In this document: positions 1 to 64,000 of the stretch, in pieces
How positions within the stretch are numbered: position 1 is the stretch's first letter
Layout: each line of letters begins with the position of its first letter
NCBI GenBank assembly: GCA_963828125.1
Contig: CAWHDP010000002.1
Coordinates: 928,001 to 992,000, forward strand
DNA from: an uncultured Chlamydiae bacterium
Lineage (GTDB): Bacteria; Chlamydiota; Chlamydiia; Chlamydiales; SM23-39
Direction: 5' to 3'
Length of the DNA stretch: 64,000 nt
Translations under genes and position numbers: made by a program
Notes under the pieces: generated by a model
Databases searched by the model: none
Told to the model about the DNA's origin: nothing
Seen by the model: the letters and a program-made list of their open reading frames with translations, nothing else

Positions 1-2255
1 ACCACTCGGCTATTGCCTACCATCTCTTGCGTTGGATCCCCGTCCAAAATGAATGTTAGAAGACTCGCAACAATTGCGACTGGATCTGAGCCTTCCATGG
101 TCGGGAATGTTTCAGGGCTTTGTTCATGGAGAATTTGGAATATGTCGGCGACATCTTGAGCGTTTGGCGCGGTATTTTGCATAAAGTGATTTAACTCCAA
201 AAGGAGTGACAATCGACGAATATTTTTTTGATGAATTATCTCTAATCCGTTCGTCGGCAAGCTGCCTTTTCTCACCTCCCCAAGAGCCTTTCGTATCTCT
301 TCCAAGTCGTTGCTTGTCAGTTTATTTTGTCTGAAGCGCGTGCCCAGAGTCACCAGAAATCTATACTTTTGTACTGTAGCCGCATCTGGATTTTGGACGG
401 CGAACGCCTCTACACCTTTAGGGAACAAAAGGTGTTCGTAACAAAAATTCCCGATTTTTACGAGAATTTGTTCTCTTATTTCTTGTTCTTGTAAGCATGT
501 ATGCAAGGAGGCCACCATGTTTCCATTGAGTGATCCTGCCGGTGGAACCTGCAACTCGATATCCCTAGGAGTATAGGTTTGCGGACATGACGACTGTACT
601 GTCTGATCTAATAAATTGGGCCTTGCCCCTCCGATAAAAGGCAGCGGAAGCTGTGGGAACGAAACGATCACTGGGGGTAAGGATGGGGGAGTTCGTTTTT
701 GCATTCCAGCAACTATGCCAACTACAACCAAAGCGCCGAACATAACGGCAAGAGGGAGGTTGCCACGTCGGAGACAGCCCATGCATATGCCAAAGAGTCC
801 TGTGATCATCGCTACTTTAGTCAGCCAAGCGGATTCTACTCCTTGCACCACTACAGGTGGAGCCGGTTGAATCTGCTGCTGGAGCTCCCGAAGGTGCCCT
901 TCAAACGTCTGAACCCTATTCTCGAATGATGGATCGTTTTCTTGTCCTTTGAAATCATTGAATTCCCGTTGAAGAGTAGTCACCCTGGTTTGGCATAGCA
1001 GTAGACGATCCTGAGGGACGCCTTGAACCTGAGCTGTGACACCCCGGAAACGAGTGGCCAGGTTCTCGAGAGTCTGGAGATTCTTAATGTTGATCTGCAG
1101 CTTCTGAATCTGATCATTCAACAGCTGAACCTGGTCCGAGAATGTCGGATCGACACTCTGGCAGCCCTGGAGCCTACCCAACGTCTGATTCAGAGTCTGC
1201 AGCTGTTGCTGTAACCGAAGCTGAAACACACCGGGAAGCTGCGAGATACTTGTCTGGAGAGTTCCCAAACGTGCTGACAGCTGCTCCAGGGTCTTCTGGA
1301 CATTTTCGCGCTCCTGAATACCTATTTGAAAGAATTGGATATTTTGAGTGAAGGTTTGGTGTTGGGACACAAAATCGGGATTGTCGTCTGGTACATTTAG
1401 GAGATTTGAGAAGGCATCGAGCTGGGTGCGAAGGGACCGGGAGAACTCAGACCGAAGCGCTGGAGGAAGAGTCGAGATCTTGGTCATAAGGGACTGTAGA
1501 GTCGTTGCCGAGGCCACGAGGGTCTGAATGCGCTGAATGGCTACCGCCTCCTTGTCGAGCGCTCCACGAAATAATATATCTTCCTCAGGCTCATTGAGTT
1601 GGATCAAGGCTATAGCAGCTTTCCTCTTTCCGAGTGAATCCGCGAGTTGCGCCTTCAGCGAGCTATCTGGGAGGCGCTGGATCTGGGTGTCGAGCTCTTG
1701 CACAGTCTGGTCCTGGTGCTGGTATACTTGTTGCCGCAGGTAACCTTGGCTCTCGCCCTGGATCCGTTGCCTGTGCGCGGCCTGCAATTCCTCGACAAGC
1801 TTGATCGCCGCCTGGAGCTCAACGCTCAGATTCGTGTGCTCCTGTTGCTGCGCATTCGTAACATCACCGCGCGAGTTCTTGAGATTCTGGATGCTCGTGA
1901 TTAAACGGCCTCTTAAGGCCCCCACCCTTGTGCGGCACTCTGTTACAGGCCTCCCCAATATTGGGAGGTTCCCGACCTGTCCATAGAGTTGGTCGATCTT
2001 TATGTATAGCTCGGTGCTAAGAGACACGTGCTGTTCAGCTTGCCTTAGCAATTTTTGCTGTGCCCCCACGGATAATACTACGACCTCTGCTGGCTGCTGT
2101 TCTAGGTCTGCTAGTACCTCCTCCTGCCGCTGCCGCTTTATCTCGCCGTGCTCTACCGGTATGGCCGCGTGCTCTACCGGTATGGCCGCGTGCTCTAGCT
2201 CTATATCTTGTTGTTGAAACATAATATTATTTTGACCATTCGGAGCAACATTCAT
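1..2255 (-). CDS. Large Inc-like candidate secreted effector (coiled-coil N-terminus, bilobed hydrophobic segment); 3' end outside window; missing from ORF track
   Basis: Manual translation from ATG at 2255 (SD AGGTGG upstream) stays open to position 1 (>750 aa). Gln/Leu-rich heptads; hydrophobic hairpin AWLTKVAMITGLFGICMGCLRRGNLPLAVMFGALVVVGIVAGM at ~nt 700-830. Confidence 0.8.
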   Translation of the reverse strand, partial: MNVAPNGQNNIMFQQQDIELEHAAIPVEHAAIPVEHGEIKRQRQEEVLADLEQQPAEVVVLSVGAQQKLLRQAEQHVSLSTELYIKIDQLYGQVGNLPILGRPVTECRTRVGALRGRLITSIQNLKNSRGDVTNAQQQEHTNLSVELQAAIKLVEELQAAHRQRIQGESQGYLRQQVYQHQDQTVQELDTQIQRLPDSSLKAQLADSLGKRKAAIALIQLNEPEEDILFRGALDKEAVAIQRIQTLVASATTLQSLMTKISTLPPALRSEFSRSLRTQLDAFSNLLNVPDDNPDFVSQHQTFTQNIQFFQIGIQERENVQKTLEQLSARLGTLQTSISQLPGVFQLRLQQQLQTLNQTLGRLQGCQSVDPTFSDQVQLLNDQIQKLQINIKNLQTLENLATRFRGVTAQVQGVPQDRLLLCQTRVTTLQREFNDFKGQENDPSFENRVQTFEGHLRELQQQIQPAPPVVVQGVESAWLTKVAMITGLFGICMGCLRRGNLPLAVMFGALVVVGIVAGMQKRTPPSLPPVIVSFPQLPLPFIGGARPNLLDQTVQSSCPQTYTPRDIELQVPPAGSLNGNMVASLHTCLQEQEIREQILVKIGNFCYEHLLFPKGVEAFAVQNPDAATVQKYRFLVTLGTRFRQNKLTSNDLEEIRKALGEVRKGSLPTNGLEIIHQKNIRRLSLLLELNHFMQNTAPNAQDVADIFQILHEQSPETFPTMEGSDPVAIVASLLTFILDGDPTQEMVGNSRV
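2148..2195 (-). repeat. In-frame 21-bp tandem repeat (EHAAIPV x2 + EH)
   Basis: gtgctctaccggtatggccgc repeated in tandem. Confidence 0.85.
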
Positions 2256-2418
2256 AAACCACCTATTTTATTAATTAATTCAGTATTATACACTATTAAA
2301 AATTAAATAAAAACAAAAATAAAACAAAATTTAAGCGTTAAGTTAAAATGTTCTCTTTTTGGTAATCAGAAGTCATTGATTATCAACGAGGAGGAGACTA
2401 AATGGGGAGCGTATATCA

Positions 2419-2789
2419 ATGAGTTCAAAAGACTTAAAGAGATTAGAGGTTTTGACAGATGTCAAAGAACGACGTTTAAAGCAGTCAAAAGGAGCCAGGA
2501 TTGTAGGGATACGTCCGAGGCAATTTAGGCGATGACTACGAAAATTCAGGACTGAGGGGCCAAAAGGGGTGGTTTCCAAGAAAGTGGGGGCCCCAAGCAA
2601 CAATCAACTTTCTCAACGTGAAAAGACCCAAATTTTAGATTTCTTCAAGGAGAAAGATCATTACGATTTCGGACCCACATTGGCCCATGAGTATTTGGCC
2701 GAAAAAGGGGTGTCTGGTTGTTCGATTAGTTCGGTGCGAAATGTTATGATTAAACATGGATTGTGGCACGCGAAAGAGATCCGAATTGA
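2419..2789 (+). pseudogene. ISNCY/IS481-like transposase N-terminal remnant
   Basis: MSSKDLKRLEVLTDVKERRLKQSKGARIVGIRPRQFRR*LRKFRTEGPKGVVSKKVGAPSN...YDFGPTLAHEYL; in-frame TGA at 2533-2535; truncated at the intron remnant. Confidence 0.75.
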
Positions 2790-2864
2790 ATCGCGTAGGA
2801 GGGAGTCATTTTGACTCCCGTCCTCGCACACCACCGTACGTACGGATCCGTGTACGGCGGTTTC
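2790..2864 (-). ncRNA. Group II intron (class IIC-like) domain V/VI 3' remnant
   Basis: Minus strand GAAACCGCCGTACACGGATCCGTACGTACGGTGGTGTGCGAGG (short DV, CCGCCG start), then DVI GGGAGTCAAAATGACTCCCTCCTACGCGAT ending in AY. Confidence 0.85.
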
Positions 2865-3175
2865 TTTTAAGTTCCCTGCCAGTTTTCCCCACCTTATTAT
2901 CCTGCTTCTTATATACTGATACACCTCCCAAGTCTGAAGCCCTGTGGGGCAGTATACGCCCATTCATGAGTTACGGAGGTTGTTCGATAACCAAGACAAG
3001 TAAAGTGAGAGAGGTTTTAGTTCCTAAAAACACCCTCGAGCGACTGCGCGAAATAGCACGACTCTCGGAGCAGAACACCCCGGAAGAGTCAGTAAGAGAA
3101 GAGCTCCGGACCCTATGGGAGTCCGTTTTTTCTTCGCCCCGCCAGCATTTGGAATGATTTTTACGCGAGAAATTT

Positions 3176-3892
3176 TTATATTTTCATGTTATGATAAACG
3201 GCGTCGACGTCGTCGAGGTTTTCGAGCCATTCGATGAGAGCAATGTTAGAGTCGGCGTCTTGATCGTTCACCTCCACCCATGTTTTCGGAACCATGGCAA
3301 GCTCTGCTTCTTCGATTTTTCCGCCCATTTTCTCTACAGCTTCCTTCACTGAAATATAGGCCTCAATAGGCGTTGTGACTACATAAGACTCATCTTCAAC
3401 GGCAAAATCGTCAGCGCCTGCTTCGCTGACGAGAAGAAATAGCTCGTCTTCTTTGGCGCTCGATTTGGCGATGCGGATGACCCCTTTCCGGTCGAAATTG
3501 TAGGCGACGGCGCCGGGAGTGGCCACAGTTCCGCCGCATTTATTCGTGGCGATCCGAATATCGGATGAGATCCGATTTTTATTGTCAGTCATGATGTCGG
3601 CGATGATCCCCACCCCTCCATAGCCATAGAGCTCATAGGTCATCGAAGTATAATCTTGCGTGTCGGAGCTGGCCGCTTTTTTGATATTGCGCTCGACATT
3701 GTCATTGGGGAGATTCGCATCTTTCGCTTTTTGAATAGCGACCCGGAGCTTGCTATTTGTCTTGGGGTCGACCCCCCCTTGCTTGACTGCGCTGATGATC
3801 TCCTTCATGATGCGGGAAAAAACTTTCCCCTTTTTTTTGTCCGAGCGCTCTTTCCGATGCTTGATGTTCGCCCACTTGCTATGGCCTGCCAT
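3176..3892 (-). CDS. yebC: YebC/PmpR family protein
   Basis: MAGHSKWANIKHRK; YELYGYGGVG; DDVDAVYHN. Confidence 0.97.
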   Translation of the reverse strand: MAGHSKWANIKHRKERSDKKKGKVFSRIMKEIISAVKQGGVDPKTNSKLRVAIQKAKDANLPNDNVERNIKKAASSDTQDYTSMTYELYGYGGVGIIADIMTDNKNRISSDIRIATNKCGGTVATPGAVAYNFDRKGVIRIAKSSAKEDELFLLVSEAGADDFAVEDESYVVTTPIEAYISVKEAVEKMGGKIEEAELAMVPKTWVEVNDQDADSNIALIEWLENLDDVDAVYHNMKI

Positions 3893-3925
3893 GGGATTTC
3901 CTTTTTTTAGACTAGTTTAACCCAT

Positions 3926-4420
3926 TCATAGCTCTTTTTGCATCAAGATCTTGTCGACATAACGGCCAGGCCCTTCCTTGATGAACTTTGGATGGACCCC
4001 GTATTCTTTGAAACCGAGCCGCTTATACAGATCGATCGCCGGATTGCCTCGATACACTTCCAGATGGAGAAACTCGATGTGAAACCGCTCTTTCGCAAGA
4101 GCGATCAGCTCCCTCATCAACTTGGCCCCCACCCCTTTGCCCCGATATTTTTCGTCGACAATAATCGCTAAAAGACACTGGTGCTTCATCTTCTGATAGG
4201 GCTGCAGATAGAGATTCGCAATCCCGCACGGCGCCCCATCCCAAAGCGCCGTGAGAACGGCGTGATCCTTCGAGTAGCTCACCCAAATGCGGGCGGCGTC
4301 TTCGATTTCGCGAAGATCGGCGAGAGGAAAACCGCCCAATACTCCAGGCTGTAGCAGCCATTCGACGAGATATTTTTGATCGCTCTCTTCTCCAAACCGG
4401 ATCGTTAAGTGCTCTTTCAT
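3926..4420 (-). CDS. GNAT N-acetyltransferase
   Basis: KYRGKGVG acetyl-CoA motif; NPAIDLYKRLGF; likely start MKEHL overlapping the upstream stop. Confidence 0.9.
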   Translation of the reverse strand: MKEHLTIRFGEESDQKYLVEWLLQPGVLGGFPLADLREIEDAARIWVSYSKDHAVLTALWDGAPCGIANLYLQPYQKMKHQCLLAIIVDEKYRGKGVGAKLMRELIALAKERFHIEFLHLEVYRGNPAIDLYKRLGFKEYGVHPKFIKEGPGRYVDKILMQKEL

Positions 4421-4914
4421 TGAAACATATGCTCCCATATAACGCGCGGCCGCAGACGTCCGTCGATCTTCACAAAATTTTCCTGCCGGACAATCTCGTG
4501 AAACCCGAGTTTGCCGAGCAAAGGAATCAACTCGCTCGGCTCATACAGTTCGACGTAAACGCCCTCCAGACGAAAGCGGGTTTTTGCCAAATTGAGAAGG
4601 TTCCGGATCATCGAAGTCCCAACCCCTTTACGCCGATGTTTGGGATCGACAATGAGAAAAAGAGAGCAGTTGTGGGCCACTTTCTTATAGGGCATCAAAA
4701 AAAGGGTCCCAATCGCGCAAGGGACGTCATTGATCGTCCCAGTCAAGCTAGCCTTGAATTTCGAAAAACCGATCCAATTTTTCAAAGCCTCTTCTTTTTC
4801 TGCCGGACCAAATGGAAAATCGTCGCAGGCTTTCGGGTCTTGAAACCACTCCTGCAAATAGGGCAAATCTTCCATCGCCGTATAGCGAATATCAAAATCG
4901 GGAATGGAAATCAT
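4417..4914 (-). CDS. GNAT N-acetyltransferase (tandem paralog)
   Basis: HRRKGVG motif; similar to the downstream GNAT. Confidence 0.88.
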
Positions 4915-6006
4915 CCGAATTCCTTTAAATATGCATTGACAAAATCATCGAGTAAATCGCCGTCCATCATGGCCTCGATATTGCCCGCTTCAAACTTCGT
5001 CCGGGCGTCTTTTACAAGGGTATAGGGCTGGAATACATAATTGCGGATTTGGCTTCCCCATGCAATCTCTTTTTTCTCCCCGCCCATCGCAGAAAGTTTT
5101 TGCTCCCTTTCCCGATACTCTTTTTCATAGAGCTTGGAGCGGAGCATTTTTAGACAGCTCTCTCGGTTCTGGATCTGGCTCCTTTCGCTTTGGCAGGAGA
5201 CGACAAGCCCAGTGGGAATGTGGGTGATCCGGACGGCCGAGTCGGTTTTATTGACGTGCTGGCCTCCAGCGCCTGATGCACGATAGGTGTCCACCCGAAT
5301 GTCTTCGGCTCGGACTTCAACTTGCACATCGTCGATGATCGGGGTTACGTCGACCGACGCGAAACTTGTGTGGCGCCGCGCATTGGAATCAAAGGGAGAA
5401 ATCCGGACGAGCCGATGCACCCCTTTTTCCGATTTGCAGTACCCATAAGCAAAAGGGCCTGTCACCCGGAAGGAGATATTTTTGATGCCGACGATCTCCC
5501 CATCTAGCCGGTCGATCACCTCGACTTTCCAGCCCCGTTTCGCCATCCAACGCTGATACATCCGAGAGAGCATCGCTGCCCAATCGCAAGACTCGGTGCC
5601 GCCGGCGCCGGCGTTGATCTCCAGATAACAATCTTTCCCATCCAACTCGCCAGAGAGCATCTTGCGCATTTCAAGATCGCCTAACTTCTTCTCAATATCG
5701 GCAAGCGAGGCGAGCAGCTCTTGCACAAGCGCCTCATCGCCCAGCGCTTCCGCCTCAGGCAATAGCTCCAACACATCGGAAAAACGGCTCTTGAGCTCGT
5801 TGTAAGGGACTGTCCACAATTTCAGCGCATTGCAAGCCTCAATCACTTTTCCTGCAGCTTCCCTGTCATCCCAAAAGGGGGGCGCTGCCATCTGCTCTTC
5901 AAGTTTTTTGACTTCCCGCTCCTTCTCGGCTAAGTCAAAGATACCTCATCATAGCAAGGAGTCTCGCTTCGATCTCTTTCAACTTTTCTTGCCTCTCAAA
6001 ATTCAT
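4911..6006 (-). CDS. prfB: Peptide chain release factor 2 with programmed +1 frameshift
   Basis: SPF and GGQ motifs; first frame [23 protein letters not shown] ends at AGG TAT CTT TGA C (CTTTGAC at 5940-5934). Confidence 0.97.
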
Positions 6007-6233
6007 CATCCACCCACATCTTCTTCCATTTTCACCCAATTTTCACCCAAAACAGCGTAAAAGTCAAAGACTCAAGAAAATTCTTAACCTCTGAACGTCA
6101 ATGGGAATTTACGATCCATTTGCTTTTTCTTTACATTTATCTAACGGACTATATAATTTTTGAGTCATTAGTCAACACAATTGAGGGCCAGGTCCTCGCA
6201 AACATAAAAAAAAACCCATTAAGGAGGTTTCAG

Positions 6234-6602
6234 ATGTCTACAATACCAGCACCAACCAACACCAACACTTTCTCCACGACTATGTCGAACGGGGTCAATT
6301 GGGTTACAAATGGGGCAAAAAACGCCGCTGCCAGCATGGGCGATCTGCTCGGCAGAATATGGGCGACCGTTTGCTCCGTTTTGTCTAGCATCGGCTCTAC
6401 ATTGTCTCAGTGGGGATCCAGCGCGTATGCAGCGCTCTCCGCAGGACTGGAGCAAATGAAGAACCTGCCGACCGAAACCAAAGGGTTGGTTGGCGGCTTG
6501 TTTGTTCTGGCCGCAGGAGCCGGCGCTCTGGCCATGAAATACTGGTCAGCAGCAGCGCCCGCAGGGTTAAGCTCTGTTCCTTCATCGAAAGACAAAGCCT
6601 AA
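6234..6602 (+). CDS. Small membrane protein, possible Inc/T3SS substrate
   Basis: AAGGAGG SD before ATG 6234; Ser/Thr-rich N-terminus; C-terminal TM LVGGLFVLAAGAGALAM. Confidence 0.7.
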   Translation: MSTIPAPTNTNTFSTTMSNGVNWVTNGAKNAAASMGDLLGRIWATVCSVLSSIGSTLSQWGSSAYAALSAGLEQMKNLPTETKGLVGGLFVLAAGAGALAMKYWSAAAPAGLSSVPSSKDKA

Positions 6603-6613
6603 AGGACCATATG

Positions 6614-6631
6614 GGGAGGCTGCGGCCTCCC
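6614..6631. terminator. GC hairpin between convergent genes
   Basis: gggaggc-tgcg-gcctccc. Confidence 0.55.
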
Positions 6632-8622
6632 TATATCTCCATGGTTTGTCCCTCTTCGACGATAAAAGTACGACTCCCGCTGAGATGGGCGTTCCGCGCA
6701 ATGAACCTACCATCTCCTTTCAAGACAATCTTCACCGACTCGTCCCTCTTCAGATCCATTTTCCAATAAGGTTTCGAGCGGCTCCAATCTACCCCCCTGT
6801 TTTCAATCGTCACATTTTCCAAAATACAGCGGCCGCTCTCTTTTCCCATGATTTGCAAACTGCCTTGGACATGCAGATTGTGTATCAAGACATCCGCCAT
6901 TTCTAACAAAAATTCGGCTCCTAACCTCAATATCCCCCCTGACAATTTTTTCCGAATGATGGAATAGAGCGGACCTAGGGTCGGATGGTACAAAAATAGA
7001 CACTCAGGCCCTTTTTGCAGCGTCTCTTCTAACGATCTTCTCTCTGGCAGCGCAAACCCACACCCGGTCAACAATTCGCGATGCGCAGTCATAAGATCGT
7101 AAAAACAGTTTTCCGGCGTCTCTTGCATGGGCTTGCCGGGAATAAACGCCCTTTTGGCGGTCGAGATGGTTTTATGCCTCCGATTATAAGTCACAAACGT
7201 CCTCTCAGCCCCCTTTTTTTCAACAAATACATCGGCGATATTTTGCATCGTCGACTCGAGCCGCGCCATCGCCTCCTCTTTTTTTTCTCCCGTTTCAGTT
7301 GTGTAGCTCCCTTTTTTCAGATTGATCAGCAGCCCTGGAAACGGGGCCCGTTCTACTGCAGCGCTGATCGCCTTCAGGTCGGCAAATAAGATATTCGTAT
7401 TCGAAGAGAAGCGGGAATAGGGCTCTCCCTCTTTGAGGGGCAGATCTTGGATGCCGAATTTAGCAAAATCGCAATACTCGATATTGGTCAAAACGGCATT
7501 CTCGCCCCGCTCGATCAGCACATTGACCCCTTCAGCAGCCTGAAGCAGCCTAGGGCATGAGGCAAAGCCGAACACCCTCTCTTTTTTACAGCCGATCCCA
7601 GTAAAGGCCAAAAGGCCATAATCAAGCCCTGCGATCGGATTGTTGATTTGCCGGATCAGCGCCTTCGTCCGCCCAAGTTTCGCTAGCCAATCGAAAATCC
7701 CCTTATCGCGCGCCAGCTTCCAAATCGCGCCGTGCCCTCCTGGCTTCAAAAGGGGTTTAAAAGGTCCCGCTACACACCAATCGCCCTGTTCATTCACCGC
7801 AGGGGCGAGCGGCTGTGTAAAAAAACGGATTGAATCTTTGGGCCTCCCAAAATAGTGGCCCGCTTCGCAAATTTCGACCACATGGGCGTGGTTGCTCTTG
7901 TCGTGAGAGGTCATAATGGCGATCGGAGTGGTCAGCCGAATCCCAAATCTTTGAAAATAGAGGAATTCGCGCGCCTCAAGATCCCGAATGAGATGTTCTA
8001 AAAGAGTTTTCCCAGCAAAGGCAAGTTTGGCGGCGGGAAGTTCAGTCCCCGTTTTTTCATCGACAAGATGGAGCCGGTCAGCCGACCCGCCGAGCGGATA
8101 GATCTCAGCCATCTGCGGCAGAGCCTCAATCCCCCATTCAATCGCTTCTTGAACAGCGGGAGTCTCTTCCGCAATATCTATGAATGCGGGAGAATGATAT
8201 TCTGCGTCAGAGGGCGCCTCTTCTTTGGCCCCTTTCAAAAGCTCGAGAATTTTCGCCTGGTAGCCCACGATGCCTCCCATTTCCCGATAGAAATGGTCGA
8301 CAGGAATGAGCTGAGTGAGGAGTTCTCCGAGTTTTTCCGGATCGTCCACGCCTCCCATGACCCGTTCCGCCTGGCCGGCGGCAATGATCGCTTTGAGAGC
8401 GAGATTCGCAGGATCAGAAAGAGAGGCGGAACAAGCGGCTATGCGCGGGTGCGCTTGAAAAAAGCGATCGACAGAAGAGAGAGAATCGAGAATCGCCATT
8501 TTAGCAAGGGCGGAAGGGGCCTCTCTCAGACGTTTGCCTAACACATCTAGCATACAAGGCGAATTTGCCAGGAACAGCGCAAAAAAACAAGGTAGAAGTT
8601 TTAGGATGGACAAAATGGCCAT
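6631..8622 (-). CDS. UTP--glucose-1-phosphate uridylyltransferase, chlamydial/plant UGP3-like
   Basis: YPLGGSADRL, KPGGHGAIWKL, RQINNP, GVNVL, ARLESTMQNIAD; true start may be internal (~8553). Confidence 0.85.
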   Translation of the reverse strand: MAILSILKLLPCFFALFLANSPCMLDVLGKRLREAPSALAKMAILDSLSSVDRFFQAHPRIAACSASLSDPANLALKAIIAAGQAERVMGGVDDPEKLGELLTQLIPVDHFYREMGGIVGYQAKILELLKGAKEEAPSDAEYHSPAFIDIAEETPAVQEAIEWGIEALPQMAEIYPLGGSADRLHLVDEKTGTELPAAKLAFAGKTLLEHLIRDLEAREFLYFQRFGIRLTTPIAIMTSHDKSNHAHVVEICEAGHYFGRPKDSIRFFTQPLAPAVNEQGDWCVAGPFKPLLKPGGHGAIWKLARDKGIFDWLAKLGRTKALIRQINNPIAGLDYGLLAFTGIGCKKERVFGFASCPRLLQAAEGVNVLIERGENAVLTNIEYCDFAKFGIQDLPLKEGEPYSRFSSNTNILFADLKAISAAVERAPFPGLLINLKKGSYTTETGEKKEEAMARLESTMQNIADVFVEKKGAERTFVTYNRRHKTISTAKRAFIPGKPMQETPENCFYDLMTAHRELLTGCGFALPERRSLEETLQKGPECLFLYHPTLGPLYSIIRKKLSGGILRLGAEFLLEMADVLIHNLHVQGSLQIMGKESGRCILENVTIENRGVDWSRSKPYWKMDLKRDESVKIVLKGDGRFIARNAHLSGSRTFIVEEGQTMEI

Positions 8623-8647
8623 TTTGGTTAGAATGTCAAACTCTTAG

Positions 8648-8762
8648 CCCGCATTTCTCACCCAGACGCGAGAAAAGGCGCTCAAGATGTTACGCCAGAT
8701 TGTGCAAATCGCATGGCGTGACAGATTGAGCAGATGTTCCGCGGATGTGTGAGAAATGCGGG
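8648..8762. mobile_element. 115-bp MITE with 14-bp terminal inverted repeats
   Basis: CCCGCATTTCTCAC...GTGAGAAATGCGGG; partial copies at 47097-47161 (inverted) and ~62594-62606. Confidence 0.75.
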
Positions 8763-8950
8763 TGAGCTGCTGAAGTCGAGGAATGAAATGGAAAAATCTC
8801 AGATTTTTTCGCCGAAATCTTTTGACTATTAAACCTCAGGACGGATAAAAGATTTCTTTTGAGGGTTGGAGAGGTTGGCTGTAAAAACTTTAGTTTTGGA
8901 CGGACGGCTCTGGCAGTATGACTCAAATTAGAAAAGGAGAATGAAAAAAC

Positions 8951-9211
8951 ATGGCGACGAAGCAAAAAAACTCTAAATTTATGCAACCGATGAAACCCAG
9001 CAAAGAACTCGCGGCCGTGGTGGGCGACGGACCTATGCCACGCACCGAGGTGACAAAAAATCTTTGGGCTTACATCAAGAAAAACGGGTTGCAAGATGCC
9101 AAGAATAAACGCAATATCAATCCAGATGAGAAAATGAGCAAAATTTTTGGCGGCAAAAAAGCGGTCAATATGTTTGAAATGACAAAGCTCGTCAACAAAC
9201 ACCTTTCTTGA
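8951..9211 (+). CDS. Stand-alone SWIB/MDM2 domain protein
   Basis: MPRTEVTKNLWAYIKKNGLQDAKNKRNINPDEK; MFEMTKLVNKHL. Confidence 0.95.
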   Translation: MATKQKNSKFMQPMKPSKELAAVVGDGPMPRTEVTKNLWAYIKKNGLQDAKNKRNINPDEKMSKIFGGKKAVNMFEMTKLVNKHLS

Positions 9212-9220
9212 TCGGGTAAG

Positions 9221-9249
9221 AAGGCCCAGAAGCTTTACTTTTGGGCCTT
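9221..9249 (+). terminator. Hairpin after SWIB gene
   Basis: aaggcccagaag-cttta-cttttgggcctt. Confidence 0.55.
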
Positions 9250-9269
9250 ATTTCGCTTACAATGCAGCC

Positions 9270-9932
9270 ATGATTTCTCTGATTTTTTTGGCTGGCGGGT
9301 CGGGTAGCCGGATGGGGTCTCCTCTTCCGAAACAGTACCTTCCCCTCCGAGGCAAGCCGATCGCTTTGCACAGTTTCGAGCTCTTTACCCGCATCCCCGA
9401 AATCGGCGAGATTATCGTCGTCTGCGAGGAGGAGCATCAACGTTTTTTTTCACACCCCGTCCTCTTTGCTGCAGCTGGCTGCCGCCGTCAAGATTCTGTC
9501 TACTCCGGCCTCCTGCAATGCTCTCAAGAAATCGTTTTTATCCACGACGCCGCGCGCCCTTTTTTCGATCCAAAAACTGTCCCCCTCCTTCTGAGAGCGG
9601 TGCAAACCACTGGAGCGGCGGCTCTCGCCTCTCCCGCTGTGAATACGATCAAACAGTGCGCTCCGAACCACATCGTCGAAAAGACGCTCGAGCGCTCCAC
9701 TCTCTGGGAGATGCAAACGCCGCAAGCCATTCGGCGGGATCTTCTGTTAGAGGCCTACGCCCACGCCCATCTGCACCATTTTGTAGCGACGGACGATCTA
9801 AGCCTCATCGAGGCCATCGGCCTTCCTACCCAAATCGTCCCCTCCTCTCCCCGCAATTTTAAAATCACCACCCCCTTTGATCTTGCGGTGGCCGAAACAC
9901 TTCTCCAGGACACTCAGTGCGCTATAAACTGA
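9270..9932 (+). CDS. ispD: 2-C-methyl-D-erythritol 4-phosphate cytidylyltransferase
   Basis: LAGGSGSRMG..PKQY; IHDAARPF; QTPQ; TDD; NFKITTPFDL. Confidence 0.95.
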   Translation: MISLIFLAGGSGSRMGSPLPKQYLPLRGKPIALHSFELFTRIPEIGEIIVVCEEEHQRFFSHPVLFAAAGCRRQDSVYSGLLQCSQEIVFIHDAARPFFDPKTVPLLLRAVQTTGAAALASPAVNTIKQCAPNHIVEKTLERSTLWEMQTPQAIRRDLLLEAYAHAHLHHFVATDDLSLIEAIGLPTQIVPSSPRNFKITTPFDLAVAETLLQDTQCAIN

Positions 9933-10729
9933 CGATTGGCTACGACGGGACGAACTACTCTGGCTGGCAAGTGCAAAAGAATGCTCCATCGATCCAACCG
10001 CTCATTCAAAAAGCGCTCCAAACCGCTCTTCGCCACCCCCTCGATCTCACCGGCTCAAGCCGCACCGACGCCGGCGTCCATGCGCGGGGCCAAACCGCCC
10101 ATTTCGACACCGACCTCTCCCTGAATCCCGATCGGCTCCGCCTCTCGCTCAACGCCCTCCTTCCTCCAGACGTCCGGATTTTTGCAATCGATCCCGTTGC
10201 GATAGATTTCCACGCCAGATATAGCGCTCTCGCGAAAATCTACCATTACCATCTCCACAAAGGCCCCATTGCCGATCCATTCACCCAACTCTACCGGCAT
10301 CAGGTTTATGGCCCTTTCGACAGGGAGAGGTTAGAAGAGGGGGTCCGCCTGTTTTTGGGGACGCACGACTTCACCTCGTTTGCCAATACCAAAGAAAAGC
10401 CGGAAAAAGACGCTGTGCGAACCCTTTACAGACTCGATATCAAAGAGGAAAAGGGGGGATTAAGACTCGAATTTGAGGGAGATGGATTTCTCTACAAAAT
10501 GGTGCGAAATATTGTAGGGACGCTCCTCGACATAGCCGCTCGGAAAATCGAGCCGGACGAAATCGGGAAGATCTTTGCCGCCCGCGACCGGCGGAGAGCG
10601 GGCTCTACCGCCCCCTCGAAGGGGCTTTTCCTCATGGAAGTAGTGTACGAATCTCTTCGAACGATGCAAAATAAGTCCCCCCCTCTTGCAGCGCCATGTC
10701 GAGCAGCGGGTGGTGTTGAGGACAAATGA
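9917..10729 (+). CDS. truA: tRNA pseudouridine(38-40) synthase
   Basis: YDGTNYSGWQ; SSRTDAGVHA; GFLYKMVR. Confidence 0.96.
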   Translation: MRYKLTIGYDGTNYSGWQVQKNAPSIQPLIQKALQTALRHPLDLTGSSRTDAGVHARGQTAHFDTDLSLNPDRLRLSLNALLPPDVRIFAIDPVAIDFHARYSALAKIYHYHLHKGPIADPFTQLYRHQVYGPFDRERLEEGVRLFLGTHDFTSFANTKEKPEKDAVRTLYRLDIKEEKGGLRLEFEGDGFLYKMVRNIVGTLLDIAARKIEPDEIGKIFAARDRRRAGSTAPSKGLFLMEVVYESLRTMQNKSPPLAAPCRAAGGVEDK

Positions 10730-11303
10730 GCACCGGCAAGGCGGGGGTCCCTAGAAGGGCCTTGAGACCCCGGACGCTATCTTCAAAACCGACGATCCGG
10801 TCGCCCATTTTCCCATAGAGTTGGATCGCCTTCAGATAGCATTCTGGATTGGGCTTCGGTTTTTCATAATCTTCACGGGTGATCCATTGAGGAAGCGTCT
10901 GCAGCACAGGGATTTTTGAGCGGATCAGCGCCGTTTGCGCCAGCGCCGAATGGGTCACCACACACCGCCTGATTTTTGCCGCCTCAAGCGCCCTCAGCAA
11001 TTTTTCAACCCCAGGCATCAGCTCGATTTTGCCCGAAAGGATCAGCTCCAAGTAGGCCCCTTTTTTTTCTTCATACAAAATCGCCCAATTGGGCTCGAGG
11101 TCGGGGATCGCTGCATAAAGAGCCTCTCTCCAAGCAGATGAGTTATAATGGGCCAGTTCGCAAAAATTTGAGAAGCTCAAGTTCACCGAGTGGCCCCGTT
11201 TAGCCAGCGCATTGATATAGGCCTGATAATGGAGAGGCTCCGTATTGACCAAAAGGCCATCGAAATCGAATAAAAAAAGTTGAAAATCGTGGATCCATCG
11301 CAT
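10632..11303 (-). CDS. HAD family phosphatase
   Basis: FDFDGLLVNTE; KPKPNPE; FEDSVRG. Confidence 0.92.
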   Translation of the reverse strand: MRWIHDFQLFLFDFDGLLVNTEPLHYQAYINALAKRGHSVNLSFSNFCELAHYNSSAWREALYAAIPDLEPNWAILYEEKKGAYLELILSGKIELMPGVEKLLRALEAAKIRRCVVTHSALAQTALIRSKIPVLQTLPQWITREDYEKPKPNPECYLKAIQLYGKMGDRIVGFEDSVRGLKALLGTPALPVLICPQHHPLLDMALQEGGTYFASFEEIRTLLP

Positions 11304-11360
11304 GTTCCCTTTTTATCATATCCATTGTTAAAAAGCTCCTCAGAAATGTATAGAGGAGAC

Positions 11361-13231
11361 ATGGAAGCCAAGAAGATTAATTACCTCTATTTTGGAGCCC
11401 TCTTTCTCCTCCTCACCCTTCTCGCCTCGAGCAGCATCTTTACCAAAGAAAACATCAGCGGCTCTCAACCTTTTTTTTTCTCTACGCCCTCGGCCAAGCG
11501 ACAATGGAAATCCTCCTCCTCACCGCCCTTAGCCTGTTTATTCCCCGTTATTTCGGCAAACTCTTTTTCAATATGTTCATCGGCTGCACCTTTTTCATCC
11601 TCTTCTTCCACATTGCCGATTTTCTTATGGACCGGATCCTCGATCTGACCGTTTGGGCCGCCCTCAGGATCTTTATCTTTGATGAGAACCTCCAAAACTT
11701 CCTCTATCTTCTCGACGCAACCGGCGTCTCGCTTTGGATCTGGGTTCTCACTCTCGCTCTCATCCTCACCCTCCCCTTGATCGGCGTCTTCCTCTATAGA
11801 ATCACCGACGCCCTCTGCCAAAAAAAGTCGCTTTCTGTGACAAACGGCCAGTTTCTGCAGGCCTTTATCTGCATCCCGACCGCCCTCCTTTGCTGGGAAT
11901 TTTCGGTCTCGAATGTGATCCACCCCGACGCCTACACAGCCTTTATCAAATCGCTTCCTTGGAAATTCACAATCCTTCAGCCTAAAAACGTCCTCCTCAA
12001 CCTCCGAGGGCCCTTGGAGGCCCCCCTTGCCCACACAACCGCAGAGCGGGCCATCGATCAAGATCAGACTGTTCTCGCTGCAAAACCCAATATTTATCTA
12101 TTCGTCGTTGAGAGCTTACGCGAAGACTCGATCACCCCCGAAATTGCTCCTCACCTCGCCCAATTTAAAACCCAAGCCGCCCATTTTGAGCAAGCCGTCT
12201 CCAATGGAAACGGAACCCACCTCTCATGGTTTTCGATCTTCCACTCCCAATTCCCCTATCATTGGAAACATTTCCAGGAGCATTGGCCCATAGGGAGTTT
12301 GCCTCTAGCTTTTTTGAAAAAATGGGGCTATCAAATCCGCCTCTACAGCTCCGCAGAGCTCGGCTACTACGGGATGGATGAGCTCCTCTTTGGCAAAGAA
12401 CTTCACCTCCTCGCCTCTAGGCAACTCTTCCACCGCCCTCCCCCCTTCACTCCGGCAGATTCCGATAAAGCCGCCCTTTTCAAACTTCAAGAAGATATCC
12501 AGAGCGACCCTGCCTTGCAGCAAGGCCAAGTGTTCATTATCTTTTGGGACGGCACCCACTTCGATTACAGTCTTCCGAAAGACTGGACGCCCCCGTTCAC
12601 ACCCTCTGCCCAAGGATTTGTCTATTTTCAAGCCTTTCACTCCCAAAAAGCGATCCGCTCGATCTTAAATCGGTATCACAACGCCGTCCATCACATGGAT
12701 CAGCTCTTTGGCCATTTCCTCGAACACCTCCCCAATAAAGAAGAGGCGATCATCCTCTTCACAGGCGACCATGGCCAAGAATTCTTTGAACACGGACACA
12801 TCTTTCACAACTCGCACCTCACCCGCGAGCAGACACACATCCCCCTCTATCTCAAATTGGGAAGAGAATCAGGGAAAATCATCGACCGACCCCTCGTCTC
12901 GCAGATGGATCTTTTCCCCACCCTCCTCGCACACCTCAGCGGCTCATCGCCCATCCTCCTCGAAGGGAACTCGCTCTTAGAGCCACCAAAGTGGCCCTAC
13001 GCGATCACGGCCCGATTCAATGCCGGCCGGACGCCCTACGAATTTGCCATCCATAACGGCAAGCATAAGATGATTGCCCAATTTCTGAACCGAAAGGAGA
13101 TTTTAAAAGCGAAACATCTACGGATGATCTCGTTAAGGACAAACAAGGACGCGAGCGTCAATGAAAGAAAGGTTGAAGCATGGGTCGATCAAGAATTCGG
13201 CCCCGCGCTGCAAAGGTTATTTGACGAATAA
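11361..13231 (+). CDS. Membrane-anchored sulfatase-like (YejM/PbgA-like) protein, frameshifted in a T9 tract
   Basis: Start MEAKKINYLYF (SD GAGGAG) matches paralog 14654 (INYLYF); one extra T in 11471-11479 restores LYALGQA and joins ORF 11504-13231; VESLRED, GTHFDY, TGDHGQEF. Confidence 0.8.
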
Positions 13232-14596
13232 ATTGTGGAGTTGGTTGAGTAAATCGTTGATTTGATCGAGCCCCACTTTCCTCTGCTGTTCGACGCCTGA
13301 CACATCAAATAACAGCACCGTTGGCATTGCCTTCACATGATAAGCCGCGCTCAAACCATCGAATTTATCAACATTGACTTTTAAAAACTTGACTTTCCCA
13401 GCGAGCTGACTCGCCGAAGAATCGATCACAGGAGAGATCCTCTTGCAAGGGCCGCACCAGGTCGCATAAAAATCGACAAGGACCGGAATATCGCTGGTCG
13501 CAAGCTCATGCTCAAACTGCTCAATCGACACAACCTCAATCACCTCGCTCTCCTGGGCGAGAGGCTGCAGAGGTTTCTCTTTCACTGCGAGCAGGTTCAC
13601 CTGGTCGGAAAGATACTGCTGGGCCTGCAACGCGGCTTTGGAGCCATCGCCCGCGGCGGTAATCGCCTGTTTATAGACCGGATCGACGATATCCCCGATC
13701 GCATAGACCCCTTTGATCGAAGTCTCCTGATCTTTGCTGAGAACAATATAGCCCTTTGGATCGAGCTTTAGGGCGCTTTTAAACATCGCGCTATTTGGGG
13801 TGGAGCCGATAGCGAGGAATACTCCATCTAAAGCAAGCGACCTCTTTTTCCCTTCTTTTTGCACCACAACGCCAGTGACGCTTCCCCCATCTCCCTTCAC
13901 CTCTTCGACCGACGTGTTGTAATAAAACTCCACATTCGGCTTTTCGCGGAGCGCCGCCACTCGCCTCTCTTCATTCGCTTTGAGTTCCCCTTTTCGGATA
14001 AAGAGGTGAACCTTTTTTGCGATATTGGATAGGTAGAGCGCCTCGAGGATCGCCGAATCGCCGCCGCCGACGACGCCGACGACTTTATTTTTGTAGAGCG
14101 AGCCGTCGCAAATCGCGCAATTCGTCACGCCCCTGCCCCAATACTCTTGCTCGCCCGGGACGCCGAGGAAATTCGGCGTGGTTCCGGTGGCGATGATGCA
14201 GCTTTCGGCTTTGATTTGGCGGAGATCGCCGCTCCCATCGAGCGGGCGAGTCGTGATGAGCAAAGGGCGCTCTGAAAAATCGACGCTCACCACCTCTTCG
14301 GATAGAAATCGGGCCCCGTTCGCCTCGGCTTGCGCCCGCATTTTTTCGGTCAGCTCGGCCCCGTGGATCTCCATCTCGCCGGGCCAGTTCTGAACCGAGT
14401 GAGATTGCGTCAGAAGTCCGCCGGGCGTCGGCCCCTCGATCACGATGGGCGACAGTCCCGCCCGTCCTAAATAAATGGCGGAGGTCAGAGAGCCGACCCC
14501 CCCGCCTAAAATGACAACAGGTTCAGACCCCTCTCCGCTCATTCCCATGAGCGGCAGAGCCAACGCGACTAAAAATGATTTGAATCGATGAATCAT
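13217..14596 (-). CDS. trxB: Thioredoxin reductase-thioredoxin fusion (NTRC-like architecture) with N-terminal hydrophobic leader
   Basis: VVILGGG FAD motif, CAIC, GGGDSA, AIGD, C-terminal WCGPC; start MIHRFK with GGAGG SD. Confidence 0.9.
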   Translation of the reverse strand: MIHRFKSFLVALALPLMGMSGEGSEPVVILGGGVGSLTSAIYLGRAGLSPIVIEGPTPGGLLTQSHSVQNWPGEMEIHGAELTEKMRAQAEANGARFLSEEVVSVDFSERPLLITTRPLDGSGDLRQIKAESCIIATGTTPNFLGVPGEQEYWGRGVTNCAICDGSLYKNKVVGVVGGGDSAILEALYLSNIAKKVHLFIRKGELKANEERRVAALREKPNVEFYYNTSVEEVKGDGGSVTGVVVQKEGKKRSLALDGVFLAIGSTPNSAMFKSALKLDPKGYIVLSKDQETSIKGVYAIGDIVDPVYKQAITAAGDGSKAALQAQQYLSDQVNLLAVKEKPLQPLAQESEVIEVVSIEQFEHELATSDIPVLVDFYATWCGPCKRISPVIDSSASQLAGKVKFLKVNVDKFDGLSAAYHVKAMPTVLLFDVSGVEQQRKVGLDQINDLLNQLHNLFVK

Positions 14597-14653
14597 AAGG
14601 CCCTCCATTAAAACCGATTTCACCCTTAATGTCAACTTTGCTAAAGTGTCGGT

Positions 14654-16441
14654 ATGAAGGTCTTTTTTCAAAAATATTTCGGCCAAAAATCTGAAATCAA
14701 CTACCTCTATTTTAGCGCTTTCCTCATCTTTCTCACGACATTGACCCTCTCCTACGATAGCGTCCCCCTCTTCTTTCTCCTGTACGCGATCGGCCAAGCG
14801 CTCCTCGAAGTCTCCCTCTTTGTATTGATCGCAGCGATCCTCAAACGGTGGGCGCCCCGCTGGGTCTACCTCGTTTTCATCGGCATTTCCTTTCTCCTCA
14901 TGCTGCTGCACTTCACCCATTTCATCATGGTTCGTCTCATGGACGCGACGATCGTCTATATCTTTAAGTTTTTATTCGGATCCGGCCTCAATCATCTCAT
15001 CGCCGGTTTTCAAGCGCTCAATATGAATTGGACCATGATCGCAATGATCATAGCGACCATCCTCATTCTTCCCGTAGCCGGCCTTGGTTTTTATTGGCTC
15101 ACTTACCGAATGACGAACAAAAAACCGCTCCATATTTCCCTCTCGCACATCGCCCTCACTGTCGCCGTTTTGGGAACCGCCCTCTTTCTCCTCGACCTCA
15201 TCGCCCAGCCCTATCTCAATAAAAACGACTACTCCAAATACCAAAAGACCCTCCCCCTTGGCACGACCTTCCTCACTCCTCACGCCAAATACCTCTCCCT
15301 TTCCGCACCGTTCCCCCCCTTTCGGGATGAGGAGACGACCCTCCGCGCCTTGCCCCAAGCCACCCTTAAACACCTCCCGAACGTCTATCTGTTTGTGATT
15401 GAAACCTTCCGGCGCGATTATCTCTATGCAGCGCCCCACTTGAGCGCCTTCGGGGCCCAGAACATCGCGTTTTCCAACTCCTTTGCCAACGCGAACTCGA
15501 CCCATCTCTCCTGGTTTGCGATTTTTCACGCCGACGTCCCCCTCCATTGGGCCTCGATGAGAGACGCATGGACTCATGGGAGCATCCCCCTCCAGCTCCT
15601 CAAGAACCTAGGCTACCGCACTTCGGTCTATTCATCCGCCGACCTCCGTTATTTCAATATGGACAAACTGATTTTCGGCGCCCATCGAGAACTCGCTAAC
15701 CCCATTGAGGAATATACCTTGGATCGGACGTTGGAGCCCTGCGAGAGAGACGCCCTCGCTTTCCAGTCATTGAAGCGGGATCTAGCCCCCGAAGGGCGCC
15801 TCTACCTGATTTTTCTCGACTCGACCCATTCTGAATACAGTTTCCCCAAAGATTTTCCCCTCCAATACCAGCCGATTGCCAAAGAGATCGACTATCTCAC
15901 CATTGGACCCAAAAGCCCCGAACTCGAGCTCATCAAAAACCGGTACCGGAACGCGATTGGCTACATTGACAGTTTAATGGGGAACTTTTTCGCTCTCCTC
16001 AAAGAACAAAACCTCTACGATGATGCGATCATTGCCATCACAGGGGATCATGGCGAAGAATTTTTCGAAGAGGGGGCCCTCTTTCACGGCACCCATTTAA
16101 ATCACTATCAAACCGCCGTCCCCCTCCTCCTCAAATTCCCCTCCAAAGAGTGGATTCCTCAAAGAGATGAGGCGACCCACATGGATCTATTCCCGTCCAT
16201 CCTCCATTACCTCACCAAGCAAAGCGATTTTACCTCCTTATTCGACGGCCATTCTGTTTTTAGCCTAAAACAGCCTCCCTATCGGATCGCAGTGCTCCAA
16301 AACGGCCCCGACACCCCCCTCGAGTTCTATCTCGAAAAACCAGAAATAAAGCTCCACGCCCGTTTCGTCGACCCCTCAAAACTGGAAATCATTGACCTAC
16401 AAGGCCCGTTCGATCCACACATTCTTGAAACGGACAAATAG
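14654..16441 (+). CDS. Membrane-anchored sulfatase-like (YejM-like) protein, paralog
   Basis: Several N-terminal TMs; IETFRRD; STHSEY; TGDHGEEF. Confidence 0.85.
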   Translation: MKVFFQKYFGQKSEINYLYFSAFLIFLTTLTLSYDSVPLFFLLYAIGQALLEVSLFVLIAAILKRWAPRWVYLVFIGISFLLMLLHFTHFIMVRLMDATIVYIFKFLFGSGLNHLIAGFQALNMNWTMIAMIIATILILPVAGLGFYWLTYRMTNKKPLHISLSHIALTVAVLGTALFLLDLIAQPYLNKNDYSKYQKTLPLGTTFLTPHAKYLSLSAPFPPFRDEETTLRALPQATLKHLPNVYLFVIETFRRDYLYAAPHLSAFGAQNIAFSNSFANANSTHLSWFAIFHADVPLHWASMRDAWTHGSIPLQLLKNLGYRTSVYSSADLRYFNMDKLIFGAHRELANPIEEYTLDRTLEPCERDALAFQSLKRDLAPEGRLYLIFLDSTHSEYSFPKDFPLQYQPIAKEIDYLTIGPKSPELELIKNRYRNAIGYIDSLMGNFFALLKEQNLYDDAIIAITGDHGEEFFEEGALFHGTHLNHYQTAVPLLLKFPSKEWIPQRDEATHMDLFPSILHYLTKQSDFTSLFDGHSVFSLKQPPYRIAVLQNGPDTPLEFYLEKPEIKLHARFVDPSKLEIIDLQGPFDPHILETDK

Positions 16442-16442
16442 A

Positions 16443-16491
16443 GCCAATTTTATTTAGAGTGGGTTTTTGTACCCATCTAAATAAAATTGGC
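16443..16491. terminator. Long inverted repeat between convergent genes
   Basis: gccaattttatttaga(g)tgggt-ttttgt-acccatctaaataaaattggc. Confidence 0.7.
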
Positions 16492-16501
16492 GCGCTGATG
16501 A

Positions 16502-17470
16502 TTAGCAATATTCTGGAGGAAGAGGGATAGAAGTCAGCTTGCGGAAATGAGTCACCGCTTGTTGCGGCACTCGCGAGTTGACCTTGATGAAGTCATTCAA
16601 GAAAGGCTCTGCCCAATCTCTCATTTGTCCATAAGTAGCCTTCTCCTCCTGTCCCAACGCTTTGAACTTCATGCCGAGCTCTTTGAGAAGCAAGATACCG
16701 TCTTGCAGGGGCTCTATTTCGTTGGTATAAGTAGAGGCAATATAGGTTTGAAGAGTGTCGTTGGTGTTGAGAAGTTTTGCATTGTCCCGAACCAAATGAC
16801 TATTTTCAATCTCTTTCGCTTTTCTCCCATTTTCGTACTTATTTGCGGTAGCCCGATACTCAGCAGAGAGATTCTTGATTGCGCCGTTGCAAAGTTCCTC
16901 CACACACCCGTTCTTAGATGCAATTTCAGTCCCATCGGCATTTTTTAGACCGTATTTCTTGATCAACCACGCCCAATCTTGATGGCGATTTGCCACCTCA
17001 GCATGAGAATAGTCGGTCTCGACATCTTCGGCTCTGCCAAACCAATAGTCCCGATTTTTCTTATTGTAAAAAGCGTCTACAGTGTTTTGCTTGATTTGGA
17101 GTTCATGTTTTTTGATTTCCGCTCTGTTTTTCTCAATCCTATCTTCCCAGAGCGTGATCCGTTTCTGGTATTGTTGGATGGCAGCAACCTCCTCTTCAAT
17201 GAGAATCCCCACCTCATAGAGCATCTTTTCAACCATATTGACCGACCCGATCAACCGGTCCGAATTGAGCGGCAAAAATGCGCCCGGATCAACGAGACGG
17301 TTCTGCGGCACTTCCCCGAGAAAGTAACTTTGACCATCGATACTCTCGTCTACATTCTTTAGATTTCTTGTACTTGGTTCCATTGTTTCAGCTTTCCCCC
17401 CCTCTTGGACTGGGAGAGTAGCCATGGGATCAAACCCTGGGTTCATATCGATTTCTTGGCTATCAGACAT
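16502..17470 (-). CDS. Hypothetical coiled-coil protein
   Basis: 322-aa ORF with AGGAG SD; no recognised motif. Confidence 0.75.
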   Translation of the reverse strand: MSDSQEIDMNPGFDPMATLPVQEGGKAETMEPSTRNLKNVDESIDGQSYFLGEVPQNRLVDPGAFLPLNSDRLIGSVNMVEKMLYEVGILIEEEVAAIQQYQKRITLWEDRIEKNRAEIKKHELQIKQNTVDAFYNKKNRDYWFGRAEDVETDYSHAEVANRHQDWAWLIKKYGLKNADGTEIASKNGCVEELCNGAIKNLSAEYRATANKYENGRKAKEIENSHLVRDNAKLLNTNDTLQTYIASTYTNEIEPLQDGILLLKELGMKFKALGQEEKATYGQMRDWAEPFLNDFIKVNSRVPQQAVTHFRKLTSIPLPPEYC

Positions 17471-17597
17471 TGTTGTTCTCCTTTCTTCGCCTGGCGAGCG
17501 GTGGATAACTACGCTCTTATTGCTAATTGTACATAATAATATTTTAATTACAATTAATTATTAAAAAAATGTATCAACTAGACTTAAAGGCAACAAC

Positions 17598-17837
17598 TTA
17601 ATTAATTATTCTAGATCTTTGATTGTCTACAGCTTTCCCAAGGGGAAAAAGCGGAGATAGGGAAAGGGCAAAGAAGGCGGCAATGATAAACCACTGAGCG
17701 CCTAGGGCATAGGATAATACCATACCTAGAAACATAAGAGTTGCAACGGCGATAAGGATGTTTTTTTTTCTTTGCGGAGGATCAAAAAACCCAACTTTTT
17801 TATTTGCAACAGAATGTGATTGTATAGATGGAGTCAT
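17598..17837 (-). CDS. Small two-TM (Inc-like) protein
   Basis: ILIAVATLMFLGMVLSYALGAQWFIIAAFFALSLSPLF bilobed hydrophobic stretch. Confidence 0.6.
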   Translation of the reverse strand: MTPSIQSHSVANKKVGFFDPPQRKKNILIAVATLMFLGMVLSYALGAQWFIIAAFFALSLSPLFPLGKAVDNQRSRIIN

Positions 17838-17872
17838 CTATGCATTATACAACAATTGAGTGTATTATCAAA

Positions 17873-18433
17873 CTAAACTGTTTTCTGTTCATTCCATAGA
17901 GCGATGACTGGGATCCCCTTTTCATAGCTTAAAACACTTAACGAGGAGACGGATAAGAGCAAATGGCTCCCCATCAAAGGTTCTAAGCCGAGAAAACGGG
18001 CAGCTAGGAGGCGCAAAAAATGGCCGTGGGAAAAGAGGGCGATATTGCCTTTATAGTGCGAAATTTTTTTTAAAACTCGATCAGCTCGAGCCGCGGCCTC
18101 TGCTGGAGACTCTCCGTGGGGGGCCCCGTCCTTAAAGATATTCCAGCCTGGATTTATTTTTTGAATTTCCAAACTTGTGATCCCTTCATAATCGCCGTAG
18201 CGCCACTCTTCCAGATCTACATCGACCTCCGGATCCATTCCATGGCAGCTTTCCAGAGCCCGGATCCTAGGGCTTGAAAAAACCCGTTCAAACGGAATGT
18301 TTTCCAATCGCTGTCTCAATTGAGCCGCCTCTTCCCTCCCCTTTTGCGTCAAAGGGACGTCGGTTTTTCCGGTATGTTGCCCCGACAAAGTCCACTCGGT
18401 CTCTCCATGTCTACACAGATAAATCCGTTTCAT
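17873..18433 (-). CDS. Histidine phosphatase (PGM family)
   Basis: RHGETEW; SSPRIRA; SHG. Confidence 0.92.
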   Translation of the reverse strand: MKRIYLCRHGETEWTLSGQHTGKTDVPLTQKGREEAAQLRQRLENIPFERVFSSPRIRALESCHGMDPEVDVDLEEWRYGDYEGITSLEIQKINPGWNIFKDGAPHGESPAEAAARADRVLKKISHYKGNIALFSHGHFLRLLAARFLGLEPLMGSHLLLSVSSLSVLSYEKGIPVIALWNEQKTV

Positions 18434-21400
18434 CTATACCTTGTATATTGAGATGTAGGTCTCCTCGCCGTTCAAATCCCACGGGGTTCCCTCACACTTT
18501 CCGAACTCCACATCTATGGCTAATACCTCATGGGCGATATAATCGCGATATTTTGCGAAACAAGCGACCACCCGCGGGGTGGTCTGCATGACGATGCGAA
18601 TCCGGTCGATGACCTCGAATGCCAAGTCCCTTCGCATCGAATTGACCTTATTGACGATCTCTCTAGCGAGCCCCTCCTCAATGAGTTCGTCATTGAGCGC
18701 CGTATCCAAAGCGACCGTAAGCTCTCCCTGATTGCCAGCCGCCATCCCTTCGCGCACCCTCCGTTCGATCTGGACATCCCCCGGCTCCAATTCGACCCTC
18801 TCTCCGCCGATCTCGATGTTGAGCCTGTGTCCCATGGCAAGCGTCTGGATCTGTTTTCGATCGAACCCTTGCATGATTTTTTGCGCGAGAGGGATTAATT
18901 TGCCGATTTTTTTGCCTAGAACAGGGAAATTTGGCTTGACCAACCATTGGACAAAATCCCCCTCTTCGCTATGGAACTGAATTTCTTTCACATTCAGTTC
19001 ATCGGCGATCAATTGCTTCTGCTTGGCCAGTGAGGCGAGGAGCTCCCGATTTGAAGTGATCAAATGGGCCTTTGCGAGGGGCTGGCGAACCTTTAATTTG
19101 TATTCCTTTCGGAGCGTATGGCCTAGACTCACCGCCGCTTGCGCCGCCTCTACCTCTTTTTCGAGTTCCACGTCCCGCAGCCCCTCATCGTATTTTGGGA
19201 ACTCCGACAAGTGGACCGATTCCATCTTATCGTCAGTCCGCAATTCCCGGTAGATCGCATCGCTTAAAAACGGAATGAACGGCGCAGCGACCCGGCTCAA
19301 GGTCATAAGAACTTCGTAGAGCGTCTCAAATGCCGCCCTCCGGTCTGGAGAGTCATCATCCGCCCAAAATCGACCGCGGCACCTCCGGATATACCAATTC
19401 GTTAATTGATCGACGAAACCGACGAGCGGTTCAACCGCCCTATTTAGATCGTACGCCTCCATCCCCCCCTCGACCTTCCGCACTAACGCTTGCGTCATTG
19501 ACAAGATCCATCGGTCGATGAGCGCCTCAGGACGTTTGGCGCGACCCGGCTTCCAATGGTAGATCTTGGCATACGTCGACAAGAAGACAAACGAGTTCCA
19601 AAATGGGATGAGAACCCCTCTGAGTACATGTTCGACCCCCTTCTCTGCAAACCGTAAATCTTCCGCTCTCACCGCAGGGCTATTGAGCATATAGAGCCTG
19701 ATCGCATCGGCCCCGTATTTGTTAATGACCCCCTCCGGATCGGGGTAATTCTTGAGCCGTTTAGACATTTTATTTCCATCTTCGGCCAAAATGATCCCAT
19801 TGACGATAATGTTTTTGAACGCCGGCTTTTTGAAGAGCGCGGCCGACAATACGGTCAACGTGTAGAACCAACCCCTGGTTTGATCGATCCCCTCCGCGAT
19901 GAAATCGGCCGGAAAACTCTCCTCAAACTCTCTCTTGTTTTCGAACGGATAGTGATTTTGCGCATAGGGCATCGAACCCGACTCGAACCAGCAATCGAAC
20001 ACCTCTGGAATCCTCTCGAATTTCTGTCCCTCTTGCACAAACGTCAAATCATCGATATTGTGCCTATGTAGATCATCGATTTTTTGGCCCGTCAACCGCT
20101 CCAACTCCTCGAGGCTTTTCACGACCACTACATCGCCCTTGTCACCCCTCCAGATTGGGATCGGGGTTCCCCAGTACCGATTTCTGCTGATCGCCCAATC
20201 CCTTGCGTTTTCGAGCCATTTGCCGAACCGCCCATCTTTGATATGGCCCGGAACCCAATGAATTTCTCGATTCGCCTCTAACAGACGGTCCTTGATTTTT
20301 TCCACAGCGACAAACCAAGTCCGAACCGCCTTGTAAATCAGCGGCGTATCGGAGCGCCAGCAGAAAGGGTATCTATGCCGAACCGTCCCCTGGTAAAAAA
20401 GGGCCCCTGTTTTTTTTAATTCCCGGGCGATTTCTTTATCCGCATCTTTGACCAACAGACCCGTCCAAAGAGGCGCCTCAGCCGTGAACCGCCCATTGTT
20501 ATCGACCGGACAAACCAATTCGATCCCCTCCCTTTTACAAGCGAAAAAGTCCATTTCTCCAAAGGCCGGCGCTGCATGGACGACCCCCGTCCCATCCTCG
20601 ACGGAGACCCCCGCCTCCAAAATCACCCTAAAGCCGTTCCGATCGGCGAAGAACGGAAAGAGCGGCTTATACCGCACCGCAGCGAGCCCCGTCCCTTTTT
20701 TCCGCTCGATGATCTCAGCCCCATCCTGGAAATAGACCCCGAGTCTTGCCTCGGCGAGCCAGTAGAATTTCCCCTCCCGCTTCACCTTCACGTATTCGAT
20801 CTCTGGACCCACCATCAGCGCCAAATTCGAAGGGAGCGTCCAAGGAGTCGTCGTCCAAGCGAGAATATAGGTATGAGGATCTCCGATCACCTCAAACGCC
20901 ACAACGAGGGACGGGTCATCGACGTCCTGGTAATTCAAATTAGCCTCAAAATTCGAAATCGGCGTCCCCAGCTTCATGGAGAAGGGCATCACCTTGAACC
21001 CCTCATAGACCAATCCCTCCCGCCATAATTGACTAAACACCCACCAGACACTCTCCATGAACGGCAGATCCATCGTCCTGTACGTATGGGTAAAATCGAC
21101 CCACCGCCCCATCCTGTCGACCGTTTTTTTCCATTCTCCAGTATACCTGAGGACAATGCCCCTACACTCCTCATTGAATTTGGCAATTCCGAAACTCTCA
21201 ATCGCGCTCGCCCCCGAGAGCTCTTTCGCCTTTTCGATCTCATTTTCGATCGGCAAACCATGGCAATCCCAGCCGAAGCGCCTTGGAACCCTGAACCCCT
21301 TCATCGTTTTATAGCGAGGGATCACATCTTTGATCGTCCCAGCCAGCAAGTGACCGTAATGGGGCAGTCCCGTTGCGAACGGCGGCCCGTCGTAGAAAGA

Positions 21401-21514
21401 GAAGAATTTCTCTCCCTTTTCCACCGATTTTTCAAACACCCGGCGTTGCTGCCAAAATCTAAGAACCCGCTCTTCCCTCTCTGGGAACCCCTCGTCTTGC
21501 TCAAATTGAAACAT
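18434..21514 (-). CDS. ileS: Isoleucine--tRNA ligase (IleS2 type)
   Basis: DGPPFATGLPHYGH; GWDCHGLP; WTTTPWTLPSN; KMSKR. Confidence 0.98.
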   Translation of the reverse strand: MFQFEQDEGFPEREERVLRFWQQRRVFEKSVEKGEKFFSFYDGPPFATGLPHYGHLLAGTIKDVIPRYKTMKGFRVPRRFGWDCHGLPIENEIEKAKELSGASAIESFGIAKFNEECRGIVLRYTGEWKKTVDRMGRWVDFTHTYRTMDLPFMESVWWVFSQLWREGLVYEGFKVMPFSMKLGTPISNFEANLNYQDVDDPSLVVAFEVIGDPHTYILAWTTTPWTLPSNLALMVGPEIEYVKVKREGKFYWLAEARLGVYFQDGAEIIERKKGTGLAAVRYKPLFPFFADRNGFRVILEAGVSVEDGTGVVHAAPAFGEMDFFACKREGIELVCPVDNNGRFTAEAPLWTGLLVKDADKEIARELKKTGALFYQGTVRHRYPFCWRSDTPLIYKAVRTWFVAVEKIKDRLLEANREIHWVPGHIKDGRFGKWLENARDWAISRNRYWGTPIPIWRGDKGDVVVVKSLEELERLTGQKIDDLHRHNIDDLTFVQEGQKFERIPEVFDCWFESGSMPYAQNHYPFENKREFEESFPADFIAEGIDQTRGWFYTLTVLSAALFKKPAFKNIIVNGIILAEDGNKMSKRLKNYPDPEGVINKYGADAIRLYMLNSPAVRAEDLRFAEKGVEHVLRGVLIPFWNSFVFLSTYAKIYHWKPGRAKRPEALIDRWILSMTQALVRKVEGGMEAYDLNRAVEPLVGFVDQLTNWYIRRCRGRFWADDDSPDRRAAFETLYEVLMTLSRVAAPFIPFLSDAIYRELRTDDKMESVHLSEFPKYDEGLRDVELEKEVEAAQAAVSLGHTLRKEYKLKVRQPLAKAHLITSNRELLASLAKQKQLIADELNVKEIQFHSEEGDFVQWLVKPNFPVLGKKIGKLIPLAQKIMQGFDRKQIQTLAMGHRLNIEIGGERVELEPGDVQIERRVREGMAAGNQGELTVALDTALNDELIEEGLAREIVNKVNSMRRDLAFEVIDRIRIVMQTTPRVVACFAKYRDYIAHEVLAIDVEFGKCEGTPWDLNGEETYISIYKV

Positions 21515-21670
21515 AGCCTAACCCTCAAAAAATGTCCCATTGTAAGGGATTAAGAATAAGAATGAAAGGGGGGCTATCGCCAAAAACTCTAACTATGTTA
21601 TAATGAGAGGGGTAAAACCATCGCTTTTACGTCCCCGCTTTGGGAATGGCGCATTGACCGTTCTCCTTGC

Positions 21671-22038
21671 GGGGGTGTCAAGGTTTCGACTTAGGAATAA
21701 AGCATAGGTGGCATGTAGAGGATAATCGGTGGGCCTCTTTAATCATCCGATTAAAACACAAACGACGAAGAAACATTCCCGTTGGCAGCCTAAGGCTTAA
21801 CCGCCTTAGTTGCCCGGTAGCCTGAGATCAGATCAAGAGTTTCAGATGTCTACCGTCATACATCTTGAAGTGAACCCTGGCCCTTTGGGACTATCTAGGT
21901 AGGAGTTCGAGATAGAGAAGGTCTAGTTGGCCCCAAGCGGAGAACCTTTCGGCAAGGTCAACTTATTTTAAGGTACTAAGCATGTAGTCATCTTTGTAGA
22001 GTTTGCTAAGGACGAGAGTTCGATTCTCTCCACCTCCA
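21671..22038 (+). ncRNA. ssrA: tmRNA; tag ending ...DEETFPLAA* (stop 21791-21793)
   Basis: 5' GGGGGTG pairs with 3' CACCTCC-A including G3-U; GGTTTCGAC; T-arm GAGAGTTCGATTCTCTC; TATAAT near 21600. Confidence 0.96.
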
Positions 22039-22205
22039 AAATTCAGATTAAACCAAATCAAATAACACTAAGAATACCAAGGACTTAAAGGGGAACCGAT
22101 AAGTCCTTTTTCTTTTCATCTAGGCCACTTTTGCCCAGTCTAGTGCGTAAAATTTGCGTAATTTAAACAGAGGGACTAGCCTAGTCTGGCCAATAGACAA
22201 AAACC

Positions 22206-23585
22206 GGTTCATCCGACAAATGCGTACCTGGATTCGTGTAGGTGATAAAGTCGCAATTTAAAATATTCAATATCTCGAAACCCATAAGCCTGCCTTTTCA
22301 TTGTCTTGATTTTGTTGTTTATGCCTTCTGCTGCGGCGTTCGAGATTCGATGTTTGAAATAGTTCAATAACCCCGTCTTGTATTGGTGTAATGTTTTGAC
22401 CACTCGTCTTAGCGGTTTGAGCCCTGTTGCCAAAGCATCGACTCCCCATCTGACGAGAAAATGTTCCGCCTCCTCTACAGAGTCTTTCTCCCAGAAAAGT
22501 TGGAATTGCTCCTTCAGGGAATGTGCCAAAAACAAGGGTTCATTTACAGCCAATAAGGCGCCCAATCGTGTTTGGTTTTCTAGATCCAAGTTGTCATAAT
22601 TCGTTAGGAATAAAAACCGACTGCCCTTCAGTACTTTTGCATCGGCCCCACTCAAGTTTTGCTGTTGATCTTTGCGCACCTCGTCCAGGGCTTTATTCAA
22701 TAAAGCCGTCACATGAAAATGATCAAATACCACATCTACGTTCGGCAAAAACTCTTGTGCTGCTGGGTAGTACGATTTGCTCATGTCCATAGCGATTGCT
22801 TTTAACTTTGGTGCGTGCTTTGCCAGTTTCTTGAAAAAGGGAGCTACCGCCTCTATAGTTCTACCCTCTACAGCGTGAATAATTCTCCCCGACCGTAGAT
22901 CTGTGAAAACGGTCATGTATTCATGCCCTTTCCGTATGCTGAATTCATCGACGGTAATGTATTCCAAATCTTCTAGAGGAATTGTTTTATAGAGAGCAGT
23001 CAATTTCTCTTTGTGGATCCTCTTCACGACATTCCAGCTAATTTTTAGAAATCGAGAGACATCCAAGAGAGTGCTAAAATGCAAAAGATCCAGCACGTGT
23101 GCTATCATGGAGCGCACCATTCGGAATTTGCCTTTCATAAAAGGCAATCGAGGCCACCATTTATGGCCACATTGAGGACAGGCTACTCGATGTAGCAGCA
23201 CGTTTAGAAAACAGGGCTTGCCGCCAAACGGCACCATTTTAAACTGCCGCTTTTTTTGTCCCTTGAAGATTGTGCGCGTACAGCCACATTTGCATTGAGA
23301 TGGATCGACCATTATAGCGTGGATCGTAATCGCCCCCGCTTCAAATTTGGTAGATTGGTATTGAACTCCGCTGATTCCGTATGCATGATACAAGAGAGAA
23401 GTAGACATAGAAGAAGCCTCCCGTGAGGGTGTTTGTTCAAGCTCCTTTTATATGTCTGCTTCTTTTGTTTCTACCCGCCAGTCAAGACCTTCTAGAAATC
23501 ACAACGCGCTGAATAATCAATACTTATAAAAATCTAAGGACTTAATGCCTTTCCCCTCTACAGGTACTCATTTGTCGGATGAACC
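22206..23585 (-). mobile_element. ISL3 family IS
   Basis: 25-bp imperfect IRs GGTTCATCCGACAAATG(C/A)GTACCTG; 8-bp TSD CAAAAACC (22198-22205, 23586-23593). Confidence 0.95.
22209..23408 (-). CDS. ISL3 transposase
   Basis: Zn finger CKCG..CPQC; VDEFS, AMDMS, FDHFHV, NAAAEGINNKIK. Confidence 0.95.
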   Translation of the reverse strand: MSTSLLYHAYGISGVQYQSTKFEAGAITIHAIMVDPSQCKCGCTRTIFKGQKKRQFKMVPFGGKPCFLNVLLHRVACPQCGHKWWPRLPFMKGKFRMVRSMIAHVLDLLHFSTLLDVSRFLKISWNVVKRIHKEKLTALYKTIPLEDLEYITVDEFSIRKGHEYMTVFTDLRSGRIIHAVEGRTIEAVAPFFKKLAKHAPKLKAIAMDMSKSYYPAAQEFLPNVDVVFDHFHVTALLNKALDEVRKDQQQNLSGADAKVLKGSRFLFLTNYDNLDLENQTRLGALLAVNEPLFLAHSLKEQFQLFWEKDSVEEAEHFLVRWGVDALATGLKPLRRVVKTLHQYKTGLLNYFKHRISNAAAEGINNKIKTMKRQAYGFRDIEYFKLRLYHLHESRYAFVG

Positions 23586-23660
23586 CAAAAACCTCATTTA
23601 CCTCTAGAATTTGATCTTTAAAAATCGTTGCCACGTCATTTTCTATTTAGGAGTCTACTG

Positions 23661-24683
23661 ATGAAGAAATACACCATCTTGTTTGTGATGCTAACCATTT
23701 TTTTCTTCCACAAGAAATCTTTTGGTGCTTTGTCTTCTGATATCGACTTAGAACAGATGACCCAAGATTATGTCCTTGAAGTTAAGCAATTGCACATTCC
23801 AGGTTATCCTACAGCATGTAACCCTTCTATCGCACGATGGCATGACAAGCTTATCTTAAGTTTTGACGCCTATAGCCCTGAAAAAAAAGATCAACCCGAT
23901 TTAATGGGACTTGCCATTTTGGATGAGAATTTTAATATAACTGGAAATCCTCAAATTCTCGATGTCCCGAAAAATCTTTGGCAAGATGCGCGCCTTGTCC
24001 TACTCAAGGATGACCTCTATCTAGTATTCAATGGCGCTATTGAGGGTGGAGTGCGTCGAACATTCATCACTCAAGCAGAGTTTAATGGCGTGGAGTTTTC
24101 TGTAGAGCCTCCGAGAGCATTTTTGCATTTCCCTGGAGAGAATCCAAATCAATGGGAAAGAAACTGGATTCCTTTTGTTTATAATAATTCACTCCTTTTA
24201 GCCACCCAGCTAATGCCTCATCGAATATTATGTCCTGTTTTAGGAAGTCAAAAGTGTGAAGAAATTGCATCTTTAAACTTTTCTAGCTCTTGGATGTGGG
24301 GAACTCCGAAAACGGGAACAACGGCTCATCTAGATGGGAATCATTATCTTGCCCTCTTTCATTCCATTAAAGTCATGCCTAGCATCCATTCGGATGGTAA
24401 GTCAATTCAACATTATTTCATGGGTGCCTATACTTTTGAAGATCATCCCCCTTTTCGGATAACAGCAATTAGCAAGGAGCCTATTGTCGGCAAACATTTT
24501 TATCATGGACCCGAATACACCATGTGCAAACCTTGCCGTGTTGTTTTTCCTTGTGGATATGTCATGGATGAACAATTTATTTGGGTAGTGTACGGCAGAC
24601 AAGACCATGAAATATGGATGGCAAAGCTTGAGAAGAAGGGACTCTATAGCAATATGGAACCATGCAATCTTGATATGAACTGA
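23661..24683 (+). CDS. Exported beta-propeller glycosidase-like (GH130-like) protein
   Basis: Signal peptide MKKYTILFVML; NPSI, QDARL, ERNWIPF, VVFPCG, YGRQD. Confidence 0.7.
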   Translation: MKKYTILFVMLTIFFFHKKSFGALSSDIDLEQMTQDYVLEVKQLHIPGYPTACNPSIARWHDKLILSFDAYSPEKKDQPDLMGLAILDENFNITGNPQILDVPKNLWQDARLVLLKDDLYLVFNGAIEGGVRRTFITQAEFNGVEFSVEPPRAFLHFPGENPNQWERNWIPFVYNNSLLLATQLMPHRILCPVLGSQKCEEIASLNFSSSWMWGTPKTGTTAHLDGNHYLALFHSIKVMPSIHSDGKSIQHYFMGAYTFEDHPPFRITAISKEPIVGKHFYHGPEYTMCKPCRVVFPCGYVMDEQFIWVVYGRQDHEIWMAKLEKKGLYSNMEPCNLDMN

Positions 24684-24732
24684 AAATCACTTCTTCCCTT
24701 AGAAATTTCAAATACAATGTGAATAGATGAGG

Positions 24733-25422
24733 TCATGGTGTCTTTTTTAAAAGTTCTCGTTTTGATAGTTCGTCTCGAATTTGCTGAGAAGATTCAAATA
24801 CAATACCGTCGATACCCATCTTTTTGGCGGCCTCAACATTCTCAAGTTTATCATCAATGAAGATAACTTCTTCTGGAGAGAGGGAAAGTTCTGAAAGGAG
24901 GAGTTTGTAAGCCTTTAAATCTGGTTTTAGTGCACCAATTTCTGTAGAAAGTAAGCATGGGTCAAATGGTTCATAAATCCCACAGTCTCTTAGCAAATTT
25001 GTGAATTGTCCATCTGAATTAGAAAGTAAGCCTACTCGAATATGTTGCTTCAATTCATTGACCAATTTATACATCTCTATGTCCATTCCAGCTGCGTTTC
25101 TCATAGTTGCTTGAAAGGATTGATACCAGTCGTCTGGAAGACAAATTTCGTTTTCTTTTGCAAAAGCAGTTAAGAATTTTTTATCGGATTCACCTTGCTT
25201 TAAAGCTAACAGCCTTTGCTGATTCATCTCACCAAATTCAGATTCTGACAAATGGAAATACTCTTTAATAAAATCTGCAGCTGCATTGAATACTCTTGCT
25301 GAATGATTAGCTTCTGCGGTCATAACTCCGCCAAAGTCAAATACGACTGCATGAGGTGTAGCGAAAATAGGAAATATAAAAGCTATCAAGAAAGGAATCA
25401 AAAGAAGGATGTTTTTTTTCAT
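24733..25422 (-). CDS. HAD phosphatase with signal peptide
   Basis: FDFGGV; LSN; KPD; FIDD..NV; N-terminus MKKNILLLIPFLIAFIFPIFA. Confidence 0.88.
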   Translation of the reverse strand: MKKNILLLIPFLIAFIFPIFATPHAVVFDFGGVMTAEANHSARVFNAAADFIKEYFHLSESEFGEMNQQRLLALKQGESDKKFLTAFAKENEICLPDDWYQSFQATMRNAAGMDIEMYKLVNELKQHIRVGLLSNSDGQFTNLLRDCGIYEPFDPCLLSTEIGALKPDLKAYKLLLSELSLSPEEVIFIDDKLENVEAAKKMGIDGIVFESSQQIRDELSKRELLKKTP

Positions 25423-25426
25423 AGGC

Positions 25427-25942
25427 TTATTCCATAGTCTCTTTTAAGGCATCTCTGATCTCAAAAAGAGTTTTCTCTTCAAGCTTAAATGATTTATCGT
25501 AAGGAGCATAGTTTTTCCCCCAACGGGTATCTTGAAAAATCACCCCACAAAAATCTCGAGAGTCACTATAGCGAGGAATAATATGCACGTGGATTTTAGG
25601 AGACGTGTTACTGAGCGCTGCATAATTCATTTTGTCAGGCTGAAAGAGAGTCTTTAAAGCCGTTTTTATTTCTTCACCAATTTGGAAAAACTCCTCTCTA
25701 ATTTCCCCCTGAATAGACAAAAAATCTTCAACACCAGCGTCTTCTCGTAAAAGGACAAAAACCCTACCGAGATAGCATTGGTTCTCATGAAGATATACAT
25801 CCCAATATTTGTAAGACTTTATTTTGAGTTGTTCATAATCCATAGATTCCTCAATTGATTGGGCATGTATTAATTGATGATCTTGAGAATAGGCGTTTAA
25901 AGAAGAAAATCCAAGAAGCAATAAGAAGAGCAATTTACTCAT
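25427..25942 (-). CDS. HIT family hydrolase with signal peptide
   Basis: KIHVHIIPRY (variant HxHxH); MSKLLFLLLLGFSSLNA. Confidence 0.85.
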   Translation of the reverse strand: MSKLLFLLLLGFSSLNAYSQDHQLIHAQSIEESMDYEQLKIKSYKYWDVYLHENQCYLGRVFVLLREDAGVEDFLSIQGEIREEFFQIGEEIKTALKTLFQPDKMNYAALSNTSPKIHVHIIPRYSDSRDFCGVIFQDTRWGKNYAPYDKSFKLEEKTLFEIRDALKETME

Positions 25943-26013
25943 AAAACGACCATCTTTTAGGTCAGGAAATCATAATATGCCAAGCAGAGGCTTGTCAAAC
26001 GTAAAGAATATGT

Positions 26014-26256
26014 TTACATTCTTGATAATAAATCTTTACTTTGACGGATAAGAGTCATCGTTTCTCGATGATGGGCTTTCGCCCGTTTTGTATATCCGCC
26101 ATGTCGAAATGGTGCTTGACGAGCACGTTCTTTTCCAGCATTTGTTATGGGTCCTTTTGCAGTTCCTCCATGCATATGACAAGTTGTTCTCCCACGCACT
26201 GCCCACTTTAAACACTGCTTGCCAGAGCGTTTACTTTTTGCCGTACATTGACTCAT
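26014..26256 (-). CDS. HGGxSTG-like small phage/satellite protein
   Basis: CTAKSKRSGKQC...CHMHGGTAKGP...RHGGYT. Confidence 0.85.
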   Translation of the reverse strand: MSQCTAKSKRSGKQCLKWAVRGRTTCHMHGGTAKGPITNAGKERARQAPFRHGGYTKRAKAHHRETMTLIRQSKDLLSRM

Positions 26257-26891
26257 AGTGATCCATGGGGTTCAATTCGAGATTTTTTCTCCACCTCTCC
26301 CCCCATCGTCGAAAGATTCTGAGCGACGATCGCTTGGCCTTCATTATGAACATGGATCACTTGTACCGTTTGCTGCCCCTTGGCTCGGTACTTGGTAAGA
26401 GCCTGCATGGTTTGAGTGGCAGCGTTGAAGAGTTTTGTTGCCAAATTGATATAGCGCTCAAGGTGATAAAACCCATCTTGAAAATGGCCTTGACGCAGAC
26501 ATTCCATGGCAGATGCCTGTAAAGCTATGAATTGCCCCGCAAGCAACGCCTCTGTTTCATCCTGCGGTCTAATCGTTGGAAGTAGACTGGCCATGCACTT
26601 GAACCGTTGCTCGAATGTTGAATCTGGCAATCCTTTCGAGAGATGCCACAATATAGCCGTAGCAAAATCTGCATCATCGGTGCCCGTGGCTTGCTTGAAA
26701 GCCGTTTCAAAGCGTTCCATCGATTCTGAATTTACAGTTGTTCCATCTGCAAGAGTAAGCGTCGATTTCTTTCCTCCAGATTGAGAGTTGTCCTTTGCAT
26801 TAAGTTGCATAGGCTTCTCTAGACGATTTTCTACTGACGATTTTGGCGAAAGTGGAGATATATCAGTTTGCTTTTTCAGCTTTTTTCCCAT
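26253..26891 (-). CDS. Satellite-associated hypothetical protein
   Basis: PQDETEALLAGQ...QQTVQVIHVHNEGQAIV; stop overlaps the HGG-motif gene start. Confidence 0.8.
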   Translation of the reverse strand: MGKKLKKQTDISPLSPKSSVENRLEKPMQLNAKDNSQSGGKKSTLTLADGTTVNSESMERFETAFKQATGTDDADFATAILWHLSKGLPDSTFEQRFKCMASLLPTIRPQDETEALLAGQFIALQASAMECLRQGHFQDGFYHLERYINLATKLFNAATQTMQALTKYRAKGQQTVQVIHVHNEGQAIVAQNLSTMGGEVEKKSRIEPHGSL

Positions 26892-26905
26892 CGCTTCATT
26901 TCCTT

Positions 26906-27134
26906 CGGTAGCATTCTAAAGCTACCGCTTAATTTACTTATTCATAGAATATTGCAACTTTCGGTAGCAGGTAGCAGTCTTTGATGCGCATCTCAACGAA
27001 TGCTTGAAACATTTATTCATCAATTTCACTAATGACTTAATCCTTCTGCTACCGTGCTACCAATTTTCATTTTTTACTTAATATCAATAAGTTACATCTT
27101 GTTTTCGGTGCTACTCTGCAGTAACACAGTAGCC
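26906..27134. repeat. Putative replication origin with GGTAGC(A) iterons
   Basis: At least six GGTAGC/GCTACC copies (26907, 26921, 26963, 26970, 27047, 27055) around AT-rich spacers, immediately downstream of the replication gene. Confidence 0.7.
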
Positions 27135-29171
27135 TTATTCACTCTCTACTTTTTCCATTGGAATCAAGATGCAACGCTGGTTCGTTCCCGTAATCTTTAC
27201 CTGCACACCCCCTATAGCCCCATCCGTTCTTGCCAATGGCCCCTTGATGTCTAAAGAGGCGTATTCGGTATCTTTAAGCAAGTGCCTTGTGATGTTCTCA
27301 CACCGAAGTGCCAAGTATCTCTTCGCCTTATGAACAACAATTTTCACGCCATGCCGCTCTAAATGTTCCTCATGCTGTCCCATTTGCAACATCTCACGCA
27401 CCGATTTCTTGTCACCATCTACAAAGATGAGACTGGCCAAAATCGTATCGAGGAGCTTATCACCATCATCTTCCGTTTGTGTTGCCGCCCACATTGGGAA
27501 GCTCTCCTCTAGTCCTTCTGGAGCAACAATCTCTAAAAGAGCTGAGGCATACATAAAATTTTCTACCGTGCGAATTTTGATTCCTGGGTGCTCTTGCAAA
27601 AGGCGGTGCCGATCTGCATTGATTTTTTGCGCTCTCTCTTCGAGGACTTCCCACATGGTAATCACGGCAGCTGTGATCTTGGCAGAGATCACTTGCCCAT
27701 CGTCATCAAATTTATCAACGGCTGGAGCTCCTTGCGGAATCTTGTTCAGCTCAAACTTGACAAGGCGCGATTCTTGCGCAGCGTCCTGCATAAACTTCTT
27801 GGGCAGGTAAATCGACCCAAACCAAGGCATGTGATGCAGGTCAAATCGATGAGCTTTATCGGAACCCGTCCCACTGGTTTTTTGTCCCCCCTTGTTGAAA
27901 AGCTTTGCCAATTCCAAAATCTCAGGAATGTGTTTGTGCTTTTCAAATTCGTCAAAGACAGAAATGCGACCGCTGTTGCCGATAGTTTGAGCGGTGGCAT
28001 GAGCGGTACTCTTGTCTAAACGCTCTACAAGTCCTCCATAAATGTGCTGTAAAATATTCTCCCAAAATGTGGTTTTCCCCGTTGCTGCAGCGCCCGTGAT
28101 ATATATCCACGGACGCCACTTCATGGCTTGCTGCACAATCGCTAACATCACAAAAGCGGTCACAAAGGCCGCCATCGAAGGAACAATCCAATTCCATTGC
28201 TTCACCTTGCTATGAATGAGATTGAAAGACTCTTTTAGGAGGACTCGATTGCCTATCGACGCCTCGAAAACCTCCCAATCCAACCATGCTGCCCCCTCGG
28301 TCTCAACGAGTTTTCCTTCAAAGAGAGGAGCTTTTAAGTAAGAAAATCGCCCTTCTTCAATAAAGCCCGCTTTCTTGCCTGAAATAATCAACCATTTGTC
28401 ATTCACCATCCAAATACCCGCTCGCAAGGGAGAAACGTCATCGATGAATCCCTTTTTGTGTGCCGCATCGATGATCGCTTCTTTCAGAGTCTTAACCGAG
28501 TCGTCGGACTGAAACCACTCCGACTCACTCCCGATGTAAAGGCGGAGTTCATCCTTGTTCAGTCGCGCTGCTGGTAATGCAATAAGTCGTCCCTCTTTCC
28601 ACAGCAAAATTTCCCGCTTTGCGTTATGTCCCAAAATGTGAAATGGCAGCATCGACTCTGCCTTCTCTTCCAGTAATTTGGCACCATTCCGTAACTGATC
28701 GATCTCATCTTGCAATTCTTTTTGTGCGGCTTCCCGCCGATCTAATTCCTCCAACTGGCTGCGCATTTTCGGATCATCGGCAGACAACCCCCGACTTTCG
28801 ATCTCTTTCTCCAACACGGCACGTTCAGTTATTAAAGCTCGATCTTCGGCGTAATGTTGCCTCTCTTTGATGTCAATCTGCGTCCATACGTTTTCGGCTT
28901 CTTGACCCCTCCTGCTTTTATCGAAGTAATCGTCCTTGTGGAGGACAATTTCAACACCGATTTGCTTACTTGCGAGCATTGTCCCGACCATATCTTGCAT
29001 CCCAATCGGACAGCTCCATGCGTCTTTCATATGCCAGTGGCAACCCGCTCTTTTTAAATCGGCATTTACAGCTTTAAGCGCCTTTGTTGCGCCCCTCTTT
29101 GGACGAATCAAAAAAGCATTTGCAGGGATTGCTTCTGGTGATGTATCCGTAGGTATAGTATTATCGTTCAT
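27135..29171 (-). CDS. Phage/satellite replication protein (P-loop NTPase, primase-helicase-like)
   Basis: Walker A GAAATGKTT, Walker B VFDEFE; likely start MNDNT. Confidence 0.75.
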   Translation of the reverse strand: MNDNTIPTDTSPEAIPANAFLIRPKRGATKALKAVNADLKRAGCHWHMKDAWSCPIGMQDMVGTMLASKQIGVEIVLHKDDYFDKSRRGQEAENVWTQIDIKERQHYAEDRALITERAVLEKEIESRGLSADDPKMRSQLEELDRREAAQKELQDEIDQLRNGAKLLEEKAESMLPFHILGHNAKREILLWKEGRLIALPAARLNKDELRLYIGSESEWFQSDDSVKTLKEAIIDAAHKKGFIDDVSPLRAGIWMVNDKWLIISGKKAGFIEEGRFSYLKAPLFEGKLVETEGAAWLDWEVFEASIGNRVLLKESFNLIHSKVKQWNWIVPSMAAFVTAFVMLAIVQQAMKWRPWIYITGAAATGKTTFWENILQHIYGGLVERLDKSTAHATAQTIGNSGRISVFDEFEKHKHIPEILELAKLFNKGGQKTSGTGSDKAHRFDLHHMPWFGSIYLPKKFMQDAAQESRLVKFELNKIPQGAPAVDKFDDDGQVISAKITAAVITMWEVLEERAQKINADRHRLLQEHPGIKIRTVENFMYASALLEIVAPEGLEESFPMWAATQTEDDGDKLLDTILASLIFVDGDKKSVREMLQMGQHEEHLERHGVKIVVHKAKRYLALRCENITRHLLKDTEYASLDIKGPLARTDGAIGGVQVKITGTNQRCILIPMEKVESE

Positions 29172-29234
29172 TATAGTCCTGTTCTTGTGGTTGATAAAAG
29201 CTCCTCCCAAGCTGTAACTTGGGAGGAACAAGGC

Positions 29235-29396
29235 TTAAAGTCCTAAGAGTTCAGCCACTCTACGCGCTTCAGTTTCGTACTTTTGTGGGCACTGACTGAG
29301 GCGCTTTTTTTGCCATTCGTAATCGATCCAAACATTTTTACGAATGTTGGGCGCGATTCGTTTGCGTCTTGATCTTTCTTGACGTTTCCTTAGCAT
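29235..29396 (-). CDS. 53-aa small protein (not in ORF track)
   Basis: AAGGAGG SD; MLRKRQERSRRKRIAPNIRKNVWIDYEWQKKRLSQCPQKYETEARRVAELLGL. Confidence 0.65.
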   Translation of the reverse strand: MLRKRQERSRRKRIAPNIRKNVWIDYEWQKKRLSQCPQKYETEARRVAELLGL

Positions 29397-29655
29397 CTTC
29401 TACCTCCTTTATGGGCATATTGGTTGTAGGTTGAGAAAGACGAGCTAAGCAGGAATCCCATGCGACCTGATCTATGAGAACTCGCCTATTGTATCTAAGA
29501 ATTGCAGGAGCAAACGGGCTTTGGTCCCCTTGTTGAATGATGGCACGTACCGCATGCTCGCTAGCGGGCCAAGCTCCTGTTTCGCGATTCTTTTGGCAGA
29601 ATTCGCGCACTGTGCGAACAATTTTTTCTAAAGAGGGTCGAATTGAACAATCCAT
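29338..29655 (-). CDS. Excisionase/AlpA-like DNA-binding protein
   Basis: AILRYNRRVLID wing motif; lies between integrase and replication gene. Confidence 0.6.
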   Translation of the reverse strand: MDCSIRPSLEKIVRTVREFCQKNRETGAWPASEHAVRAIIQQGDQSPFAPAILRYNRRVLIDQVAWDSCLARLSQPTTNMPIKEVEDAKETSRKIKTQTNRAQHS

Positions 29656-29851
29656 AATAAATCCTGTAGGTTTATAGTTACGGAAGATTAGCCGCCTAAC
29701 GCCCTTGCTTTTTAGGGCACATCAGTTAGGCATAACTTATCTTCTCTAACCCACATTAGATCAGATAGATAGGATTTAACTAAGACGTCCGAATTTAACG
29801 GACAAATAGACGACCTTTTTCATGGAGAAAAAGAATCCAAAAAAAGAGAGC

Positions 29852-30973
29852 TTACTTTGAAACCGCCGACTCTTTTTTTCCTCTTTTTGGCTTCCAACCA
29901 TGTTTTTTAGCAAAAAGGGTGCATGCTTTATTGATTAAGGTTTCGCTACATGCTTCAACTAGTCCATGACCACTAGATTGTTGTGCCTCCTTCCAAATAA
30001 TGGGGCGCAATGAATCATAGGTGTATTTATTCCTCTCTTTTGCAGGCAGCGGCAATAACTTCTTCTCCAAGACACCCTTAATGAGTTGTCTGGCTTCCTC
30101 TTTCATAGCTCTAGGTCCTTTCGGCTTAATTCCAACGGCTCGTTGACGCAAAAGCAAAATGATCTCCTTGAGCAATCGCTCTACCAATTGGATTAGGACT
30201 TTCGGCTGAAAAAAATCCATTTTTCGATCGGGGCCATAATGACTTGCAAATGAAAAATCTGAAGCCAACCGACACCGCAAAGCATTCCTAAAATTTTGAT
30301 CTGCCTCGATCCACATCGCCACTCCACTCCCATTAGCCCGTGGCCAACCGATGTTAAGAATGTCATTCCGAATCGTCCAGCACTCTTCAAATACCCTTAA
30401 TTGTCTCCAGATATGGCGAGGATTAGCATCAATACTGATAGCCATTTCCCCTTGGCTACTTGCCTGGATGACTCTATATGCGGACGGAGCAAAAGTGATC
30501 TCCCATGTCTTAGAAATGGCCAAAACATAAAGCGATTGGAGTTTGTGATAAATCCTATGACATGGGGGTTGGGCTCTTGGAATTTTCACAGTAGATAGCT
30601 TGCCGTTAGCATCCCTATGAAAACCCTCGCAGTCTCTGTCGGATATATTTGAACAACTCCCCTCTTGACAAACCTCCTCAAGAATTTCTTTTGCGCCTTC
30701 AACCCAGCAGGGATTGATGTTGTTCCCATGCAGAATCTGTTGGCATGCAGTATCGAGTTCGGTATACGCACGAACAAGTAGGCTGCCATCACAATTTTTT
30801 TGATCCCATTCATCAATGAGTTTGCTTGTCAGGGGATGATCCTGAAACATAGGAATTATCCGCGTTGCAATTCTTTCACAGATTCCAAGCTTTGTAGAGC
30901 ACTCTAAAAGCAATGTCATCTCCGCCTGAAATTTTTTTTCGAGATCATCAATTACTGATTTATTTGGATTCAT
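29852..30973 (-). CDS. Hypothetical protein coupled to integrase
   Basis: 373-aa ORF overlapping the int stop; basic C-terminus. Confidence 0.7.
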   Translation of the reverse strand: MNPNKSVIDDLEKKFQAEMTLLLECSTKLGICERIATRIIPMFQDHPLTSKLIDEWDQKNCDGSLLVRAYTELDTACQQILHGNNINPCWVEGAKEILEEVCQEGSCSNISDRDCEGFHRDANGKLSTVKIPRAQPPCHRIYHKLQSLYVLAISKTWEITFAPSAYRVIQASSQGEMAISIDANPRHIWRQLRVFEECWTIRNDILNIGWPRANGSGVAMWIEADQNFRNALRCRLASDFSFASHYGPDRKMDFFQPKVLIQLVERLLKEIILLLRQRAVGIKPKGPRAMKEEARQLIKGVLEKKLLPLPAKERNKYTYDSLRPIIWKEAQQSSGHGLVEACSETLINKACTLFAKKHGWKPKRGKKESAVSK

Positions 30974-32042
30974 TGATAACCCCTAACAAACTTGCCTGAG
31001 TTCTCTCCATCACATTTGCTATGTGCTTTTGACTATAATGAGCATACCGCCTGGTCATTGTGGGTGTTTTGTGACCGAGAATAGCCATTAACTCCCCCTG
31101 AGTTGCACCACTCATCGCTAAAAAGGATGCTGCAGCATGCCGAAGATCATGAAATCGAAAATTTGGAACTTTTGCCCTTTGGAGAGCTTTTACAAAAGCA
31201 TTCCGAATATCTACCAATCCCGATCGATTAGTGGGACTCGTTGGCTTGAAAATCAGACCAGACGCAATATCAGTTTTTTGCCAACTCAACAAAATCTTCT
31301 CTACCGCTTCAGTTAAAGGAAGAATCCTCCTTTCTCCATTCTTCGTTTTCTCTAGAGTGATAGTCCGATGCTGGCGATCGATATCTTCCCATTTCAACCC
31401 AACAATTTCACCGAACCGCATGCCAGTCAAAAGCGCTAGAGAAACGATGGGAAAAAGATGAGGATTAGGGGAAATCTTGCATTCCTGCAAAAGACGATCT
31501 TTCTCCTCTAGACTCAGAAGTCGATTCCTTCCATTTCCTTCAGATGGCTTTGAGACTTTTCTCATAGGGGTATCATCAATCCATCCCCACTCTTTCATCG
31601 CAATAGTCAAAGCTCTGGAAAAAGCGGCCAGATATCGATTGACCGTTGCTGGATTCCGTAATTTTTGCCGAATCGTTGCTTCTGCAAGCAAGACATCTCT
31701 TGCTTCAGCAATGACAGCAGGAGTTAAATCTGCTAGTAGTAGATAGCCAAGTCTTTCTTTCCACCAAGCTAGATAAGCTGTTTGCCTGACTACCCTATGA
31801 GGAAACTGTGACAACCATTGAGTAGTAAATCGATCTATTAAATCTTTGACTGTGTGCTTTTTTGCTTCGGCAATGCGAACGTGGCGACCATCTCGAATGG
31901 CAGACTCTGTGTCTTGAATCCATTTCTTTGCCAATGTCCTTGTACGAAAGGATTCTCTTTGAGGAGGATAACCTTTTAGGCGAACCTCAGCGTGATAGGT
32001 AACTGATCCATCTTTCTTTCTCGCTTCTCGAATCGCACCCAT
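30960..32042 (-). CDS. Tyrosine recombinase/integrase
   Basis: TGMRFGE (R), KTKNG (K), HDLRH, LGH, RRYAH (Y); N-terminal arm-binding-like segment. Confidence 0.96.
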   Translation of the reverse strand: MGAIREARKKDGSVTYHAEVRLKGYPPQRESFRTRTLAKKWIQDTESAIRDGRHVRIAEAKKHTVKDLIDRFTTQWLSQFPHRVVRQTAYLAWWKERLGYLLLADLTPAVIAEARDVLLAEATIRQKLRNPATVNRYLAAFSRALTIAMKEWGWIDDTPMRKVSKPSEGNGRNRLLSLEEKDRLLQECKISPNPHLFPIVSLALLTGMRFGEIVGLKWEDIDRQHRTITLEKTKNGERRILPLTEAVEKILLSWQKTDIASGLIFKPTSPTNRSGLVDIRNAFVKALQRAKVPNFRFHDLRHAAASFLAMSGATQGELMAILGHKTPTMTRRYAHYSQKHIANVMERTQASLLGVINESK

Positions 32043-32278
32043 ATGCCCTTCTCCATAAAAGGCAAGAGTGTAGAAAAAACTGGATTAAATGACAACAAAG
32101 AGATCAACAGTCTCTCGACCAATCACACTTAACATACTGAATATCAAACTTAAAAGATTTTATTCCTGAGTAAATTACGCATTTGTTACGCACTTTAGAA
32201 ATGTTTTTACACTCAACGCGGACACCCAAGCCATTCTTTTAATGGCCTATTAATGCCTGCACCTGCTATACATGGAGT

Positions 32279-32343
32279 CATAAAGCATCCCACTTAGCAC
32301 TGCTAGGTGGCCGCCACGGGTTCCGTATCCGTGGTTTTTTTTT
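32279..32343 (+). ncRNA. Candidate structured leader RNA upstream of NYN gene
   Basis: Hairpin ccacttagc/gctaggtgg (32290-32310), then gccacggg/tccgtggt stem and T9. Confidence 0.55.
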
Positions 32344-32354
32344 GGAGGGAAACA

Positions 32355-33113
32355 GTGGAGTACGAACGAATCATCTGTTTTGTCGACGGGTTCAATATGT
32401 ACCACGCCTTGAAGAACCTCCAATTACCGCACCTAAAATGGCTAGATTTACAGCTGCTATTCAGCCGACTGACCCGCTCAAAGTCCCAGGTGATAACACA
32501 GATCCTCTTCTTTTCGGCCTACCCTACCTGGAAACCAGACTCATACCACAGACATAAACTCTACATTAAGGCTCTATCATCTCATGGGGTTACCCCAATC
32601 TTGGGGCAATTTAAAAATAAGCCCAAAAAATGCTTGAAATGCAAAGCGGAATGGATAAGCCACGAAGAAAAAGAAACGGATGTTAATCTGGCGCTCGCGA
32701 TGCTGGATTTAGCTTATAAGGATCGTTACGACCACGCCTTCCTCTTATCAAGAGACTCCGACCTCGCCCCCGCTGTACGCAAAGTCAAACAAAATTTCCC
32801 CGACAAGAAAATAACAGTCTTTTCCCCATACAACTACCGCCACAGCTCAGAATTAATGCAAGCATGTGACGGACATAAGACAATAAATTTCAGGCACATA
32901 TCTACCTCCTTATTCCCCGAACAAGTATATGATGCGGGAGGAAATCTTGTTGTTATTCGCCCCCCTGAATACGCGCCCCCTAATAAACTCGCCCAAAAAC
33001 CTGATGAAGCAACACCGCTCGAACAAATAATTGCCGACAAGATGGAGACATCCTTCTTAAGTGAAGTTCCTGACAAAGACTCCGACAGGCAGAGAGGGGA
33101 GCCCCTCAGATAA
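32355..33113 (+). CDS. NYN (LabA/DUF88) domain ribonuclease with CxxC insert
   Basis: FVDGFNMYH; CLKC; EEKETDVNL; SRDSDLAP; GTG start after GGAGG. Confidence 0.9.
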   Translation: MEYERIICFVDGFNMYHALKNLQLPHLKWLDLQLLFSRLTRSKSQVITQILFFSAYPTWKPDSYHRHKLYIKALSSHGVTPILGQFKNKPKKCLKCKAEWISHEEKETDVNLALAMLDLAYKDRYDHAFLLSRDSDLAPAVRKVKQNFPDKKITVFSPYNYRHSSELMQACDGHKTINFRHISTSLFPEQVYDAGGNLVVIRPPEYAPPNKLAQKPDEATPLEQIIADKMETSFLSEVPDKDSDRQRGEPLR

Positions 33114-33163
33114 CGGGGCTTATATGAGGAGTTACCCCCTCAGATAACGGCTTATATGAGGGG
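33102..33163. repeat. Two tandem dyad sites CCTCAGATAA-N4/N6-TTATATGAGG
   Basis: 33102-33131 and 33136-33163. Confidence 0.8.
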
Positions 33164-33239
33164 CTAATGGTTTTATACCCCCCAGTTAAAAGTCCTGCAA
33201 TCGGCGCAGCCAACAAGCTATTGGCTTTATTCCCATTTT

Positions 33240-33275
33240 AAGGCTTCAGTTTCACGACTGAAGCCTTTTGTTTTT
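33240..33275 (+). terminator. Rho-independent terminator
   Basis: aaggcttcagt-ttcacg-actgaagcctt followed by ttgttttt. Confidence 0.75.
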
Positions 33276-33497
33276 AGCGACATACAACACAAAATTCGCA
33301 CTGAAAAATTCAGCTGCGTAAAGTCCAATTACGCAAATTTTACGCAGTAGACTGGATGAAACTGAAGTAAAACCCTACGTCCTCTTTCCCATTTAGCCAA
33401 CAAGATATTGGCCAACTGACAATAAGCATTTTTCACGAAAAACAGCCTCTTTTTGTGAAATCTAGACTTTCCTTATGGCTAATTTCACAAAAACATG

Positions 33498-34160
33498 CTA
33501 ACTTTTGTGAAAAGTAGAGGCTAATCCGAATGCTTCATAGGGCTGAAACAGCAATAAAAAATAGGCCCGCTCAACGATGAGCTCAGCTGCCGTGCGATGT
33601 GTGGTTGCCCAAAGCATCTTATTTTGTACCTTCTTGAAGAAAAGTTGAGCCTGCTCACTCTTGGGATCGTAGTCGATGGCTGTCGCATAAATATCCCGCA
33701 CTTTTTGATAAAACCGCTTTTCTGAAGCCCGAATCTCACGAATCCTCTCCAACCACTCATCGAAATAATCCCAAGGCTTCGGCTCTTTTAAGCGAGCATC
33801 ATCCATTACAAAGCCTTTCACAAGGTACTCTTGCAAATGAATAGTAGCCCACCTACGAAACTGGACACCTCTTTGAGATTCCACTCTATAGCCAATTGCA
33901 AGGATCATACTGAGATTGTATAACTTAGTCTTATAGCGCTTGCCATCAGCAGCAGTTGTCAAGTTATCCTTGACGACTGCTTCTGACAATTCATTTGTTG
34001 AAAGTATGTTCTTGATATGCAAGCTGATATTTTGCTTGGTTGTTTGAAATAGGTCAGCAAGCTCCATCTGCGTCAACCAAACTGTCTCTCCCTGAGCCTT
34101 GAGATGAATCGCGGTTTTCCCATCCTCAGTGGTATAAAGAATAATCTCTCCATTAGACAT
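33498..34160 (-). pseudogene. RhuM-family protein, C-terminally truncated
   Basis: ETVWLTQ..LF; YNLSMILAIGYRV.S..G.QFRRWAT; IREIRASEKRFYQKV; family-like sequence ends after AELIVERA. Confidence 0.8.
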
Positions 34161-34546
34161 AACCCACTTCCTTTGAACTTAATTTTTTAGAGAAATCGTA
34201 GCTGAGATGGGAAAACCTCTCCAGGAAAAAGTTCTGAAATAGCATCTCTTTCAAGCGCTGCGTCAGCAATTACAGCAGGCGAGCAAACGTGCACGTCGTC
34301 GCCTAGAGGAGGCAGCTGATGAACAACGCTCTTGACGAAGCCTGTGCCATTCTTAATGATTTTGAAAAAGAAGTGGCACAGGTTGAGAAAGATTCAACAG
34401 ATTTGTATCGAATGTGGCTTCATGGAGCAACCGATATTTGGGAGCGCAACAAATTGGAACGATGGCTGACGGATTATCCTCCATCTACGGCCAGTTTTCG
34501 CCAACCATTTCAGCCACAGCCTCAGCAACTACCACTTCTTCTTCAT

Positions 34547-35089
34547 TTATATTTCTAGCTCCAATCCTTGACTGACAGCTATCTCGCTTAAAGCCTCTGT
34601 GTATGTTTCTCTACATATGGGATGATCATCATCTGCACCAGTGTAATATTCCAAAACACCATCAATAGATGAAATGTAACCAATCTTGTCGGAAGGAAGT
34701 TTGTTCCTATCTGGGCCATAAATAAATATTCTTATTTCTACATTTTTAGAAGTAAATGGATATTCATGAAGGTAAGGTCTAACATCTTGGTTATTATTGA
34801 CATCAGAAATATATTCATTAATGGCATAAATTAGCAATTCCCTTGCCTGCTCTAAATTGACTTCATGGTAATAATTGAAACTCATGGCTAGCATTTCTAT
34901 TTCATGCATCATTTGCCCACCAGTTCCGATTAAGATCAGATTTTTTTTCTCTTTTAATTTTTTTGCAGTCTCTTGAGTGATTTGATTAACAATTGTTTCA
35001 TCCTCTGACAATTTACACGTCATAGAGTTACAGCCAAAAGCTAAGAAAATTATTAATAAAACTAGAGATAAATTAAAAAAACACTTCAT
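34547..35089 (-). CDS. Lipoprotein, candidate immunity protein of the RHS toxin
   Basis: Lipobox LAFGC; ATGA overlap with the RHS stop. Confidence 0.75.
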   Translation of the reverse strand: MKCFFNLSLVLLIIFLAFGCNSMTCKLSEDETIVNQITQETAKKLKEKKNLILIGTGGQMMHEIEMLAMSFNYYHEVNLEQARELLIYAINEYISDVNNNQDVRPYLHEYPFTSKNVEIRIFIYGPDRNKLPSDKIGYISSIDGVLEYYTGADDDHPICRETYTEALSEIAVSQGLELEI

Positions 35090-38000
35090 TGCACTCCTCC
35101 ATATTTTTTTATATAGTCTTTAGTATGACGCTTGATTGATTCTGCAAAAGTGGGGCTTAAAAAATCATGATCAAAAAAATTGGCGTCTGGATGGGGATCT
35201 AATATGATCAACTCATCTCGATATCTTATCTTCCCAATAATATCAAAGTGAGTGACAAAATCATGCCTACTCATATAGTTATAGGATCGGAAACATAACT
35301 TTCTAGGTACAATCTCAGCAGGAGCAATCGCTAAAACTATAATGCGTTGCCGAACCTCCTCTGGAGACGTTAGTAGTGCATTTTTGACATGAGTAGCTCC
35401 ATGACTATGGCAGTACTGAAGAAATTTTGCTTCAGGTCTACTTATTGCAAAAAAATCATGCCATCTATCTTTTATTTTCTGAGTTGGAGGGGTCATAATT
35501 CCAATACGCCCTAGTCCAGAATCAATTAGATCTCCAATGACGCTGTTTGATGCATTGTATACCCCATAAACTGTCGCCCCTCCTGCATACCCACTTAGGT
35601 ACCTTGCTTTTGCCATTGACTCTTCTTTAGTATTTGCAATGCCATTGATAAAGCCGATAGCGCCATTTGGCAAATTAAATGAGCCAACTTGAAAAGACTC
35701 TGAATGGGTAAGATTGTGATTATAACAATACGCAGAAAGCCAATTGCCAGCCCTAACAGTTTGGCTGTAACCAGTAAGATGATCTAGCCCTGCAATAACT
35801 GTAGGTTTTGTCACTTGATAAGCATAAGACGCAAATCGACCATCTGGATCAAAGTAATTAACTGGATCCCCATTAGCGTAAGCATATAGATCTAGGCACA
35901 TCGGGTAAGACACCGGATCTTGGCTTAAGAATTGACCGCTTCTAGAATCATAGTATCTATCCCCCATCCAGATGAAACCTGTTGGATCTTGGGCCTTACT
36001 ATGCCAATTCAAAGACTGGGCATAGGAAATCAGATCTGAAGAAACAGAAGGATTTATCTCAAGAGGTCCATAGAAGGAAGGAGACTTTTCGCTATAGAGG
36101 GTTCCTTGGTGAGAAACAACTCCTGTCAGCTGCCTCAATGCATTGTGCATTAGGGTAACGGATGCTCCTGTTTCATCACTGATCGCATCGCAAGCATCCG
36201 GCCCATAAATTTTCCAGAAAGTTTTCCCTCCGATTTGTATCCCGATCTCTTGGAATTCTTCCTCAGGATCGTAGAGAGAGTTGGTGATTAAAGTTTGCTC
36301 TCCTGATTTTGCGTATCGCGTTTGAAGTCTTCTGCCAAAAGCATCATAAGCAACCTCCCATGAATAAGAAGGATCAGTAATTTTGACTAACCTGCCCCAT
36401 GGATCCCAGGATAACTGTTTTTGGCCATGAGTAATAACCTCACCCATTAAATTGTAACCAGTTGAAAGAGGTATCTTTTCGAATACTGAAGCAAGAATTC
36501 TGCCAAAGTCATCTAAGCTGTTTTGAGGAACATACCATCCTGGAGCGGCTGTTCGAACGCCGGTGCCTGCAGAATCAAAGTCAAAATCATATTTTTCAGA
36601 TCCAGTCGATCTTAAATATCCCCGTTCATTGTAAGAGAAACTTTGTTCTTTTCCCGGAGCTATGTAGGTGCAGATTTTCCCTGAAGGATACCAATCAAGC
36701 TGTTCTTGATAGGATCCTTCGGGTAGACGTGTCAGAACGGTTTCCGGTAGCCCAGATGTGTTATAATTGATTATGGTAGAGTTCAGCCTACTATTTTTGC
36801 TCTTCAGAGCTCCGCTGAGTTCATATGAATAGGACACCCCTACATGCTGAGTTGTAACCTGCACAAGTTGGTTGTTTTGATAGATAAAGTCACGGACATG
36901 GCTTCCAATCTGCAAAGAACGGCCATTAGCAGTCCATTTTTGCTTGGTCTGCTGAATCAATTGGGAATTCAAATAGACCGACTCAAGAGCCAAGTTACCA
37001 TCCGCATCATAAGAGCGTTCTACGAGCGAATTTTCGCTTTGCGATCCATATACCCAGCTAGATAGCCATGAAGAAGTTATGTCCGTAGTTTGATTGACTG
37101 TTGCAAGAAACCCTCTTGGCTCATATGTATAGATACGCTTACCACCTCCAACGCTATCTTGGAAGATCTTTCCATGCGAATCGTAAAGATACATGTGGGT
37201 TCTTTGCATAGGGTCTGTAGCTTCCGTAAGATAACCACCTTCATAAGAGAAAGTCCATCGCTCAGAAGAACCTCTTGAAGAGACTAACTCTTCCCATTTC
37301 TTTCTATGCATTGAATCATAGGAAGCTTTCCAGACATTGCCGTTAGGTAGATGGTACTCGGCTAGATTAGAGTCTAGATCATAAACAAATTCAACAGCAC
37401 TTCGATCAGGGAGTTCTCGCCTTTCTAAACGTCCTAATCCATCGAACTCTTGACGAGTTACCCTGCCATCTCCATCAATTGAGGTGATGCAATTGCCACA
37501 AGCATCATATTCATAACTAACGGTAATGTCTCCTTTTTCAACTCTTACAGGAAGCCCAAGAGCATTTCTCCAGGTAATCGTTCTTTCCTCTCCTTCAATG
37601 ACCTCTTCCTTATCGTTTTCAGGATCAAAATGGAATTGGGAAACAGCGATAAGAGTTCCTCTAGAATCATTGACCTCTGACTTAATAGCCTTTCCACCAG
37701 CGTACTGAGTTGTGGTAGTCTCCCCGCTCGGAAGACGGCAAACGACAACGTCATCGTGATAATTCCAACTTGTGTGCTTACCACTAGGGCTTATCTCGGT
37801 CTTAGGACGATTAAGGCCATCATAAGTTTTTTCTGAAGTATAGCCCGCTGCATCAGTAAGCTTGATGAGATTGCCTCTTGGGTCAAATTCGCTGATTTCA
37901 GAAATTTTCGTTGTCAGATGAGTTCTTATTACTCGGTGATGAGCATCGTCGTATTTGATTTCCCAGGCAACATCATTCTTTGTTTCTAGAATTGGCCGTC

Positions 38001-41000
38001 CCAAGAAATCGTACACAACCTTATTCTTAGTCCCGTCCGGATAAATCTCCTCTTTGAGAAGCCCATTTGTTGTGTAATGACGCGTGACTTGTCCTCCAGA
38101 TGGGGACGTAATGGTTTCAACGAGGCCTCCAGCTTCGTATGAAAAATGAGTTGTATGACCTTCTTTGGTTTCGTCTGTAATCCGGCCCAAAGGATCGTAG
38201 TCTCTATAGGTGACATATCCTCTAGGATCTGTTTCCTCGATGAGATACCCACAGAGGTTATATTCATAAAGGGTATAGGCAATCGAACGACTTGGGGTAA
38301 GCGACTGTCTTTTAGCTTTAACGAGCCCTGAAGCGTGATAATCAAAATAGACGACATTCTCAGAATTAGCCGTCTGTTTCCAGATAGGGGCGTTGTTCAG
38401 ATCATATCCGATATAGGTTGCAGAAAGAAGTTCTCCAGAAGGAGAGAATATTTTTGACTCACTCTGATTTCCCATGAGGTCATAGTCGCCCTCACGAGTT
38501 CCATCAACAGAAACAACCTCTATGCACTGGCCTTGGGTGTTATAGGCATAAGTGGTGACAACATCGGGGTCTTCTGTCCCCGTTAGTTCGATTTTTTCTC
38601 TAGGGAATCCTCGATCATTATAATGCCAAATAATGACCGCCCCAGAACGGTCTTCTTTTTCCAACTGTCCTAAAGAATTGTAGTCAAAATCAAGGTAGGA
38701 AGTCAGAGTATTTCCGCTATATTTCTCGATTCTTTTGGGTAAATAAGGGAAGGTAGGGTCGTAAGTCGTGAGTGTTCTTTGTCCATAGACTTCTTCTTCA
38801 ATACAGAGATTGCGCTCATTATAGGCGAGTTTTTTCTTAATCTCTGAGTCCCCATTTCCCGTGAGATCTTCACCTTTTAGCGTGATAAGTTCAGGATTTC
38901 CGCGATTGTCGTAGAGATAAGAGGTTGTGAGCCCTCGTTTATCCGTTGTGGACTTTAGGCTTCGGATAGCTCCGCCCTTTTGATTCCATTCAACGACCTG
39001 CTCTGTTTCGGGATCGAACCATGATTTTTTATCTATGAACCAAGCTTGAAGAGTAGTAAATCCTAAAGGATCAGTTATTTTATAAATCTGCTTGTCATGA
39101 ATTTGATAGGTTGTTTTTTCTCCTTTCGCGTCTGTGACGATCGTTTTCCCATTGGCATATTCGAATGTGGCGGTTCGGACCATTTGTTGTCTATAACCCA
39201 TGGGAGATCTTTGTTCTTTGATCTTCCCCTCATCGTTATAGACGTTTTCTAGGACCTTTCCGTGAGGTTTTGTCTCTCGAATGACCCGATGGTTCCGGTC
39301 ATATGTATAACTGATTTCAGCTGTATTAGGGAGGGTGACTTTAACGAGATCTCCTTGTGAATCATAATCATAGGAGATACGTCTGCCATCTTTGGCATAG
39401 ATTTCAGAGATATTGCCTTCATGATTGTAGTGGACACCGCAGAAATCCCCATTGGAACTTTCGATACGAGATAAGCGATCATCTTTATAAGAGAAAGAAA
39501 GAGTATTCCCTCTAACATCTACCCAATGTTGCAGAAGGCCATCTTTATAGGATCGTTTTGATCCATCCGCTCCATATAAGACATCGTTTTCGATGTAGGA
39601 ATGGAAAGGGCTAGCCGAGCTGCCTATCCCGTGCTGATTAAAATTGTTGAGCTCTGGGTTTTCTTCTGGAAAAACTTCCCATCGATCGGTTTGTCGATTG
39701 TAGCTATAAACGATCACAGTCCCATCTAATTCAGCAGCAAAGCGTTTACCATCTTGGTCTACAAGGAACGGATTTAAGCTGAGCTTCCATCCGCAACCAA
39801 GGTCTCCAATAAGGGGGTTTTGGCTGTTATAGTTACGGCGAATCGTTAGAGGGAGGGGTCCTGGAAGAACCAGATCGATTTCATCAATATAGAACGCCCC
39901 TGACACAATATCAACTGGATCTGCCACATAGTTCCACCCATCTTTAAAGCCTGCTCTTACATCAGAAATCCAATCTCTGTTCCCTGGTGTAGATTTTTCA
40001 ATGATGGGGAGGGTACGAGTTGGCGTATCGGAGAAATTAGGCTGAGTGGGAACTTGGAGTGCATAGCCATTCATATAGCTACTAGATGTAGGAACAAGCT
40101 CCCAGTTTCTAATCGCCCAGGGAGATAGATAATGGTTGGGAAGTGGGGTCCCCAGCCCTCCATTGGTTACGATGTCGTTGATGGAAATCAGGGCATACCA
40201 TGCATGGGGACTTGTGATGATGGTTCCCATTTCTTTACGCGTTCCATCCAAACTGTTTACCAATCCAGGAGTCATGTAAGCATAAGTCCAGCTGCTCCAT
40301 GGCTGATTCGGATCCATAAGACTTTGCAATATGCTCCATTGCCATGGCGAGACAGTTTTTAAATCTGAAAGGTTAAAGTCTTTTAAGTTAGAGAAATATT
40401 GGCTTTGAGCAGATTCTGGGTTTTTATTGGCGGCTTCAAAGCTAGCGGGAGTAAGAGTCAGAAATCCCTGGCCTTCTAGTCCCTGCTTTTGTTGTTCAAG
40501 GTGAGCCAATTGCAACAGTTTCACTGTAGAAACGGCATAATCGTCTTTAAAGACTTCTCGCAGAATCTGGTGTTCATTCGAAGAACCGTCGATTAAAGAA
40601 AGTGCCTCGAAACCAGTCCTAGCTGTATGCATCTCCTGGTGCCAGACTGAGGGGGCAGCAAGTGGCACAGGGCCTACATGACACAAGAACATGTCCACTT
40701 GAGGAAGCACAAGATCTTCTTCACCCCTAAAAGAGCCTTTCGACAAATCTGGAGAGAGTTTAGCAAGGCCAAACCCAAATGGCACTGTAGGATTGACCTT
40801 ATGCAGCGCGGCGAGAATATTGGTCGATCTACTGCATTTTTCGAAATATGACGCCCCTACGAAAGACAAAAGAGCTAACAGCTTCTTCTTTTCATCTTTT
40901 TCAACTTTAAATTTTTCATAACATTGCGATGCAACCTTAGGGCTATCGCTGCCAAAGTGAGAGCAAAGGGCTGCACTTGTTCCCTTATTGATAGAGTACG

Positions 41001-43542
41001 TTTGTTTAGAAGAAAGGGCATGAGTCCCTAGCAGATATTCCACGAAGACAGCAATATCAATCATTTTATCTGAAGAGTCTAGCTTAAGTGAAGGAAGGGA
41101 TCTGCCTCCCAGTTCGGCGAAAAGAGTTTGAGTATTTCCATTGGAATCAAACCGAACAAAAGACATCCCTGTGCCAAGCAGAGCCACAGGTAATGTACGA
41201 GTGATCAATTTTTGAGGATTTTGCTTGGAGTAAATATCGACCTTCATCCAGGCATACGCGCCGGGAATAGCATCTAAGGAATTATAGATCTGAGGCTGAG
41301 ACTGAACAGTAGGATGAGGGAAATCTGCCCATGAGGAAAATTGCTTTTTAACTTGGGTTTGATGAATCCCAACATCGCTTAACGCTAACCCTTGCTTTCT
41401 TAAATTCTCTTCCACAAAACGGACAAACAGCACTCCAGCAGTATCATCTCCATCAGGACCGATATGCTTCAAGATTTCTTGGTCACCTTTTAGATATTGC
41501 AAGATCCAACGATCAGCAGTCGCATATTTTTCCGGTAAAAAGCTATAAAGGTCATGCCCCTCTTGAACTTGTATGTCTTTCATCCAAGGGAAAAGGGAGA
41601 CCCATTCTTTACCATTAAAGAATAAAACCCAGGGATACTTAAGTCGAGCTTCTTGGTTATCTTCTGGGAGTTTTGTCAGAAGCATGCGCTCAACAAACTC
41701 TTTAGGAAGAGAGCAGAAATCCCCGAGCGCGTATACGGTTTGAAAGCCACTTTTACGCAAAAGATAAGCAAGCAGCTGGCATTGCTCCCAAGCAGATCCT
41801 TGTTTTTCAAGGAAGGTTATCGATGGATTTCTGTGAATACTAAGAGGATAAATGACTCCATTTTCTTGATGAAGAAAAGGGTCTACAAGAGCAATCTCGT
41901 TTTGTACAAAGCTAGCAAGCGCTAAAGGATCTTGTCTATGCTCTTCGATAAATGGGTCGAGCACGGGATAAACGGCTGAAAATTCTAAAGCAGAAAACTG
42001 TTTGTCTGCCCCTTTCAAAGCTTCTTCCAAGCTAGGCAAGGGAGAAGAGTCTATGGGTTTGTTAGGCTTTACTGAGGCTGGTTTTCTCAAAATTTCAAGT
42101 TGCCATGGCGGAGGGGGCAAGAATTGGCTCACATAGAGAGTAGCCTCTTGGCCGAGCGAAATGGAAAACTGGTAGCGTAAATCCGTGCTCTTTTGCGAGA
42201 CAATAAGCGAAAACTGGTTTACTGGATCGGCAGCAAAACTTAGACGCAGCTCTAAACCAAAATCCGATTGCAATTTTGTATCTGGAATGAAGACCATTCC
42301 ATTCTTAAGATATTCTTCCCAACCATTGGTATTTTTAAAAGGGAGGGCAATTTTTTCTGTATGGACTACTTGTCCATTTTCAAGAACTTTGACAATGAGC
42401 TCAGGCTCGGAAGTGTGGCTTTGGATTAAAAATCGATAAAATTGATCTGTATAAAGACAAAAGTCCCCTTTCTTTTGCCCTGTTTGCCCATCCAATGGCA
42501 CCACTCTAGGAAGAGGTTCATTTTTAACTGCTTCAGGCAAGTAAAGATCGGGATTTAAAAGGAAATCACTTTTGAAAAATAGCTCTCTTCTTTCTTTTTC
42601 CTGGACTTCGAATCCTTCCTTAGTGAGAAGCGGTTTAACTTCGCTTAAGCGACTGTTATCAGCTTCTTTCTCAAAAGCAGCAAGAAACTCTTTTAGTTGC
42701 GCATGTTCCTCTTTGAGCGCAGAAACTTCTTCACTGGTGTCGCCATCAAGTAGTTGTTCTAATAGGGAAAAGGCATGTTTTTGCAAATCATAGCAACTTC
42801 GTTTTAATCCTTTCTCTGTCAAAAGTTGGCAGTCCAATTTGAGGGCTGCTATTTTTTCTTTGCAGGTAGCCCTGTTAGCCGCTGCCGTAGACGGCCATTC
42901 AAGAGCTTCGCTTTTGTATTTCTCAGCCCTCCCTTGATAATCTGCTACCTGACGTCTTAAGGCTGCCTTGTCCTCTTCTTGAGGGTAAGGGTTGATAAGA
43001 GATAGAGCTTGATTTGCAAGAGATGAAGCCTCTTCATAGAGTTTTGCTGCTTCATTGAGGACTAAAACAACCTCATCGACATTATTAAATCCTCTTTCAC
43101 AGCCTCTATCTTTGTTTTCGGCTGTTGCAGTCTTTTCTAAACTTGTATTATAAAGGGCCGTACCAGAGATATTTGACTCAACCCTTCTGATGTCAATTTG
43201 CAGTTGATTAATCTCTGCATTAAGCCCCTGTTTTTCTTTCTCGCATCGACTTTTTAAATCCACTCTCCACTGTTTTTTGCGATCGTCTTTTTTCTTACTG
43301 GCAATATCATTTAGGATGGCATCGCAGTGCCCCACGGCTCTTTGGCAACATGCGAGCGATTCCCTAAGAAGCTGAAGTCCTGCTTGAGTATAAGGTTTTT
43401 TCCGAAATTGCTGGATCAGTTCAGTATGTCGATTCCATTCAGGGAGAATTTTGTGAAAGATATTCGTGCATTCTTCTTGGTTAAGACCATACATCAAGGT
43501 GGGGAGAAGAAAGATAATGAGAAAAAAGCGCTGCCATTTCAT
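35086..43542 (-). CDS. Giant RHS/YD-repeat polymorphic toxin (signal peptide, transglutaminase-like, DUF6531-like, RHS core, DUF687/alpha-beta-hydrolase-like tip)
   Basis: ADPVDIVSGAF; many YD repeats; RYYD..SGQFLSQDP...DPVNYFDPDGR; tip FINGIAN...CHSHGA. Confidence 0.92.
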   Translation of the reverse strand: MKWQRFFLIIFLLPTLMYGLNQEECTNIFHKILPEWNRHTELIQQFRKKPYTQAGLQLLRESLACCQRAVGHCDAILNDIASKKKDDRKKQWRVDLKSRCEKEKQGLNAEINQLQIDIRRVESNISGTALYNTSLEKTATAENKDRGCERGFNNVDEVVLVLNEAAKLYEEASSLANQALSLINPYPQEEDKAALRRQVADYQGRAEKYKSEALEWPSTAAANRATCKEKIAALKLDCQLLTEKGLKRSCYDLQKHAFSLLEQLLDGDTSEEVSALKEEHAQLKEFLAAFEKEADNSRLSEVKPLLTKEGFEVQEKERRELFFKSDFLLNPDLYLPEAVKNEPLPRVVPLDGQTGQKKGDFCLYTDQFYRFLIQSHTSEPELIVKVLENGQVVHTEKIALPFKNTNGWEEYLKNGMVFIPDTKLQSDFGLELRLSFAADPVNQFSLIVSQKSTDLRYQFSISLGQEATLYVSQFLPPPPWQLEILRKPASVKPNKPIDSSPLPSLEEALKGADKQFSALEFSAVYPVLDPFIEEHRQDPLALASFVQNEIALVDPFLHQENGVIYPLSIHRNPSITFLEKQGSAWEQCQLLAYLLRKSGFQTVYALGDFCSLPKEFVERMLLTKLPEDNQEARLKYPWVLFFNGKEWVSLFPWMKDIQVQEGHDLYSFLPEKYATADRWILQYLKGDQEILKHIGPDGDDTAGVLFVRFVEENLRKQGLALSDVGIHQTQVKKQFSSWADFPHPTVQSQPQIYNSLDAIPGAYAWMKVDIYSKQNPQKLITRTLPVALLGTGMSFVRFDSNGNTQTLFAELGGRSLPSLKLDSSDKMIDIAVFVEYLLGTHALSSKQTYSINKGTSAALCSHFGSDSPKVASQCYEKFKVEKDEKKKLLALLSFVGASYFEKCSRSTNILAALHKVNPTVPFGFGLAKLSPDLSKGSFRGEEDLVLPQVDMFLCHVGPVPLAAPSVWHQEMHTARTGFEALSLIDGSSNEHQILREVFKDDYAVSTVKLLQLAHLEQQKQGLEGQGFLTLTPASFEAANKNPESAQSQYFSNLKDFNLSDLKTVSPWQWSILQSLMDPNQPWSSWTYAYMTPGLVNSLDGTRKEMGTIITSPHAWYALISINDIVTNGGLGTPLPNHYLSPWAIRNWELVPTSSSYMNGYALQVPTQPNFSDTPTRTLPIIEKSTPGNRDWISDVRAGFKDGWNYVADPVDIVSGAFYIDEIDLVLPGPLPLTIRRNYNSQNPLIGDLGCGWKLSLNPFLVDQDGKRFAAELDGTVIVYSYNRQTDRWEVFPEENPELNNFNQHGIGSSASPFHSYIENDVLYGADGSKRSYKDGLLQHWVDVRGNTLSFSYKDDRLSRIESSNGDFCGVHYNHEGNISEIYAKDGRRISYDYDSQGDLVKVTLPNTAEISYTYDRNHRVIRETKPHGKVLENVYNDEGKIKEQRSPMGYRQQMVRTATFEYANGKTIVTDAKGEKTTYQIHDKQIYKITDPLGFTTLQAWFIDKKSWFDPETEQVVEWNQKGGAIRSLKSTTDKRGLTTSYLYDNRGNPELITLKGEDLTGNGDSEIKKKLAYNERNLCIEEEVYGQRTLTTYDPTFPYLPKRIEKYSGNTLTSYLDFDYNSLGQLEKEDRSGAVIIWHYNDRGFPREKIELTGTEDPDVVTTYAYNTQGQCIEVVSVDGTREGDYDLMGNQSESKIFSPSGELLSATYIGYDLNNAPIWKQTANSENVVYFDYHASGLVKAKRQSLTPSRSIAYTLYEYNLCGYLIEETDPRGYVTYRDYDPLGRITDETKEGHTTHFSYEAGGLVETITSPSGGQVTRHYTTNGLLKEEIYPDGTKNKVVYDFLGRPILETKNDVAWEIKYDDAHHRVIRTHLTTKISEISEFDPRGNLIKLTDAAGYTSEKTYDGLNRPKTEISPSGKHTSWNYHDDVVVCRLPSGETTTTQYAGGKAIKSEVNDSRGTLIAVSQFHFDPENDKEEVIEGEERTITWRNALGLPVRVEKGDITVSYEYDACGNCITSIDGDGRVTRQEFDGLGRLERRELPDRSAVEFVYDLDSNLAEYHLPNGNVWKASYDSMHRKKWEELVSSRGSSERWTFSYEGGYLTEATDPMQRTHMYLYDSHGKIFQDSVGGGKRIYTYEPRGFLATVNQTTDITSSWLSSWVYGSQSENSLVERSYDADGNLALESVYLNSQLIQQTKQKWTANGRSLQIGSHVRDFIYQNNQLVQVTTQHVGVSYSYELSGALKSKNSRLNSTIINYNTSGLPETVLTRLPEGSYQEQLDWYPSGKICTYIAPGKEQSFSYNERGYLRSTGSEKYDFDFDSAGTGVRTAAPGWYVPQNSLDDFGRILASVFEKIPLSTGYNLMGEVITHGQKQLSWDPWGRLVKITDPSYSWEVAYDAFGRRLQTRYAKSGEQTLITNSLYDPEEEFQEIGIQIGGKTFWKIYGPDACDAISDETGASVTLMHNALRQLTGVVSHQGTLYSEKSPSFYGPLEINPSVSSDLISYAQSLNWHSKAQDPTGFIWMGDRYYDSRSGQFLSQDPVSYPMCLDLYAYANGDPVNYFDPDGRFASYAYQVTKPTVIAGLDHLTGYSQTVRAGNWLSAYCYNHNLTHSESFQVGSFNLPNGAIGFINGIANTKEESMAKARYLSGYAGGATVYGVYNASNSVIGDLIDSGLGRIGIMTPPTQKIKDRWHDFFAISRPEAKFLQYCHSHGATHVKNALLTSPEEVRQRIIVLAIAPAEIVPRKLCFRSYNYMSRHDFVTHFDIIGKIRYRDELIILDPHPDANFFDHDFLSPTFAESIKRHTKDYIKKYGGVQ

Positions 43543-43548
43543 AAGTGA

Positions 43549-43827
43549 TCATTTCATGTAAGAAAGAAAAAAGATCTTATCCAAAATCCCCTTTCCCTCA
43601 GAAGGGAAAACTTGCTTTGATATAATTTCCGTGGACCATTTGTGGACCACCATGATCTGACTAATGAGCCTCGGGATGCCAGTGATAAGCGCCTCATTCG
43701 TTTCAAAAGCCGTATAACGCTTCTCTGAATCTGTAACCCACTCTCTCCCTTCGACTAGCATATAATCCACTTGATTCATGAGGGGGAACAATCTTCTTAT
43801 TGACATTTGCTTTCCAAAGAGAAGCAT
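43549..43827 (-). CDS. Small hypothetical protein or remnant
   Basis: 92-aa ORF ending 7 bp before the RHS start. Confidence 0.35.
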   Translation of the reverse strand: MLLFGKQMSIRRLFPLMNQVDYMLVEGREWVTDSEKRYTAFETNEALITGIPRLISQIMVVHKWSTEIISKQVFPSEGKGILDKIFFLSYMK

Positions 43828-43956
43828 ATTTTCTCTTTGAGCGAAGCTGATACAATAAATCTAGATCTGTCCGGGTACATAAAGGACGAGACTTTGTCTC
43901 GCCGTAATGCGAGCTTCAGCTCGCCATGCATCTCTAGGCTCGGGGTCTTTCCCAAA

Positions 43957-45753
43957 TCAAGAGGGGGGTGGAATGATGGGGAAATAGGGCGTGGAATCTG
44001 TTGGTTGAAGAGCTTTCTGTTCCATCTGCTCCATTAAAATTGCATACAGTTCTGCCTGGATGGTAGCATAAGTGGGATTGCCTGCCAAATTATCCGCCTC
44101 ATAGGGATCGTTCGTCAAGTTATACATCTCATATTCGGGAGGAGGGGGCGGCGACTCAAGAGGGGTGCTGCAAGTACACGACATGGGTGCACTTGCAAAA
44201 GCCATATTTTCAAAATACATCGCAAATTTCCATGTTTCTCCATCCAATAGAGTAATGACAGCATCCACAAAAGCAGGTTGTTCGACGTAACTGTAAGATT
44301 CACCCAAAGGATTTTCCGTATAGGCTCCTGTGAGAATCTGGTCGTATGTGATGAATAAAATAGGCTCTTGGAGCGCAGAAATTTCATCTGCAGTGGGATT
44401 CCCAGTCACTACGCTCGACAGATCCCTTCCGACAAGGGTATTCGAATTGGTGTAGGTCGTCTGAAATTGGTCTGTGATTTGGTTCACATTGACGCCAGCT
44501 AAGCCGCATAGAGTTGGCAGAACATCGACATGGCTCGTGATCAAATCGATGTTGACGCCTTGTGGCAAAAGGGTGGGAGAATAAAAAACGAGAGGCACAT
44601 GGATCGATTCTTCATATATGTTAAACCACTTCTGAAAATTGTTATGCGCTCCTAAAAGATCTCCGTGGTCTGAGGTAAAAACTACAATCGTATTATCTCG
44701 AAAACTGGAATTTAATAGCGCATTGAGCACGCGACCCATCTGAATATCTACTTTCTTTTGCAACGTATAATACAGTTGTCTATATGTAAGCGTATCGGAT
44801 GTAGGTTGAAAAGCAATTTGATACTGCGTTTGATAGGATGATTGAGCCGTGGGTTTCGTGCTCAGATCCTCATTCGCTGTTGGTGCTGGTGGAATAAACG
44901 GCAACGAAGGATCGACATCAAAATTGAAGGTGGGAAACGTTTGTGTCGTCTCTCCATATAAAGCGATGTCATGGGGATTCACAAAAGAACAAACCAACAG
45001 CCAAGGTTGTGAGCTTCCCTGCGCATCGAGCCCTGCCAAGAGTTGCACCGTTTGATCCCCGTAAAAGATGTCTCTGCCTGAAAGCCCTATCGCTGCAGAG
45101 CCCCCCGATTGATGAGGATCGCTTCCATGTGGTTCGGGCCCAATCCAACCGTTATTGAAGCCATAAGGGCCAAGCATGTTGGCCGATACGTAAGCGTTTT
45201 CTAAATTCGGAATAGGCACACCCGTCATCTGGTTATAGGACAAAACAGGCTCCTGCGTTCCTGGATTGTATAAATCATCGTGTGAAATATGCCATTTCCC
45301 AATGTAATAGGTGGCATAATTACCTTCTGTGAAGATGTTTCCCGCTGTTGGAACGGTATAGGGACTGAGCCAAAACATCGTCGGGTCTGCTGCAGCTTTG
45401 GCTGCCCCGTCTGTTTGAGAGACGCCGTGCAGCGTGGGATACTGGCCTGTAAATAACGTGGAGCGGCTCGGAGCGCAGGCAGTGGCTCCGCAGTAATGAC
45501 AATCAAAATTAACGCCATTGTTTTTCAGAAAAGTCATCGTCGTGAGGTTTTGCTCAGACCATTCGATCAAAGCCTCATTTTGATAAGAAACGGGAAATTG
45601 CAACTCATCGACAAGAATAATCAATATATTGGGTGGTTTTTTTGCTGTTAAACATCTTGCAGAACTGCTGCGGTAACTTGAGGCGTCACAACTCATACAA
45701 ACGAGTAGAAAAAACACCAGACTTACGAAAAAATGCATGGATCTAGCCCCCAT
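43957..45753 (-). CDS. Exported formylglycine-type sulfatase
   Basis: NILIILVDE; CAPSR (CxPxR); GKWH; NPHD; SDHG; YNLTNDPYE. Confidence 0.93.
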   Translation of the reverse strand: MGARSMHFFVSLVFFLLVCMSCDASSYRSSSARCLTAKKPPNILIILVDELQFPVSYQNEALIEWSEQNLTTMTFLKNNGVNFDCHYCGATACAPSRSTLFTGQYPTLHGVSQTDGAAKAAADPTMFWLSPYTVPTAGNIFTEGNYATYYIGKWHISHDDLYNPGTQEPVLSYNQMTGVPIPNLENAYVSANMLGPYGFNNGWIGPEPHGSDPHQSGGSAAIGLSGRDIFYGDQTVQLLAGLDAQGSSQPWLLVCSFVNPHDIALYGETTQTFPTFNFDVDPSLPFIPPAPTANEDLSTKPTAQSSYQTQYQIAFQPTSDTLTYRQLYYTLQKKVDIQMGRVLNALLNSSFRDNTIVVFTSDHGDLLGAHNNFQKWFNIYEESIHVPLVFYSPTLLPQGVNIDLITSHVDVLPTLCGLAGVNVNQITDQFQTTYTNSNTLVGRDLSSVVTGNPTADEISALQEPILFITYDQILTGAYTENPLGESYSYVEQPAFVDAVITLLDGETWKFAMYFENMAFASAPMSCTCSTPLESPPPPPEYEMYNLTNDPYEADNLAGNPTYATIQAELYAILMEQMEQKALQPTDSTPYFPIIPPPS

Positions 45754-45780
45754 TACGCCAGAGCAACGTTTCTCGAATTT

Positions 45781-46887
45781 TTAGAAGTAAAAACTACCTG
45801 TAATGTCCAGCCCTTGCAAATAGAGGTCCCCCGCTCCAGCCCCTGTCCCCGCAAGCGTTTGATCCATCAGTTTTCTCATCATATTCTGTTGCCAGAAGAG
45901 ATAAAAATCATACGTAGCTGCCAAATCAAAATAGGATTTCCCCTCTCTTAGATATTTTCCCCAGCCTAGACCCAAGGAAAGGCCGATTTGAGGTCTGATG
46001 CAATTGGTATCTGATAACTGAACGCTGAGCTGGCTCGGCTGAGAAGAGGCTGAAACGACGTTCTCCGAATGTTTGATTGCGGAAAACTGTGTGAAGAAAA
46101 GGCAGACCATTCCCTCCCCTTCCACCCTAAAATGTTTAGGCAAAAACCAATAAAAATCGGAACCTACAATCGGTCCAACCCCCCAAGAACGGGAAAGATT
46201 ATGGGACGTAGATTGAGAGGTGGCCAAATTTGTAATGACATAGGGCGATGCATCGATTGTCACATTTAAATACTGATTGATGATAGCCCCCCGCACCCCA
46301 AAGAAGGGGAGAAGAGCTAAGGAGCACCCCTCATAAATGGGTCGTTTTATAGTCAAATCAATCAGATTGATGTTCATGCGCCAATGAGAAAAGACTGACG
46401 TGGCCGCGATCGGCTGACCTGAAGTGCTTGTTTGCTGAAACCAGTTATTCAAGATCCACAATCCTGAACCGAGCGATGGATCGACAGATGGGGCTCCCTT
46501 CATTTGAGTCGTCGTTTGGCATAGCCAGGTATATTCTAAATTCAAATCTAAATCTTTCCACAAAGCTCCAGCGCCCACTTTAAAACCTGGAGCATATTTG
46601 AAACTCTGTGTCAGACACCGACTATTCTGAATAGCGATCACATCTCCCTCAGAGACCCCGCTTGTCACAACGGCTGCGCTGTTCGCTAAATCAAGGCCAT
46701 CTTCCGCAATCAAATAGTAAAGAAAGGAAACATCCAAAGACACAGCTGGCCGATTATTTTTCCCTGCAAGAGCTATGCATGCGGGCGCTTGATTTCTTTC
46801 TTCACGCCCATTCTCTTTTCCCTCGGAATATAAACCTTTCGTGCTCAAAAGAGAGGCAATGCTTAAAACAATCGTAAATTTTTTCAT
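45781..46887 (-). CDS. Lpg1974-like outer-membrane beta-barrel
   Basis: Signal peptide; PGFKVGAG; SWGVGP; GDLYLQGLDITGSFYF terminal Phe. Confidence 0.85.
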   Translation of the reverse strand: MKKFTIVLSIASLLSTKGLYSEGKENGREERNQAPACIALAGKNNRPAVSLDVSFLYYLIAEDGLDLANSAAVVTSGVSEGDVIAIQNSRCLTQSFKYAPGFKVGAGALWKDLDLNLEYTWLCQTTTQMKGAPSVDPSLGSGLWILNNWFQQTSTSGQPIAATSVFSHWRMNINLIDLTIKRPIYEGCSLALLPFFGVRGAIINQYLNVTIDASPYVITNLATSQSTSHNLSRSWGVGPIVGSDFYWFLPKHFRVEGEGMVCLFFTQFSAIKHSENVVSASSQPSQLSVQLSDTNCIRPQIGLSLGLGWGKYLREGKSYFDLAATYDFYLFWQQNMMRKLMDQTLAGTGAGAGDLYLQGLDITGSFYF

Positions 46888-47042
46888 CTCTAAAGCTCCG
46901 GACAGATCGCCAAAAAACGAACGGCTCCGTTCAATTTTTAATGACTATATTGCTCGCAAAATATTCTTGCAAGTTGTAAGAGATTCCTTCTCCTATATTG
47001 GACCCCAAAAACTGGACAGGTTGAGTTGTTTGCTTCATGCTT

Positions 47043-47086
47043 TACTGCGGCCACCCCAAAAGTGTGAATTTGGGGTGGCCGCAGTA
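47043..47086. repeat. 44-bp palindromic element, copy 1
   Basis: TACTGCGGCCACCCCAAA-agtgtgaa-TTTGGGGTGGCCGCAGTA; identical copy at 50027-50070. Confidence 0.9.
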
Positions 47087-47096
47087 TAGCTTCCTC

Positions 47097-47161
47097 GCGA
47101 TTGGCGAAAGATGGCGTAACATCTTGAGCACCTTTTCTCGCGTCTGTGTGAGAAATGCGGG
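47097..47161 (-). mobile_element. Partial copy of the 8648-8762 MITE
   Basis: Reverse complement matches ~50 nt of 8648-8697 with 2 mismatches. Confidence 0.75.
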
Positions 47162-47271
47162 CTAAAAAACGGCTCATTTTTCAATAAAACGTACTATAAC
47201 AGACAACAAGCACCTTGACACTCAATGCTGAGTATACTACAAATTCTATTTAGTCATTACCTTAATAAATT

Positions 47272-48291
47272 ATGAAAACTTGGTCGCGAATTTCCCATAT
47301 AGTGTCTTCTGGTAGCCTTTTTCTGATGGCTCATACAGCCGCAAACGAACCCTCAGATAAAACGACATCTCTCTATCAAAAGGAATTTGATTCCATTGTA
47401 TCTGCAGAGGTGGACTACCTTCTCTGGTTTAGTAATCAAGATGGATTGCACACCCCTACTGTCGCAACTGGTAAATCTCCTCATTTAAGCTCCAAATGGA
47501 GCTCTGGAGTGCGAGCAGCAATGAGCGGACAATCTGCGCATTGGGATATTGAACTCTGTTATACCTACTATTCAACAAGCTCTAGCGATACGGCAAATGC
47601 CAATATTGACACCATCCTCTCTTCTACTCCAAGCACTGCCGGTATATTTGAAGTAGGAGAAAAATGGTATCTACACTTCAACCGACTCGATTTACAACTG
47701 GGTCGAAAACTGCTCTTTGCCGATCATTTTCTTTTAGAACCCTTTTTTGGTGTAGAAGGTCTTGATGTTTCTCAACAGTTCAACCTCAATATAAATACCA
47801 TTTTCTTAGACCTGACGACCGCTCTCCCAGCCACCAATATCGTGGATTCAAAGAATAGGAATTCCTTGCTAGGCATCGGACCTCGAGTAGGGGTCAAAGC
47901 AAATTTGGACTTTAAAGCAGGATTTGGGCTCTATGGCAATGTTGGATTGAATATCTTATGGGGCAAGTTCAAGATAACACAAGACTACAACCAAACAGAC
48001 CACTATTCATCTGGCGGCTCCACTGTCTTAGTAGATCAAGGCAAAGGTCTTTCTCAAGGTGGCTCTATATTCAATGCTGACCTAGAGCTTGGATTTAACT
48101 GGAGACATCTTTTCCCCAAACCAAATCTTGAGCTCGCCTTAAAAACGGGGTGGGAATATCACTACTATGTCGACATCGTTCGCTTCCAAGACTTTTATTT
48201 GCAACAAATGAGCTTGGGAACTGCCTCATATACCACAAATGGAAATCTCGCTTTGTCTGGATTGAGTGTAGGCGTTGTATTGAGATATTAA
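47272..48291 (+). CDS. Lpg1974-like outer-membrane beta-barrel
   Basis: WSSGVRA; GIGPRVG; GWEYHYY; GNLALSGLSVGVVLRY. Confidence 0.85.
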   Translation: MKTWSRISHIVSSGSLFLMAHTAANEPSDKTTSLYQKEFDSIVSAEVDYLLWFSNQDGLHTPTVATGKSPHLSSKWSSGVRAAMSGQSAHWDIELCYTYYSTSSSDTANANIDTILSSTPSTAGIFEVGEKWYLHFNRLDLQLGRKLLFADHFLLEPFFGVEGLDVSQQFNLNINTIFLDLTTALPATNIVDSKNRNSLLGIGPRVGVKANLDFKAGFGLYGNVGLNILWGKFKITQDYNQTDHYSSGGSTVLVDQGKGLSQGGSIFNADLELGFNWRHLFPKPNLELALKTGWEYHYYVDIVRFQDFYLQQMSLGTASYTTNGNLALSGLSVGVVLRY

Positions 48292-48567
48292 GCCATCTTT
48301 AAAATTGGAGGTGCTGTTCCTGGAATTCTGGTAAGACTTGAGTCGTACATACGTGGCACAACATATTTTTTGCGCAAAAAACTGAAAATGAGTTAGTTAA
48401 GAGTTTTTTATGGTGGCAAGCGTCAAAGTCAGGAGTGGTTGTTAGGCTGTCCAACCGGAAATAAAGAAAATCATCCAGCTGGCTGTTTGTCTGGCTGGGA
48501 AACCAGGAAGCTTTTTAGGTGGAAAGACATTTACCCAACTGATTGGAATAAAAAGATTAAGATATTT

Positions 48568-49926
48568 TTAATCGGCGCCTCCGTGGACCAAACGAATGAG
48601 AGCTTCTTTTTGATTGGCGTGTGCCAGGGATGCTGCGGCATATAGAGGTCTTGAATCAAGTTTATTGATGATAGAGTAGTTAAGAGAAGAAAAGCGGATA
48701 GCAGAATTTGACTTAGGGTGAGTCTCTAGGAAAATATGAAGGCTTCTCAACGTGTTGCCGTGACCACTTTTAACTTCGATAGGAACAATTTGATCCCCCC
48801 TTTGAATCAGATAGTCGATCTCTGCAGCGCTATTTTTTTCTTTTCTTTTCCAAAAATAGATTTCTGCTTTGTTGTCTGGGCTTGCATAGCAGATCAATTC
48901 CTGGCCAATGAATCCTTCAACCATTTCACCTCGGTTTTCAAATGCCTCTAGGGGATGTAAAAACCAATCAGACACATCAGAGCCGAGAATCGCTTGGCAA
49001 AGACCGATATCGAGATAGATAATCTTGAAAGTGTCAAAATCAACCTCCGCGCCAATAGGAATTCCTTGGCCAGAAGAGTGGCGGATCGAATGAATGATGT
49101 TTGCCCGCTCAATCAATTCTAATGCAGGGGCCAATTCCCGTTTTCGATATTCTCCATGAATTTCTCGATAGGAAAAATCCTTGCCCACAAGGTGAGGAAT
49201 TTGTCGAAATAGTTGCTCCAGGTATTTTACCTGTGCTTTTCGAGCATATTTTTCAAAATCTTGGCGGTAAGTTGCTGCAATCTGTTGCAGTACATTCAGT
49301 GCTAATGTTGGATCTTTTGTCTGAATCCATCTTGCCACAGCTTCAGGCATTCCTCCAATCGAGAGGTATTCGCCGAGGAGGTCCAAGATTTTTAGATGAA
49401 TCGCCTCCTCCATAGGAACTCCAATGGGATGATCCAGAATTTCTTTTGCGATCAAGTGATGACCAATGGCCACAAGAAATTCCAAGAAAGAAAATGGATA
49501 CATGTAAAACATAGAGATGCGCCCTACAGGAACTCCGACCTTGGCAATCGCAAATTCTAGAAGCGATCCCGCCGCAATCAGGTGAAGATTTGGCATCTCT
49601 TCATAAAAATAGCGGAGAGCTAAAATAGCGCGTGGAGCTTCTTGTACTTCGTCAAAGAAAAGAAGTGTTTCTCCAGGGATAATCGGAGTTTTCGCAAGGA
49701 GAGATAGGGATAAAATTAACCTCTCCGGGGCGAGGTCTTTCTCAAAAATAGAGGCAGCCCCCTCCAATTTTTCAAAATTGATTTCAACGAAAGATTTGAA
49801 CTGTCCCCCCAATCTTCGAACGGCATATGTTTTCCCCACCTGTCTTGCCCCACGTAATAAAAGAGGTTTGCGGAAAGGGTCGGTTTTCCATCGGTCTAGG
49901 TGGAAGTCTATGATTCTCTTAAACAT
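48568..49926 (-). CDS. AAA_14 ATPase + DUF4143 (PD-(D/E)xK-like) protein
   Basis: GARQVGKT; FFDEVQ; GGMPE; AEIDYL..IVPIEVKSG; start MFKR. Confidence 0.92.
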   Translation of the reverse strand: MFKRIIDFHLDRWKTDPFRKPLLLRGARQVGKTYAVRRLGGQFKSFVEINFEKLEGAASIFEKDLAPERLILSLSLLAKTPIIPGETLLFFDEVQEAPRAILALRYFYEEMPNLHLIAAGSLLEFAIAKVGVPVGRISMFYMYPFSFLEFLVAIGHHLIAKEILDHPIGVPMEEAIHLKILDLLGEYLSIGGMPEAVARWIQTKDPTLALNVLQQIAATYRQDFEKYARKAQVKYLEQLFRQIPHLVGKDFSYREIHGEYRKRELAPALELIERANIIHSIRHSSGQGIPIGAEVDFDTFKIIYLDIGLCQAILGSDVSDWFLHPLEAFENRGEMVEGFIGQELICYASPDNKAEIYFWKRKEKNSAAEIDYLIQRGDQIVPIEVKSGHGNTLRSLHIFLETHPKSNSAIRFSSLNYSIINKLDSRPLYAAASLAHANQKEALIRLVHGGAD

Positions 49927-50015
49927 GGCTAAATTCCAAGGTAAAAACGGATCTGTTCTGGTCGTATTCCAACCCAAATATGTATGATTTTTGGCTAAAT
50001 TCCAAGGTAAAAACG
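49926..50015. promoter_or_regulatory. 24-bp direct repeat bracketing the ATPase promoter region
   Basis: TGGCTAAATTCCAAGGTAAAAACG at 49926-49949 and 49992-50015. Confidence 0.7.
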
Positions 50016-50026
50016 ACTTTTAAGTA

Positions 50027-50070
50027 TACTGCGGCCACCCCAAAAGTGTGAATTTGGGGTGGCCGCAGTA
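50027..50070. repeat. 44-bp palindromic element, copy 2
   Basis: Same as 47043-47086; flanked by TA on both sides. Confidence 0.9.
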
Positions 50071-50074
50071 TAGC

Positions 50075-50368
50075 TCCACGAAGACTCAGCCCTATTGCTG
50101 GGCTAAGGTCAGAATCATTCGAGATGACAACAGAGACAATCTTGAGCGCCTTAATGTAGGTCTTTTGTGCTTGCAGAACTGGAGCTGCTACGTGGTCAGC
50201 ATATGCTGTAAAATAAAATACTTCATCGAGCTGTTCTGTAGACGTGTTAATGAAAATCGCAGCAAGAGCTTTAACATTAAGCCATTTTAACTCTGGGCGA
50301 CGAAGACTTGCAATTGCATGGTAAAGATTGAATCCATCGATAAGGGCAATAGTGCTATGAAGTGACAC
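50075..50368 (-). pseudogene. NYN-domain gene with internal deletion
   Basis: IDGFNLYHA...LKWLN...ALKIVS fused directly to ISNDSDLSPAI. Confidence 0.8.
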
Positions 50369-50378
50369 GAGAACCCCA

Positions 50379-50486
50379 GACAAAACAGACCACGGGTTTA
50401 TGGCCCGTGGCTTTCTCATGCGGTCCCCAAGGGATACTCATGAGGGACGATAAGGTTATCGTACTCGGCTATAGAATTTTTTGCAA
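50379..50486 (-). promoter_or_regulatory. Sigma70-type promoter and structured leader of the NYN pseudogene
   Basis: TTGCAA-17-TACGAT; leader ends gccacggg-ccataaa-cccgtggt-ctgttttgt. Confidence 0.6.
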
Positions 50487-50538
50487 AGAATGATTTCTAC
50501 AGATTTGCAGCAACTTGCTGCAAAATTCTAGGTTCTTG

Positions 50539-51838
50539 CAGGGCGATTTAACTAAAATTTTTTGATAACAGATCTGGTAACATGGCATAGTAAATACCTC
50601 ATATTTAAGGAGGTCCTATGTCACGACGTAAACCGATTGATGCCAAAATCCTAGAAGCCAGTAAGGAATTCGACGCGCATATATTTGCAGAGACTGTCAA
50701 GGGGTCGTTTTTCGATTTCCCTGATTATCGACGCAACCAAAAACGAGTCTTGTACCCCGTTTGGTACCTATCCCTTGTGATTCTCTGCGGGTTCTTTTGC
50801 GGATGCAATACTATCGAGGAAATTGCCGAATATGCCCATCTACAAGAGGAATGGTTTGCCTCGCTACTAGGAGAACCGGTTTCAGCTCCTTCCCATGGAT
50901 CGCTTTGGTGGTTTTTAGTCAAAACACCCCCGAACGCTCTCAAGAGCTATTTACAAAAATGGTTCAGTAAAATTCCTAGTTCATTGCGCGATCAACTGTT
51001 GGCGATCGACGGCAAAAGACTGAGGGGGGCTAATTTTTTGGGCCGCATTACCCATGTAGTAGAGTTGTTCGCTGCAGAAGATCGTCTATGTCTTGCCGCA
51101 GAAAAAGTCCCCGATAAAACGGTCGAGAAGAGCACACTGCCAATTATTTTGGAGCAGGTGGATGTAGAAGGTGCGATTATTTCGGGCGATGCTCATTTTA
51201 CCGTACCTGAATCAGCAGCAAAAATCGTTGATGCAAAAGCAGATTATCTGTTGGCTGTTAAAGAAAACCAGCCCACTCTTTGCGCTGAGTTGGAAAATTT
51301 TTTCGATCAGGCACATGCAGCCGAATGGGAGGAAGTCTCACATTCATTTTACCAGGAAGTCGAAAAAGGTCATGGTCGAATCGATATTCGAGAAGTACAA
51401 GTCGTAGAGGACTTGGATTGGCTGCCTAATGTTGACAGATGGAAGAACTTGGTCTGCCTGGTCGAAGTACGATCCACAAGGCAAAAAACCGGATCAACCG
51501 CAAGCGAGACGTTAAGACGGCTGTATATTTCGAGTCGTCGAGCATCTGCCAAGCATTTTGCTAAGTGGACCAGGCAGCATTGGCACGTAGAAAACAATTG
51601 CCATTGGGTAGCTGATGTGATCTTTAGAGAGGATGATGTGTTGATGGACAGAGGAAATAGCGCAGAAAATTTGGGGTTGTTTCGTCGCTTAGCTATGAAT
51701 ATGGCTGCAGTTGCAGATCCGGATAGAGGGCTTGCCTCTGTGAGACGAGCAGCGACTTTCGGTAGCGGATATCTGAAAGGAATATTGGCAAGATTTTTCT
51801 GTTCAGGCGTATCAAAAAATTTTAGTTAAATCGCCCTG
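50539..51838 (+). mobile_element. ISAs1 family IS
   Basis: 29-bp perfect IR CAGGGCGATTTAACTAAAATTTTTTGATA; 10-bp TSD TAGGTTCTTG. Confidence 0.96.
50618..51829 (+). CDS. ISAs1 transposase
   Basis: AIDGKRLRG; DA; VKENQP; EKGHGRID; RQHWHVEN..HW..DV.FRED. Confidence 0.95.
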   Translation: MSRRKPIDAKILEASKEFDAHIFAETVKGSFFDFPDYRRNQKRVLYPVWYLSLVILCGFFCGCNTIEEIAEYAHLQEEWFASLLGEPVSAPSHGSLWWFLVKTPPNALKSYLQKWFSKIPSSLRDQLLAIDGKRLRGANFLGRITHVVELFAAEDRLCLAAEKVPDKTVEKSTLPIILEQVDVEGAIISGDAHFTVPESAAKIVDAKADYLLAVKENQPTLCAELENFFDQAHAAEWEEVSHSFYQEVEKGHGRIDIREVQVVEDLDWLPNVDRWKNLVCLVEVRSTRQKTGSTASETLRRLYISSRRASAKHFAKWTRQHWHVENNCHWVADVIFREDDVLMDRGNSAENLGLFRRLAMNMAAVADPDRGLASVRRAATFGSGYLKGILARFFCSGVSKNFS

Positions 51839-51949
51839 TAGGTTCTTGCCAGTTCTGAAATGGTTAAAGAATGAAGGTTTTTGAGTTTTCTTCTTCAGAA
51901 CGAGTGGATGATGAGTGTAAGTTTTTGGTTATAAGTTGAGTGCGTATTT

Positions 51950-52005
51950 AAAAGAGGGTTGGATGCGAGGGGCATCCAACCAATTGGAGGTGGAGAGAAT
52001 CGAAC
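51950..52005 (-). other. Inverted att-like copy of tmRNA 3' end plus terminator
   Basis: 51984-52005 is the exact reverse complement of 22018-22039 (22 bp), followed on the minus strand by hairpin ggttggatgc/gcatccaacc and ctctttt. Confidence 0.9.
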
Positions 52006-52125
52006 AGGGACAGTCACAAGCTTATTTTCAATGACCGAGTTTTGTTGGTTTCACCTACTAAAATCGTCTAAAAAAGCATTTCAAAAAGATCGTCACGCAG
52101 CCCATGTTTACGCACTTTTTACGCA

Positions 52126-52944
52126 CTAAGCCAAATGAACTGAGCGCAAAAAGGTTTGGACAACAGCTAAAAAACGCTCGGGCTGGTCATACGGAACCGC
52201 GTGACCGGCTTCCGCGATCTGCACGACCTCCAAGCGTTGATTGAGCCCAGCAAGTTCTACAGCCATTTCAAGAGTGACTATTGATCCAACATCACCGACG
52301 ACGAGCAGGCTCGGAAGGTCAAGAGTGTTGATCAGCTGCGCGTAGTCAGGGTATGACGGCGTCAAAACTTCGAAGGCACGAATGCTGGTTTGAAATCTTG
52401 CCTGCACGAATAGTTCGATGACCTCGTGTGAACGGCGGCTGTGTCGAACCCGCATCTCAGCCAAGAAATCCTCCTTTGGCCGATCGAGAACTCGGCGATG
52501 CTGATCCGCAACGTCACTCTCGTAAACTTCACGCTGACGTTGCGATGTCAAGAAGGGTGGATCGACCAAGACAAGCCCTCGCAGTTGCTTGGGGTTCCGA
52601 CTGGCGACCACAGCTGCCGTCATGCCTCCCATAGAATGGCCAAGTAGCACTGGGGTGGCGAATCCGAGCGCGTCGATAAGGCCCGCGAGATCGGCAGCGA
52701 GATCGTCATAGCGATAGCCGTGGTCTGGGGTGCCGGAGTTCCCGTGGCCCCGAGCATCCGGCATGACAACGTCATAATCGTTCTCCAACGCTCGTGCTAA
52801 AGGAGCCCAGCACGCTCCACTCAACATTAGCCCATGCAGCAGAACAACAGGGGGCTTGTCGCCACCGGTTCGAAGGTAGTGTACGTCAATCCCATTTGCT
52901 TTATAGATCCCCGTGGTCCAGCCAGCCATTGTTCTCTCTATCAA
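52126..52944 (-). CDS. Alpha/beta hydrolase
   Basis: LLHG; DARGHG; GHSMGG; AGH; visibly more GC-rich than its neighbours. Confidence 0.93.
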   Translation of the reverse strand: MIERTMAGWTTGIYKANGIDVHYLRTGGDKPPVVLLHGLMLSGACWAPLARALENDYDVVMPDARGHGNSGTPDHGYRYDDLAADLAGLIDALGFATPVLLGHSMGGMTAAVVASRNPKQLRGLVLVDPPFLTSQRQREVYESDVADQHRRVLDRPKEDFLAEMRVRHSRRSHEVIELFVQARFQTSIRAFEVLTPSYPDYAQLINTLDLPSLLVVGDVGSIVTLEMAVELAGLNQRLEVVQIAEAGHAVPYDQPERFLAVVQTFLRSVHLA

Positions 52945-53000
52945 TCAAAGACTCGGTTTATAGGAAAATAAAGCATTTATTTTCTAATTTAATTCCTTAA

Positions 53001-53543
53001 TCAGGATGGTTTTAGCCAGAGGTGCTGTTCTGTAAAGCCCTCGGCTAAGGCTTTTTGAAACCACTGTTTTGTGAAATGAGGTTCGAGTTTTTTCATTTTA
53101 GGGGAAAGTCCCTGTAGATTATTTAGCAAGTCTTCCACAGATAGGCCTCTTAAGCCAAGACTTAGAATTCCTAAAGCTTTAATAGCTGCTCGATCTGCTG
53201 TTGTGAAAAAAAGGTGTTGATATTCTTTCGATATCAGCATGGCAAACGCTTCAAGTTCTCCGGCATCCAGGGCGGAGATGAAATCATTAGATAGCCTTTT
53301 AGTCAGCTTGGCAAAGTCGGCAATTTCTGCATCAATACGGGTGATCTTGCCTTGATGGACCCAGTTGGATATTAAAAAAGGTTGCTTGCCCTTGTCAGAT
53401 GAAAAAAAGAACAGCTCATCTTCAATAACTGTTCCTGGTAAAAAAATCCGATATGCATTGCACAGGCGATCCCAATAGCCTTTCTCGTGAGCATCTATTA
53501 CTACTACAGTATCAACAAGTAAGTCCTTTAATTTCTTTGTCAT
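53001..53543 (-). CDS. PIN-like protein (putative toxin)
   Basis: LLVDTVVVID; LDAGELEA; TADRAA. Confidence 0.75.
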   Translation of the reverse strand: MTKKLKDLLVDTVVVIDAHEKGYWDRLCNAYRIFLPGTVIEDELFFFSSDKGKQPFLISNWVHQGKITRIDAEIADFAKLTKRLSNDFISALDAGELEAFAMLISKEYQHLFFTTADRAAIKALGILSLGLRGLSVEDLLNNLQGLSPKMKKLEPHFTKQWFQKALAEGFTEQHLWLKPS

Positions 53544-54675
53544 TTGTCAGACACAATCCTTTTTCCGCTAGATATTGATTCAGGTCTCGGAGCTTGACGC
53601 TAAGTATTTGGGCTAGCCTGGCTTTAGATAATCTCCCTTTTTCATAAGCTAAGTATGCCAATCGGATAAAGCGATTGCCTAGAGGAGGCGCAGATGCAAA
53701 TGCCTGTTTGAATACATCGTGATCCAGTTGTGAAAATTCAGGATCTCCGAGAGCTTGATCAACTGATTTAGAGGAGATAAATTTTAAATATCGTAATCTC
53801 AATAGCATGGCCTGTTTAGATACTTGGTATTTACCTGCTAAAGCAACTATGAATGAGTAGGTAAGTTTGTTCCCCCGAACATCTAAATCGATCATTTGTT
53901 GTGGCATGAGCAATGCTGCAGCAAAGGCGTCGGCTAGCTTTTCGTTTTTGTGAAATAATTCTTCGCTGGACTGTATTTGTGAAATTAATGACTCGTTCCA
54001 TGTGATAAGATGGAAAAGCTCGTGAGCTACATTAAATGTTTGCCTCCAGCGAGCCTCTTTTTCATTAATCATAACCACAGACCCATTGTCTTCTCGATAA
54101 CAGGCTGCTGAACCATCTTCTAAAGGGCGGCTAATCAATAGCACGCCATATTCTTCTTCCAAATATTTTATTAGCAATGCTCCTGGATAATCGCCTAAAT
54201 GAAACTCTCTGTGAATTTTTTCTGCTAGTTGGTTCGCCCAGTCGATGCTGGCAGAAGAAATATCGCAACATTCTCTGGGAAGAGTTTTCATTGGTGAGGA
54301 TGGAATGGCTACCAATCTTTCAACAAGGCAATAATTTTGATAATGTTGAATGAGATTGTGTTCTTCTTTTAGTGCGATGGTTGAATCGATTGCCTTTTTG
54401 CGCCAAAGTATGGTGGGATGCTTGGAGCATTCTTTTGGTTCTTTGGAATAAAAAGACTCTGGAGAAACATTCAAGATGGTTGCGAGCTTTAGCAGCTCGT
54501 GCATTTTAATATTTTGTTCTCCGCTTTCAATTGCTACTATAGAGGCATGACTTTTCCAGCCCATTAACTCAGCTAGGTCTTGTTGTGATAAACCGCGTTG
54601 TTCGCGGATCTCACGAATCCTTCTAGCGATATCCTGGTTTCTCATAGACTGATTCCCTTGATGTAGGTCAGACAT
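53512..54675 (-). CDS. XRE HTH + ImmA/IrrE metallopeptidase
   Basis: IREQRGLSQQDLA; RQTFNVAHELFH; EKLADAFAAALLMP. Confidence 0.92.
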   Translation of the reverse strand: MSDLHQGNQSMRNQDIARRIREIREQRGLSQQDLAELMGWKSHASIVAIESGEQNIKMHELLKLATILNVSPESFYSKEPKECSKHPTILWRKKAIDSTIALKEEHNLIQHYQNYCLVERLVAIPSSPMKTLPRECCDISSASIDWANQLAEKIHREFHLGDYPGALLIKYLEEEYGVLLISRPLEDGSAACYREDNGSVVMINEKEARWRQTFNVAHELFHLITWNESLISQIQSSEELFHKNEKLADAFAAALLMPQQMIDLDVRGNKLTYSFIVALAGKYQVSKQAMLLRLRYLKFISSKSVDQALGDPEFSQLDHDVFKQAFASAPPLGNRFIRLAYLAYEKGRLSKARLAQILSVKLRDLNQYLAEKGLCLTNDKEIKGLTC

Positions 54676-54913
54676 TCTGACACAATTGGCTTTTAGATTC
54701 TATATTTTTTATACCATTTTGTCGGGTTTTCTAACACGCATCTGTTAATAATTTTTGTAATCATCTGATAGTTAGGTTGTTGTGCTGAATTTATAAAGTT
54801 AAATTTTTTACTTGTCTCAGGTAGCCGTTGACCTGTAAACAAATTATTACATCTGCGTAATTTCTGCGTAATCGACGTTTGAATTCACACTAACCGACTA
54901 ATAGTTAATTGTT

Positions 54914-55454
54914 TTGAGTTCACTAGACGACATTCGAGGAACGGTCAGATCTATGCGCGCGGTCAAAACGGAAAACCTGATCAAATACCTGAATGTGAAA
55001 ATTCAGGGGTGGGTCAATTATTACCGTCACTGCGTGGCAAAAGCGACGTTTAACTACTTAGACAACAGCATATTCTGGATAGTTTGGAAGTGGGCCAAAA
55101 GGCGACATCAGAACAGGGGGGCATCCTGGATCCGGAAAAGGTATTACACTACCTTGGGACTCAGAAAGTGGTGCTTCTACTCGAAGATGAAAGCGGGAAA
55201 ACAAGAATCCCGTATTCTTCTCACTCTGGCACAACACACAAAGATCGAAAGACACGTGAAGGTCAGAGCGGAAGCTTCGCCGTATGATCCCGATTTTAAG
55301 GAATATTTCATAAAACGGGAAAGAGAAAAGATGAGAAAAAAAAATGATAGCCGGGTGATATGAGCCTTAAGAGAGGCTTGAGCCGTATGATGGGAAACTA
55401 TCACGTACGGTTCTTAGAGGAGGAAACTAGGGCAACCTAGTTTCCTTACTCAAC
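54914..55454 (+). mobile_element. 5'-truncated group II intron (maturase X domain, DV, DVI)
   Basis: LNVKIQGWVNYYRH...WKWAKRRH...SPYDPDF; GAGCCGTATGATGGGAAACTATCACGTACGGTTC; ends CTTACTCAAC. Confidence 0.9.
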
Positions 55455-55519
55455 TTTTTCCCATTTCGAAATATTAAAAGATTGTTGTAGCATCGTGCGC
55501 AGAAATTTTAGAGGTCCGG

Positions 55520-56644
55520 ATGAGAAGTTGCCTGTTACTTATGATAAGCCTATTTTTGACGACCCATGTCGCTAATGCCCAGGCAGAAAGCTGGCAAATT
55601 GGCCCCTTTATTCGTGTAGATGACGCCAATCCCATTATTAGACCAGATGAGAGTTCCGTTTTCCTCTGTCCCGTTCAAAATAAATTGGTGCATTGGGAGT
55701 GTGATCACACATTCAATCCAGCGGCAGTTGTGAAAGATGGGAAAGTCTATCTTTTCTATCGCGCCGAAGATGATTTTGGAGAGGGGATTGGCCAGCATAC
55801 TTCCCGCCTTGGAATAGCGGAGAGCGACGACGGCGTGCATTTCACACGGAAATCGGAACCTGTCCTTTACCCAAATGTGGATTCTCACCGTTCTTTCGAA
55901 TGGCCCGGCGGGTGCGAAGATCCTCGGATTGTGCAAAGAGAAGATGGAACCTATGTAATGACCTACACTCAGTGGACCTATCGTAACAAAGGGGTTCCCA
56001 ATGCGGCCCGCAATAAGCCCCTTCTTGGCATAGCCACGTCACGAGATCTTTTTCATTGGGAAAAGCAGGGATATGCTTTTGCTAATTCTCGAATGGAACC
56101 CTTCCATTCCAAATCAGGCTCTATTGTTTGTAAGCGGGTAGGAGACTCTTTAATTGCGGCGAAAATCAAAGACAAATATTGGATGTATTGGGGAGCAGGA
56201 CCCCTTTTTGGGGCTACTTCGGATGATCTCATTGCTTGGGAACCGATCGTCGATGAGTATGGGGATCTTCTACTTGTGTTGGATAAAAGACTGGGCAAGT
56301 TTGACAGTCGGCTGGTCGAGGCAGGCCCTCCTGCATTAATCACCGACAAAGGGATTCTTCTGCTCTACAATGGGAAAAATGCTGCCGTGGATGGAGATCC
56401 TACGATCAGCATAGGGGCTTATGCAGCGGGGCAAGTACTATTCGATTTAACCGACCCTACTCGTGTAATTATGAGGACGGATGAAAGCTTTTTTAAACCG
56501 GAAAGGGAGTATGAGAAAACGGGCCAATATAAAAATGGCACTGTTTTCATCGAAGGGTTAGTTCCTTTTCACGGGCGGTGGCTTCTCTACTATGGGACAG
56601 CGGATTCAGCAGTGGGTGTTGCCATTTGTGAGACAGTAGAATAA
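55520..56644 (+). CDS. GH130-family glycosidase/phosphorylase with signal peptide
   Basis: FNPAAV; YRAED; GCEDPRI; EAGPP; FIEGL; YYGTAD. Confidence 0.9.
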   Translation: MRSCLLLMISLFLTTHVANAQAESWQIGPFIRVDDANPIIRPDESSVFLCPVQNKLVHWECDHTFNPAAVVKDGKVYLFYRAEDDFGEGIGQHTSRLGIAESDDGVHFTRKSEPVLYPNVDSHRSFEWPGGCEDPRIVQREDGTYVMTYTQWTYRNKGVPNAARNKPLLGIATSRDLFHWEKQGYAFANSRMEPFHSKSGSIVCKRVGDSLIAAKIKDKYWMYWGAGPLFGATSDDLIAWEPIVDEYGDLLLVLDKRLGKFDSRLVEAGPPALITDKGILLLYNGKNAAVDGDPTISIGAYAAGQVLFDLTDPTRVIMRTDESFFKPEREYEKTGQYKNGTVFIEGLVPFHGRWLLYYGTADSAVGVAICETVE

Positions 56645-56692
56645 AAAAAGGCCCGGGGTTTTCCCGGGCCTTGTGTTTTGGAAGTGGAGAGA
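56643..56692 (-). other. Second inverted, degenerate tmRNA 3'-end copy plus bidirectional terminator
   Basis: 56676-56692 reverse complement TCTCTCCACTTCCAAAA matches 22025-22041 at 16/17; hairpin aaggcccggg/cccgggcctt. Confidence 0.7.
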
Positions 56693-56768
56693 CGCATTCA
56701 GAACGTTTTCCTCTCGAATTTACGCACTTTTTACGCATTTAAGTAATCTTTTGCAGACTCTAGCGACC

Positions 56769-57428
56769 CTATCTACCATCAGCATGGATTTTGATGTCCT
56801 TCATTTCTTGTATTTCGCATCGTCCATCAGAAATAACAAGTTTCAAAAATGCTGTGTTTTTCATTTGAATGCTGAGTATAGGGGTACAATCGATACCCAT
56901 TACATGAGCAAGAATACTTCTAATCACTCCCCCATGGGTAACGACAAGAATTGTAGCACCTGGATAATCGCCTGCAATTTTATGTAAAAAAGGAAAGGTT
57001 CTTTTTTGTATCTCTTCCTCGCTCTCTATCTCTATACCCAAGAAGGGTCGACCTTGCGCTTCATATTCTAAAAGTTCAGAGAACAGCCTACCTTCCCAGA
57101 GTCCAAAATTACGCTCGCGCAACGCAGAATCTGTCTTAATAGCAAGGCAACGGTTGCCATTCAGAATTTGTGCTGTTTCGATTGCACGTTGGAGATCGGA
57201 TGAAAAACAGGCTGTAAAATCAATTTTGTTCATTTCCTCGCTGAGTTGAAAAGCTTCTGCTATACCTGCACTATTTAAGGGAATATCTACATGACCTTGC
57301 AACTTTCCCTGGATATTCCAATCAGTCTGACCATGCCTTACAAGATATAATATTGTTTGTTCGGAGTGGAGGCCTGAACAGAAAAACAATCCTAATGAAA
57401 TAGCAATTAAAAAAAGAACGCGAGTCAT
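56769..57428 (-). CDS. Histidine phosphatase with signal peptide
   Basis: RHGQTDWN; SSDLQRA; THGG; MTRVLFLIAISLGLFFC. Confidence 0.9.
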   Translation of the reverse strand: MTRVLFLIAISLGLFFCSGLHSEQTILYLVRHGQTDWNIQGKLQGHVDIPLNSAGIAEAFQLSEEMNKIDFTACFSSDLQRAIETAQILNGNRCLAIKTDSALRERNFGLWEGRLFSELLEYEAQGRPFLGIEIESEEEIQKRTFPFLHKIAGDYPGATILVVTHGGVIRSILAHVMGIDCTPILSIQMKNTAFLKLVISDGRCEIQEMKDIKIHADGR

Positions 57429-57451
57429 CCCCTAACCTCTAAGTTATCCAT

Positions 57452-57552
57452 TCATTTATCTTTATTTATTCTTTTTATCTTCTGAGCTGGGATTGCACTG
57501 AACTCAGCCTCAATCTCATCAATGGTTGGCAGCTGCCCTTTGAATTTTTCAC
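57452..57552 (-). pseudogene. C-terminal remnant resembling DUF1016/YhcG proteins
   Basis: EKFKGQLPTIDEIEAEF. Confidence 0.4.
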
Positions 57553-57881
57553 TACCAGCTAACGCGCCTCTATTTCTTGCCTTCAACGACTTGCCCGATC
57601 CACGCAAACAGTAGGCGTGGTATTGAGATATTAAGCCATCTTTAAAAATTGCTCAAAAAATCTGGTAAGCTTTGGCCTACTCCTGGCAGATTATAATAGT
57701 AGGGACTATTTTGATGCAACTGCTCATAAAACTGAGGTAATCACCCCGAAGCGGGGCCCCGATTACCTCGATTTCATGGGCACTGTTTTTCACCGTCTAA
57801 TCTGTGTTCGTTGAATAAAAAATTTAGGTGATTGTTTTCTAAACATTTGCTATTGTATCCAGCCATACAAGGCATGCACAA

Positions 57882-59738
57882 ATGCAAGATTCCTCAAAAG
57901 TTCAAATTTCCTCTTCTCTTATCGATCAGCTTTCTAACGAAAACTTCCAACTCCGTCAACAAATTGATACAATGACCAATGCCTTGGCTGCACAAAAAGA
58001 ACTGATCCAGCAACTCAAAGATGAAATTGCTCGCCTCAAAGGACAGAAGCCAAAACCGGACATTCCCCCCAATAACCTGGAAGGGAAAAAGAACAAGCCC
58101 GATCTATATAAACGAATTAGCCTCATCGATGTCCACGAGATGCGCGTTTTGTTCATTTCACCCGCGCAATTCACAACGAGTTTTGATGTTTCATTGTCGT
58201 CTCGCGATTTTTTCATAATCACTTCACCTTTGTTGCAAGAACGAACAGTTGAACTTTCTCGATTAGCTAGACTGATGATCAAAAATATTAGGAGAATTGG
58301 AAAACCTGGGCAACCAAGAGGCAAGAAACGTAAAAAGAAAAAAACAGTACTAGAAATCCACACCAAATTGGAAATTCAGCCTGAAAATATTCCGGATGGC
58401 GCTAAATTCAAAGGTTATTGCCATTATACAGTGCAAGACATCCTCCTTAAACCACACAATATCCAATACAAATTGGCTCGATGGGAACTACCTGATGGCA
58501 CTTACGTAACAGGGCAACTCCCTAAAGATATCCATGGGCACTATGGCCCAGAATTGGTGACTTACATCCTTCACCAATACCATGCTTGCCGTGTTACAGA
58601 GCATCTTCTATTAGACCAGCTACGCGCTATCGATATTTTGATTTCCGCAGGCCAACTGAACAATATTTTAATTGAGAACAAGAACCCTTTCATTGAAGAA
58701 GCTGCAGAGCTAATGCTTGCTGCCACAAGTGTAGAAAACCAGGTGCAAGTGGACGATACAGGCGGTCGGCATAATGGGCAAAATCAGTACACAACGGTCA
58801 TAGGGAATCGTTGGTTCAGTATTTTTACAACGACAGAAAGTAAGAGCCGGAAAAATTTTCTCCAATTGCTTCAAAATGGAAAAGAAGAATATGTGATCAA
58901 TCAAGATACCCTGGAATATCTGTCACATGTGAACGTTGCTGAGTATCTGCCTGGCTATGTCTCTCTGTCCTTAAATAGCAAATTTGCAACACTCGCAGAA
59001 TGGGAGCAATTTTTAAGGGAACGTAATGTTACGAAGGAATCAGAAGTTCGTTTTCTCACAGAAGCAGCTTTGTATGCATCTGTGATACAAAATGGAATCT
59101 CACGCGAACTGGGTGTGCATAGTGATGATGCAGGGCAGTTTTATGTATTTCAACATTCGCTATGCTGGATTCATGAAGATAGGCACTATAGAAAGCTCCT
59201 CATGACAACTGACAAGTCTCGATCTGAATTGGAACAAGTCAGAGAGCAAATATGGGATATCTATCAAGACCTTAAAACCTATAAAGAATCACCCTCTCAA
59301 GAAGTTGCAGAGAGCATAAGCAAAAAATTTGATGCCATTTTTCAGCAGAAAACGTCCAGTCCTACCTTGAATCACCAACTGGAGAAAACTCGTGACAAAA
59401 AGCAAGAACTACTTATGGTTCTGCGGAGGCCGGAGACGCCTTTGCATAATAACAGTTCGGAAACATGTGCCCGTGCGGCAAAAATAAAGCTGAAAATTTC
59501 TGGGGGAACTCGTAGTGAAATGGGGCAGAAAGTTAGAGACACCTTTTTAAGTCTAAAACAGACATGCCGAAAACTCGAGATCAATTTTTTGTCCTTTTTA
59601 CAGGACAGAGTACGTGGGAAATATGCGATTCCTCGTTTAGCAACCGTGATTTTTGACCGAGCGCTAGCGGCTGCTGCAGACCCACCCGCACGAAACTCAA
59701 ATGAAGCTGTAGAACATTGTTTGCCTCTCGTTGGGTAA
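57882..59738 (+). CDS. IS66-like transposase (single-ORF type)
   Basis: N-terminal leucine zipper; HYGPEL; VDDTG; SDDAGQF; LCWIH; PLHNNSSE. Confidence 0.9.
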   Translation: MQDSSKVQISSSLIDQLSNENFQLRQQIDTMTNALAAQKELIQQLKDEIARLKGQKPKPDIPPNNLEGKKNKPDLYKRISLIDVHEMRVLFISPAQFTTSFDVSLSSRDFFIITSPLLQERTVELSRLARLMIKNIRRIGKPGQPRGKKRKKKKTVLEIHTKLEIQPENIPDGAKFKGYCHYTVQDILLKPHNIQYKLARWELPDGTYVTGQLPKDIHGHYGPELVTYILHQYHACRVTEHLLLDQLRAIDILISAGQLNNILIENKNPFIEEAAELMLAATSVENQVQVDDTGGRHNGQNQYTTVIGNRWFSIFTTTESKSRKNFLQLLQNGKEEYVINQDTLEYLSHVNVAEYLPGYVSLSLNSKFATLAEWEQFLRERNVTKESEVRFLTEAALYASVIQNGISRELGVHSDDAGQFYVFQHSLCWIHEDRHYRKLLMTTDKSRSELEQVREQIWDIYQDLKTYKESPSQEVAESISKKFDAIFQQKTSSPTLNHQLEKTRDKKQELLMVLRRPETPLHNNSSETCARAAKIKLKISGGTRSEMGQKVRDTFLSLKQTCRKLEINFLSFLQDRVRGKYAIPRLATVIFDRALAAAADPPARNSNEAVEHCLPLVG

Positions 59739-59828
59739 TTCGCTGCCAGGAGAAATCATATTGCAAGATGCTTGCCTCCTGGGCTAGAATAATCCAGTTT
59801 TAGCAAGCTTTCAGAAGCGAATTAGAAA

Positions 59829-60305
59829 ATGTGTAAATGTAAAACAAGTTGTTCCACATATCGATGCGATTGTCTAAAAAACGGTCAAGGATGTACTGAG
59901 AAATGTCGTTGTGTTAATTGCCATAACCCTCTGAATGGACAAGACACGGAACATCTGGCATTGTGTGCTATACAAAATATTCGTATCGTCAAAGACCTTA
60001 AAGATAAAGAATTATCCAAAGAAATACTACTGCCGTGTGAATGCGAAAGCGTTCCCTTGAAATCCTTGCTGGGAGAATATGACTGTTCTAAATGCCAAGA
60101 AACTTATTGGTTTTCTTTTTGCTGGAACGATGTAGCTGCAGACAATTGTAGTTGGCATTGTGAGATTTGCAAAACATGTAGAGATTGGAGAGAGTGGCAT
60201 TGTGACAAATGCAATAGGTGTACTTATGGTGTGTCACTTCCTTGTGAACATTGCGGCAAAAGGGTCCATATGCAGATTGGTAACCGAGTCCCATTTCTGG
60301 AGTGA
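59829..60305 (+). CDS. Cys-rich zinc-finger protein with CXC/TCR-like N-terminus
   Basis: [55 protein letters not shown]. Confidence 0.8.
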
Positions 60306-60998
60306 TTACCTCAATTTTATGAGCACTTGCATTTTGATTGATGCTAATCATATAAGACCAATGAGAAAGCCCATTCGTAGTAGAACCCGCGTTCATCTGC
60401 ATGACAAATTGATAGCTGCCTTGTAAATTAACAAATGTTCCTATTCCGTTGACCAAATCTGTATTAGAGATAGATCCTGAAGGAATAAACGTTATATAAA
60501 CGGCTCCGCCACTTGTAACTGTACCTAGTATTTTTTTCTGAGTATATGTTGTAGAACCGGAATCGATCACGGCTGTATACGCGTTTCCAAAAAAATAACC
60601 GTCAGCATAATCATCAATCATCCATACCGTTTGATCCGTTACTGGCGTATAGGATGATGGGGAATATTCATAAGCTGGTAAAGTAGACGGGGGTACAATC
60701 CAAATAGTGTTTTTTATTAAATTTTCGAAATTGTTCTGATAATCTTGAGAAAATAGTAAATTGGCAAGAACGATCAAAATCACAGAAATTGTCTTCATAG
60801 CTTTCTCGTTTTAGGATGTCAAATACTCAAAAAATCTCACTCATTCAAATAGTCTCCCCTTTTGGCACGAAGTTGTATTACTGTACTTTCATCTTCAGCA
60901 GCATAGAGTATGATTTCTCCATTTCCTATATATTAGCCCTTAGGTTTCTTTGCTAGAAGAAACATGTTATGAGAAATGTTGAATCTTTTCCAGTCAAA

Positions 60999-61250
60999 AA
61001 TTGCAAGTCTGCGTCGCCCAGAGTTAAAATGGCTTAATGTTAAAGCTCTTGCTGCGATTTTCATTTTACAGCATATGCTGACCACGTAGCAGCTCCAGTT
61101 CTGCAAGCACAAAAGGCGCTCAAAATTGTCTTTGTAAACCCCATTTTAGGATTCTTCAAAAAAAAAGACAGAAAATGCCCCAGCTGCAGCCATAAATGGA
61201 CCAGTCACGAAGAAAAAGAGACTGATGTAAATATTGCTTCTTACTTATCA
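60999..61250 (+). pseudogene. Third NYN-domain remnant
   Basis: Near-identical inverted match to ~50130-50315 with deletions; continues ...KCPSCSHKWTSHEEKETDVNIA. Confidence 0.8.
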
Positions 61251-61270
61251 GTTTTGTTATCATCAAGGCC

Positions 61271-62416
61271 ATGACAGCTACTGCAGTAAGGGTTCGTCCC
61301 ACAATAACTTCTACGCCGTTTTGCGATACAAGTTGTAAAGGCATACGGGTGTTTGGCCAATTCTTGGGACGAATCCTCTACGCTTTGGGCCTACTGATCG
61401 CCTCCGTAGCATACCGAATTTTCAGTAGAGATATTGCTTGTACATACTTTTCGATGGCAAGCACCCAGTTTAATCGAGGAAGCAATGCACTCGTAACATA
61501 CTGTCAGTTTGGAGAGAAGCTTATTGATTTTTCGTATAACGGGTGCGTGATCGCCCCCTCTTCAGACACAGAACAAAATGCTCTTCGGGCCCGCTATGGC
61601 TCGAATGCGATCGATCAGTGGTTGCGGATTGGGACCAAAGAGATCCCTCTCAAGCCGGAAAAGTTAAAGCGCGTGGAAACAGGAATTTGTTTAGGGATGA
61701 CTTTGGACTTTTTGAAGCAATATCTCCAACAGATGCAAGCGGGTGTGTCGCCGATGGAAGCGATCCGCGAAATCAGTTCGCGGTATGTAACTGGAGCCCC
61801 CGATCAAGCTCAACTCGCGCAAATTTTCTACTCTGCCTTAGATTCAACCCATGTGATCGAAAAGGAATGGGCTCATTTGGATGCGTCCATGGAAGGGCAG
61901 CGAACAGATACTCTTCGGTGGTTTGATCAGCAACGAGAGCAAATCCGTGCTCTTTCAAGAGAACAAATCCTTGAAAGACTAACCCAGGTACAGACCCAAT
62001 GCAACGAACGGTTGAACAACTTTCGTGTCGATGCTCTTTCCAAGAAGATAGTAGCCATAGCTCGGATTGAAACGCAGCGTGACGAAATCGCGAGCAATCA
62101 GTTCGGTCTTCAAATGGGATCTGCACGGATCTATGCCCATGAAGAAATATCTGCGGAATACGATGTTGAGTTCAGTCAGTTTCTTGAGGAGCTTCCAAAC
62201 GGTTGTTATGCGGGAGGATTCCGGGCTAAGGGATGCGCACATGCTGTCACCTTAATTAAATCATCGGATAGCCAATATTTTCTCTTTGATCCGAATTTTG
62301 GGACGCTGGTTTTTAAGAAAAATGAAATTGCAGAGAAATTATGGAACATTGGAAAGTCTTTCTATCTCAAAAATGGGTTATGCAGCCTCAGTTTTTCCTC
62401 TTGTAGGTTACAGTAA
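61271..62416 (+). CDS. YopT/C58-like cysteine protease, candidate T3SS effector
   Basis: GICLGM (Cys); AHAVTL (His); FLFDPNFG (Asp); no Sec signal. Confidence 0.8.
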   Translation: MTATAVRVRPTITSTPFCDTSCKGIRVFGQFLGRILYALGLLIASVAYRIFSRDIACTYFSMASTQFNRGSNALVTYCQFGEKLIDFSYNGCVIAPSSDTEQNALRARYGSNAIDQWLRIGTKEIPLKPEKLKRVETGICLGMTLDFLKQYLQQMQAGVSPMEAIREISSRYVTGAPDQAQLAQIFYSALDSTHVIEKEWAHLDASMEGQRTDTLRWFDQQREQIRALSREQILERLTQVQTQCNERLNNFRVDALSKKIVAIARIETQRDEIASNQFGLQMGSARIYAHEEISAEYDVEFSQFLEELPNGCYAGGFRAKGCAHAVTLIKSSDSQYFLFDPNFGTLVFKKNEIAEKLWNIGKSFYLKNGLCSLSFSSCRLQ

Positions 62417-62649
62417 GATTCTTTCTCCATTTCTCGTGTCTTCTTTATCTGGATTAAAAAAAATGCTTCAACGGATCGGCTTCAAAGATTATGTCATCAG
62501 CTTCGGCGATAACTATTTGCTTCGGAGCATCATGAAGGTGCTGGGAGACAAGGGATTTCTGCCGCACCTTAACAGAAAATAACACCACTCCTCTAGCCCG
62601 CATTTCATAATCTTGTATAAAATTACAGCCATCGATTAATCTCGCAAGC

Positions 62650-64000
62650 ATGATCAAAAAAATGTTTGTCCTCCTCTGTTTTATCCTGGAAACAACAGCG
62701 CTCTCTTTCCCCACTTATGTCACTGACGGCACGAATTCTTCTCCTCCCGGAACCGTCTATTCTATTGACACATCGACGGACAGCGCAACAAATACGGTAT
62801 CCAACTCTTTGAGTCCCCCTTTTAGCAGGCCTCTCGGAGTGGCCATGAGTCCGGAAGGCACTTTTGCCTACGTCAGCGACTGGAATACCAGTCAAATATA
62901 CTACATAGACGTCCCGTCTAATACAGCCACTCAACTGGTATCCGGTGACTTTTCTAATCCAAATGGAATCGCCATTTCTTCCGATAGCACTTTTGCTTAC
63001 TTGGCAGATTATGGAAATGGAACTGTGTATCGCATCGATGTTGCGACAAATAGCGCAACACCGGCCACGAATACCTTTGGTGGTTTTAACGGCCCTGTTG
63101 TGCCAGCCATCAGCTTGGACGCAACATTTGCTTACGTGACAAATATCTCTACGCCAGCCGTATTTCGAATTGATCCAACAACAAATGCAGCTACTGCACA
63201 AGTCGAAGGGAGCTTTCAATTTCCGATCGGAATTACGATCGCCGCGGATGGAACTAAAGCCTATGTCGCCGACAGTATCGCGGCCGCCGTTTTTTCTATC
63301 GATACACAAACAAATATAGCGACAGAATATGCATCCTCCTATTTCCAAACCCCCTATGGAGTTGTCGCCAGCACCGATGGAAAAACCCTCTACATCGCAG
63401 ATCCCGGGGCGGAGTCGGTATTTTACTTCGACGTCACAACCAACCAAGTCACTCGGCAAATCGATATCTCTTACACAGCCCCTGACTGGGCCATTTCCCC
63501 TATCGCGATGAGCCCCGATGGCGCTTCATTGTATGTTGCAGGGGGAAATGCTGCAAATATCTGGCACATTGACATAGATTCTGGCTCAGCAACTCAAGTA
63601 ATGAATGCCACAATGACCCCCTATAGCTCCCCCACCGCCGTAGCCACTCGCCCCCCTCTTATTTCCACTAATAATCTAAACGGCAATAACTTGCGGACAG
63701 CCGATTATCTCAACGTCAACGAACCTTATATTATCCTCCGCCAAATTGTCCCCTTTCAGGGTTCAACGTTAAATCGGATCTTGGAGATGATCGCCCCCGC
63801 ACGAAACGCTTTCGCGACTTTCGCTTCACAAATCGCGCAAGTAGGTATGAGTCGGCTCGTGAACGATCATCAACGGCAAAATCGATGGAAAGCGGAGAAC
63901 ACGGCAATCCCTCTTGTCGCCTCAAATGACTTGATATCGAACGGCTCTCAAGGAACCCGGTCTACAAAGAATCAGAACGTTAGTTGTTCTACAGCTTCTC
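62650..64000 (+). CDS. YncE/YVTN beta-propeller surface protein, probably an autotransporter; runs off window; missing from ORF track
   Basis: Signal peptide MIKKMFVLLCFIL; repeats P.G.A.SPDG..AYV; no stop seen in the stretches translated, including the last 340 nt. Confidence 0.85.
   Translation, partial: MIKKMFVLLCFILETTALSFPTYVTDGTNSSPPGTVYSIDTSTDSATNTVSNSLSPPFSRPLGVAMSPEGTFAYVSDWNTSQIYYIDVPSNTATQLVSGDFSNPNGIAISSDSTFAYLADYGNGTVYRIDVATNSATPATNTFGGFNGPVVPAISLDATFAYVTNISTPAVFRIDPTTNAATAQVEGSFQFPIGITIAADGTKAYVADSIAAAVFSIDTQTNIATEYASSYFQTPYGVVASTDGKTLYIADPGAESVFYFDVTTNQVTRQIDISYTAPDWAISPIAMSPDGASLYVAGGNAANIWHIDIDSGSATQVMNATMTPYSSPTAVATRPPLISTNNLNGNNLRTADYLNVNEPYIILRQIVPFQGSTLNRILEMIAPARNAFATFASQIAQVGMSRLVNDHQRQNRWKAENTAIPLVASNDLISNGSQGTRSTKNQNVSCSTAS

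Follow-up and report, generated by a model that had tools for sequence, protein, structure and literature searches.

Paired heptamers as probable integrase arm sites of chlamydial elements inserted at tmRNA and tRNA genes, with a core mimic at the predicted integrase promoter

The window, that is, the whole stretch of DNA analysed, comprises 64,000 nt of an uncultured Chlamydiae bacterium (GCA_963828125.1, CAWHDP010000002.1, 928,001-992,000, forward strand) and holds a tmRNA gene, a tyrosine integrase gene, cargo genes, insertion sequences and six exact copies (S1 to S6) of the pair TGCGTAA-N4-TGCGTAA, against 0.00 expected in 100 dinucleotide shuffles. The original prediction had given these six sites with their coordinates and strands, all intergenic and none before the tmRNA, and this agreed with the window scan and the ORF map (6/6 between ORFs, 0/6 located 5' of the tmRNA); it had also placed one site about 105 bp after the tmRNA and one near int, and S1 was found 105 nt past the tmRNA and S2 132 nt 5' of the int start. 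With up to two mismatches allowed, a single additional site appeared in the window, within the RHS gene. The pair was not common in the genome as a whole, where the count proposed with the prediction gave only 7 exact copies, one beyond the window's six (C1:364869, with a 1-mismatch partner at C1:366273), and a search of the same genome for heptamer pairs with spacers of 0-3 or 5-11 found none.

Three arm roles were distinguished: M1 and M2 flank an attachment core, and M3 lies around 60 nt from a copy of the target core (the core mimic, core'). The target gene and the parts of the first element, E1, are:

21671..22038, plus strand: tmRNA gene (ssrA), the target gene (ARAGORN, Rfam)
22014..22028, plus: attL core in the tmRNA T-arm, GAGA + 7-nt overlap + TCTC
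22144..22161, plus: S1, left end of E1, an arm pair of the M2 type (order core-arm, at 105 nt)
22206..23585, minus: ISL3-family insertion sequence within E1 (Pfam)
23628..25942: E1 cargo slot 1, GH130-like, HAD and HIT genes
26014..30973, minus: conserved E1 backbone, with HGGxSTG protein, 212-aa ORF, 698-aa primase-like protein, 105-aa ORF and 373-aa ORF
30960..32042, minus: tyrosine integrase P0001, 360 aa (Pfam)
32067..32095, minus: predicted int promoter TTGTCA-17-TACACT, beginning 4 nt past the core mimic
32100..32114: core mimic (core'), GAGA-N7-TCTC, overlap unlike the tmRNA's
32175..32192, minus: S2, M3-type arm pair aimed at core' and int
32307..33113, plus: E1 cargo slot 2, NYN nuclease (PADLOC HEC-09)
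33205..33267, plus: deletion scar, M1-arm upstream context fused at ATTTT to the post-tail terminator (compared with L087 and L066)

The core is in the tmRNA, as originally predicted, and lies in its T-arm; it reads GAGA-GTTCGAT-TCTC, and the 22-nt tail of the gene recurs at 52005-51984. Left ends of the E1 type were also found in four other genomes (G100, G217, G257 and G013). The segment 26063-32211 is 88% identical to G100 and the first 1.1 kb of slot 1 is 81% identical to the matching slot of G217; the ISL3-family insertion sequence has several near-identical copies in the genome. At the scar, the terminator is one normally found after the tmRNA tail, and the attR arm and core of E1 are missing, deleted at this point.

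Integrase P0001 matched PF00589 at 97 bits, with HP1 integrase as its best solved relative, and it has the catalytic-type residues R209, K234, H298, R301, H324 and Y333, of which H324 is nearly invariant and the other five are invariant across 26 relatives. Its N-terminal 60 residues are conserved among relatives; Pfam and PDB sequence searches with residues 1-60 matched no named arm-binding domain, and an Int_N match was returned for 12 of the 26 integrase members, its position within the protein not being given. Among the backbone products, the 698-aa one matched a PHROG primase (E 1e-11) and the 105-aa one appears to be Xis-like.

The motif was present in 49 of 102 family genomes (control 0) and in 154 of 401 genomes of the phylum, and a tmRNA tail occurred within 600 nt of it at 64 of 80 genome-scan loci in contrast with 4 of 2000 control windows, loci having been picked by motif or by likeness to the window integrase, with relatives that are not independent. 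In a quick tree the integrases with the motif upstream (n = 32) formed one clade (support 91), three rows outside it being labelled as motif-bearing solely via an M1/M2-type arm within 420 nt, read as that of a neighbouring element; tmRNA-targeting integrases made up a 12-row clade in the quick tree (support 100). The motif accompanies one tyrosine-integrase clade of PICI-like elements at tmRNA, tRNA-Tyr, tRNA-Leu and tRNA-Met. Of the 17 other integrase copies examined in the genome, most carry a different repeat pair of 11-nt period; one such pair, GTGGACCA, is near the P2 arm consensus tgTGGaCa (PMC3448106).

In the window's element type, M1 and M2 are direct repeats at fixed distances, about 100 nt from the core in both directions. 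Whole elements in the order core-M2...int-core'-M3...M1-core were found in G257 and G248, and mirror forms in G375 and at tRNA-Tyr and tRNA-Leu; the tail repeat at the far end was confirmed in the whole elements of G257, G248 and G375. One tmRNA element (G207) has int and lacks the exact M3 motif. Judged by sequence, the repeats behave as the arm-type sites they were first taken for, and they appear tied to the clade of the window integrase. It is very improbable that they are bound, as operators or iterons, by another element product (the primase, the 373-aa protein or the Xis-like protein of 105 aa) rather than by the integrase. The missing match of P0001 to a named arm-binding domain would suit such a binder, and direct repeats at helical spacing likewise fit winged-helix proteins; however, the repeat follows the integrase clade, although neighbouring 373-aa and primase genes are frequently dissimilar or missing. 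Also favouring the integrase is the constant spacing of the repeat from the core on its two sides, as with the two 11-bp arm pairs of mv4 (bioRxiv 2023.11.06.565760).

At tmRNA-type M3 sites the core mimic is GAGA-N7-TCTC, and core' ends 3-4 nt ahead of the predicted -35 box of int. A core mimic was found at 32/32 int-adjacent M3 sites (1.0 in shuffles) and the promoter pattern came directly after it at 18/32 (1.2 in shuffles), including 11/11 elements of the tmRNA clade, with site classes and core' pattern defined on the very loci counted. The half-sites of core' follow the target RNA (exact target-type half-sites in 9/10 cases for tmRNA, 5/6 for Tyr, 5/10 for Met and 1/3 for Leu), whereas its 7-nt overlap differs from that of the target. 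In close element pairs, the int-facing flank of core' showed an identity of 0.84-0.95 and the arm-facing flank one of 0.52-0.69. A placement of S2 next to a fragment of another tRNA was rejected, as no tRNA 3' end of the genome matches and the site is the core mimic.

The variable overlap and arm-side spacer would also be expected if core' and M3 were a passive relic of old tandem accretion, a chimeric internal att site with no regulatory role at which residual recognition causes the breaks, and chimeric attI sites capable of recombination have been described for accreted elements (PMC5704250). This is very unlikely, given that the spacing between the mimic and the conserved promoter pattern is fixed for all four targets and among integrases as little as 51% identical, that the half-sites switch with the target, and that two more distant integrases of the genome (48% and 43%) show the same core mimic with arms of their own. 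We regard core' and M3 at int as likely to form an off-switch and also an additional place of cutting, by which cargo genes are shed and joined anew, a role suggested by sequence comparison.

In integrase-less relatives the DNA usually turns foreign at the core-mimic point, which yields stacked arm-cargo-arm units. Of 21 M3 sites without an integrase, 20 still have GAGA at +59 to +63 (0.5 by chance), and 18 of these 20 lose the int leader just past the core (15 distinct junctions); this count dropped the tRNA-type L057, L059 and L075, L074 and L081 (M1-type by downstream terminator) and the window's S6, and added L023:472 from the unclassed set, S5 and S6 of the window being shown apart. In G084, core' is joined into rhuM with 6/7 overlap bases matching, at the site that lies at 33912-33926 (GAGA-N7) in the rhuM gene of the window. 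Whole M1...M2 units without a P0001-like integrase exist (e.g., L079), and integrase-less units with att-type ends stand in tandem at the target, as L079 and the S5-S4 unit (with tail) do. Slot cargo includes nucleases, toxin-antitoxin pairs, Fic, acetyltransferase (GNAT) and Cass2/GyrI-like genes.

These junctions bear on a reading of core' as a dedicated second attachment site, with integrase-less M1-cargo-M3 circles re-inserting at att cores in either orientation and arrays being actively shuffled. The predicted circle junction, M1-core-M3, was present in the chromosomes of G217 (where the overlap is the tmRNA's own) and G040, and M3-core-M3 junctions were present in G044, G045 and G051; a fic unit recurs in five genomes in different settings (G006, G217, G040, G216 and G000), with homology among the first three beginning at the core TCTC; slot cargo differs beside integrases more than 90% alike; and IntDOT tolerates overlap mismatch (PMC2817482). 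Tandem integration of whole elements followed by core-to-core' deletion, however, yields the same junctions. Furthermore, only two of the five fic units keep a full M1-core end (G006 and G216) and none was seen cleanly inserted at a new site; the 23 slots examined carry one to ten ORFs, many of them on both strands; and in the window only S4-S5 fits such a unit, S5 being without core'. We consider active shuffling of this kind unlikely. A phylum-wide, arm-dependent gene capture, in which the target mimic is an overlap-tolerant second att site of integron-like arrays devoid of attC and IntI and autoregulation and cassette exchange share one site, is possible, if doubtful. As for the mini-cassettes originally proposed to have accreted at ssrA, accretion was seen in many relatives and the fic unit recurs, whereas the segments between the window's sites do not vary as clean units, and active integron-like shuffling would be hypothetical. 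The joints listed from assembled contigs of public runs included neither an excised circle nor an alternative junction, which weighs neither for nor against such shuffling, and no RNA data set was listed as containing the sequence.

Beyond E1, the window contains:

33329..33346, minus strand: S3, M1-type arm pair, left end of a second, oppositely oriented element
33498..34160, minus: rhuM-family gene, 3'-truncated
34223..34238, plus: serine-recombinase-type right-end arm of the rhuM unit, probable left inversion breakpoint
34239..56696: block presumed inverted, with RHS, sulfatase, outer-membrane proteins, ATPase, the S4-S5 unit and GH130
50539..51838, plus: ISAs1-like insertion sequence, 10-nt target duplication intact
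51847..51983, minus: left end of a serine-recombinase-type unit (GTTCTGAA ... TTCAGAAC)
51984..52005, minus: attR-type tmRNA tail, 22/22 nt
52108..52125, minus: S4, M1-type arm pair, 102 nt ahead of the tail
52126..54675, minus: cargo of the integrase-less M3-cargo-M1 unit, with HTH/M78 protein, 180-aa ORF and alpha/beta hydrolase
54854..54871, plus: S5, M3-like arm pair with no core mimic after it
54923..55454, plus: group II intron remnant (3' part), in place of the DNA past S5
56679..56712, minus: serine-type arm and 14-nt tmRNA tail, with the probable right inversion breakpoint at 56696/56697
56720..56737, minus: S6, M3-type arm pair without core mimic
56769..57428, minus: histidine-phosphatase gene adjoining S6 (Pfam)
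62450..62590, plus: 3' remnant of a fic gene; fic fills the M3-M1 slot in other genomes

By position the six sites form three classes, and they come from at least three separate elements; the proposal of one integrase serving all six as equivalent cassette ends was not supported. S3 has lost its core because of a small deletion (a contig of run X4 connects the tmRNA end with 33238), and S5 and S6 are without a cognate core, their breaks lying at +51 and about +23, neither at core'. The copies of the tmRNA 3' end at 52005-51984 and 56692-56679 both lie on the minus strand, in the opposite orientation to the tmRNA. S4 and S6 had each been described as lying between a cargo stop codon and such a copy; this stands for S4, which abuts the hydrolase stop, but the copy beside S6 is short (14 nt, one mismatch) and of another end type. 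The arm-to-tail spacing of S4 is seen in G257 too, and hydrolase and arm are 90% identical in G021, the rest of the S4-S5 cargo not being found in the 102 family genomes searched. The tail next to S6 and the end following the tail of S4 appear to belong to a large-serine-recombinase family, an assignment based on one whole element, that of G257. No serine recombinase gene was found within the window, and the single match in the genome is located at tRNA-Leu(caa).

The 22-kb block 34239-56696 is likely to have been inverted. Compared with G257 and G084, the arms at its breakpoints are 15/16 identical with swapped flanks, and in 20/20 relative loci with at least two tails all of them are on one strand. 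The un-inverted S6 region had no exact match in metagenome contigs and only short motif-level matches in the 102 family genomes. Mis-joining at insertion sequence copies was rejected as a source of the inverted tails, the target duplications of ISAs1 and IS66 being intact. Contigs of run X1, which may itself be the source of the assembly, cover 26524-34628, 51811-54981 and 56543-57743, and none crosses the whole island.

Taken together, the motif probably represents the arm sites for the lambda-like tyrosine integrase of a widespread family of small chlamydial elements that insert at tRNA and tmRNA genes, with core' as operator and cut site and the window as a decayed, partly inverted stack. 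By analogy with lambda, P2 and mv4, binding of the integrase to the M1 and M2 arms would lead to integration or excision at the core in the tmRNA T-arm, and on M3 and core' it may repress its own promoter. Now and then the M3-core' complex would cleave core' and connect it with an att core, another core' or a look-alike; the junctions are read from sequence, and the integrase is the presumed enzyme. Most tyrosine integrases require identical overlaps (bioRxiv 2023.11.06.565760), and those of core' differ from the tmRNA's, a point against such joining. The fic unit on C1, with degenerate ends and no crossover at a core, is a further point against it. Cutting at core' would strip the integrase-replication module; what is left would be M1-cargo-M3 units without an integrase, arranged as tandems or head to head. 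The window is likely a stack of one nearly whole element, remnants of others and serine-recombinase-family ends with a 22-kb inversion, in which S1-S2 would be E1 without its M1 and attR, S3 would mark the left end of another element, S5-S4 would be a unit lacking an integrase and S6 one more M3 remnant, with serine-recombinase elements of the same tmRNA tail interleaved among the arm-site units.

Environmental Chlamydiae live inside cells and are regarded as shielded from gene flow, and yet over a third of the sampled Chlamydiae genomes carry the motif signature. If the proposed mechanism holds, a mimic matched to the target and placed next to the int promoter would account for the self-control of an integrase when cargo separates int from att, and the pile-up of integrase-less islands at ssrA would arise at a defined site and not by random decay alone. 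Since arm types, core and natural recombination products are defined to the base, the model is testable in vitro; one arm sequence for four RNA targets would also be useful for integrase engineering. Among the top matches of full-text literature searches, no paper dealt with the motif, with the chlamydial elements described here or with a target mimic inside an element.

Among known systems, the heterobivalent att systems (mv4, P2/186/HP1, lambda) share with these elements a 7-nt overlap between inverted half-sites; the attP of mv4 has two pairs of adjacent 11-bp direct-repeat arms at its ends (bioRxiv 2023.11.06.565760), and P2/186 have two or more direct repeats on each side of the core (PMC3448106). 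A tyrosine recombinase with intact residues, a core repeat at both ends and paired arms on both sides would place the chlamydial elements in this class. They differ in having an internal third arm pair that is accompanied by a core mimic and lies up to several kb from att, and in occurring in both orientations at tmRNA. As in KplE1, where the int promoter is overlapped or adjoined by IntS arm and core sites and self-repression of the integrase was demonstrated (PMC2951348), the sites lie at the promoter; that of KplE1 overlaps the real attL, whereas in E1 it abuts core' and int is 10 kb from attL. A separate core copy at int therefore allows cargo to separate att and int, and int to lie at either end.

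Island stacks that follow ssrA or tRNA genes and have 3'-end repeats as their borders are likewise known from CIMEs and tandem accretion (PMC5704250) and from the ssrA islands of Dehalococcoides, 15/31 of which are without an integration module and which use a serine integrase, as do the interleaved X-type ends here (PMC3146451); in contrast with both, integrase loss maps here to one built-in site. Integrons likewise have a recombination-like site just 5' of int with a variable cargo slot alongside, and GNAT, Cass2/GyrI-like and toxin-antitoxin genes as cargo. The integron-like label originally given to the locus did not hold, the integrase being far under the IntI cut-off (TIGR02249, 34.5 vs. 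265 bits) and the anatomy unlike: the unit ends found are arm plus core, where integrons have attC hairpins, and cargo is multi-gene on both strands instead of mostly single-gene cassettes in one orientation. Judged from genes alone, the elements resemble PICI/P4-like satellites in their int, small Xis-like ORF, primase-like gene, defence-type cargo and tRNA-like insertion site.

The six exact TGCGTAA-N4-TGCGTAA pairs of the original prediction (S1-S6) were present at the positions claimed, against 0 in shuffled sequence, and checking of ORF positions placed all of them between genes, as had been stated. The features needed here are as follows.

22144-22161, plus strand: site S1
32175-32192, minus strand: site S2
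33329-33346, minus strand: site S3
52108-52125, minus strand: site S4
54854-54871, plus strand: site S5
56720-56737, minus strand: site S6
30960-32042, minus strand: int, encoding the 360-aa tyrosine integrase P0001
62450-62590: fic remnant

All six sites lay within a low-GC stretch beginning at the tmRNA (21671-22038); low GC goes on to ~72 kb (window coordinates), with glycosyltransferase-like genes there. The genome-wide count that had been proposed gave, in the 2.37-Mb genome (G000, contigs C1 and C2), one further exact pair only, on C1, and no TGCGTAA pair spaced by any length of 0-11 nt other than 4. Two copies of the tmRNA 3' end (tails) reported beside the sites do exist, but both are on the strand opposite the tmRNA, and that beside S6 is only 14 nt long with one mismatch.

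Among 201 unique sites in loci fetched from relatives (G and L numbers denote genomes and loci), on which the classes were both set up and counted, 132 shared the upstream context CAGTTT..TCCAGTCTAG, 57 (M3) had an A/T-rich context and 12 had neither. The 132 divide by position into M1, which faces a core (~57 or ~102 nt ahead of a same-strand tail, or, with a terminator in between, ~98 nt away from a tail on the opposite strand), and M2, 105-120 nt beyond the core and facing away. An integrase start lay 110-175 nt downstream of 31 of the 57 M3 sites vs. none of the 132 others. Whole elements (G257, G248) were ordered tmRNA core, M2, cargo, primase-like gene, small ORF, 373-aa-type ORF, int, M3, cargo, M1, core, with the mirror image in G375 and in tRNA-Tyr and tRNA-Leu elements; thus, M1 and M2 would flank the core of the predicted attP as direct repeats. 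Some loci presented other layouts. In L071:6318-6940 (G317), the M1 of a tmRNA-clade integrase stood just ~38 nt away from where the tmRNA call ends, a standard tail was missing and the mimic read CAGA/TCTT; this integrase possibly uses a different sub-site. In L067 (G230), whose 14 kb had no integrase like P0001, three tandem tRNA-Leu(taa) copies each had an arm pair nearby, and tRNA-Met-type ends (L075:3044-3088, L085:3320 and 6390) bore a third, degenerate heptamer pair straight after the M1 pair.

P0001 is an intact tyrosine recombinase with HP1 integrase as closest solved structure; Pfam and PDB sequence searches detected no named arm-binding domain in it. In a quick tree, whose sample was picked for carrying the motif or for resembling P0001, the 32 integrases with the motif upstream formed one clade (support 91) and those targeting tmRNA a 12-row clade (support 100). 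We infer that the arm pairs are bound by the P0001-type integrase. Of 17 further integrase copies looked at in this genome, most had their own 11-nt-period pair (TGGGAC, TGCCGGA, GACACA, TGGACCA, CGGTGCA, TGCACA, GTGCCAAAT); paired repeats are therefore a general trait of the family, with TGCGTAA as one of its specificities. In all, ~20 related integrase genes or pieces, most with such a pair, were seen in G000 (C2:1092494, C2:1678061, C2:563979-605215, C1:420992-444251), mostly at tRNA genes and several stacked at tRNA-Met(cat) fragments.

A core mimic (core'), xxGA-N7-TCxx, followed M3 by ~60 nt (70 in five cases) at 32/32 int-adjacent sites, vs. 1.0 in shuffles. Its half-sites track the target: GAGA/TCTC for the tmRNA T-arm (9/10 exact), GGGA/TCCC for the anticodon arm of tRNA-Tyr (5/6) and for tRNA-Leu (1/3), and CGGA/TCCG for tRNA-Met (5/10), while the 7-nt middle varies between elements. 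Two more distant integrases of this genome, at tRNA-Leu and tRNA-Phe, also had mimics matching their own targets, which suggests that the mimic extends beyond the TGCGTAA clade. A promoter-like TTG...17...TA..T began 3-4 nt past core' in 11/11 tmRNA-clade elements and 18/32 overall (1.2 in shuffles). KplE1 IntS is described as acting at arm and core sites of attL to repress its own promoter (PMC2951348); by analogy, we read M3 plus core' as a putative operator at the int promoter, substituting for attL.

Core' was also a point of breakage. On its int side identity followed integrase identity (rho 0.42), vs. rho 0.06 on the arm side, among 11 tmRNA-clade elements whose pairs are not independent; close pairs were 0.84-0.95 identical on the int side vs. 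0.52-0.69 on the arm side. At integrase-less M3 sites GAGA was kept in place in 20/21, and in 18 of these 20 the int leader was lost directly after the core, through 15 distinct junctions. The partner was attR in G217 (with the tmRNA's own overlap), an M1 end in G040, another M3 in G044, G045 and G051, and in G084 a site inside rhuM, intact in the window at 33912-33926, with 6/7 overlap bases matching; G004 retained the overlap of the intact core' of G125 with the right half replaced. An M3-bounded fic unit occurred in G006, G217, G040, G216 and on C1 of G000, the mutual homology of the first three starting at the core. For most integrases the two overlaps must be identical; IntDOT is described as an exception (PMC2817482). 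As sequences, these junctions would suit cassette circles just as well as a deletion within tandem elements, and we regard a true arm-based cassette system as rather unlikely.

In the window, the near-whole element E1 (S1-S2) comprised the tmRNA core, S1 (M2), ISL3, cargo, backbone, int, core' (32100-32114), S2 (M3) and a NYN gene. Its segment 26063-32211 was 88% identical to G100, where the slot holds other genes, and one contig departs from the window exactly at 32114, the end of core'. E1 lacks M1 and attR; at 33205-33240 the sequence that stands upstream of an M1 runs, at ATTTT, straight into the terminator normally found behind a tail. S3 is M1 of a second element, opposite in orientation to E1, and a contig from another study joins the tmRNA end directly to S3-side sequence. 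S5-S4 is an integrase-less M3-cargo-M1-core unit with core' replaced from +51 by a group II intron remnant, and S6 is an M3 without core'. Also present were a 2818-aa RHS protein (35086-43542) with downstream small ORFs and long paralogues at three other places in the genome (80%, 80% and 69% DNA identity), a 48-49-nt MITE- or REP-like palindrome (47043-47091, 50027-50075) with many dozens of copies genome-wide, an ATPase (48568-49977) matching PADLOC PDC-S01, two more NYN/HEC-09-like fragments in inverted orientation (49919-50419, 60979-61135) and, after the island, a C58-peptidase-like ORF plus a 731-aa ORF (61271-64845, running beyond the window end).

Many tmRNA tails in relatives were preceded by AAAAGTTCTGAATGCR, and in G257 ends with this arm type bound an element carrying a large serine recombinase; judged by sequence, the end after the tail of S4 and that beside S6 are probably of this kind. 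The rhuM unit of G257 and G084 finishes in a serine-type arm with a tmRNA tail behind it. In the window, the arm of this unit (34223-34238) borders on foreign DNA instead, and the tail stands behind a look-alike arm (15/16 match) on the other strand at 56712-56697. An inversion of 34239-56696 would explain these swapped flanks; turning it back would put all three window tails on one strand, the arrangement in 20/20 relative loci with at least two tails (some loci overlap). A mis-join could likewise have inverted the tails, and intact IS target duplications argue against it. L042:3193-19420 (G021) held thirteen tails in 16 kb, including a run of gene-less ~216-nt units ending in GCCGCGAGGGCT plus tail, a third end type.

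The motif pair occurred in 49/102 family genomes (reversed control 0/102) and 154/401 phylum genomes (control 6/401), while 30 genomes from a single small-genome family, by their size likely Chlamydiaceae, had none. With a longer, 26-nt version of the pattern, 185,579 genomes yielded 104 matches; labels of 80 of them were chlamydial, Verrucomicrobia or "uncultured bacterium", bar one Acidobacteria bin, and a tail lay within 600 nt in 64/80 vs. 4/2000 control windows. An integrase close to P0001 (E at most 1e-120, with scoring limited to five candidates per genome) was found in only 23/401 phylum genomes, so that arm sites without a close integrase appear common.

The system is no integron, either in its integrase or in its cassette anatomy. 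Descriptions already exist of arm pairs, of tandem accretion and of islands at ssrA that lack an integrase (PMC5704250, PMC3146451), and pipolins are bimodular, with no internal site named in the covered sections of PMC11551731. Direct-repeat arms around a core, as in M1/M2, are shared with P2/186 (PMC3448106) and with mv4, reported to have two pairs of 11-bp direct repeats and a 7-bp overlap (bioRxiv 2023.11.06.565760). What full-text literature searches did not turn up is a third, conserved pair of arms joined by a core mimic that is fitted to the target and lies at the int promoter, which also marks where elements break and re-join; whereas KplE1 IntS uses arm and core sites of attL itself, in the chlamydial elements M3 and core' would stand in its place.

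Follow-up and report, generated by a model that had tools for sequence, protein, structure and literature searches.

The window, by which we mean the whole 64,000-nt stretch of chlamydial DNA that was analysed, carries an island with a tmRNA gene (21671-22041) and adjoining integrase, transposases, and RhuM, RHS, AAA_14/DUF4143 and HTH-IrrE genes. The island surrounds an intact gene for a ribonuclease of the NYN/PIN fold, preceded by a short element with two hairpins, and holds two decayed copies of the same gene. The relevant features are:

32264..32272, + strand: extended -10-like site, a weak match without a clear -35, seen by eye
32280..32343, + strand: candidate small RNA of ~64 nt, consisting of single-stranded 5' tail, hairpin 1, 2-nt linker, hairpin 2 and U-run
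32285..32289, + strand: conserved unpaired C-rich tail abutting hairpin 1 on its 5' side (family consensus UCAUC)
32290..32310, + strand: hairpin 1, 8-9 bp, with C-G pairs at the opening and a variable loop
32313..32335, + strand: hairpin 2, separated from hairpin 1 by the 2-nt linker
32313..32343, + strand: hairpin 2 with U-run, an intrinsic terminator (terminator scan) and second half of the repeat unit
32335..32343, + strand: T9 run, the first T of which also serves as final base of the hairpin 2 stem
32344..32347, + strand: ribosome binding site GGAG (from sequence)
32355..33113, + strand: NYN/PIN-fold ribonuclease of the HEC-09 family with CxxC beta-hairpin insertion (GTG start, 252 aa)
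49919..50368, - strand: decayed second NYN gene with GTG at 50368; an internal deletion removes the CxxC and the EEKETD block (translation, tblastn)
50380..50452, - strand: second RNA copy with long hairpin 1 and degenerate U-run (24.3 bits, E 0.00087 with the model R1 described below); aligns with locus L038
50486-50458, - strand: promoter of the second RNA copy (-35/17 nt/-10)
about 61000..61250, + strand: third NYN fragment, frameshifted, partly near-identical to the second copy and without a leader (tblastn, translation)

The GTG codon at 32355 follows the T9 run by 11 nt, and the two-hairpin leader of ~65 nt that an earlier note on this DNA had described before the intact gene is present in all its parts. 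The predicted fold of the 64-nt element has an energy of -26.4 kcal/mol (z -4.83), and none of 200 shuffled sequences was equally stable. The locus has one repeat unit. A terminator between RNA and gene, as in type III toxin-antitoxin (TA) loci, is present here and throughout the family. No plus-strand promoter was found before the gene by a consensus promoter scan; the spacing of the -10-like site from hairpin 1 is that seen for -10 boxes in relatives, 12-16 nt in most cases. No RNA data set was listed among the sequencing runs searched, which speaks neither for nor against the element.

The intact ORF matches Pfam NYN (PF01936, E 1.2e-17), and its residues 4-203 align with positions 2-199 of the 203 positions of PADLOC HEC-09 (PDLC04163, E 2.1e-54), making it a full-length member of that family with a non-conserved tail beyond residue ~213. 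Residues D11, N14, E104, E105, D109, D134, D136 and the cysteines C93/C96 are present, and none of them varies among the 26 relatives aligned. An AlphaFold model (pLDDT 94) submitted to Foldseek returned VPA0982 (2qip) and the MARF1 NYN domain, while a sequence search of solved structures gave nothing significant, NCBIfam gave nothing above cut-off, and the Pfam search yielded no Abi_2 match. Pfam, PADLOC and Foldseek thus gave NYN only, and no homology to the Kid/MazF-like ToxN, CptN or TenpN was encountered, in agreement with the view that this fold stands outside the ToxIN, CptIN and TenpIN toxins. The fold and acidic active site are shared with LabA/DUF88-like NYN.COG1432, VPA0982 (2qip), the MARF1 NYN and the CRISPR-associated NYN of Bacteroides fragilis, for which the available texts report no RNA partner gene; the subfamily of the window differs from these by an extra beta-hairpin insertion, often with CxxC.

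The closest relatives of the protein are in Chlamydiota assemblies. The family was found in 44 of 400 scored Chlamydiota genomes and on 312 plasmid records, and a profile search returned 823 protein clusters (50% identity) at E < 1e-30 and 3921 at E < 1e-10, the presence of the RNA being known only for the loci that were fetched. In the available text of PMC5499597 the NYN group is listed as of unknown function, and that of 10.1101/2024.04.08.588522 describes a characterised bacterial NYN as a Mn-dependent, sequence-nonspecific RNase that trims crRNA. HEC-09 was found embedded in Hma defence systems by Payne et al. (10.1101/2024.01.29.577857), whose main text describes it as a single-gene candidate and uses 'ncRNA' and 'non-coding' 0 times. 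According to the available part of the same paper, the single HEC-09 tested, with ~150 bp of upstream DNA where possible, gave no protection from any phage used, and the authors note no toxicity of the cloned gene.

Of 132 distinct homologues from Chlamydiota, metagenome, viral and plasmid loci, 124 were found by a fold-based parser to be preceded by two adjacent hairpins and a U-run, compared with 8 of 150 control ORFs taken from the same loci. Fourteen of the 124 parses were dropped as mis-parses before profiling, leaving 110 sequences; the true element was later located in 9 of the 14 by R1, a search model of the RNA with 64 training sequences. Among the first nine loci, an intact leader precedes the best-matching gene in seven; L006 has a degenerate leader at that gene and an intact one before a second copy, and L009 has a broken gene without leader.

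The consensus of the 110 sequences consists of the 5' tail UCAUC, a stem opening with C-G pairs, a hairpin 1 of mostly 20-22 nt, a linker of 0-3 nt, hairpin 2 and the U-run. The tail motif is short and of low information content, with C in 92% at position -1 from hairpin 1, U in 72% at -2 and C in 67% at -4. Where a -10 box was found, its end most commonly lies 12-16 nt ahead of hairpin 1; in 27 of the sequences the search gave none. When the sequences were aligned without use of structure, two-sided changes were seen at 9 of 17 pairs in 33 Chlamydiota sequences, 5 of them among the 9 pairs of hairpin 2, and in 64 diverse sequences at 7 of the 8 pairs of hairpin 1, which covaries between proteins of only 35-50% identity. 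Slid controls gave far lower values; kinship among the sequences inflates the shuffle test. Covariation of hairpin 2 is seen within Chlamydiota only, because its register is bad in diverse alignments (51% paired in A5). Conservation of the stem upstream of homologues had been proposed in the earlier note as a check on the element, and on both counts, parsing and covariation of the two stems, the outcome was positive.

R1 matched 72 of 83 and 43 of 53 sources at E < 0.01, figures in which training sequences match by construction; the RNA of the window, itself a training sequence, scored 54.3 bits. The model gave no score for RNAs convergent with the gene from downstream or for most RNAs of a CxxC-less sister group, which were matched by layout only. 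No Rfam family, the abiF motif RF03085 included, matched the leader, whether at the gathering cut-off or with E as high as 10. A pseudoknot, by kissing loops or between tail and loop, had been considered from the loops of the Chlamydiota RNAs and was rejected: neither form left a covariation signal in the 110 sequences (best tail-loop signal 0.2), where the top covarying pairs are nested stem pairs or their neighbours. No conserved protein partner was found among 98 neighbouring ORFs. L087, an intact homologue that is one of the few lacking an RNA close by, has at the place of the leader (upstream of 2007) what by eye resembles the 3' end of a group II intron. In a distant NYN subfamily on gammaproteobacterial plasmids (L153, L155, L156, L157, L163) the first hairpin, ~100 nt upstream of the gene, is longer, contains a conserved inner motif and is followed by a terminator; this is probably another RNA class.

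The unit of tail, hairpin, linker and hairpin also occurs in tandem. Eight loci (L066, L072, L116, L126, L127, L131, L132, L135) have three units, separated by spacers of 6-11 nt that end in the same tail; the array of L116, judged by eye, is less regular. At L131 one promoter (TTGACA-17-GATAAT) stands before the three units and the terminator is found only at the last hairpin, and in tandem arrays of 2-5 units generally the U-run follows the last unit only. Two units are present at L093 and in more distant plasmid or viral relatives (L150/L161, L151, L191). An E. coli plasmid relative has a promoter, four or five single-hairpin repeats, a terminator and the NYN gene, the repeat number differing (4 vs 5) between two strains. 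Tandem Repeats Finder did not detect the array of L131, and because units differ in sequence while keeping their shape, sequence-based tandem-repeat searches miss such structural arrays. On a quick tree of 118 proteins the eight three-unit loci form one clade (SH-aLRT 95), which argues for one origin of these arrays; the two units of L093 were acquired independently of that clade according to the same tree. Directly 5' of the array of L066, on the same strand, lies a bona fide Rfam abiF antitoxin RNA (L066:1766-1803; 39.7 bits, gathering 37), and no Abi_2 gene was recognised in the 3-kb locus. The island of L066 adjoins a 6S RNA and a RelE/HigA-like pair. On ColE1-like plasmids of 3.5-4.6 kb (L150, L151, L154, L161, L041) the NYN cassette is seemingly the main cargo.

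The RNA is not confined to the sense leader. At L074 it points away from the gene and scores 51.4 bits with R1 as a sequence outside the training set; its start follows a site at the first codon of NYN that resembles a promoter, noticed by eye and not by the scan. The same orientation away from NYN was also found at L141, L143, L158 (23 bits), L177 and L247, and by eye at L042 and L159, whereas at L162 and L188 the RNA is downstream of the gene on the opposite strand (convergent) and has no R1 score. The divergent form appears at three places on the quick tree, at least two of which are forced by well-supported branches. An automatic classifier was applied to 171 representatives (80% identity); it placed the RNA in sense in 122, divergent in 9 (3 of which look false) and downstream in 2, and reported no element in 38, many of the 38 showing one by eye; a single sense unit was called in 115 of the 171. 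For L196-L231, placement was assessed by this classifier only.

The relation between RNA and gene was also followed from the RNA side by searching 151 Chlamydiota genomes with R1, matches of 31.9 bits or more being regarded as strong. Of 34 matches, 27 were strong, and these precede 14 intact NYN genes, one gene cut by a contig end, three broken genes, three stubs of 10-39 codons and, in five cases, no NYN gene; the remaining one is a cassette of promoter and RNA that has been duplicated. In 11 of the 27, then, NYN is broken, a stub or absent, and every near-full-length NYN in the 151 genomes has an RNA match just upstream. The seven weak matches (23.8-26 bits) comprise the second copy of the window and, as far as examined, mostly plain terminators. 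One genome (G098) contains seven RNA copies (at the L035, L321, L333, L336, L339 and L341 loci) and two intact NYN genes; at L035 the whole cassette is duplicated. The orphan RNAs may be harmless relics of deletions.

Gene decay is also seen in the window itself, where the two decayed NYN copies that the earlier note had counted are both recovered, the one by its internal deletion and the other by its frameshift. The divergent homologue at 50368(-) indeed repeats the layout of the first locus, with the same stem in the RNA and a different loop, the differences being the longer hairpin 1 and degenerate U-run; the 3' part of this gene is no longer homologous. At the break of this copy lies a perfect 20-bp inverted repeat (50025-50072), one arm of which recurs in the genome (L312; G000:C2 near 1227100), which suggests the end of a mobile element.

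To judge from these comparisons of sequence, the locus is likely to be an RNA-antitoxin module of type III-like design with a PIN/NYN protein as candidate toxin. A constitutive promoter would give rise to a short RNA ending mostly at hairpin 2, with occasional read-through supplying the NYN mRNA; the layout suggests that the RNA would be in excess. The folded RNA would bind the NYN protein, its two adjacent stems providing the shape and its C-rich single-stranded tail being placed in or near the acidic active site. From array loci, transcripts would carry several units, which are probably cut apart in the tail-bearing spacers of 6-11 nt. By analogy, a stop of host transcription or a phage factor that removes the RNA could set the nuclease free to degrade RNA, and the freed NYN might then bring about abortive infection or maintain the mobile element.

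For the leader itself the earlier note had offered two roles, a small RNA that binds or limits the nuclease and an autoregulatory attenuator. Covariation, tandem arrays, divergent and downstream RNAs, and RNAs kept before broken or missing NYN genes give strong comparative support to the former, a separate protein-binding RNA, and weaken the latter. That the protein would do no more than bind or cut its own mRNA leader, tuning read-through or mRNA stability while the short RNA has no role in trans, is quite unlikely: one sense unit right before the start codon is indeed the rule (115/171) and hairpin 2 is a textbook terminator, but the element is outside the mRNA leader at the divergent and downstream loci, the divergent form stands at three places of the tree, and whole cassettes are duplicated (L035). 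RCd22, the AbiF RNA, neutralises the Abi_2 HEPN toxin in trans and also acts in cis (10.1101/2025.04.15.648962, available text), so that action in cis may coexist with action in trans.

The same linkage and structural data, together with the rarity of RNA loss from intact genes and the absence of reported toxicity for cloned HEC-09 in the available text of Payne et al., would suit an RNA that is a required cofactor or scaffold of an active NYN ribonucleoprotein or sensor. This we regard as unlikely, since the RNA has no guide-like variable segment of constant length, stems and loops vary, and terminator-limited expression and gene decay with retention of the RNA fit a harmful protein better. 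Still further from the data is the notion that a mobile gene merely brought along its promoter, a chance hairpin and a terminator serving as insulation. Mobile genes often have terminators in front of them, some of the weak R1 matches (23.8-26 bits) are plain terminators, and 8 of 150 control ORFs also gave a parse; against this, hairpin 1 covaries at 35-50% protein identity, the tail and linker length are kept, and units are multiplied without U-runs and re-oriented. The absence of a functional RNA is thereby largely refuted and in our estimation highly improbable. The strongest point against the toxin-antitoxin reading is the negative phage test of one HEC-09 in the available part of 10.1101/2024.01.29.577857; the sequence-nonspecific, crRNA-trimming NYN of 10.1101/2024.04.08.588522 also counts against it. 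Activity of an RNA-antitoxin module would depend on the RNA-to-protein ratio, and single-gene defence screens may for this reason misjudge HEC-09.

In its logic the NYN module is closest to AbiF/RCd22, and it is a member neither of AbiF nor of ToxIN/CptIN/TenpIN. With AbiF/RCd22 (10.1101/2025.04.15.648962, as far as its available text goes) it shares a promoter, a short hairpin-type RNA with at least one motif, a terminator, read-through into a nuclease gene and residence on mobile elements. The toxin candidate here is PIN/NYN and not Abi_2, the RNA has no RF03085 match, its unit consists of two adjacent hairpins and a 5' tail, and divergent and downstream placements occur. The series of promoter, tandem RNA units, terminator and ribonuclease that characterises ToxIN/CptIN/TenpIN (PMC3401426, available text) recurs in full at the array loci and in the E. 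coli plasmid relative, whereas most NYN loci, that of the window included, have one RNA unit, as against 2-5 in relatives. A further difference lies in the fold, ToxN being Kid/MazF-like with a pseudoknot antitoxin (PMC3401426, in the same text) and the present protein an NYN without pseudoknot signal in its RNA.

A literature search returned no paper that pairs bacterial NYN/HEC-09 with an RNA; supplements and the AbiF literature may hold an earlier mention. NYN is mentioned 0 times in the main texts of PMC5737381 and 10.64898/2026.09.15.751765, and the searched supplement files of PMC8040213 contain five NYN rows, all in LabA-OST-HTH or YacP neighbourhoods. The pairing of NYN and small RNA is real, conserved and widespread, and it appears to be undescribed.

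To our knowledge, few toxin folds are known to be restrained by bound RNA. A PIN/NYN example, if confirmed, would add a new toxin fold and a new, pseudoknot-free RNA architecture, spread across small E. coli plasmids, prophages and environmental Chlamydiota, and would give the very common uncharacterised 'NYN domain-containing protein' a testable function. We put forward more tentatively that there is a very large PIN/NYN RNA-antitoxin family in which the nuclease itself cuts the arrays at UCAUC-type spacers and stays bound to each unit. If true, AbiF would be joined by another independent example of a nuclease processing its own RNA array, a step thought to precede RNA-guided systems (for the link between AbiF and Cas13 see 10.1101/2025.04.15.648962, available text).

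Several other features of the window were noted. Two tandem palindromic repeats (33102-33166) overlap the NYN stop codon and were considered as a second antitoxin; this was rejected, as they are missing at all 9 homologous loci and present in 2 of 401 genomes. They also have five viral matches. In the one other Chlamydiota genome of the 401, similar palindromes are clustered, with a tyrosine recombinase-like gene on one side and an unrelated gene on the other, and no NYN is among the listed ORFs; because of these unrelated flanks we take the repeats to be REP-like and outside the module. Further along, the minus strand encodes an RHS-repeat protein of 2818 aa (35086-43542) with a small ORF downstream, a possible immunity gene, and, at 53001-54675, an HTH-IrrE (Peptidase_M78) gene with a 180-aa ORF behind it that matches no Pfam family, a layout as in protease-controlled toxin modules. 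A plus-strand ORF at 61271-62416 has a weak C-terminal match to Peptidase_C58 (E 5.9e-6), and a group II intron remnant with maturase domain and domain V/VI lies at 54914-55454.

Follow-up and report, generated by a model that had tools for sequence, protein, structure and literature searches.

What does a small cysteine-rich protein do inside an insertion sequence of an uncultured Chlamydiae bacterium, and whom does it serve? In the window (the whole stretch of 64,000 nucleotides that was analysed), an IS66-family element has split another gene and carries, behind its transposase, a passenger gene of 158 codons. Our preferred reading, to which we give a probability of roughly 45%, is that the passenger is a mobile nucleic-acid-binding accessory under purifying selection that probably serves host defence and not the transposase. 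The features of the locus are as follows.

57642..57707, minus strand: 3' part of the split gene, 21 codons plus stop, in frame
57708..57715: left copy of the 8-bp target-site duplication, ATTTTGAT; a contig with the empty site agrees
57716..60330: whole IS66-family element, 2,615 bp, with one transposase ORF and the 158-aa passenger
57716..57744, plus strand: left terminal inverted repeat, 29 bp, GCAA end
57761..57787, minus strand: degenerate internal second copy of the terminal repeat (repeat families D3 and I4)
57882..59738, plus strand: single-ORF IS66-family DDE transposase, 618 aa (PF03050)
59761..59790, plus strand: promoter-like site, 38 bases 5' of the passenger start, at chance level only
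59829..60305, plus strand: passenger gene, 158 aa, with 25 conserved Cys/His positions
59832..59927, plus strand: CXC domain (predicted Zn3Cys9), residues 2-33, with Arg12 at the MSL2 Arg543 position
59964..60254, plus strand: C-terminal region, residues 46-142, weakly ZCCHC4/DHHC-like
60302..60330, minus strand: right terminal inverted repeat, 29 bp, GCAA end
60331..60338: right copy of the duplication, ATTTTGAT
60331..60798, minus strand: 5' part of the split gene, 156 codons, function unassigned

The element and its copies

The terminal inverted repeats match at 27 of 29 bases and are flanked on both sides by ATTTTGAT, which bears out the boundaries that an earlier note, made from the letters of this DNA, had drawn around the transposase and the cysteine-rich protein. 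The clean split of another gene that it described is equally evident: the right side supplies 156 codons and the left, translated on its own, a further 21 in frame, which add up to a host gene of 177 codons, and intact homologues are mostly 177 aa long and share an identical 21-residue C-terminal tail. In run X6, one contig jumps over 2,623 bases (2,615 + 8) and thus represents the empty site.

Elements of the IS66 family make an 8-bp target duplication and usually end in the tetranucleotide GTAA. IS66 sensu stricto has three ORFs (tnpA, tnpB, and tnpC), and the ISBst12 group has one long transposase ORF without tnpA or tnpB. The transposase in the window scored 45.1 bits (E = 1e-11) against Pfam PF03050, over the cut-off of 23.1, and 101.8 bits (E = 4e-29) against NF033517, under the cut-off of 180. 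Its DDE-like motifs lie at residues 290, 414, and 523. The tnpA/tnpB/tnpC set is absent from the element, where a lone transposase ORF precedes the passenger, a layout that we regard as ISBst12-like. With the ISBst12 group, the element shares one PF03050 DDE ORF, terminal inverted repeats, and the 8-bp duplication; it differs from that group in its GCAA ends, its passenger, and an internal repeat copy. Both ends read GCAA instead of GTAA, as the earlier note had remarked. We consider GCAA a trait of an IS subgroup and not of the passenger-bearing element, because the same ends occur in complete passenger-free relatives with 8-bp duplications in genomes G135 (1,755 bp, two copies) and G314 (1,977 bp).

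The genome contains eight full copies of the element that are 99.9-100% identical, each at a different site, and all eight carry the passenger. A perfect 8-bp duplication is present at five of the eight, and also at a 72-bp miniature element that consists of the left 45 and right 27 bases of the IS. The internal repeat at 57761..57787 repeats the right end, 2,543 bp distant, in direct orientation and matches the junction of this miniature element. The five duplications have no common consensus, except that most are AT-rich. The eight passenger copies differ by one amino-acid change and are too young to show selection. The element is a recently amplified single-ORF IS66-family transporter IS, and the proposal that transposase and passenger moved as a unit holds across the genome. 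Like other transporter ISs, which TnCentral restricts to the IS1595 and IS66 families (10.1101/2021.05.26.445724), it has IS-like ends around a transposase and a passenger; here, the cargo belongs to an uncharacterised zinc-cluster family that is found on an ISKra4-type element too.

The passenger protein

The passenger starts 90 bases after the transposase stop codon on the same strand. Its own stop overlaps the right repeat, and its final ~15 residues are unconserved. A promoter scan found eight sites, compared with 6.1 ± 2.1 in shuffled sequences, which is chance level.

The protein contains 24 cysteines in 158 residues. Its N-terminus (C2, C4, C8, C13, C15, C22, C26, C28, C31, and N33) has exactly the spacing reported earlier, C-x-C-x3-C-x4-C-x-C-x6-C-x3-C-x-C-x2-C-x-N, and fits the pattern of the CXC superfamily, CX[C/H]X2-13CX4-7CXCX5-60CX2-4CX1-2CX2-15CXN (PMC3447885). 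Asn33 and eight of the cysteines are invariant in the 114 rows of our alignment, and Cys28 is kept in 113. Directly before the fourth cysteine, as in MSL2, stands Arg12, which is kept in 109 of the 114 rows; the position holds Arg or His. Arg12 aligns with MSL2 Arg543 (numbering deduced from the cysteine positions), a residue essential for DNA binding (PMC4248295). For a 45-residue model of this domain, all 18 listed Foldseek rows (20 matches) and all five VIA rows were MSL2, LIN54, EZH1/2, SETD2, or NSD2, that is, CXC or pre-SET proteins, at non-significant scores (TM up to 0.57, E ≥ 0.68, Z ≤ 3.5); the model superposes on the MSL2 CXC domain at 1.5 Å over 40 columns. Of the profile and structure matches by which the earlier tesmin/TSO1-like assignment was to be checked, the structural ones point to CXC proteins, at the same non-significant scores, and the score against the TCR profile PF03638 (21.5) falls below the cut-off of 23.5. 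Based on spacing and model, the N-terminus is a predicted Zn3Cys9 CXC domain.

With both MSL2 and tesmin/LIN54 (TCR, PF03638), the passenger shares nine cysteines with superfamily spacing and a C-terminal Cys-x-Asn, and with MSL2 also the single CXC copy and the Arg before the fourth cysteine. It differs from both in being a stand-alone prokaryotic protein with a short Cys2-Cys3 loop and a different C-terminal zinc region. Tesmin/TSO1/LIN54 proteins have CXC domains in tandem and a minor-groove Tyr; the passenger has one domain, with Arg or His and not Tyr at the reading position.

Residues 46-142 contain 16 conserved Cys/His (four further predicted zinc sites) and an invariant W-R-x-W-H-C / C-x-Y-G core. 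The ZCCHC4-type fingers that had been suggested for this region found partial agreement: ZCCHC4 tops both fold searches, but the match is weak and non-significant (E = 0.05; Z = 3.6, rmsd 4.5 Å, 61 residues), as is every structural score for the passenger (Foldseek E of 0.05 or worse, Z of 3.6 or less). Tandem H-C-x2-C-x2-C units are common to the passenger and to ZCCHC4 CCHC, DHHC Cys-rich, and Pirh2 CHY-type fingers; in the passenger they are joined to no methyltransferase or acyltransferase domain. In ZCCHC4, the CCHC domain forms part of a surface that binds RNA (PMC6834594), and the Cys-rich repeat of a recent preprint (10.64898/2026.06.07.730663) is a different one.

The predicted fold is ordered (pLDDT 90), and residues outside the ligand set are invariant as well (N33, P34, W109, W120, R121, W123, Y133, and G134). 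The passenger had no match above cut-off in Pfam and none in NCBIfam or the PADLOC families, and the PADLOC 2023 defence families gave no hit at E ≤ 0.01 for it or for P0048; Atlas returned unnamed clusters only, and no recognisable catalytic or effector domain was found in the protein. Taken as a prediction, nucleic-acid binding is probable, as the earlier note had proposed.

Distribution and origin of the passenger family

We identified 283 prokaryote-sized homologues. Free-living bacteria and archaea account for most of them, and anaerobes from sediments and reactors are numerous among the carriers. The six closest (74-86%) lie on contigs of 1.2-3.0 kb. Within the phylum, the passenger occurs in 2 of 400 genomes and in none of the 102 other genomes of its own family; two further families (73 and 129 genomes) lack it, in assemblies that are often fragmented, with repeats lost. 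Searches of plasmids, phages, and IMG/VR returned no relatives. The transposase is present in 27 other genomes among 399 scored, and none of the 27 has the passenger. In G289, from another family of the same order, a truncated remnant of the element retains a passenger with 81-84% identity directly 5' of the same right repeat; G289 alone of eight genomes in its family has a passenger relative, again among often fragmented assemblies. The comparison of the G000 and G289 passengers gave dN/dS of about 0.09 at dS 0.8, and by this codon-based measure the passenger is under purifying selection.

The whole module is also found in eukaryote-like proteins, where it is joined to HMG-box, chromo, and RING domains. 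A CaaX-like motif is frequent at the end of these relatives; such ends, and the resemblance to DHHC fingers, point to membranes or proteins and not to DNA, which counts against a defence role. The term "eukaryote-type" given to the gene does not hold as a statement of origin: free-living bacteria and archaea widely carry the family, and the nearest relatives are stand-alone genes of prokaryotic size. Recent capture from a eukaryote was rejected because of the 283 prokaryote-sized homologues. Trees, which have long branches, give no direction between prokaryotes and eukaryotes.

Other vehicles and genomic contexts

We surveyed 80 loci of the family in other phyla. The transposase of the window is near none of them. 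At six loci, the family travels on an unrelated ISKra4-type element, with no clean target duplication around its copies. Its passengers have dN/dS of 0.06-0.18 in four pairs (one more is saturated and one identical), similar to its transposase (0.07-0.11). ISKra4 elements with extra genes of unknown function have been reported (PMC3942029). An AU test on 78 rows, with near-duplicates and eukaryote-like rows left out, did not reject a single clade of IS66 and ISKra4 passengers (p = 0.505); therefore, the passenger may have passed between the two elements. A generic search for paired repeats plus a target duplication around the gene was negative at all 80 loci. An integron-like cassette layout (attC plus matching core) was found at 3 of 73 loci, compared with 3 of 374 neighbouring genes; a strict attC pattern gives one locus, and the three come from a relaxed pattern with an upstream core, adopted after L052 and L058 had been inspected by eye.

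At six of the 80 loci, the homologue directly precedes pglZ in a BREX operon, and at both loci where upstream genes were scanned, it lies between pglX and pglZ; in BREX-1 operons, homologues adjoin a Schlafen-type gene. Elsewhere, it lies between jetB and jetC of a Wadjet operon (L076, one locus) and between a Dcm/McrB/LlaJI cluster and DarTG (L057). By a hand tally over non-independent loci and without a matched control, a defence, restriction, toxin-antitoxin, or nuclease gene is among the scanned first or second neighbours at 27 of 80 loci; by the same kind of uncontrolled hand tally, this becomes 40 of 80 when mobile-element contexts are counted too. The archaeal BREX-type loci form one group, and ordinary metabolic genes adjoin about half of the loci. 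Accessory systems embedded in BREX loci have been described (PMC11341690, PMC12839542), and neither CXC nor tesmin occurs in the main text of PMC12839542. Like PARIS, Schlafen, and other back-up effectors, the homologues sit inside BREX-1 operons; they differ in lacking a nuclease or toxin domain.

Possible roles of the passenger

Because the family also rides on other mobile DNA and lies in anti-virus clusters of unrelated microbes, we favour defence cargo over a gene that helps the transposase. A DNA-binding factor that regulates the transposase or selects its targets, as the earlier note envisaged, would suit the predicted DNA-binding domain, the position just downstream on the same strand, and retention in two different IS families under purifying selection. 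We nevertheless think this unlikely: complete relatives in G135 and G314 and the transposases of 27 other genomes do without the passenger, the transposase accompanies none of the 80 loci, the targets lack a consensus beyond mostly AT-rich, and one protein would have to work with two unrelated transposases. Neutral hitch-hiking, that is, chance capture and copying by an active IS, is compatible with the passenger-free relatives, the truncated remnant in G289, and eight copies too young to show selection, yet the dN/dS values from both elements leave it little probability.

We give similarly low credence to a metallothionein-like metal or redox buffer spread as stress-resistance cargo as to the transposase helper. 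The 24 cysteines and 25 conserved ligand positions, the Zn3Cys9 clusters of metallothioneins (PMC3447885), and the many anaerobic carriers would fit such a buffer; the invariant non-ligand residues and ordered fold suggest instead a specific binding surface, and no metal-resistance cluster was seen among the scanned neighbours. A small toxin- or antitoxin-like gene that stabilises its mobile DNA is improbable as well. Toxin-antitoxin genes neighbour 9 of 80 loci, some copies are cassette-like, and a gene of ~120 aa with a weak helix-turn-helix lead is adjacent at nine archaeal loci; however, neither IS contains a partner gene, no toxin family matched, and one genome tolerates eight intact copies. 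Least probable of all is an exported mimic of eukaryotic chromatin CXC proteins, the host-directed effector of the earlier note. As Chlamydiota do, the genome has an Hc1 histone-like gene together with four strong nucleotide-transporter genes, and the module is fused to chromatin-type domains in eukaryote-like proteins. Against this, the start Met-Cys-Lys-Cys leaves no room for an N-terminal secretion segment before Cys2, carriers are rare in the phylum and absent from the rest of the family, most carriers have no eukaryotic host, and, among 12 eukaryote-like queries, the window protein came first for only one, with a margin of 1 bit, and stood at ranks 62 to 175 for the rest. The host is apparently an intracellular chlamydia, for which phage pressure is uncertain, a point against a defence role; the chlamydial marker PF03504 gave no hit, and none in the controls either.

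As a defence accessory, the passenger would work through its two zinc regions. Residues 2-33 are predicted to fold round three zinc ions, as in MSL2 and LIN54, with Arg12 entering the DNA minor groove, and residues 46-142 are predicted to bind four more, offering a Trp/Arg-rich second binding face. Since it has no recognisable catalytic domain, the protein may sense invading DNA or RNA or bind it stoichiometrically, either by itself or next to a system such as BREX. Both partners would profit, the IS from being linked to a useful gene and the gene from having a vehicle.

Implications

Transporter ISs are already known in IS66, so the type of element is familiar; the cargo family is not, and we found no description of it in the literature, where it is apparently undescribed. 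The DNA-reading role of CXC domains has been studied in eukaryotes, in dosage compensation and cell-cycle control. A prokaryotic family of stand-alone proteins with the MSL2-type reading residue, on unrelated vehicles and in defence operons, is a candidate anti-phage or anti-plasmid factor. In a broader form that we hold only tentatively and think doubtful, this would be a new prokaryotic single-gene defence family that reads DNA through a CXC Zn3Cys9 domain. It would have at least three vehicles (transporter elements of the IS66 and ISKra4 types, and integron cassettes), insert into BREX and Wadjet operons, and have its entire module conserved in protists and fungi, possibly as a prokaryotic root or immune counterpart of eukaryotic CXC domains. 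The passenger family thus bears on the origin of CXC domains, and an IS that exists with and without its passenger offers a direct test of what a transporter IS gains from its cargo.

Structure of the element and its insertion site

Annotated features of the window are as follows.

50618-51829, plus strand: ISAs1-type transposase (DDE_Tnp_1_assoc + DDE_Tnp_1)
53001-54675, minus strand: HTH + IrrE/M78 metallopeptidase (387 aa), then a 180-aa protein
54914-55363, plus strand: group II intron maturase fragment
57642-57707 and 60331-60798, minus strand: pieces of a split gene of an unnamed ~177-aa family
57716-60330: IS66-family element, 2,615 bp, GCAA at both ends
61271-62416, plus strand: 381-aa ORF, Peptidase_C58 (YopT-type cysteine protease) above the cut-off over 40 residues

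The usual IS66 terminal tetranucleotide is GTAA; GCAA was read at both ends of this element, as the earlier note had stated. Its inverted repeats match at 27 of 29 terminal bases and, together with the 8-bp target duplication ATTTTGAT on either side, enclose both the transposase and the passenger, as also claimed there. The 618-aa transposase matches PF03050 above the cut-off, and its match to NF033517 is significant, yet under the model cut-off. A single long transposase ORF defines the ISBst12 group of IS66. The passenger ORF encodes 158 aa, including 24 Cys.

The clean split of another gene was borne out: 156 codons are on one flank and the in-frame remainder of 21 codons is on the opposite flank, and intact homologues (81 matches) are mostly 177 aa long with the same terminal tail. 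This family has a signal-peptide-like start and source names that include Simkaniaceae and Protochlamydia; it was not detected in the 30 related genomes searched. An empty site was found in one of four sequencing runs, in which one contig omits 2,623 bases, the length of the element together with a single duplication. Another contig of this run joins the element's flanks with equal net loss.

The surrounding region is rich in mobile DNA. The 180-aa protein at 53001-54675 has no assignment but appears PIN-like by eye, and this gene pair is possibly a regulatory or toxin-antitoxin pair. The 381-aa Peptidase_C58 ORF is a possible secreted effector.

Copies and relatives of the element

The genome containing the window (2.37 Mb, two contigs) carries eight full copies of the element that are 99.9-100% identical. 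The passenger is present in all eight, in agreement with the proposal of a transporter IS moving as a unit, for which a check of further copies had been suggested. A perfect 8-bp duplication flanks five of the eight copies, and none flanks the other three. Partial copies comprise two left-end fragments and one lone right end. In addition, a 72-bp miniature element (G000:C2:1098594-1098665) with its own 8-bp duplication consists of the element's first 45 and last 27 bases, lacking transposase and passenger; this is as expected if an internal repeat copy and the right end had recombined out the DNA between them, and such a deletion is its probable origin. Two full copies (G000:C1:416774-419388 and 422112-424726) face outward 2.7 kb apart and form a possible composite transposon. 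Based on four strong nucleotide-transporter genes, an Hc1 gene and the source names of the split-gene homologues, the host is probably an environmental chlamydia.

Scoring covered 400 genomes from the phylum, one further genome being left out; the element transposase was found in 28 and the passenger in two, this genome included in both counts. Two other genomes contain complete passenger-free relatives with GCAA ends, 8-bp duplications and transposases 47-54% identical to that of the element: one of 1,755 bp at two loci (G135) and one of 1,977 bp (G314). GCAA is therefore a trait of the subgroup, for which the passenger is dispensable. G289, a genome of another family in which no transposase match was seen, retains the 3' half of a passenger with 81-84% identity, immediately followed by the same right repeat and with a dN/dS of 0.09 relative to the window gene; based on this remnant and its dN/dS, the association of the passenger with the IS66 element is old. 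Read by eye, the 5' end of the remnant (L083:420-1570) is cut by a fragment that resembles the start of an IS21-type transposase together with a group II intron reverse transcriptase.

Domains and predicted fold of the passenger protein

We identified 283 passenger homologues, 86-277 aa in length, with 45-86% identity among the best 120; one, from Desulfonema limicola, is auto-named "CRC domain-containing protein". The alignment of 114 rows has 25 conserved Cys/His positions. The CXC-type N-terminus that had been proposed is supported, as residues 2-33 satisfy the published CXC superfamily pattern (PMC3447885). In the suggested HMM search, Pfam TCR scored 21.5 bits, below its cut-off of 23.5. 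Against the PDB, the family profile reached LIN54 (E 3e-4) and MSL2 CXC (E 0.05). Residues 1-45, modelled with pLDDT 75, matched exclusively CXC/pre-SET domains, with no score significant; the MSL2 superposition covers 40 columns at 1.5 A, with TM 0.57.

Arg12 is conserved in 109 of 114 rows and aligns with MSL2 Arg543, the sole base-reading residue of MSL2, whose loss abolishes binding (PMC4248295). The passenger resembles MSL2 at this position; LIN54 reads with Tyr in tandem domains (PMC4974476). We predict a zinc-cluster fold with DNA binding through Arg12. The full model has pLDDT 90 overall and under 50 at residues 145-158. On the proposed ZCCHC4-type fingers, the best likenesses of the C-terminal part are the ZCCHC4 CCHC domain, which belongs to an RNA-binding surface (PMC6834594), and DHHC fingers, but they are weak. 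The sixteen remaining ligand positions suggest four further zinc sites beyond the CXC domain. Profile and domain searches found no recognisable catalytic domain.

Other vehicles and neighbourhoods of the family

We examined the best 80 of 121 GTDB loci with passenger homologues; their sources include Desulfobacterota, Chloroflexota, Planctomycetota, Bacteroidota and Methanosarcinales-type archaea. The IS66 transposase of the element was nearby in none of these 80 loci (flanks up to 5 kb, many shorter). At six loci in five genome records, the passenger gene and, downstream of it, an ISKra4-type transposase (three were scanned and scored 185-202 bits, cut-off 205) form a unit of ~2.27-2.29 kb, with both repeats in four loci and the left repeat only in two more; no clean target duplication was found. 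In these units, dN/dS is 0.06-0.18 for the passenger and 0.07-0.11 for the transposase. ISKra4 elements with unknown extra genes have been reported (PMC3942029). One genome has two copies at different sites (L034 and L029); the second copy's transposase is frameshifted, and the passengers are identical. A 99.7% identical bacterium-archaeon pair of loci may be a binning artefact.

An attC-like site with a matching upstream core occurs at 3 of 73 testable loci; among 374 neighbouring genes there are 3 such cases, of which one is the cassette that follows in that array. Integron cassettes often encode phage defence (10.1101/2024.07.02.601686, 10.1101/2024.07.02.601719). At six archaeal loci, the homologue lies directly before pglZ and after a conserved ~120-aa gene, with pglX sequence upstream in two (L026 and L067). 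Elsewhere it lies between jetB and jetC (L076) or between a Dcm/McrB/LlaJI cluster and DarTG (L057). By hand tally with no matched control, 27 of 80 loci adjoin a gene for defence, restriction, toxin-antitoxin or nuclease functions; adding mobile contexts gives 40, and the other half adjoin ordinary genes. The tally covers 147 nearest neighbours plus 78 of the 110 second ones, with long sequences trimmed to 600 aa, and related loci are not independent.

The unnamed ~120-aa gene stands ahead of the CXC gene in nine archaeal loci (L026:4609-4977 and eight others), in and outside BREX, and gave only a weak helix-turn-helix/MerR-like lead. L046/L053 and L005/L008 share gene-sized segments of 530-620 bp, ~97% identical with differing flanks, once across phyla; neither attC nor terminal repeats were found, and the segments may reflect a further route of movement or a binning error.

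Eukaryote-like members and family history

The family profile recovered 724 representatives at E <= 0.001. Among 57 scanned proteins, longer ones join RING, HMG-box, chromo or TRF2/HOY1 PH domains to the module or to its C-terminal part, and one carries the name of the oomycete Globisporangium as its source. Of 150 representatives listed, 11 exceed 200 aa and have a CaaX-like end. P0163, P0178, P0185, P0203, P0246 and others have CaaX-like ends with the module fused to RING or TRF2/HOY1 PH, apparently an undescribed protist/oomycete architecture. The Atlas lists clusters from rotifers (0.90) and ascomycetes (0.76). No special closeness of the window protein to the eukaryote-like members was seen, and the trees show no direction between these and prokaryotes.

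The IS66-type passengers are the starred group of eight rows in the tree, and a single clade with the ISKra4-type passengers was not rejected (p-AU 0.505). Two capture events are argued solely from unrelated transposases and opposite gene order; one element could have donated the passenger to the other.

Proposed role of the passenger

Transporter ISs are already recognised within IS66 (10.1101/2021.05.26.445724; definition also in PMC9330008), and this element is another such. No publication on a prokaryotic CXC family was among the matches listed, most subscription journals and supplements being outside the scope; the main text of a 2026 BREX survey (PMC12839542) has no CXC, and its supplements and those of PMC3942029 could list the passenger gene.

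Of the functions suggested earlier, nucleic-acid binding stands as predicted DNA binding via Arg12, but a subgroup that transposes without the passenger weakens a targeting role. The passenger is unlikely to be a helper of the IS, given the complete GCAA-ended relatives that lack it. A role as a metal buffer is likewise unlikely, and an addiction module that enforces its own retention is rather improbable. Neutral cargo is very unlikely, and the effector directed at the host, also suggested earlier, is the least probable of these readings.

We observed an active-looking transporter element, a co-moving passenger, selection on the cargo and multiple vehicles. Tentatively, with a probability of roughly 45%, the passenger would benefit its host in defence, as a sensor or binder.
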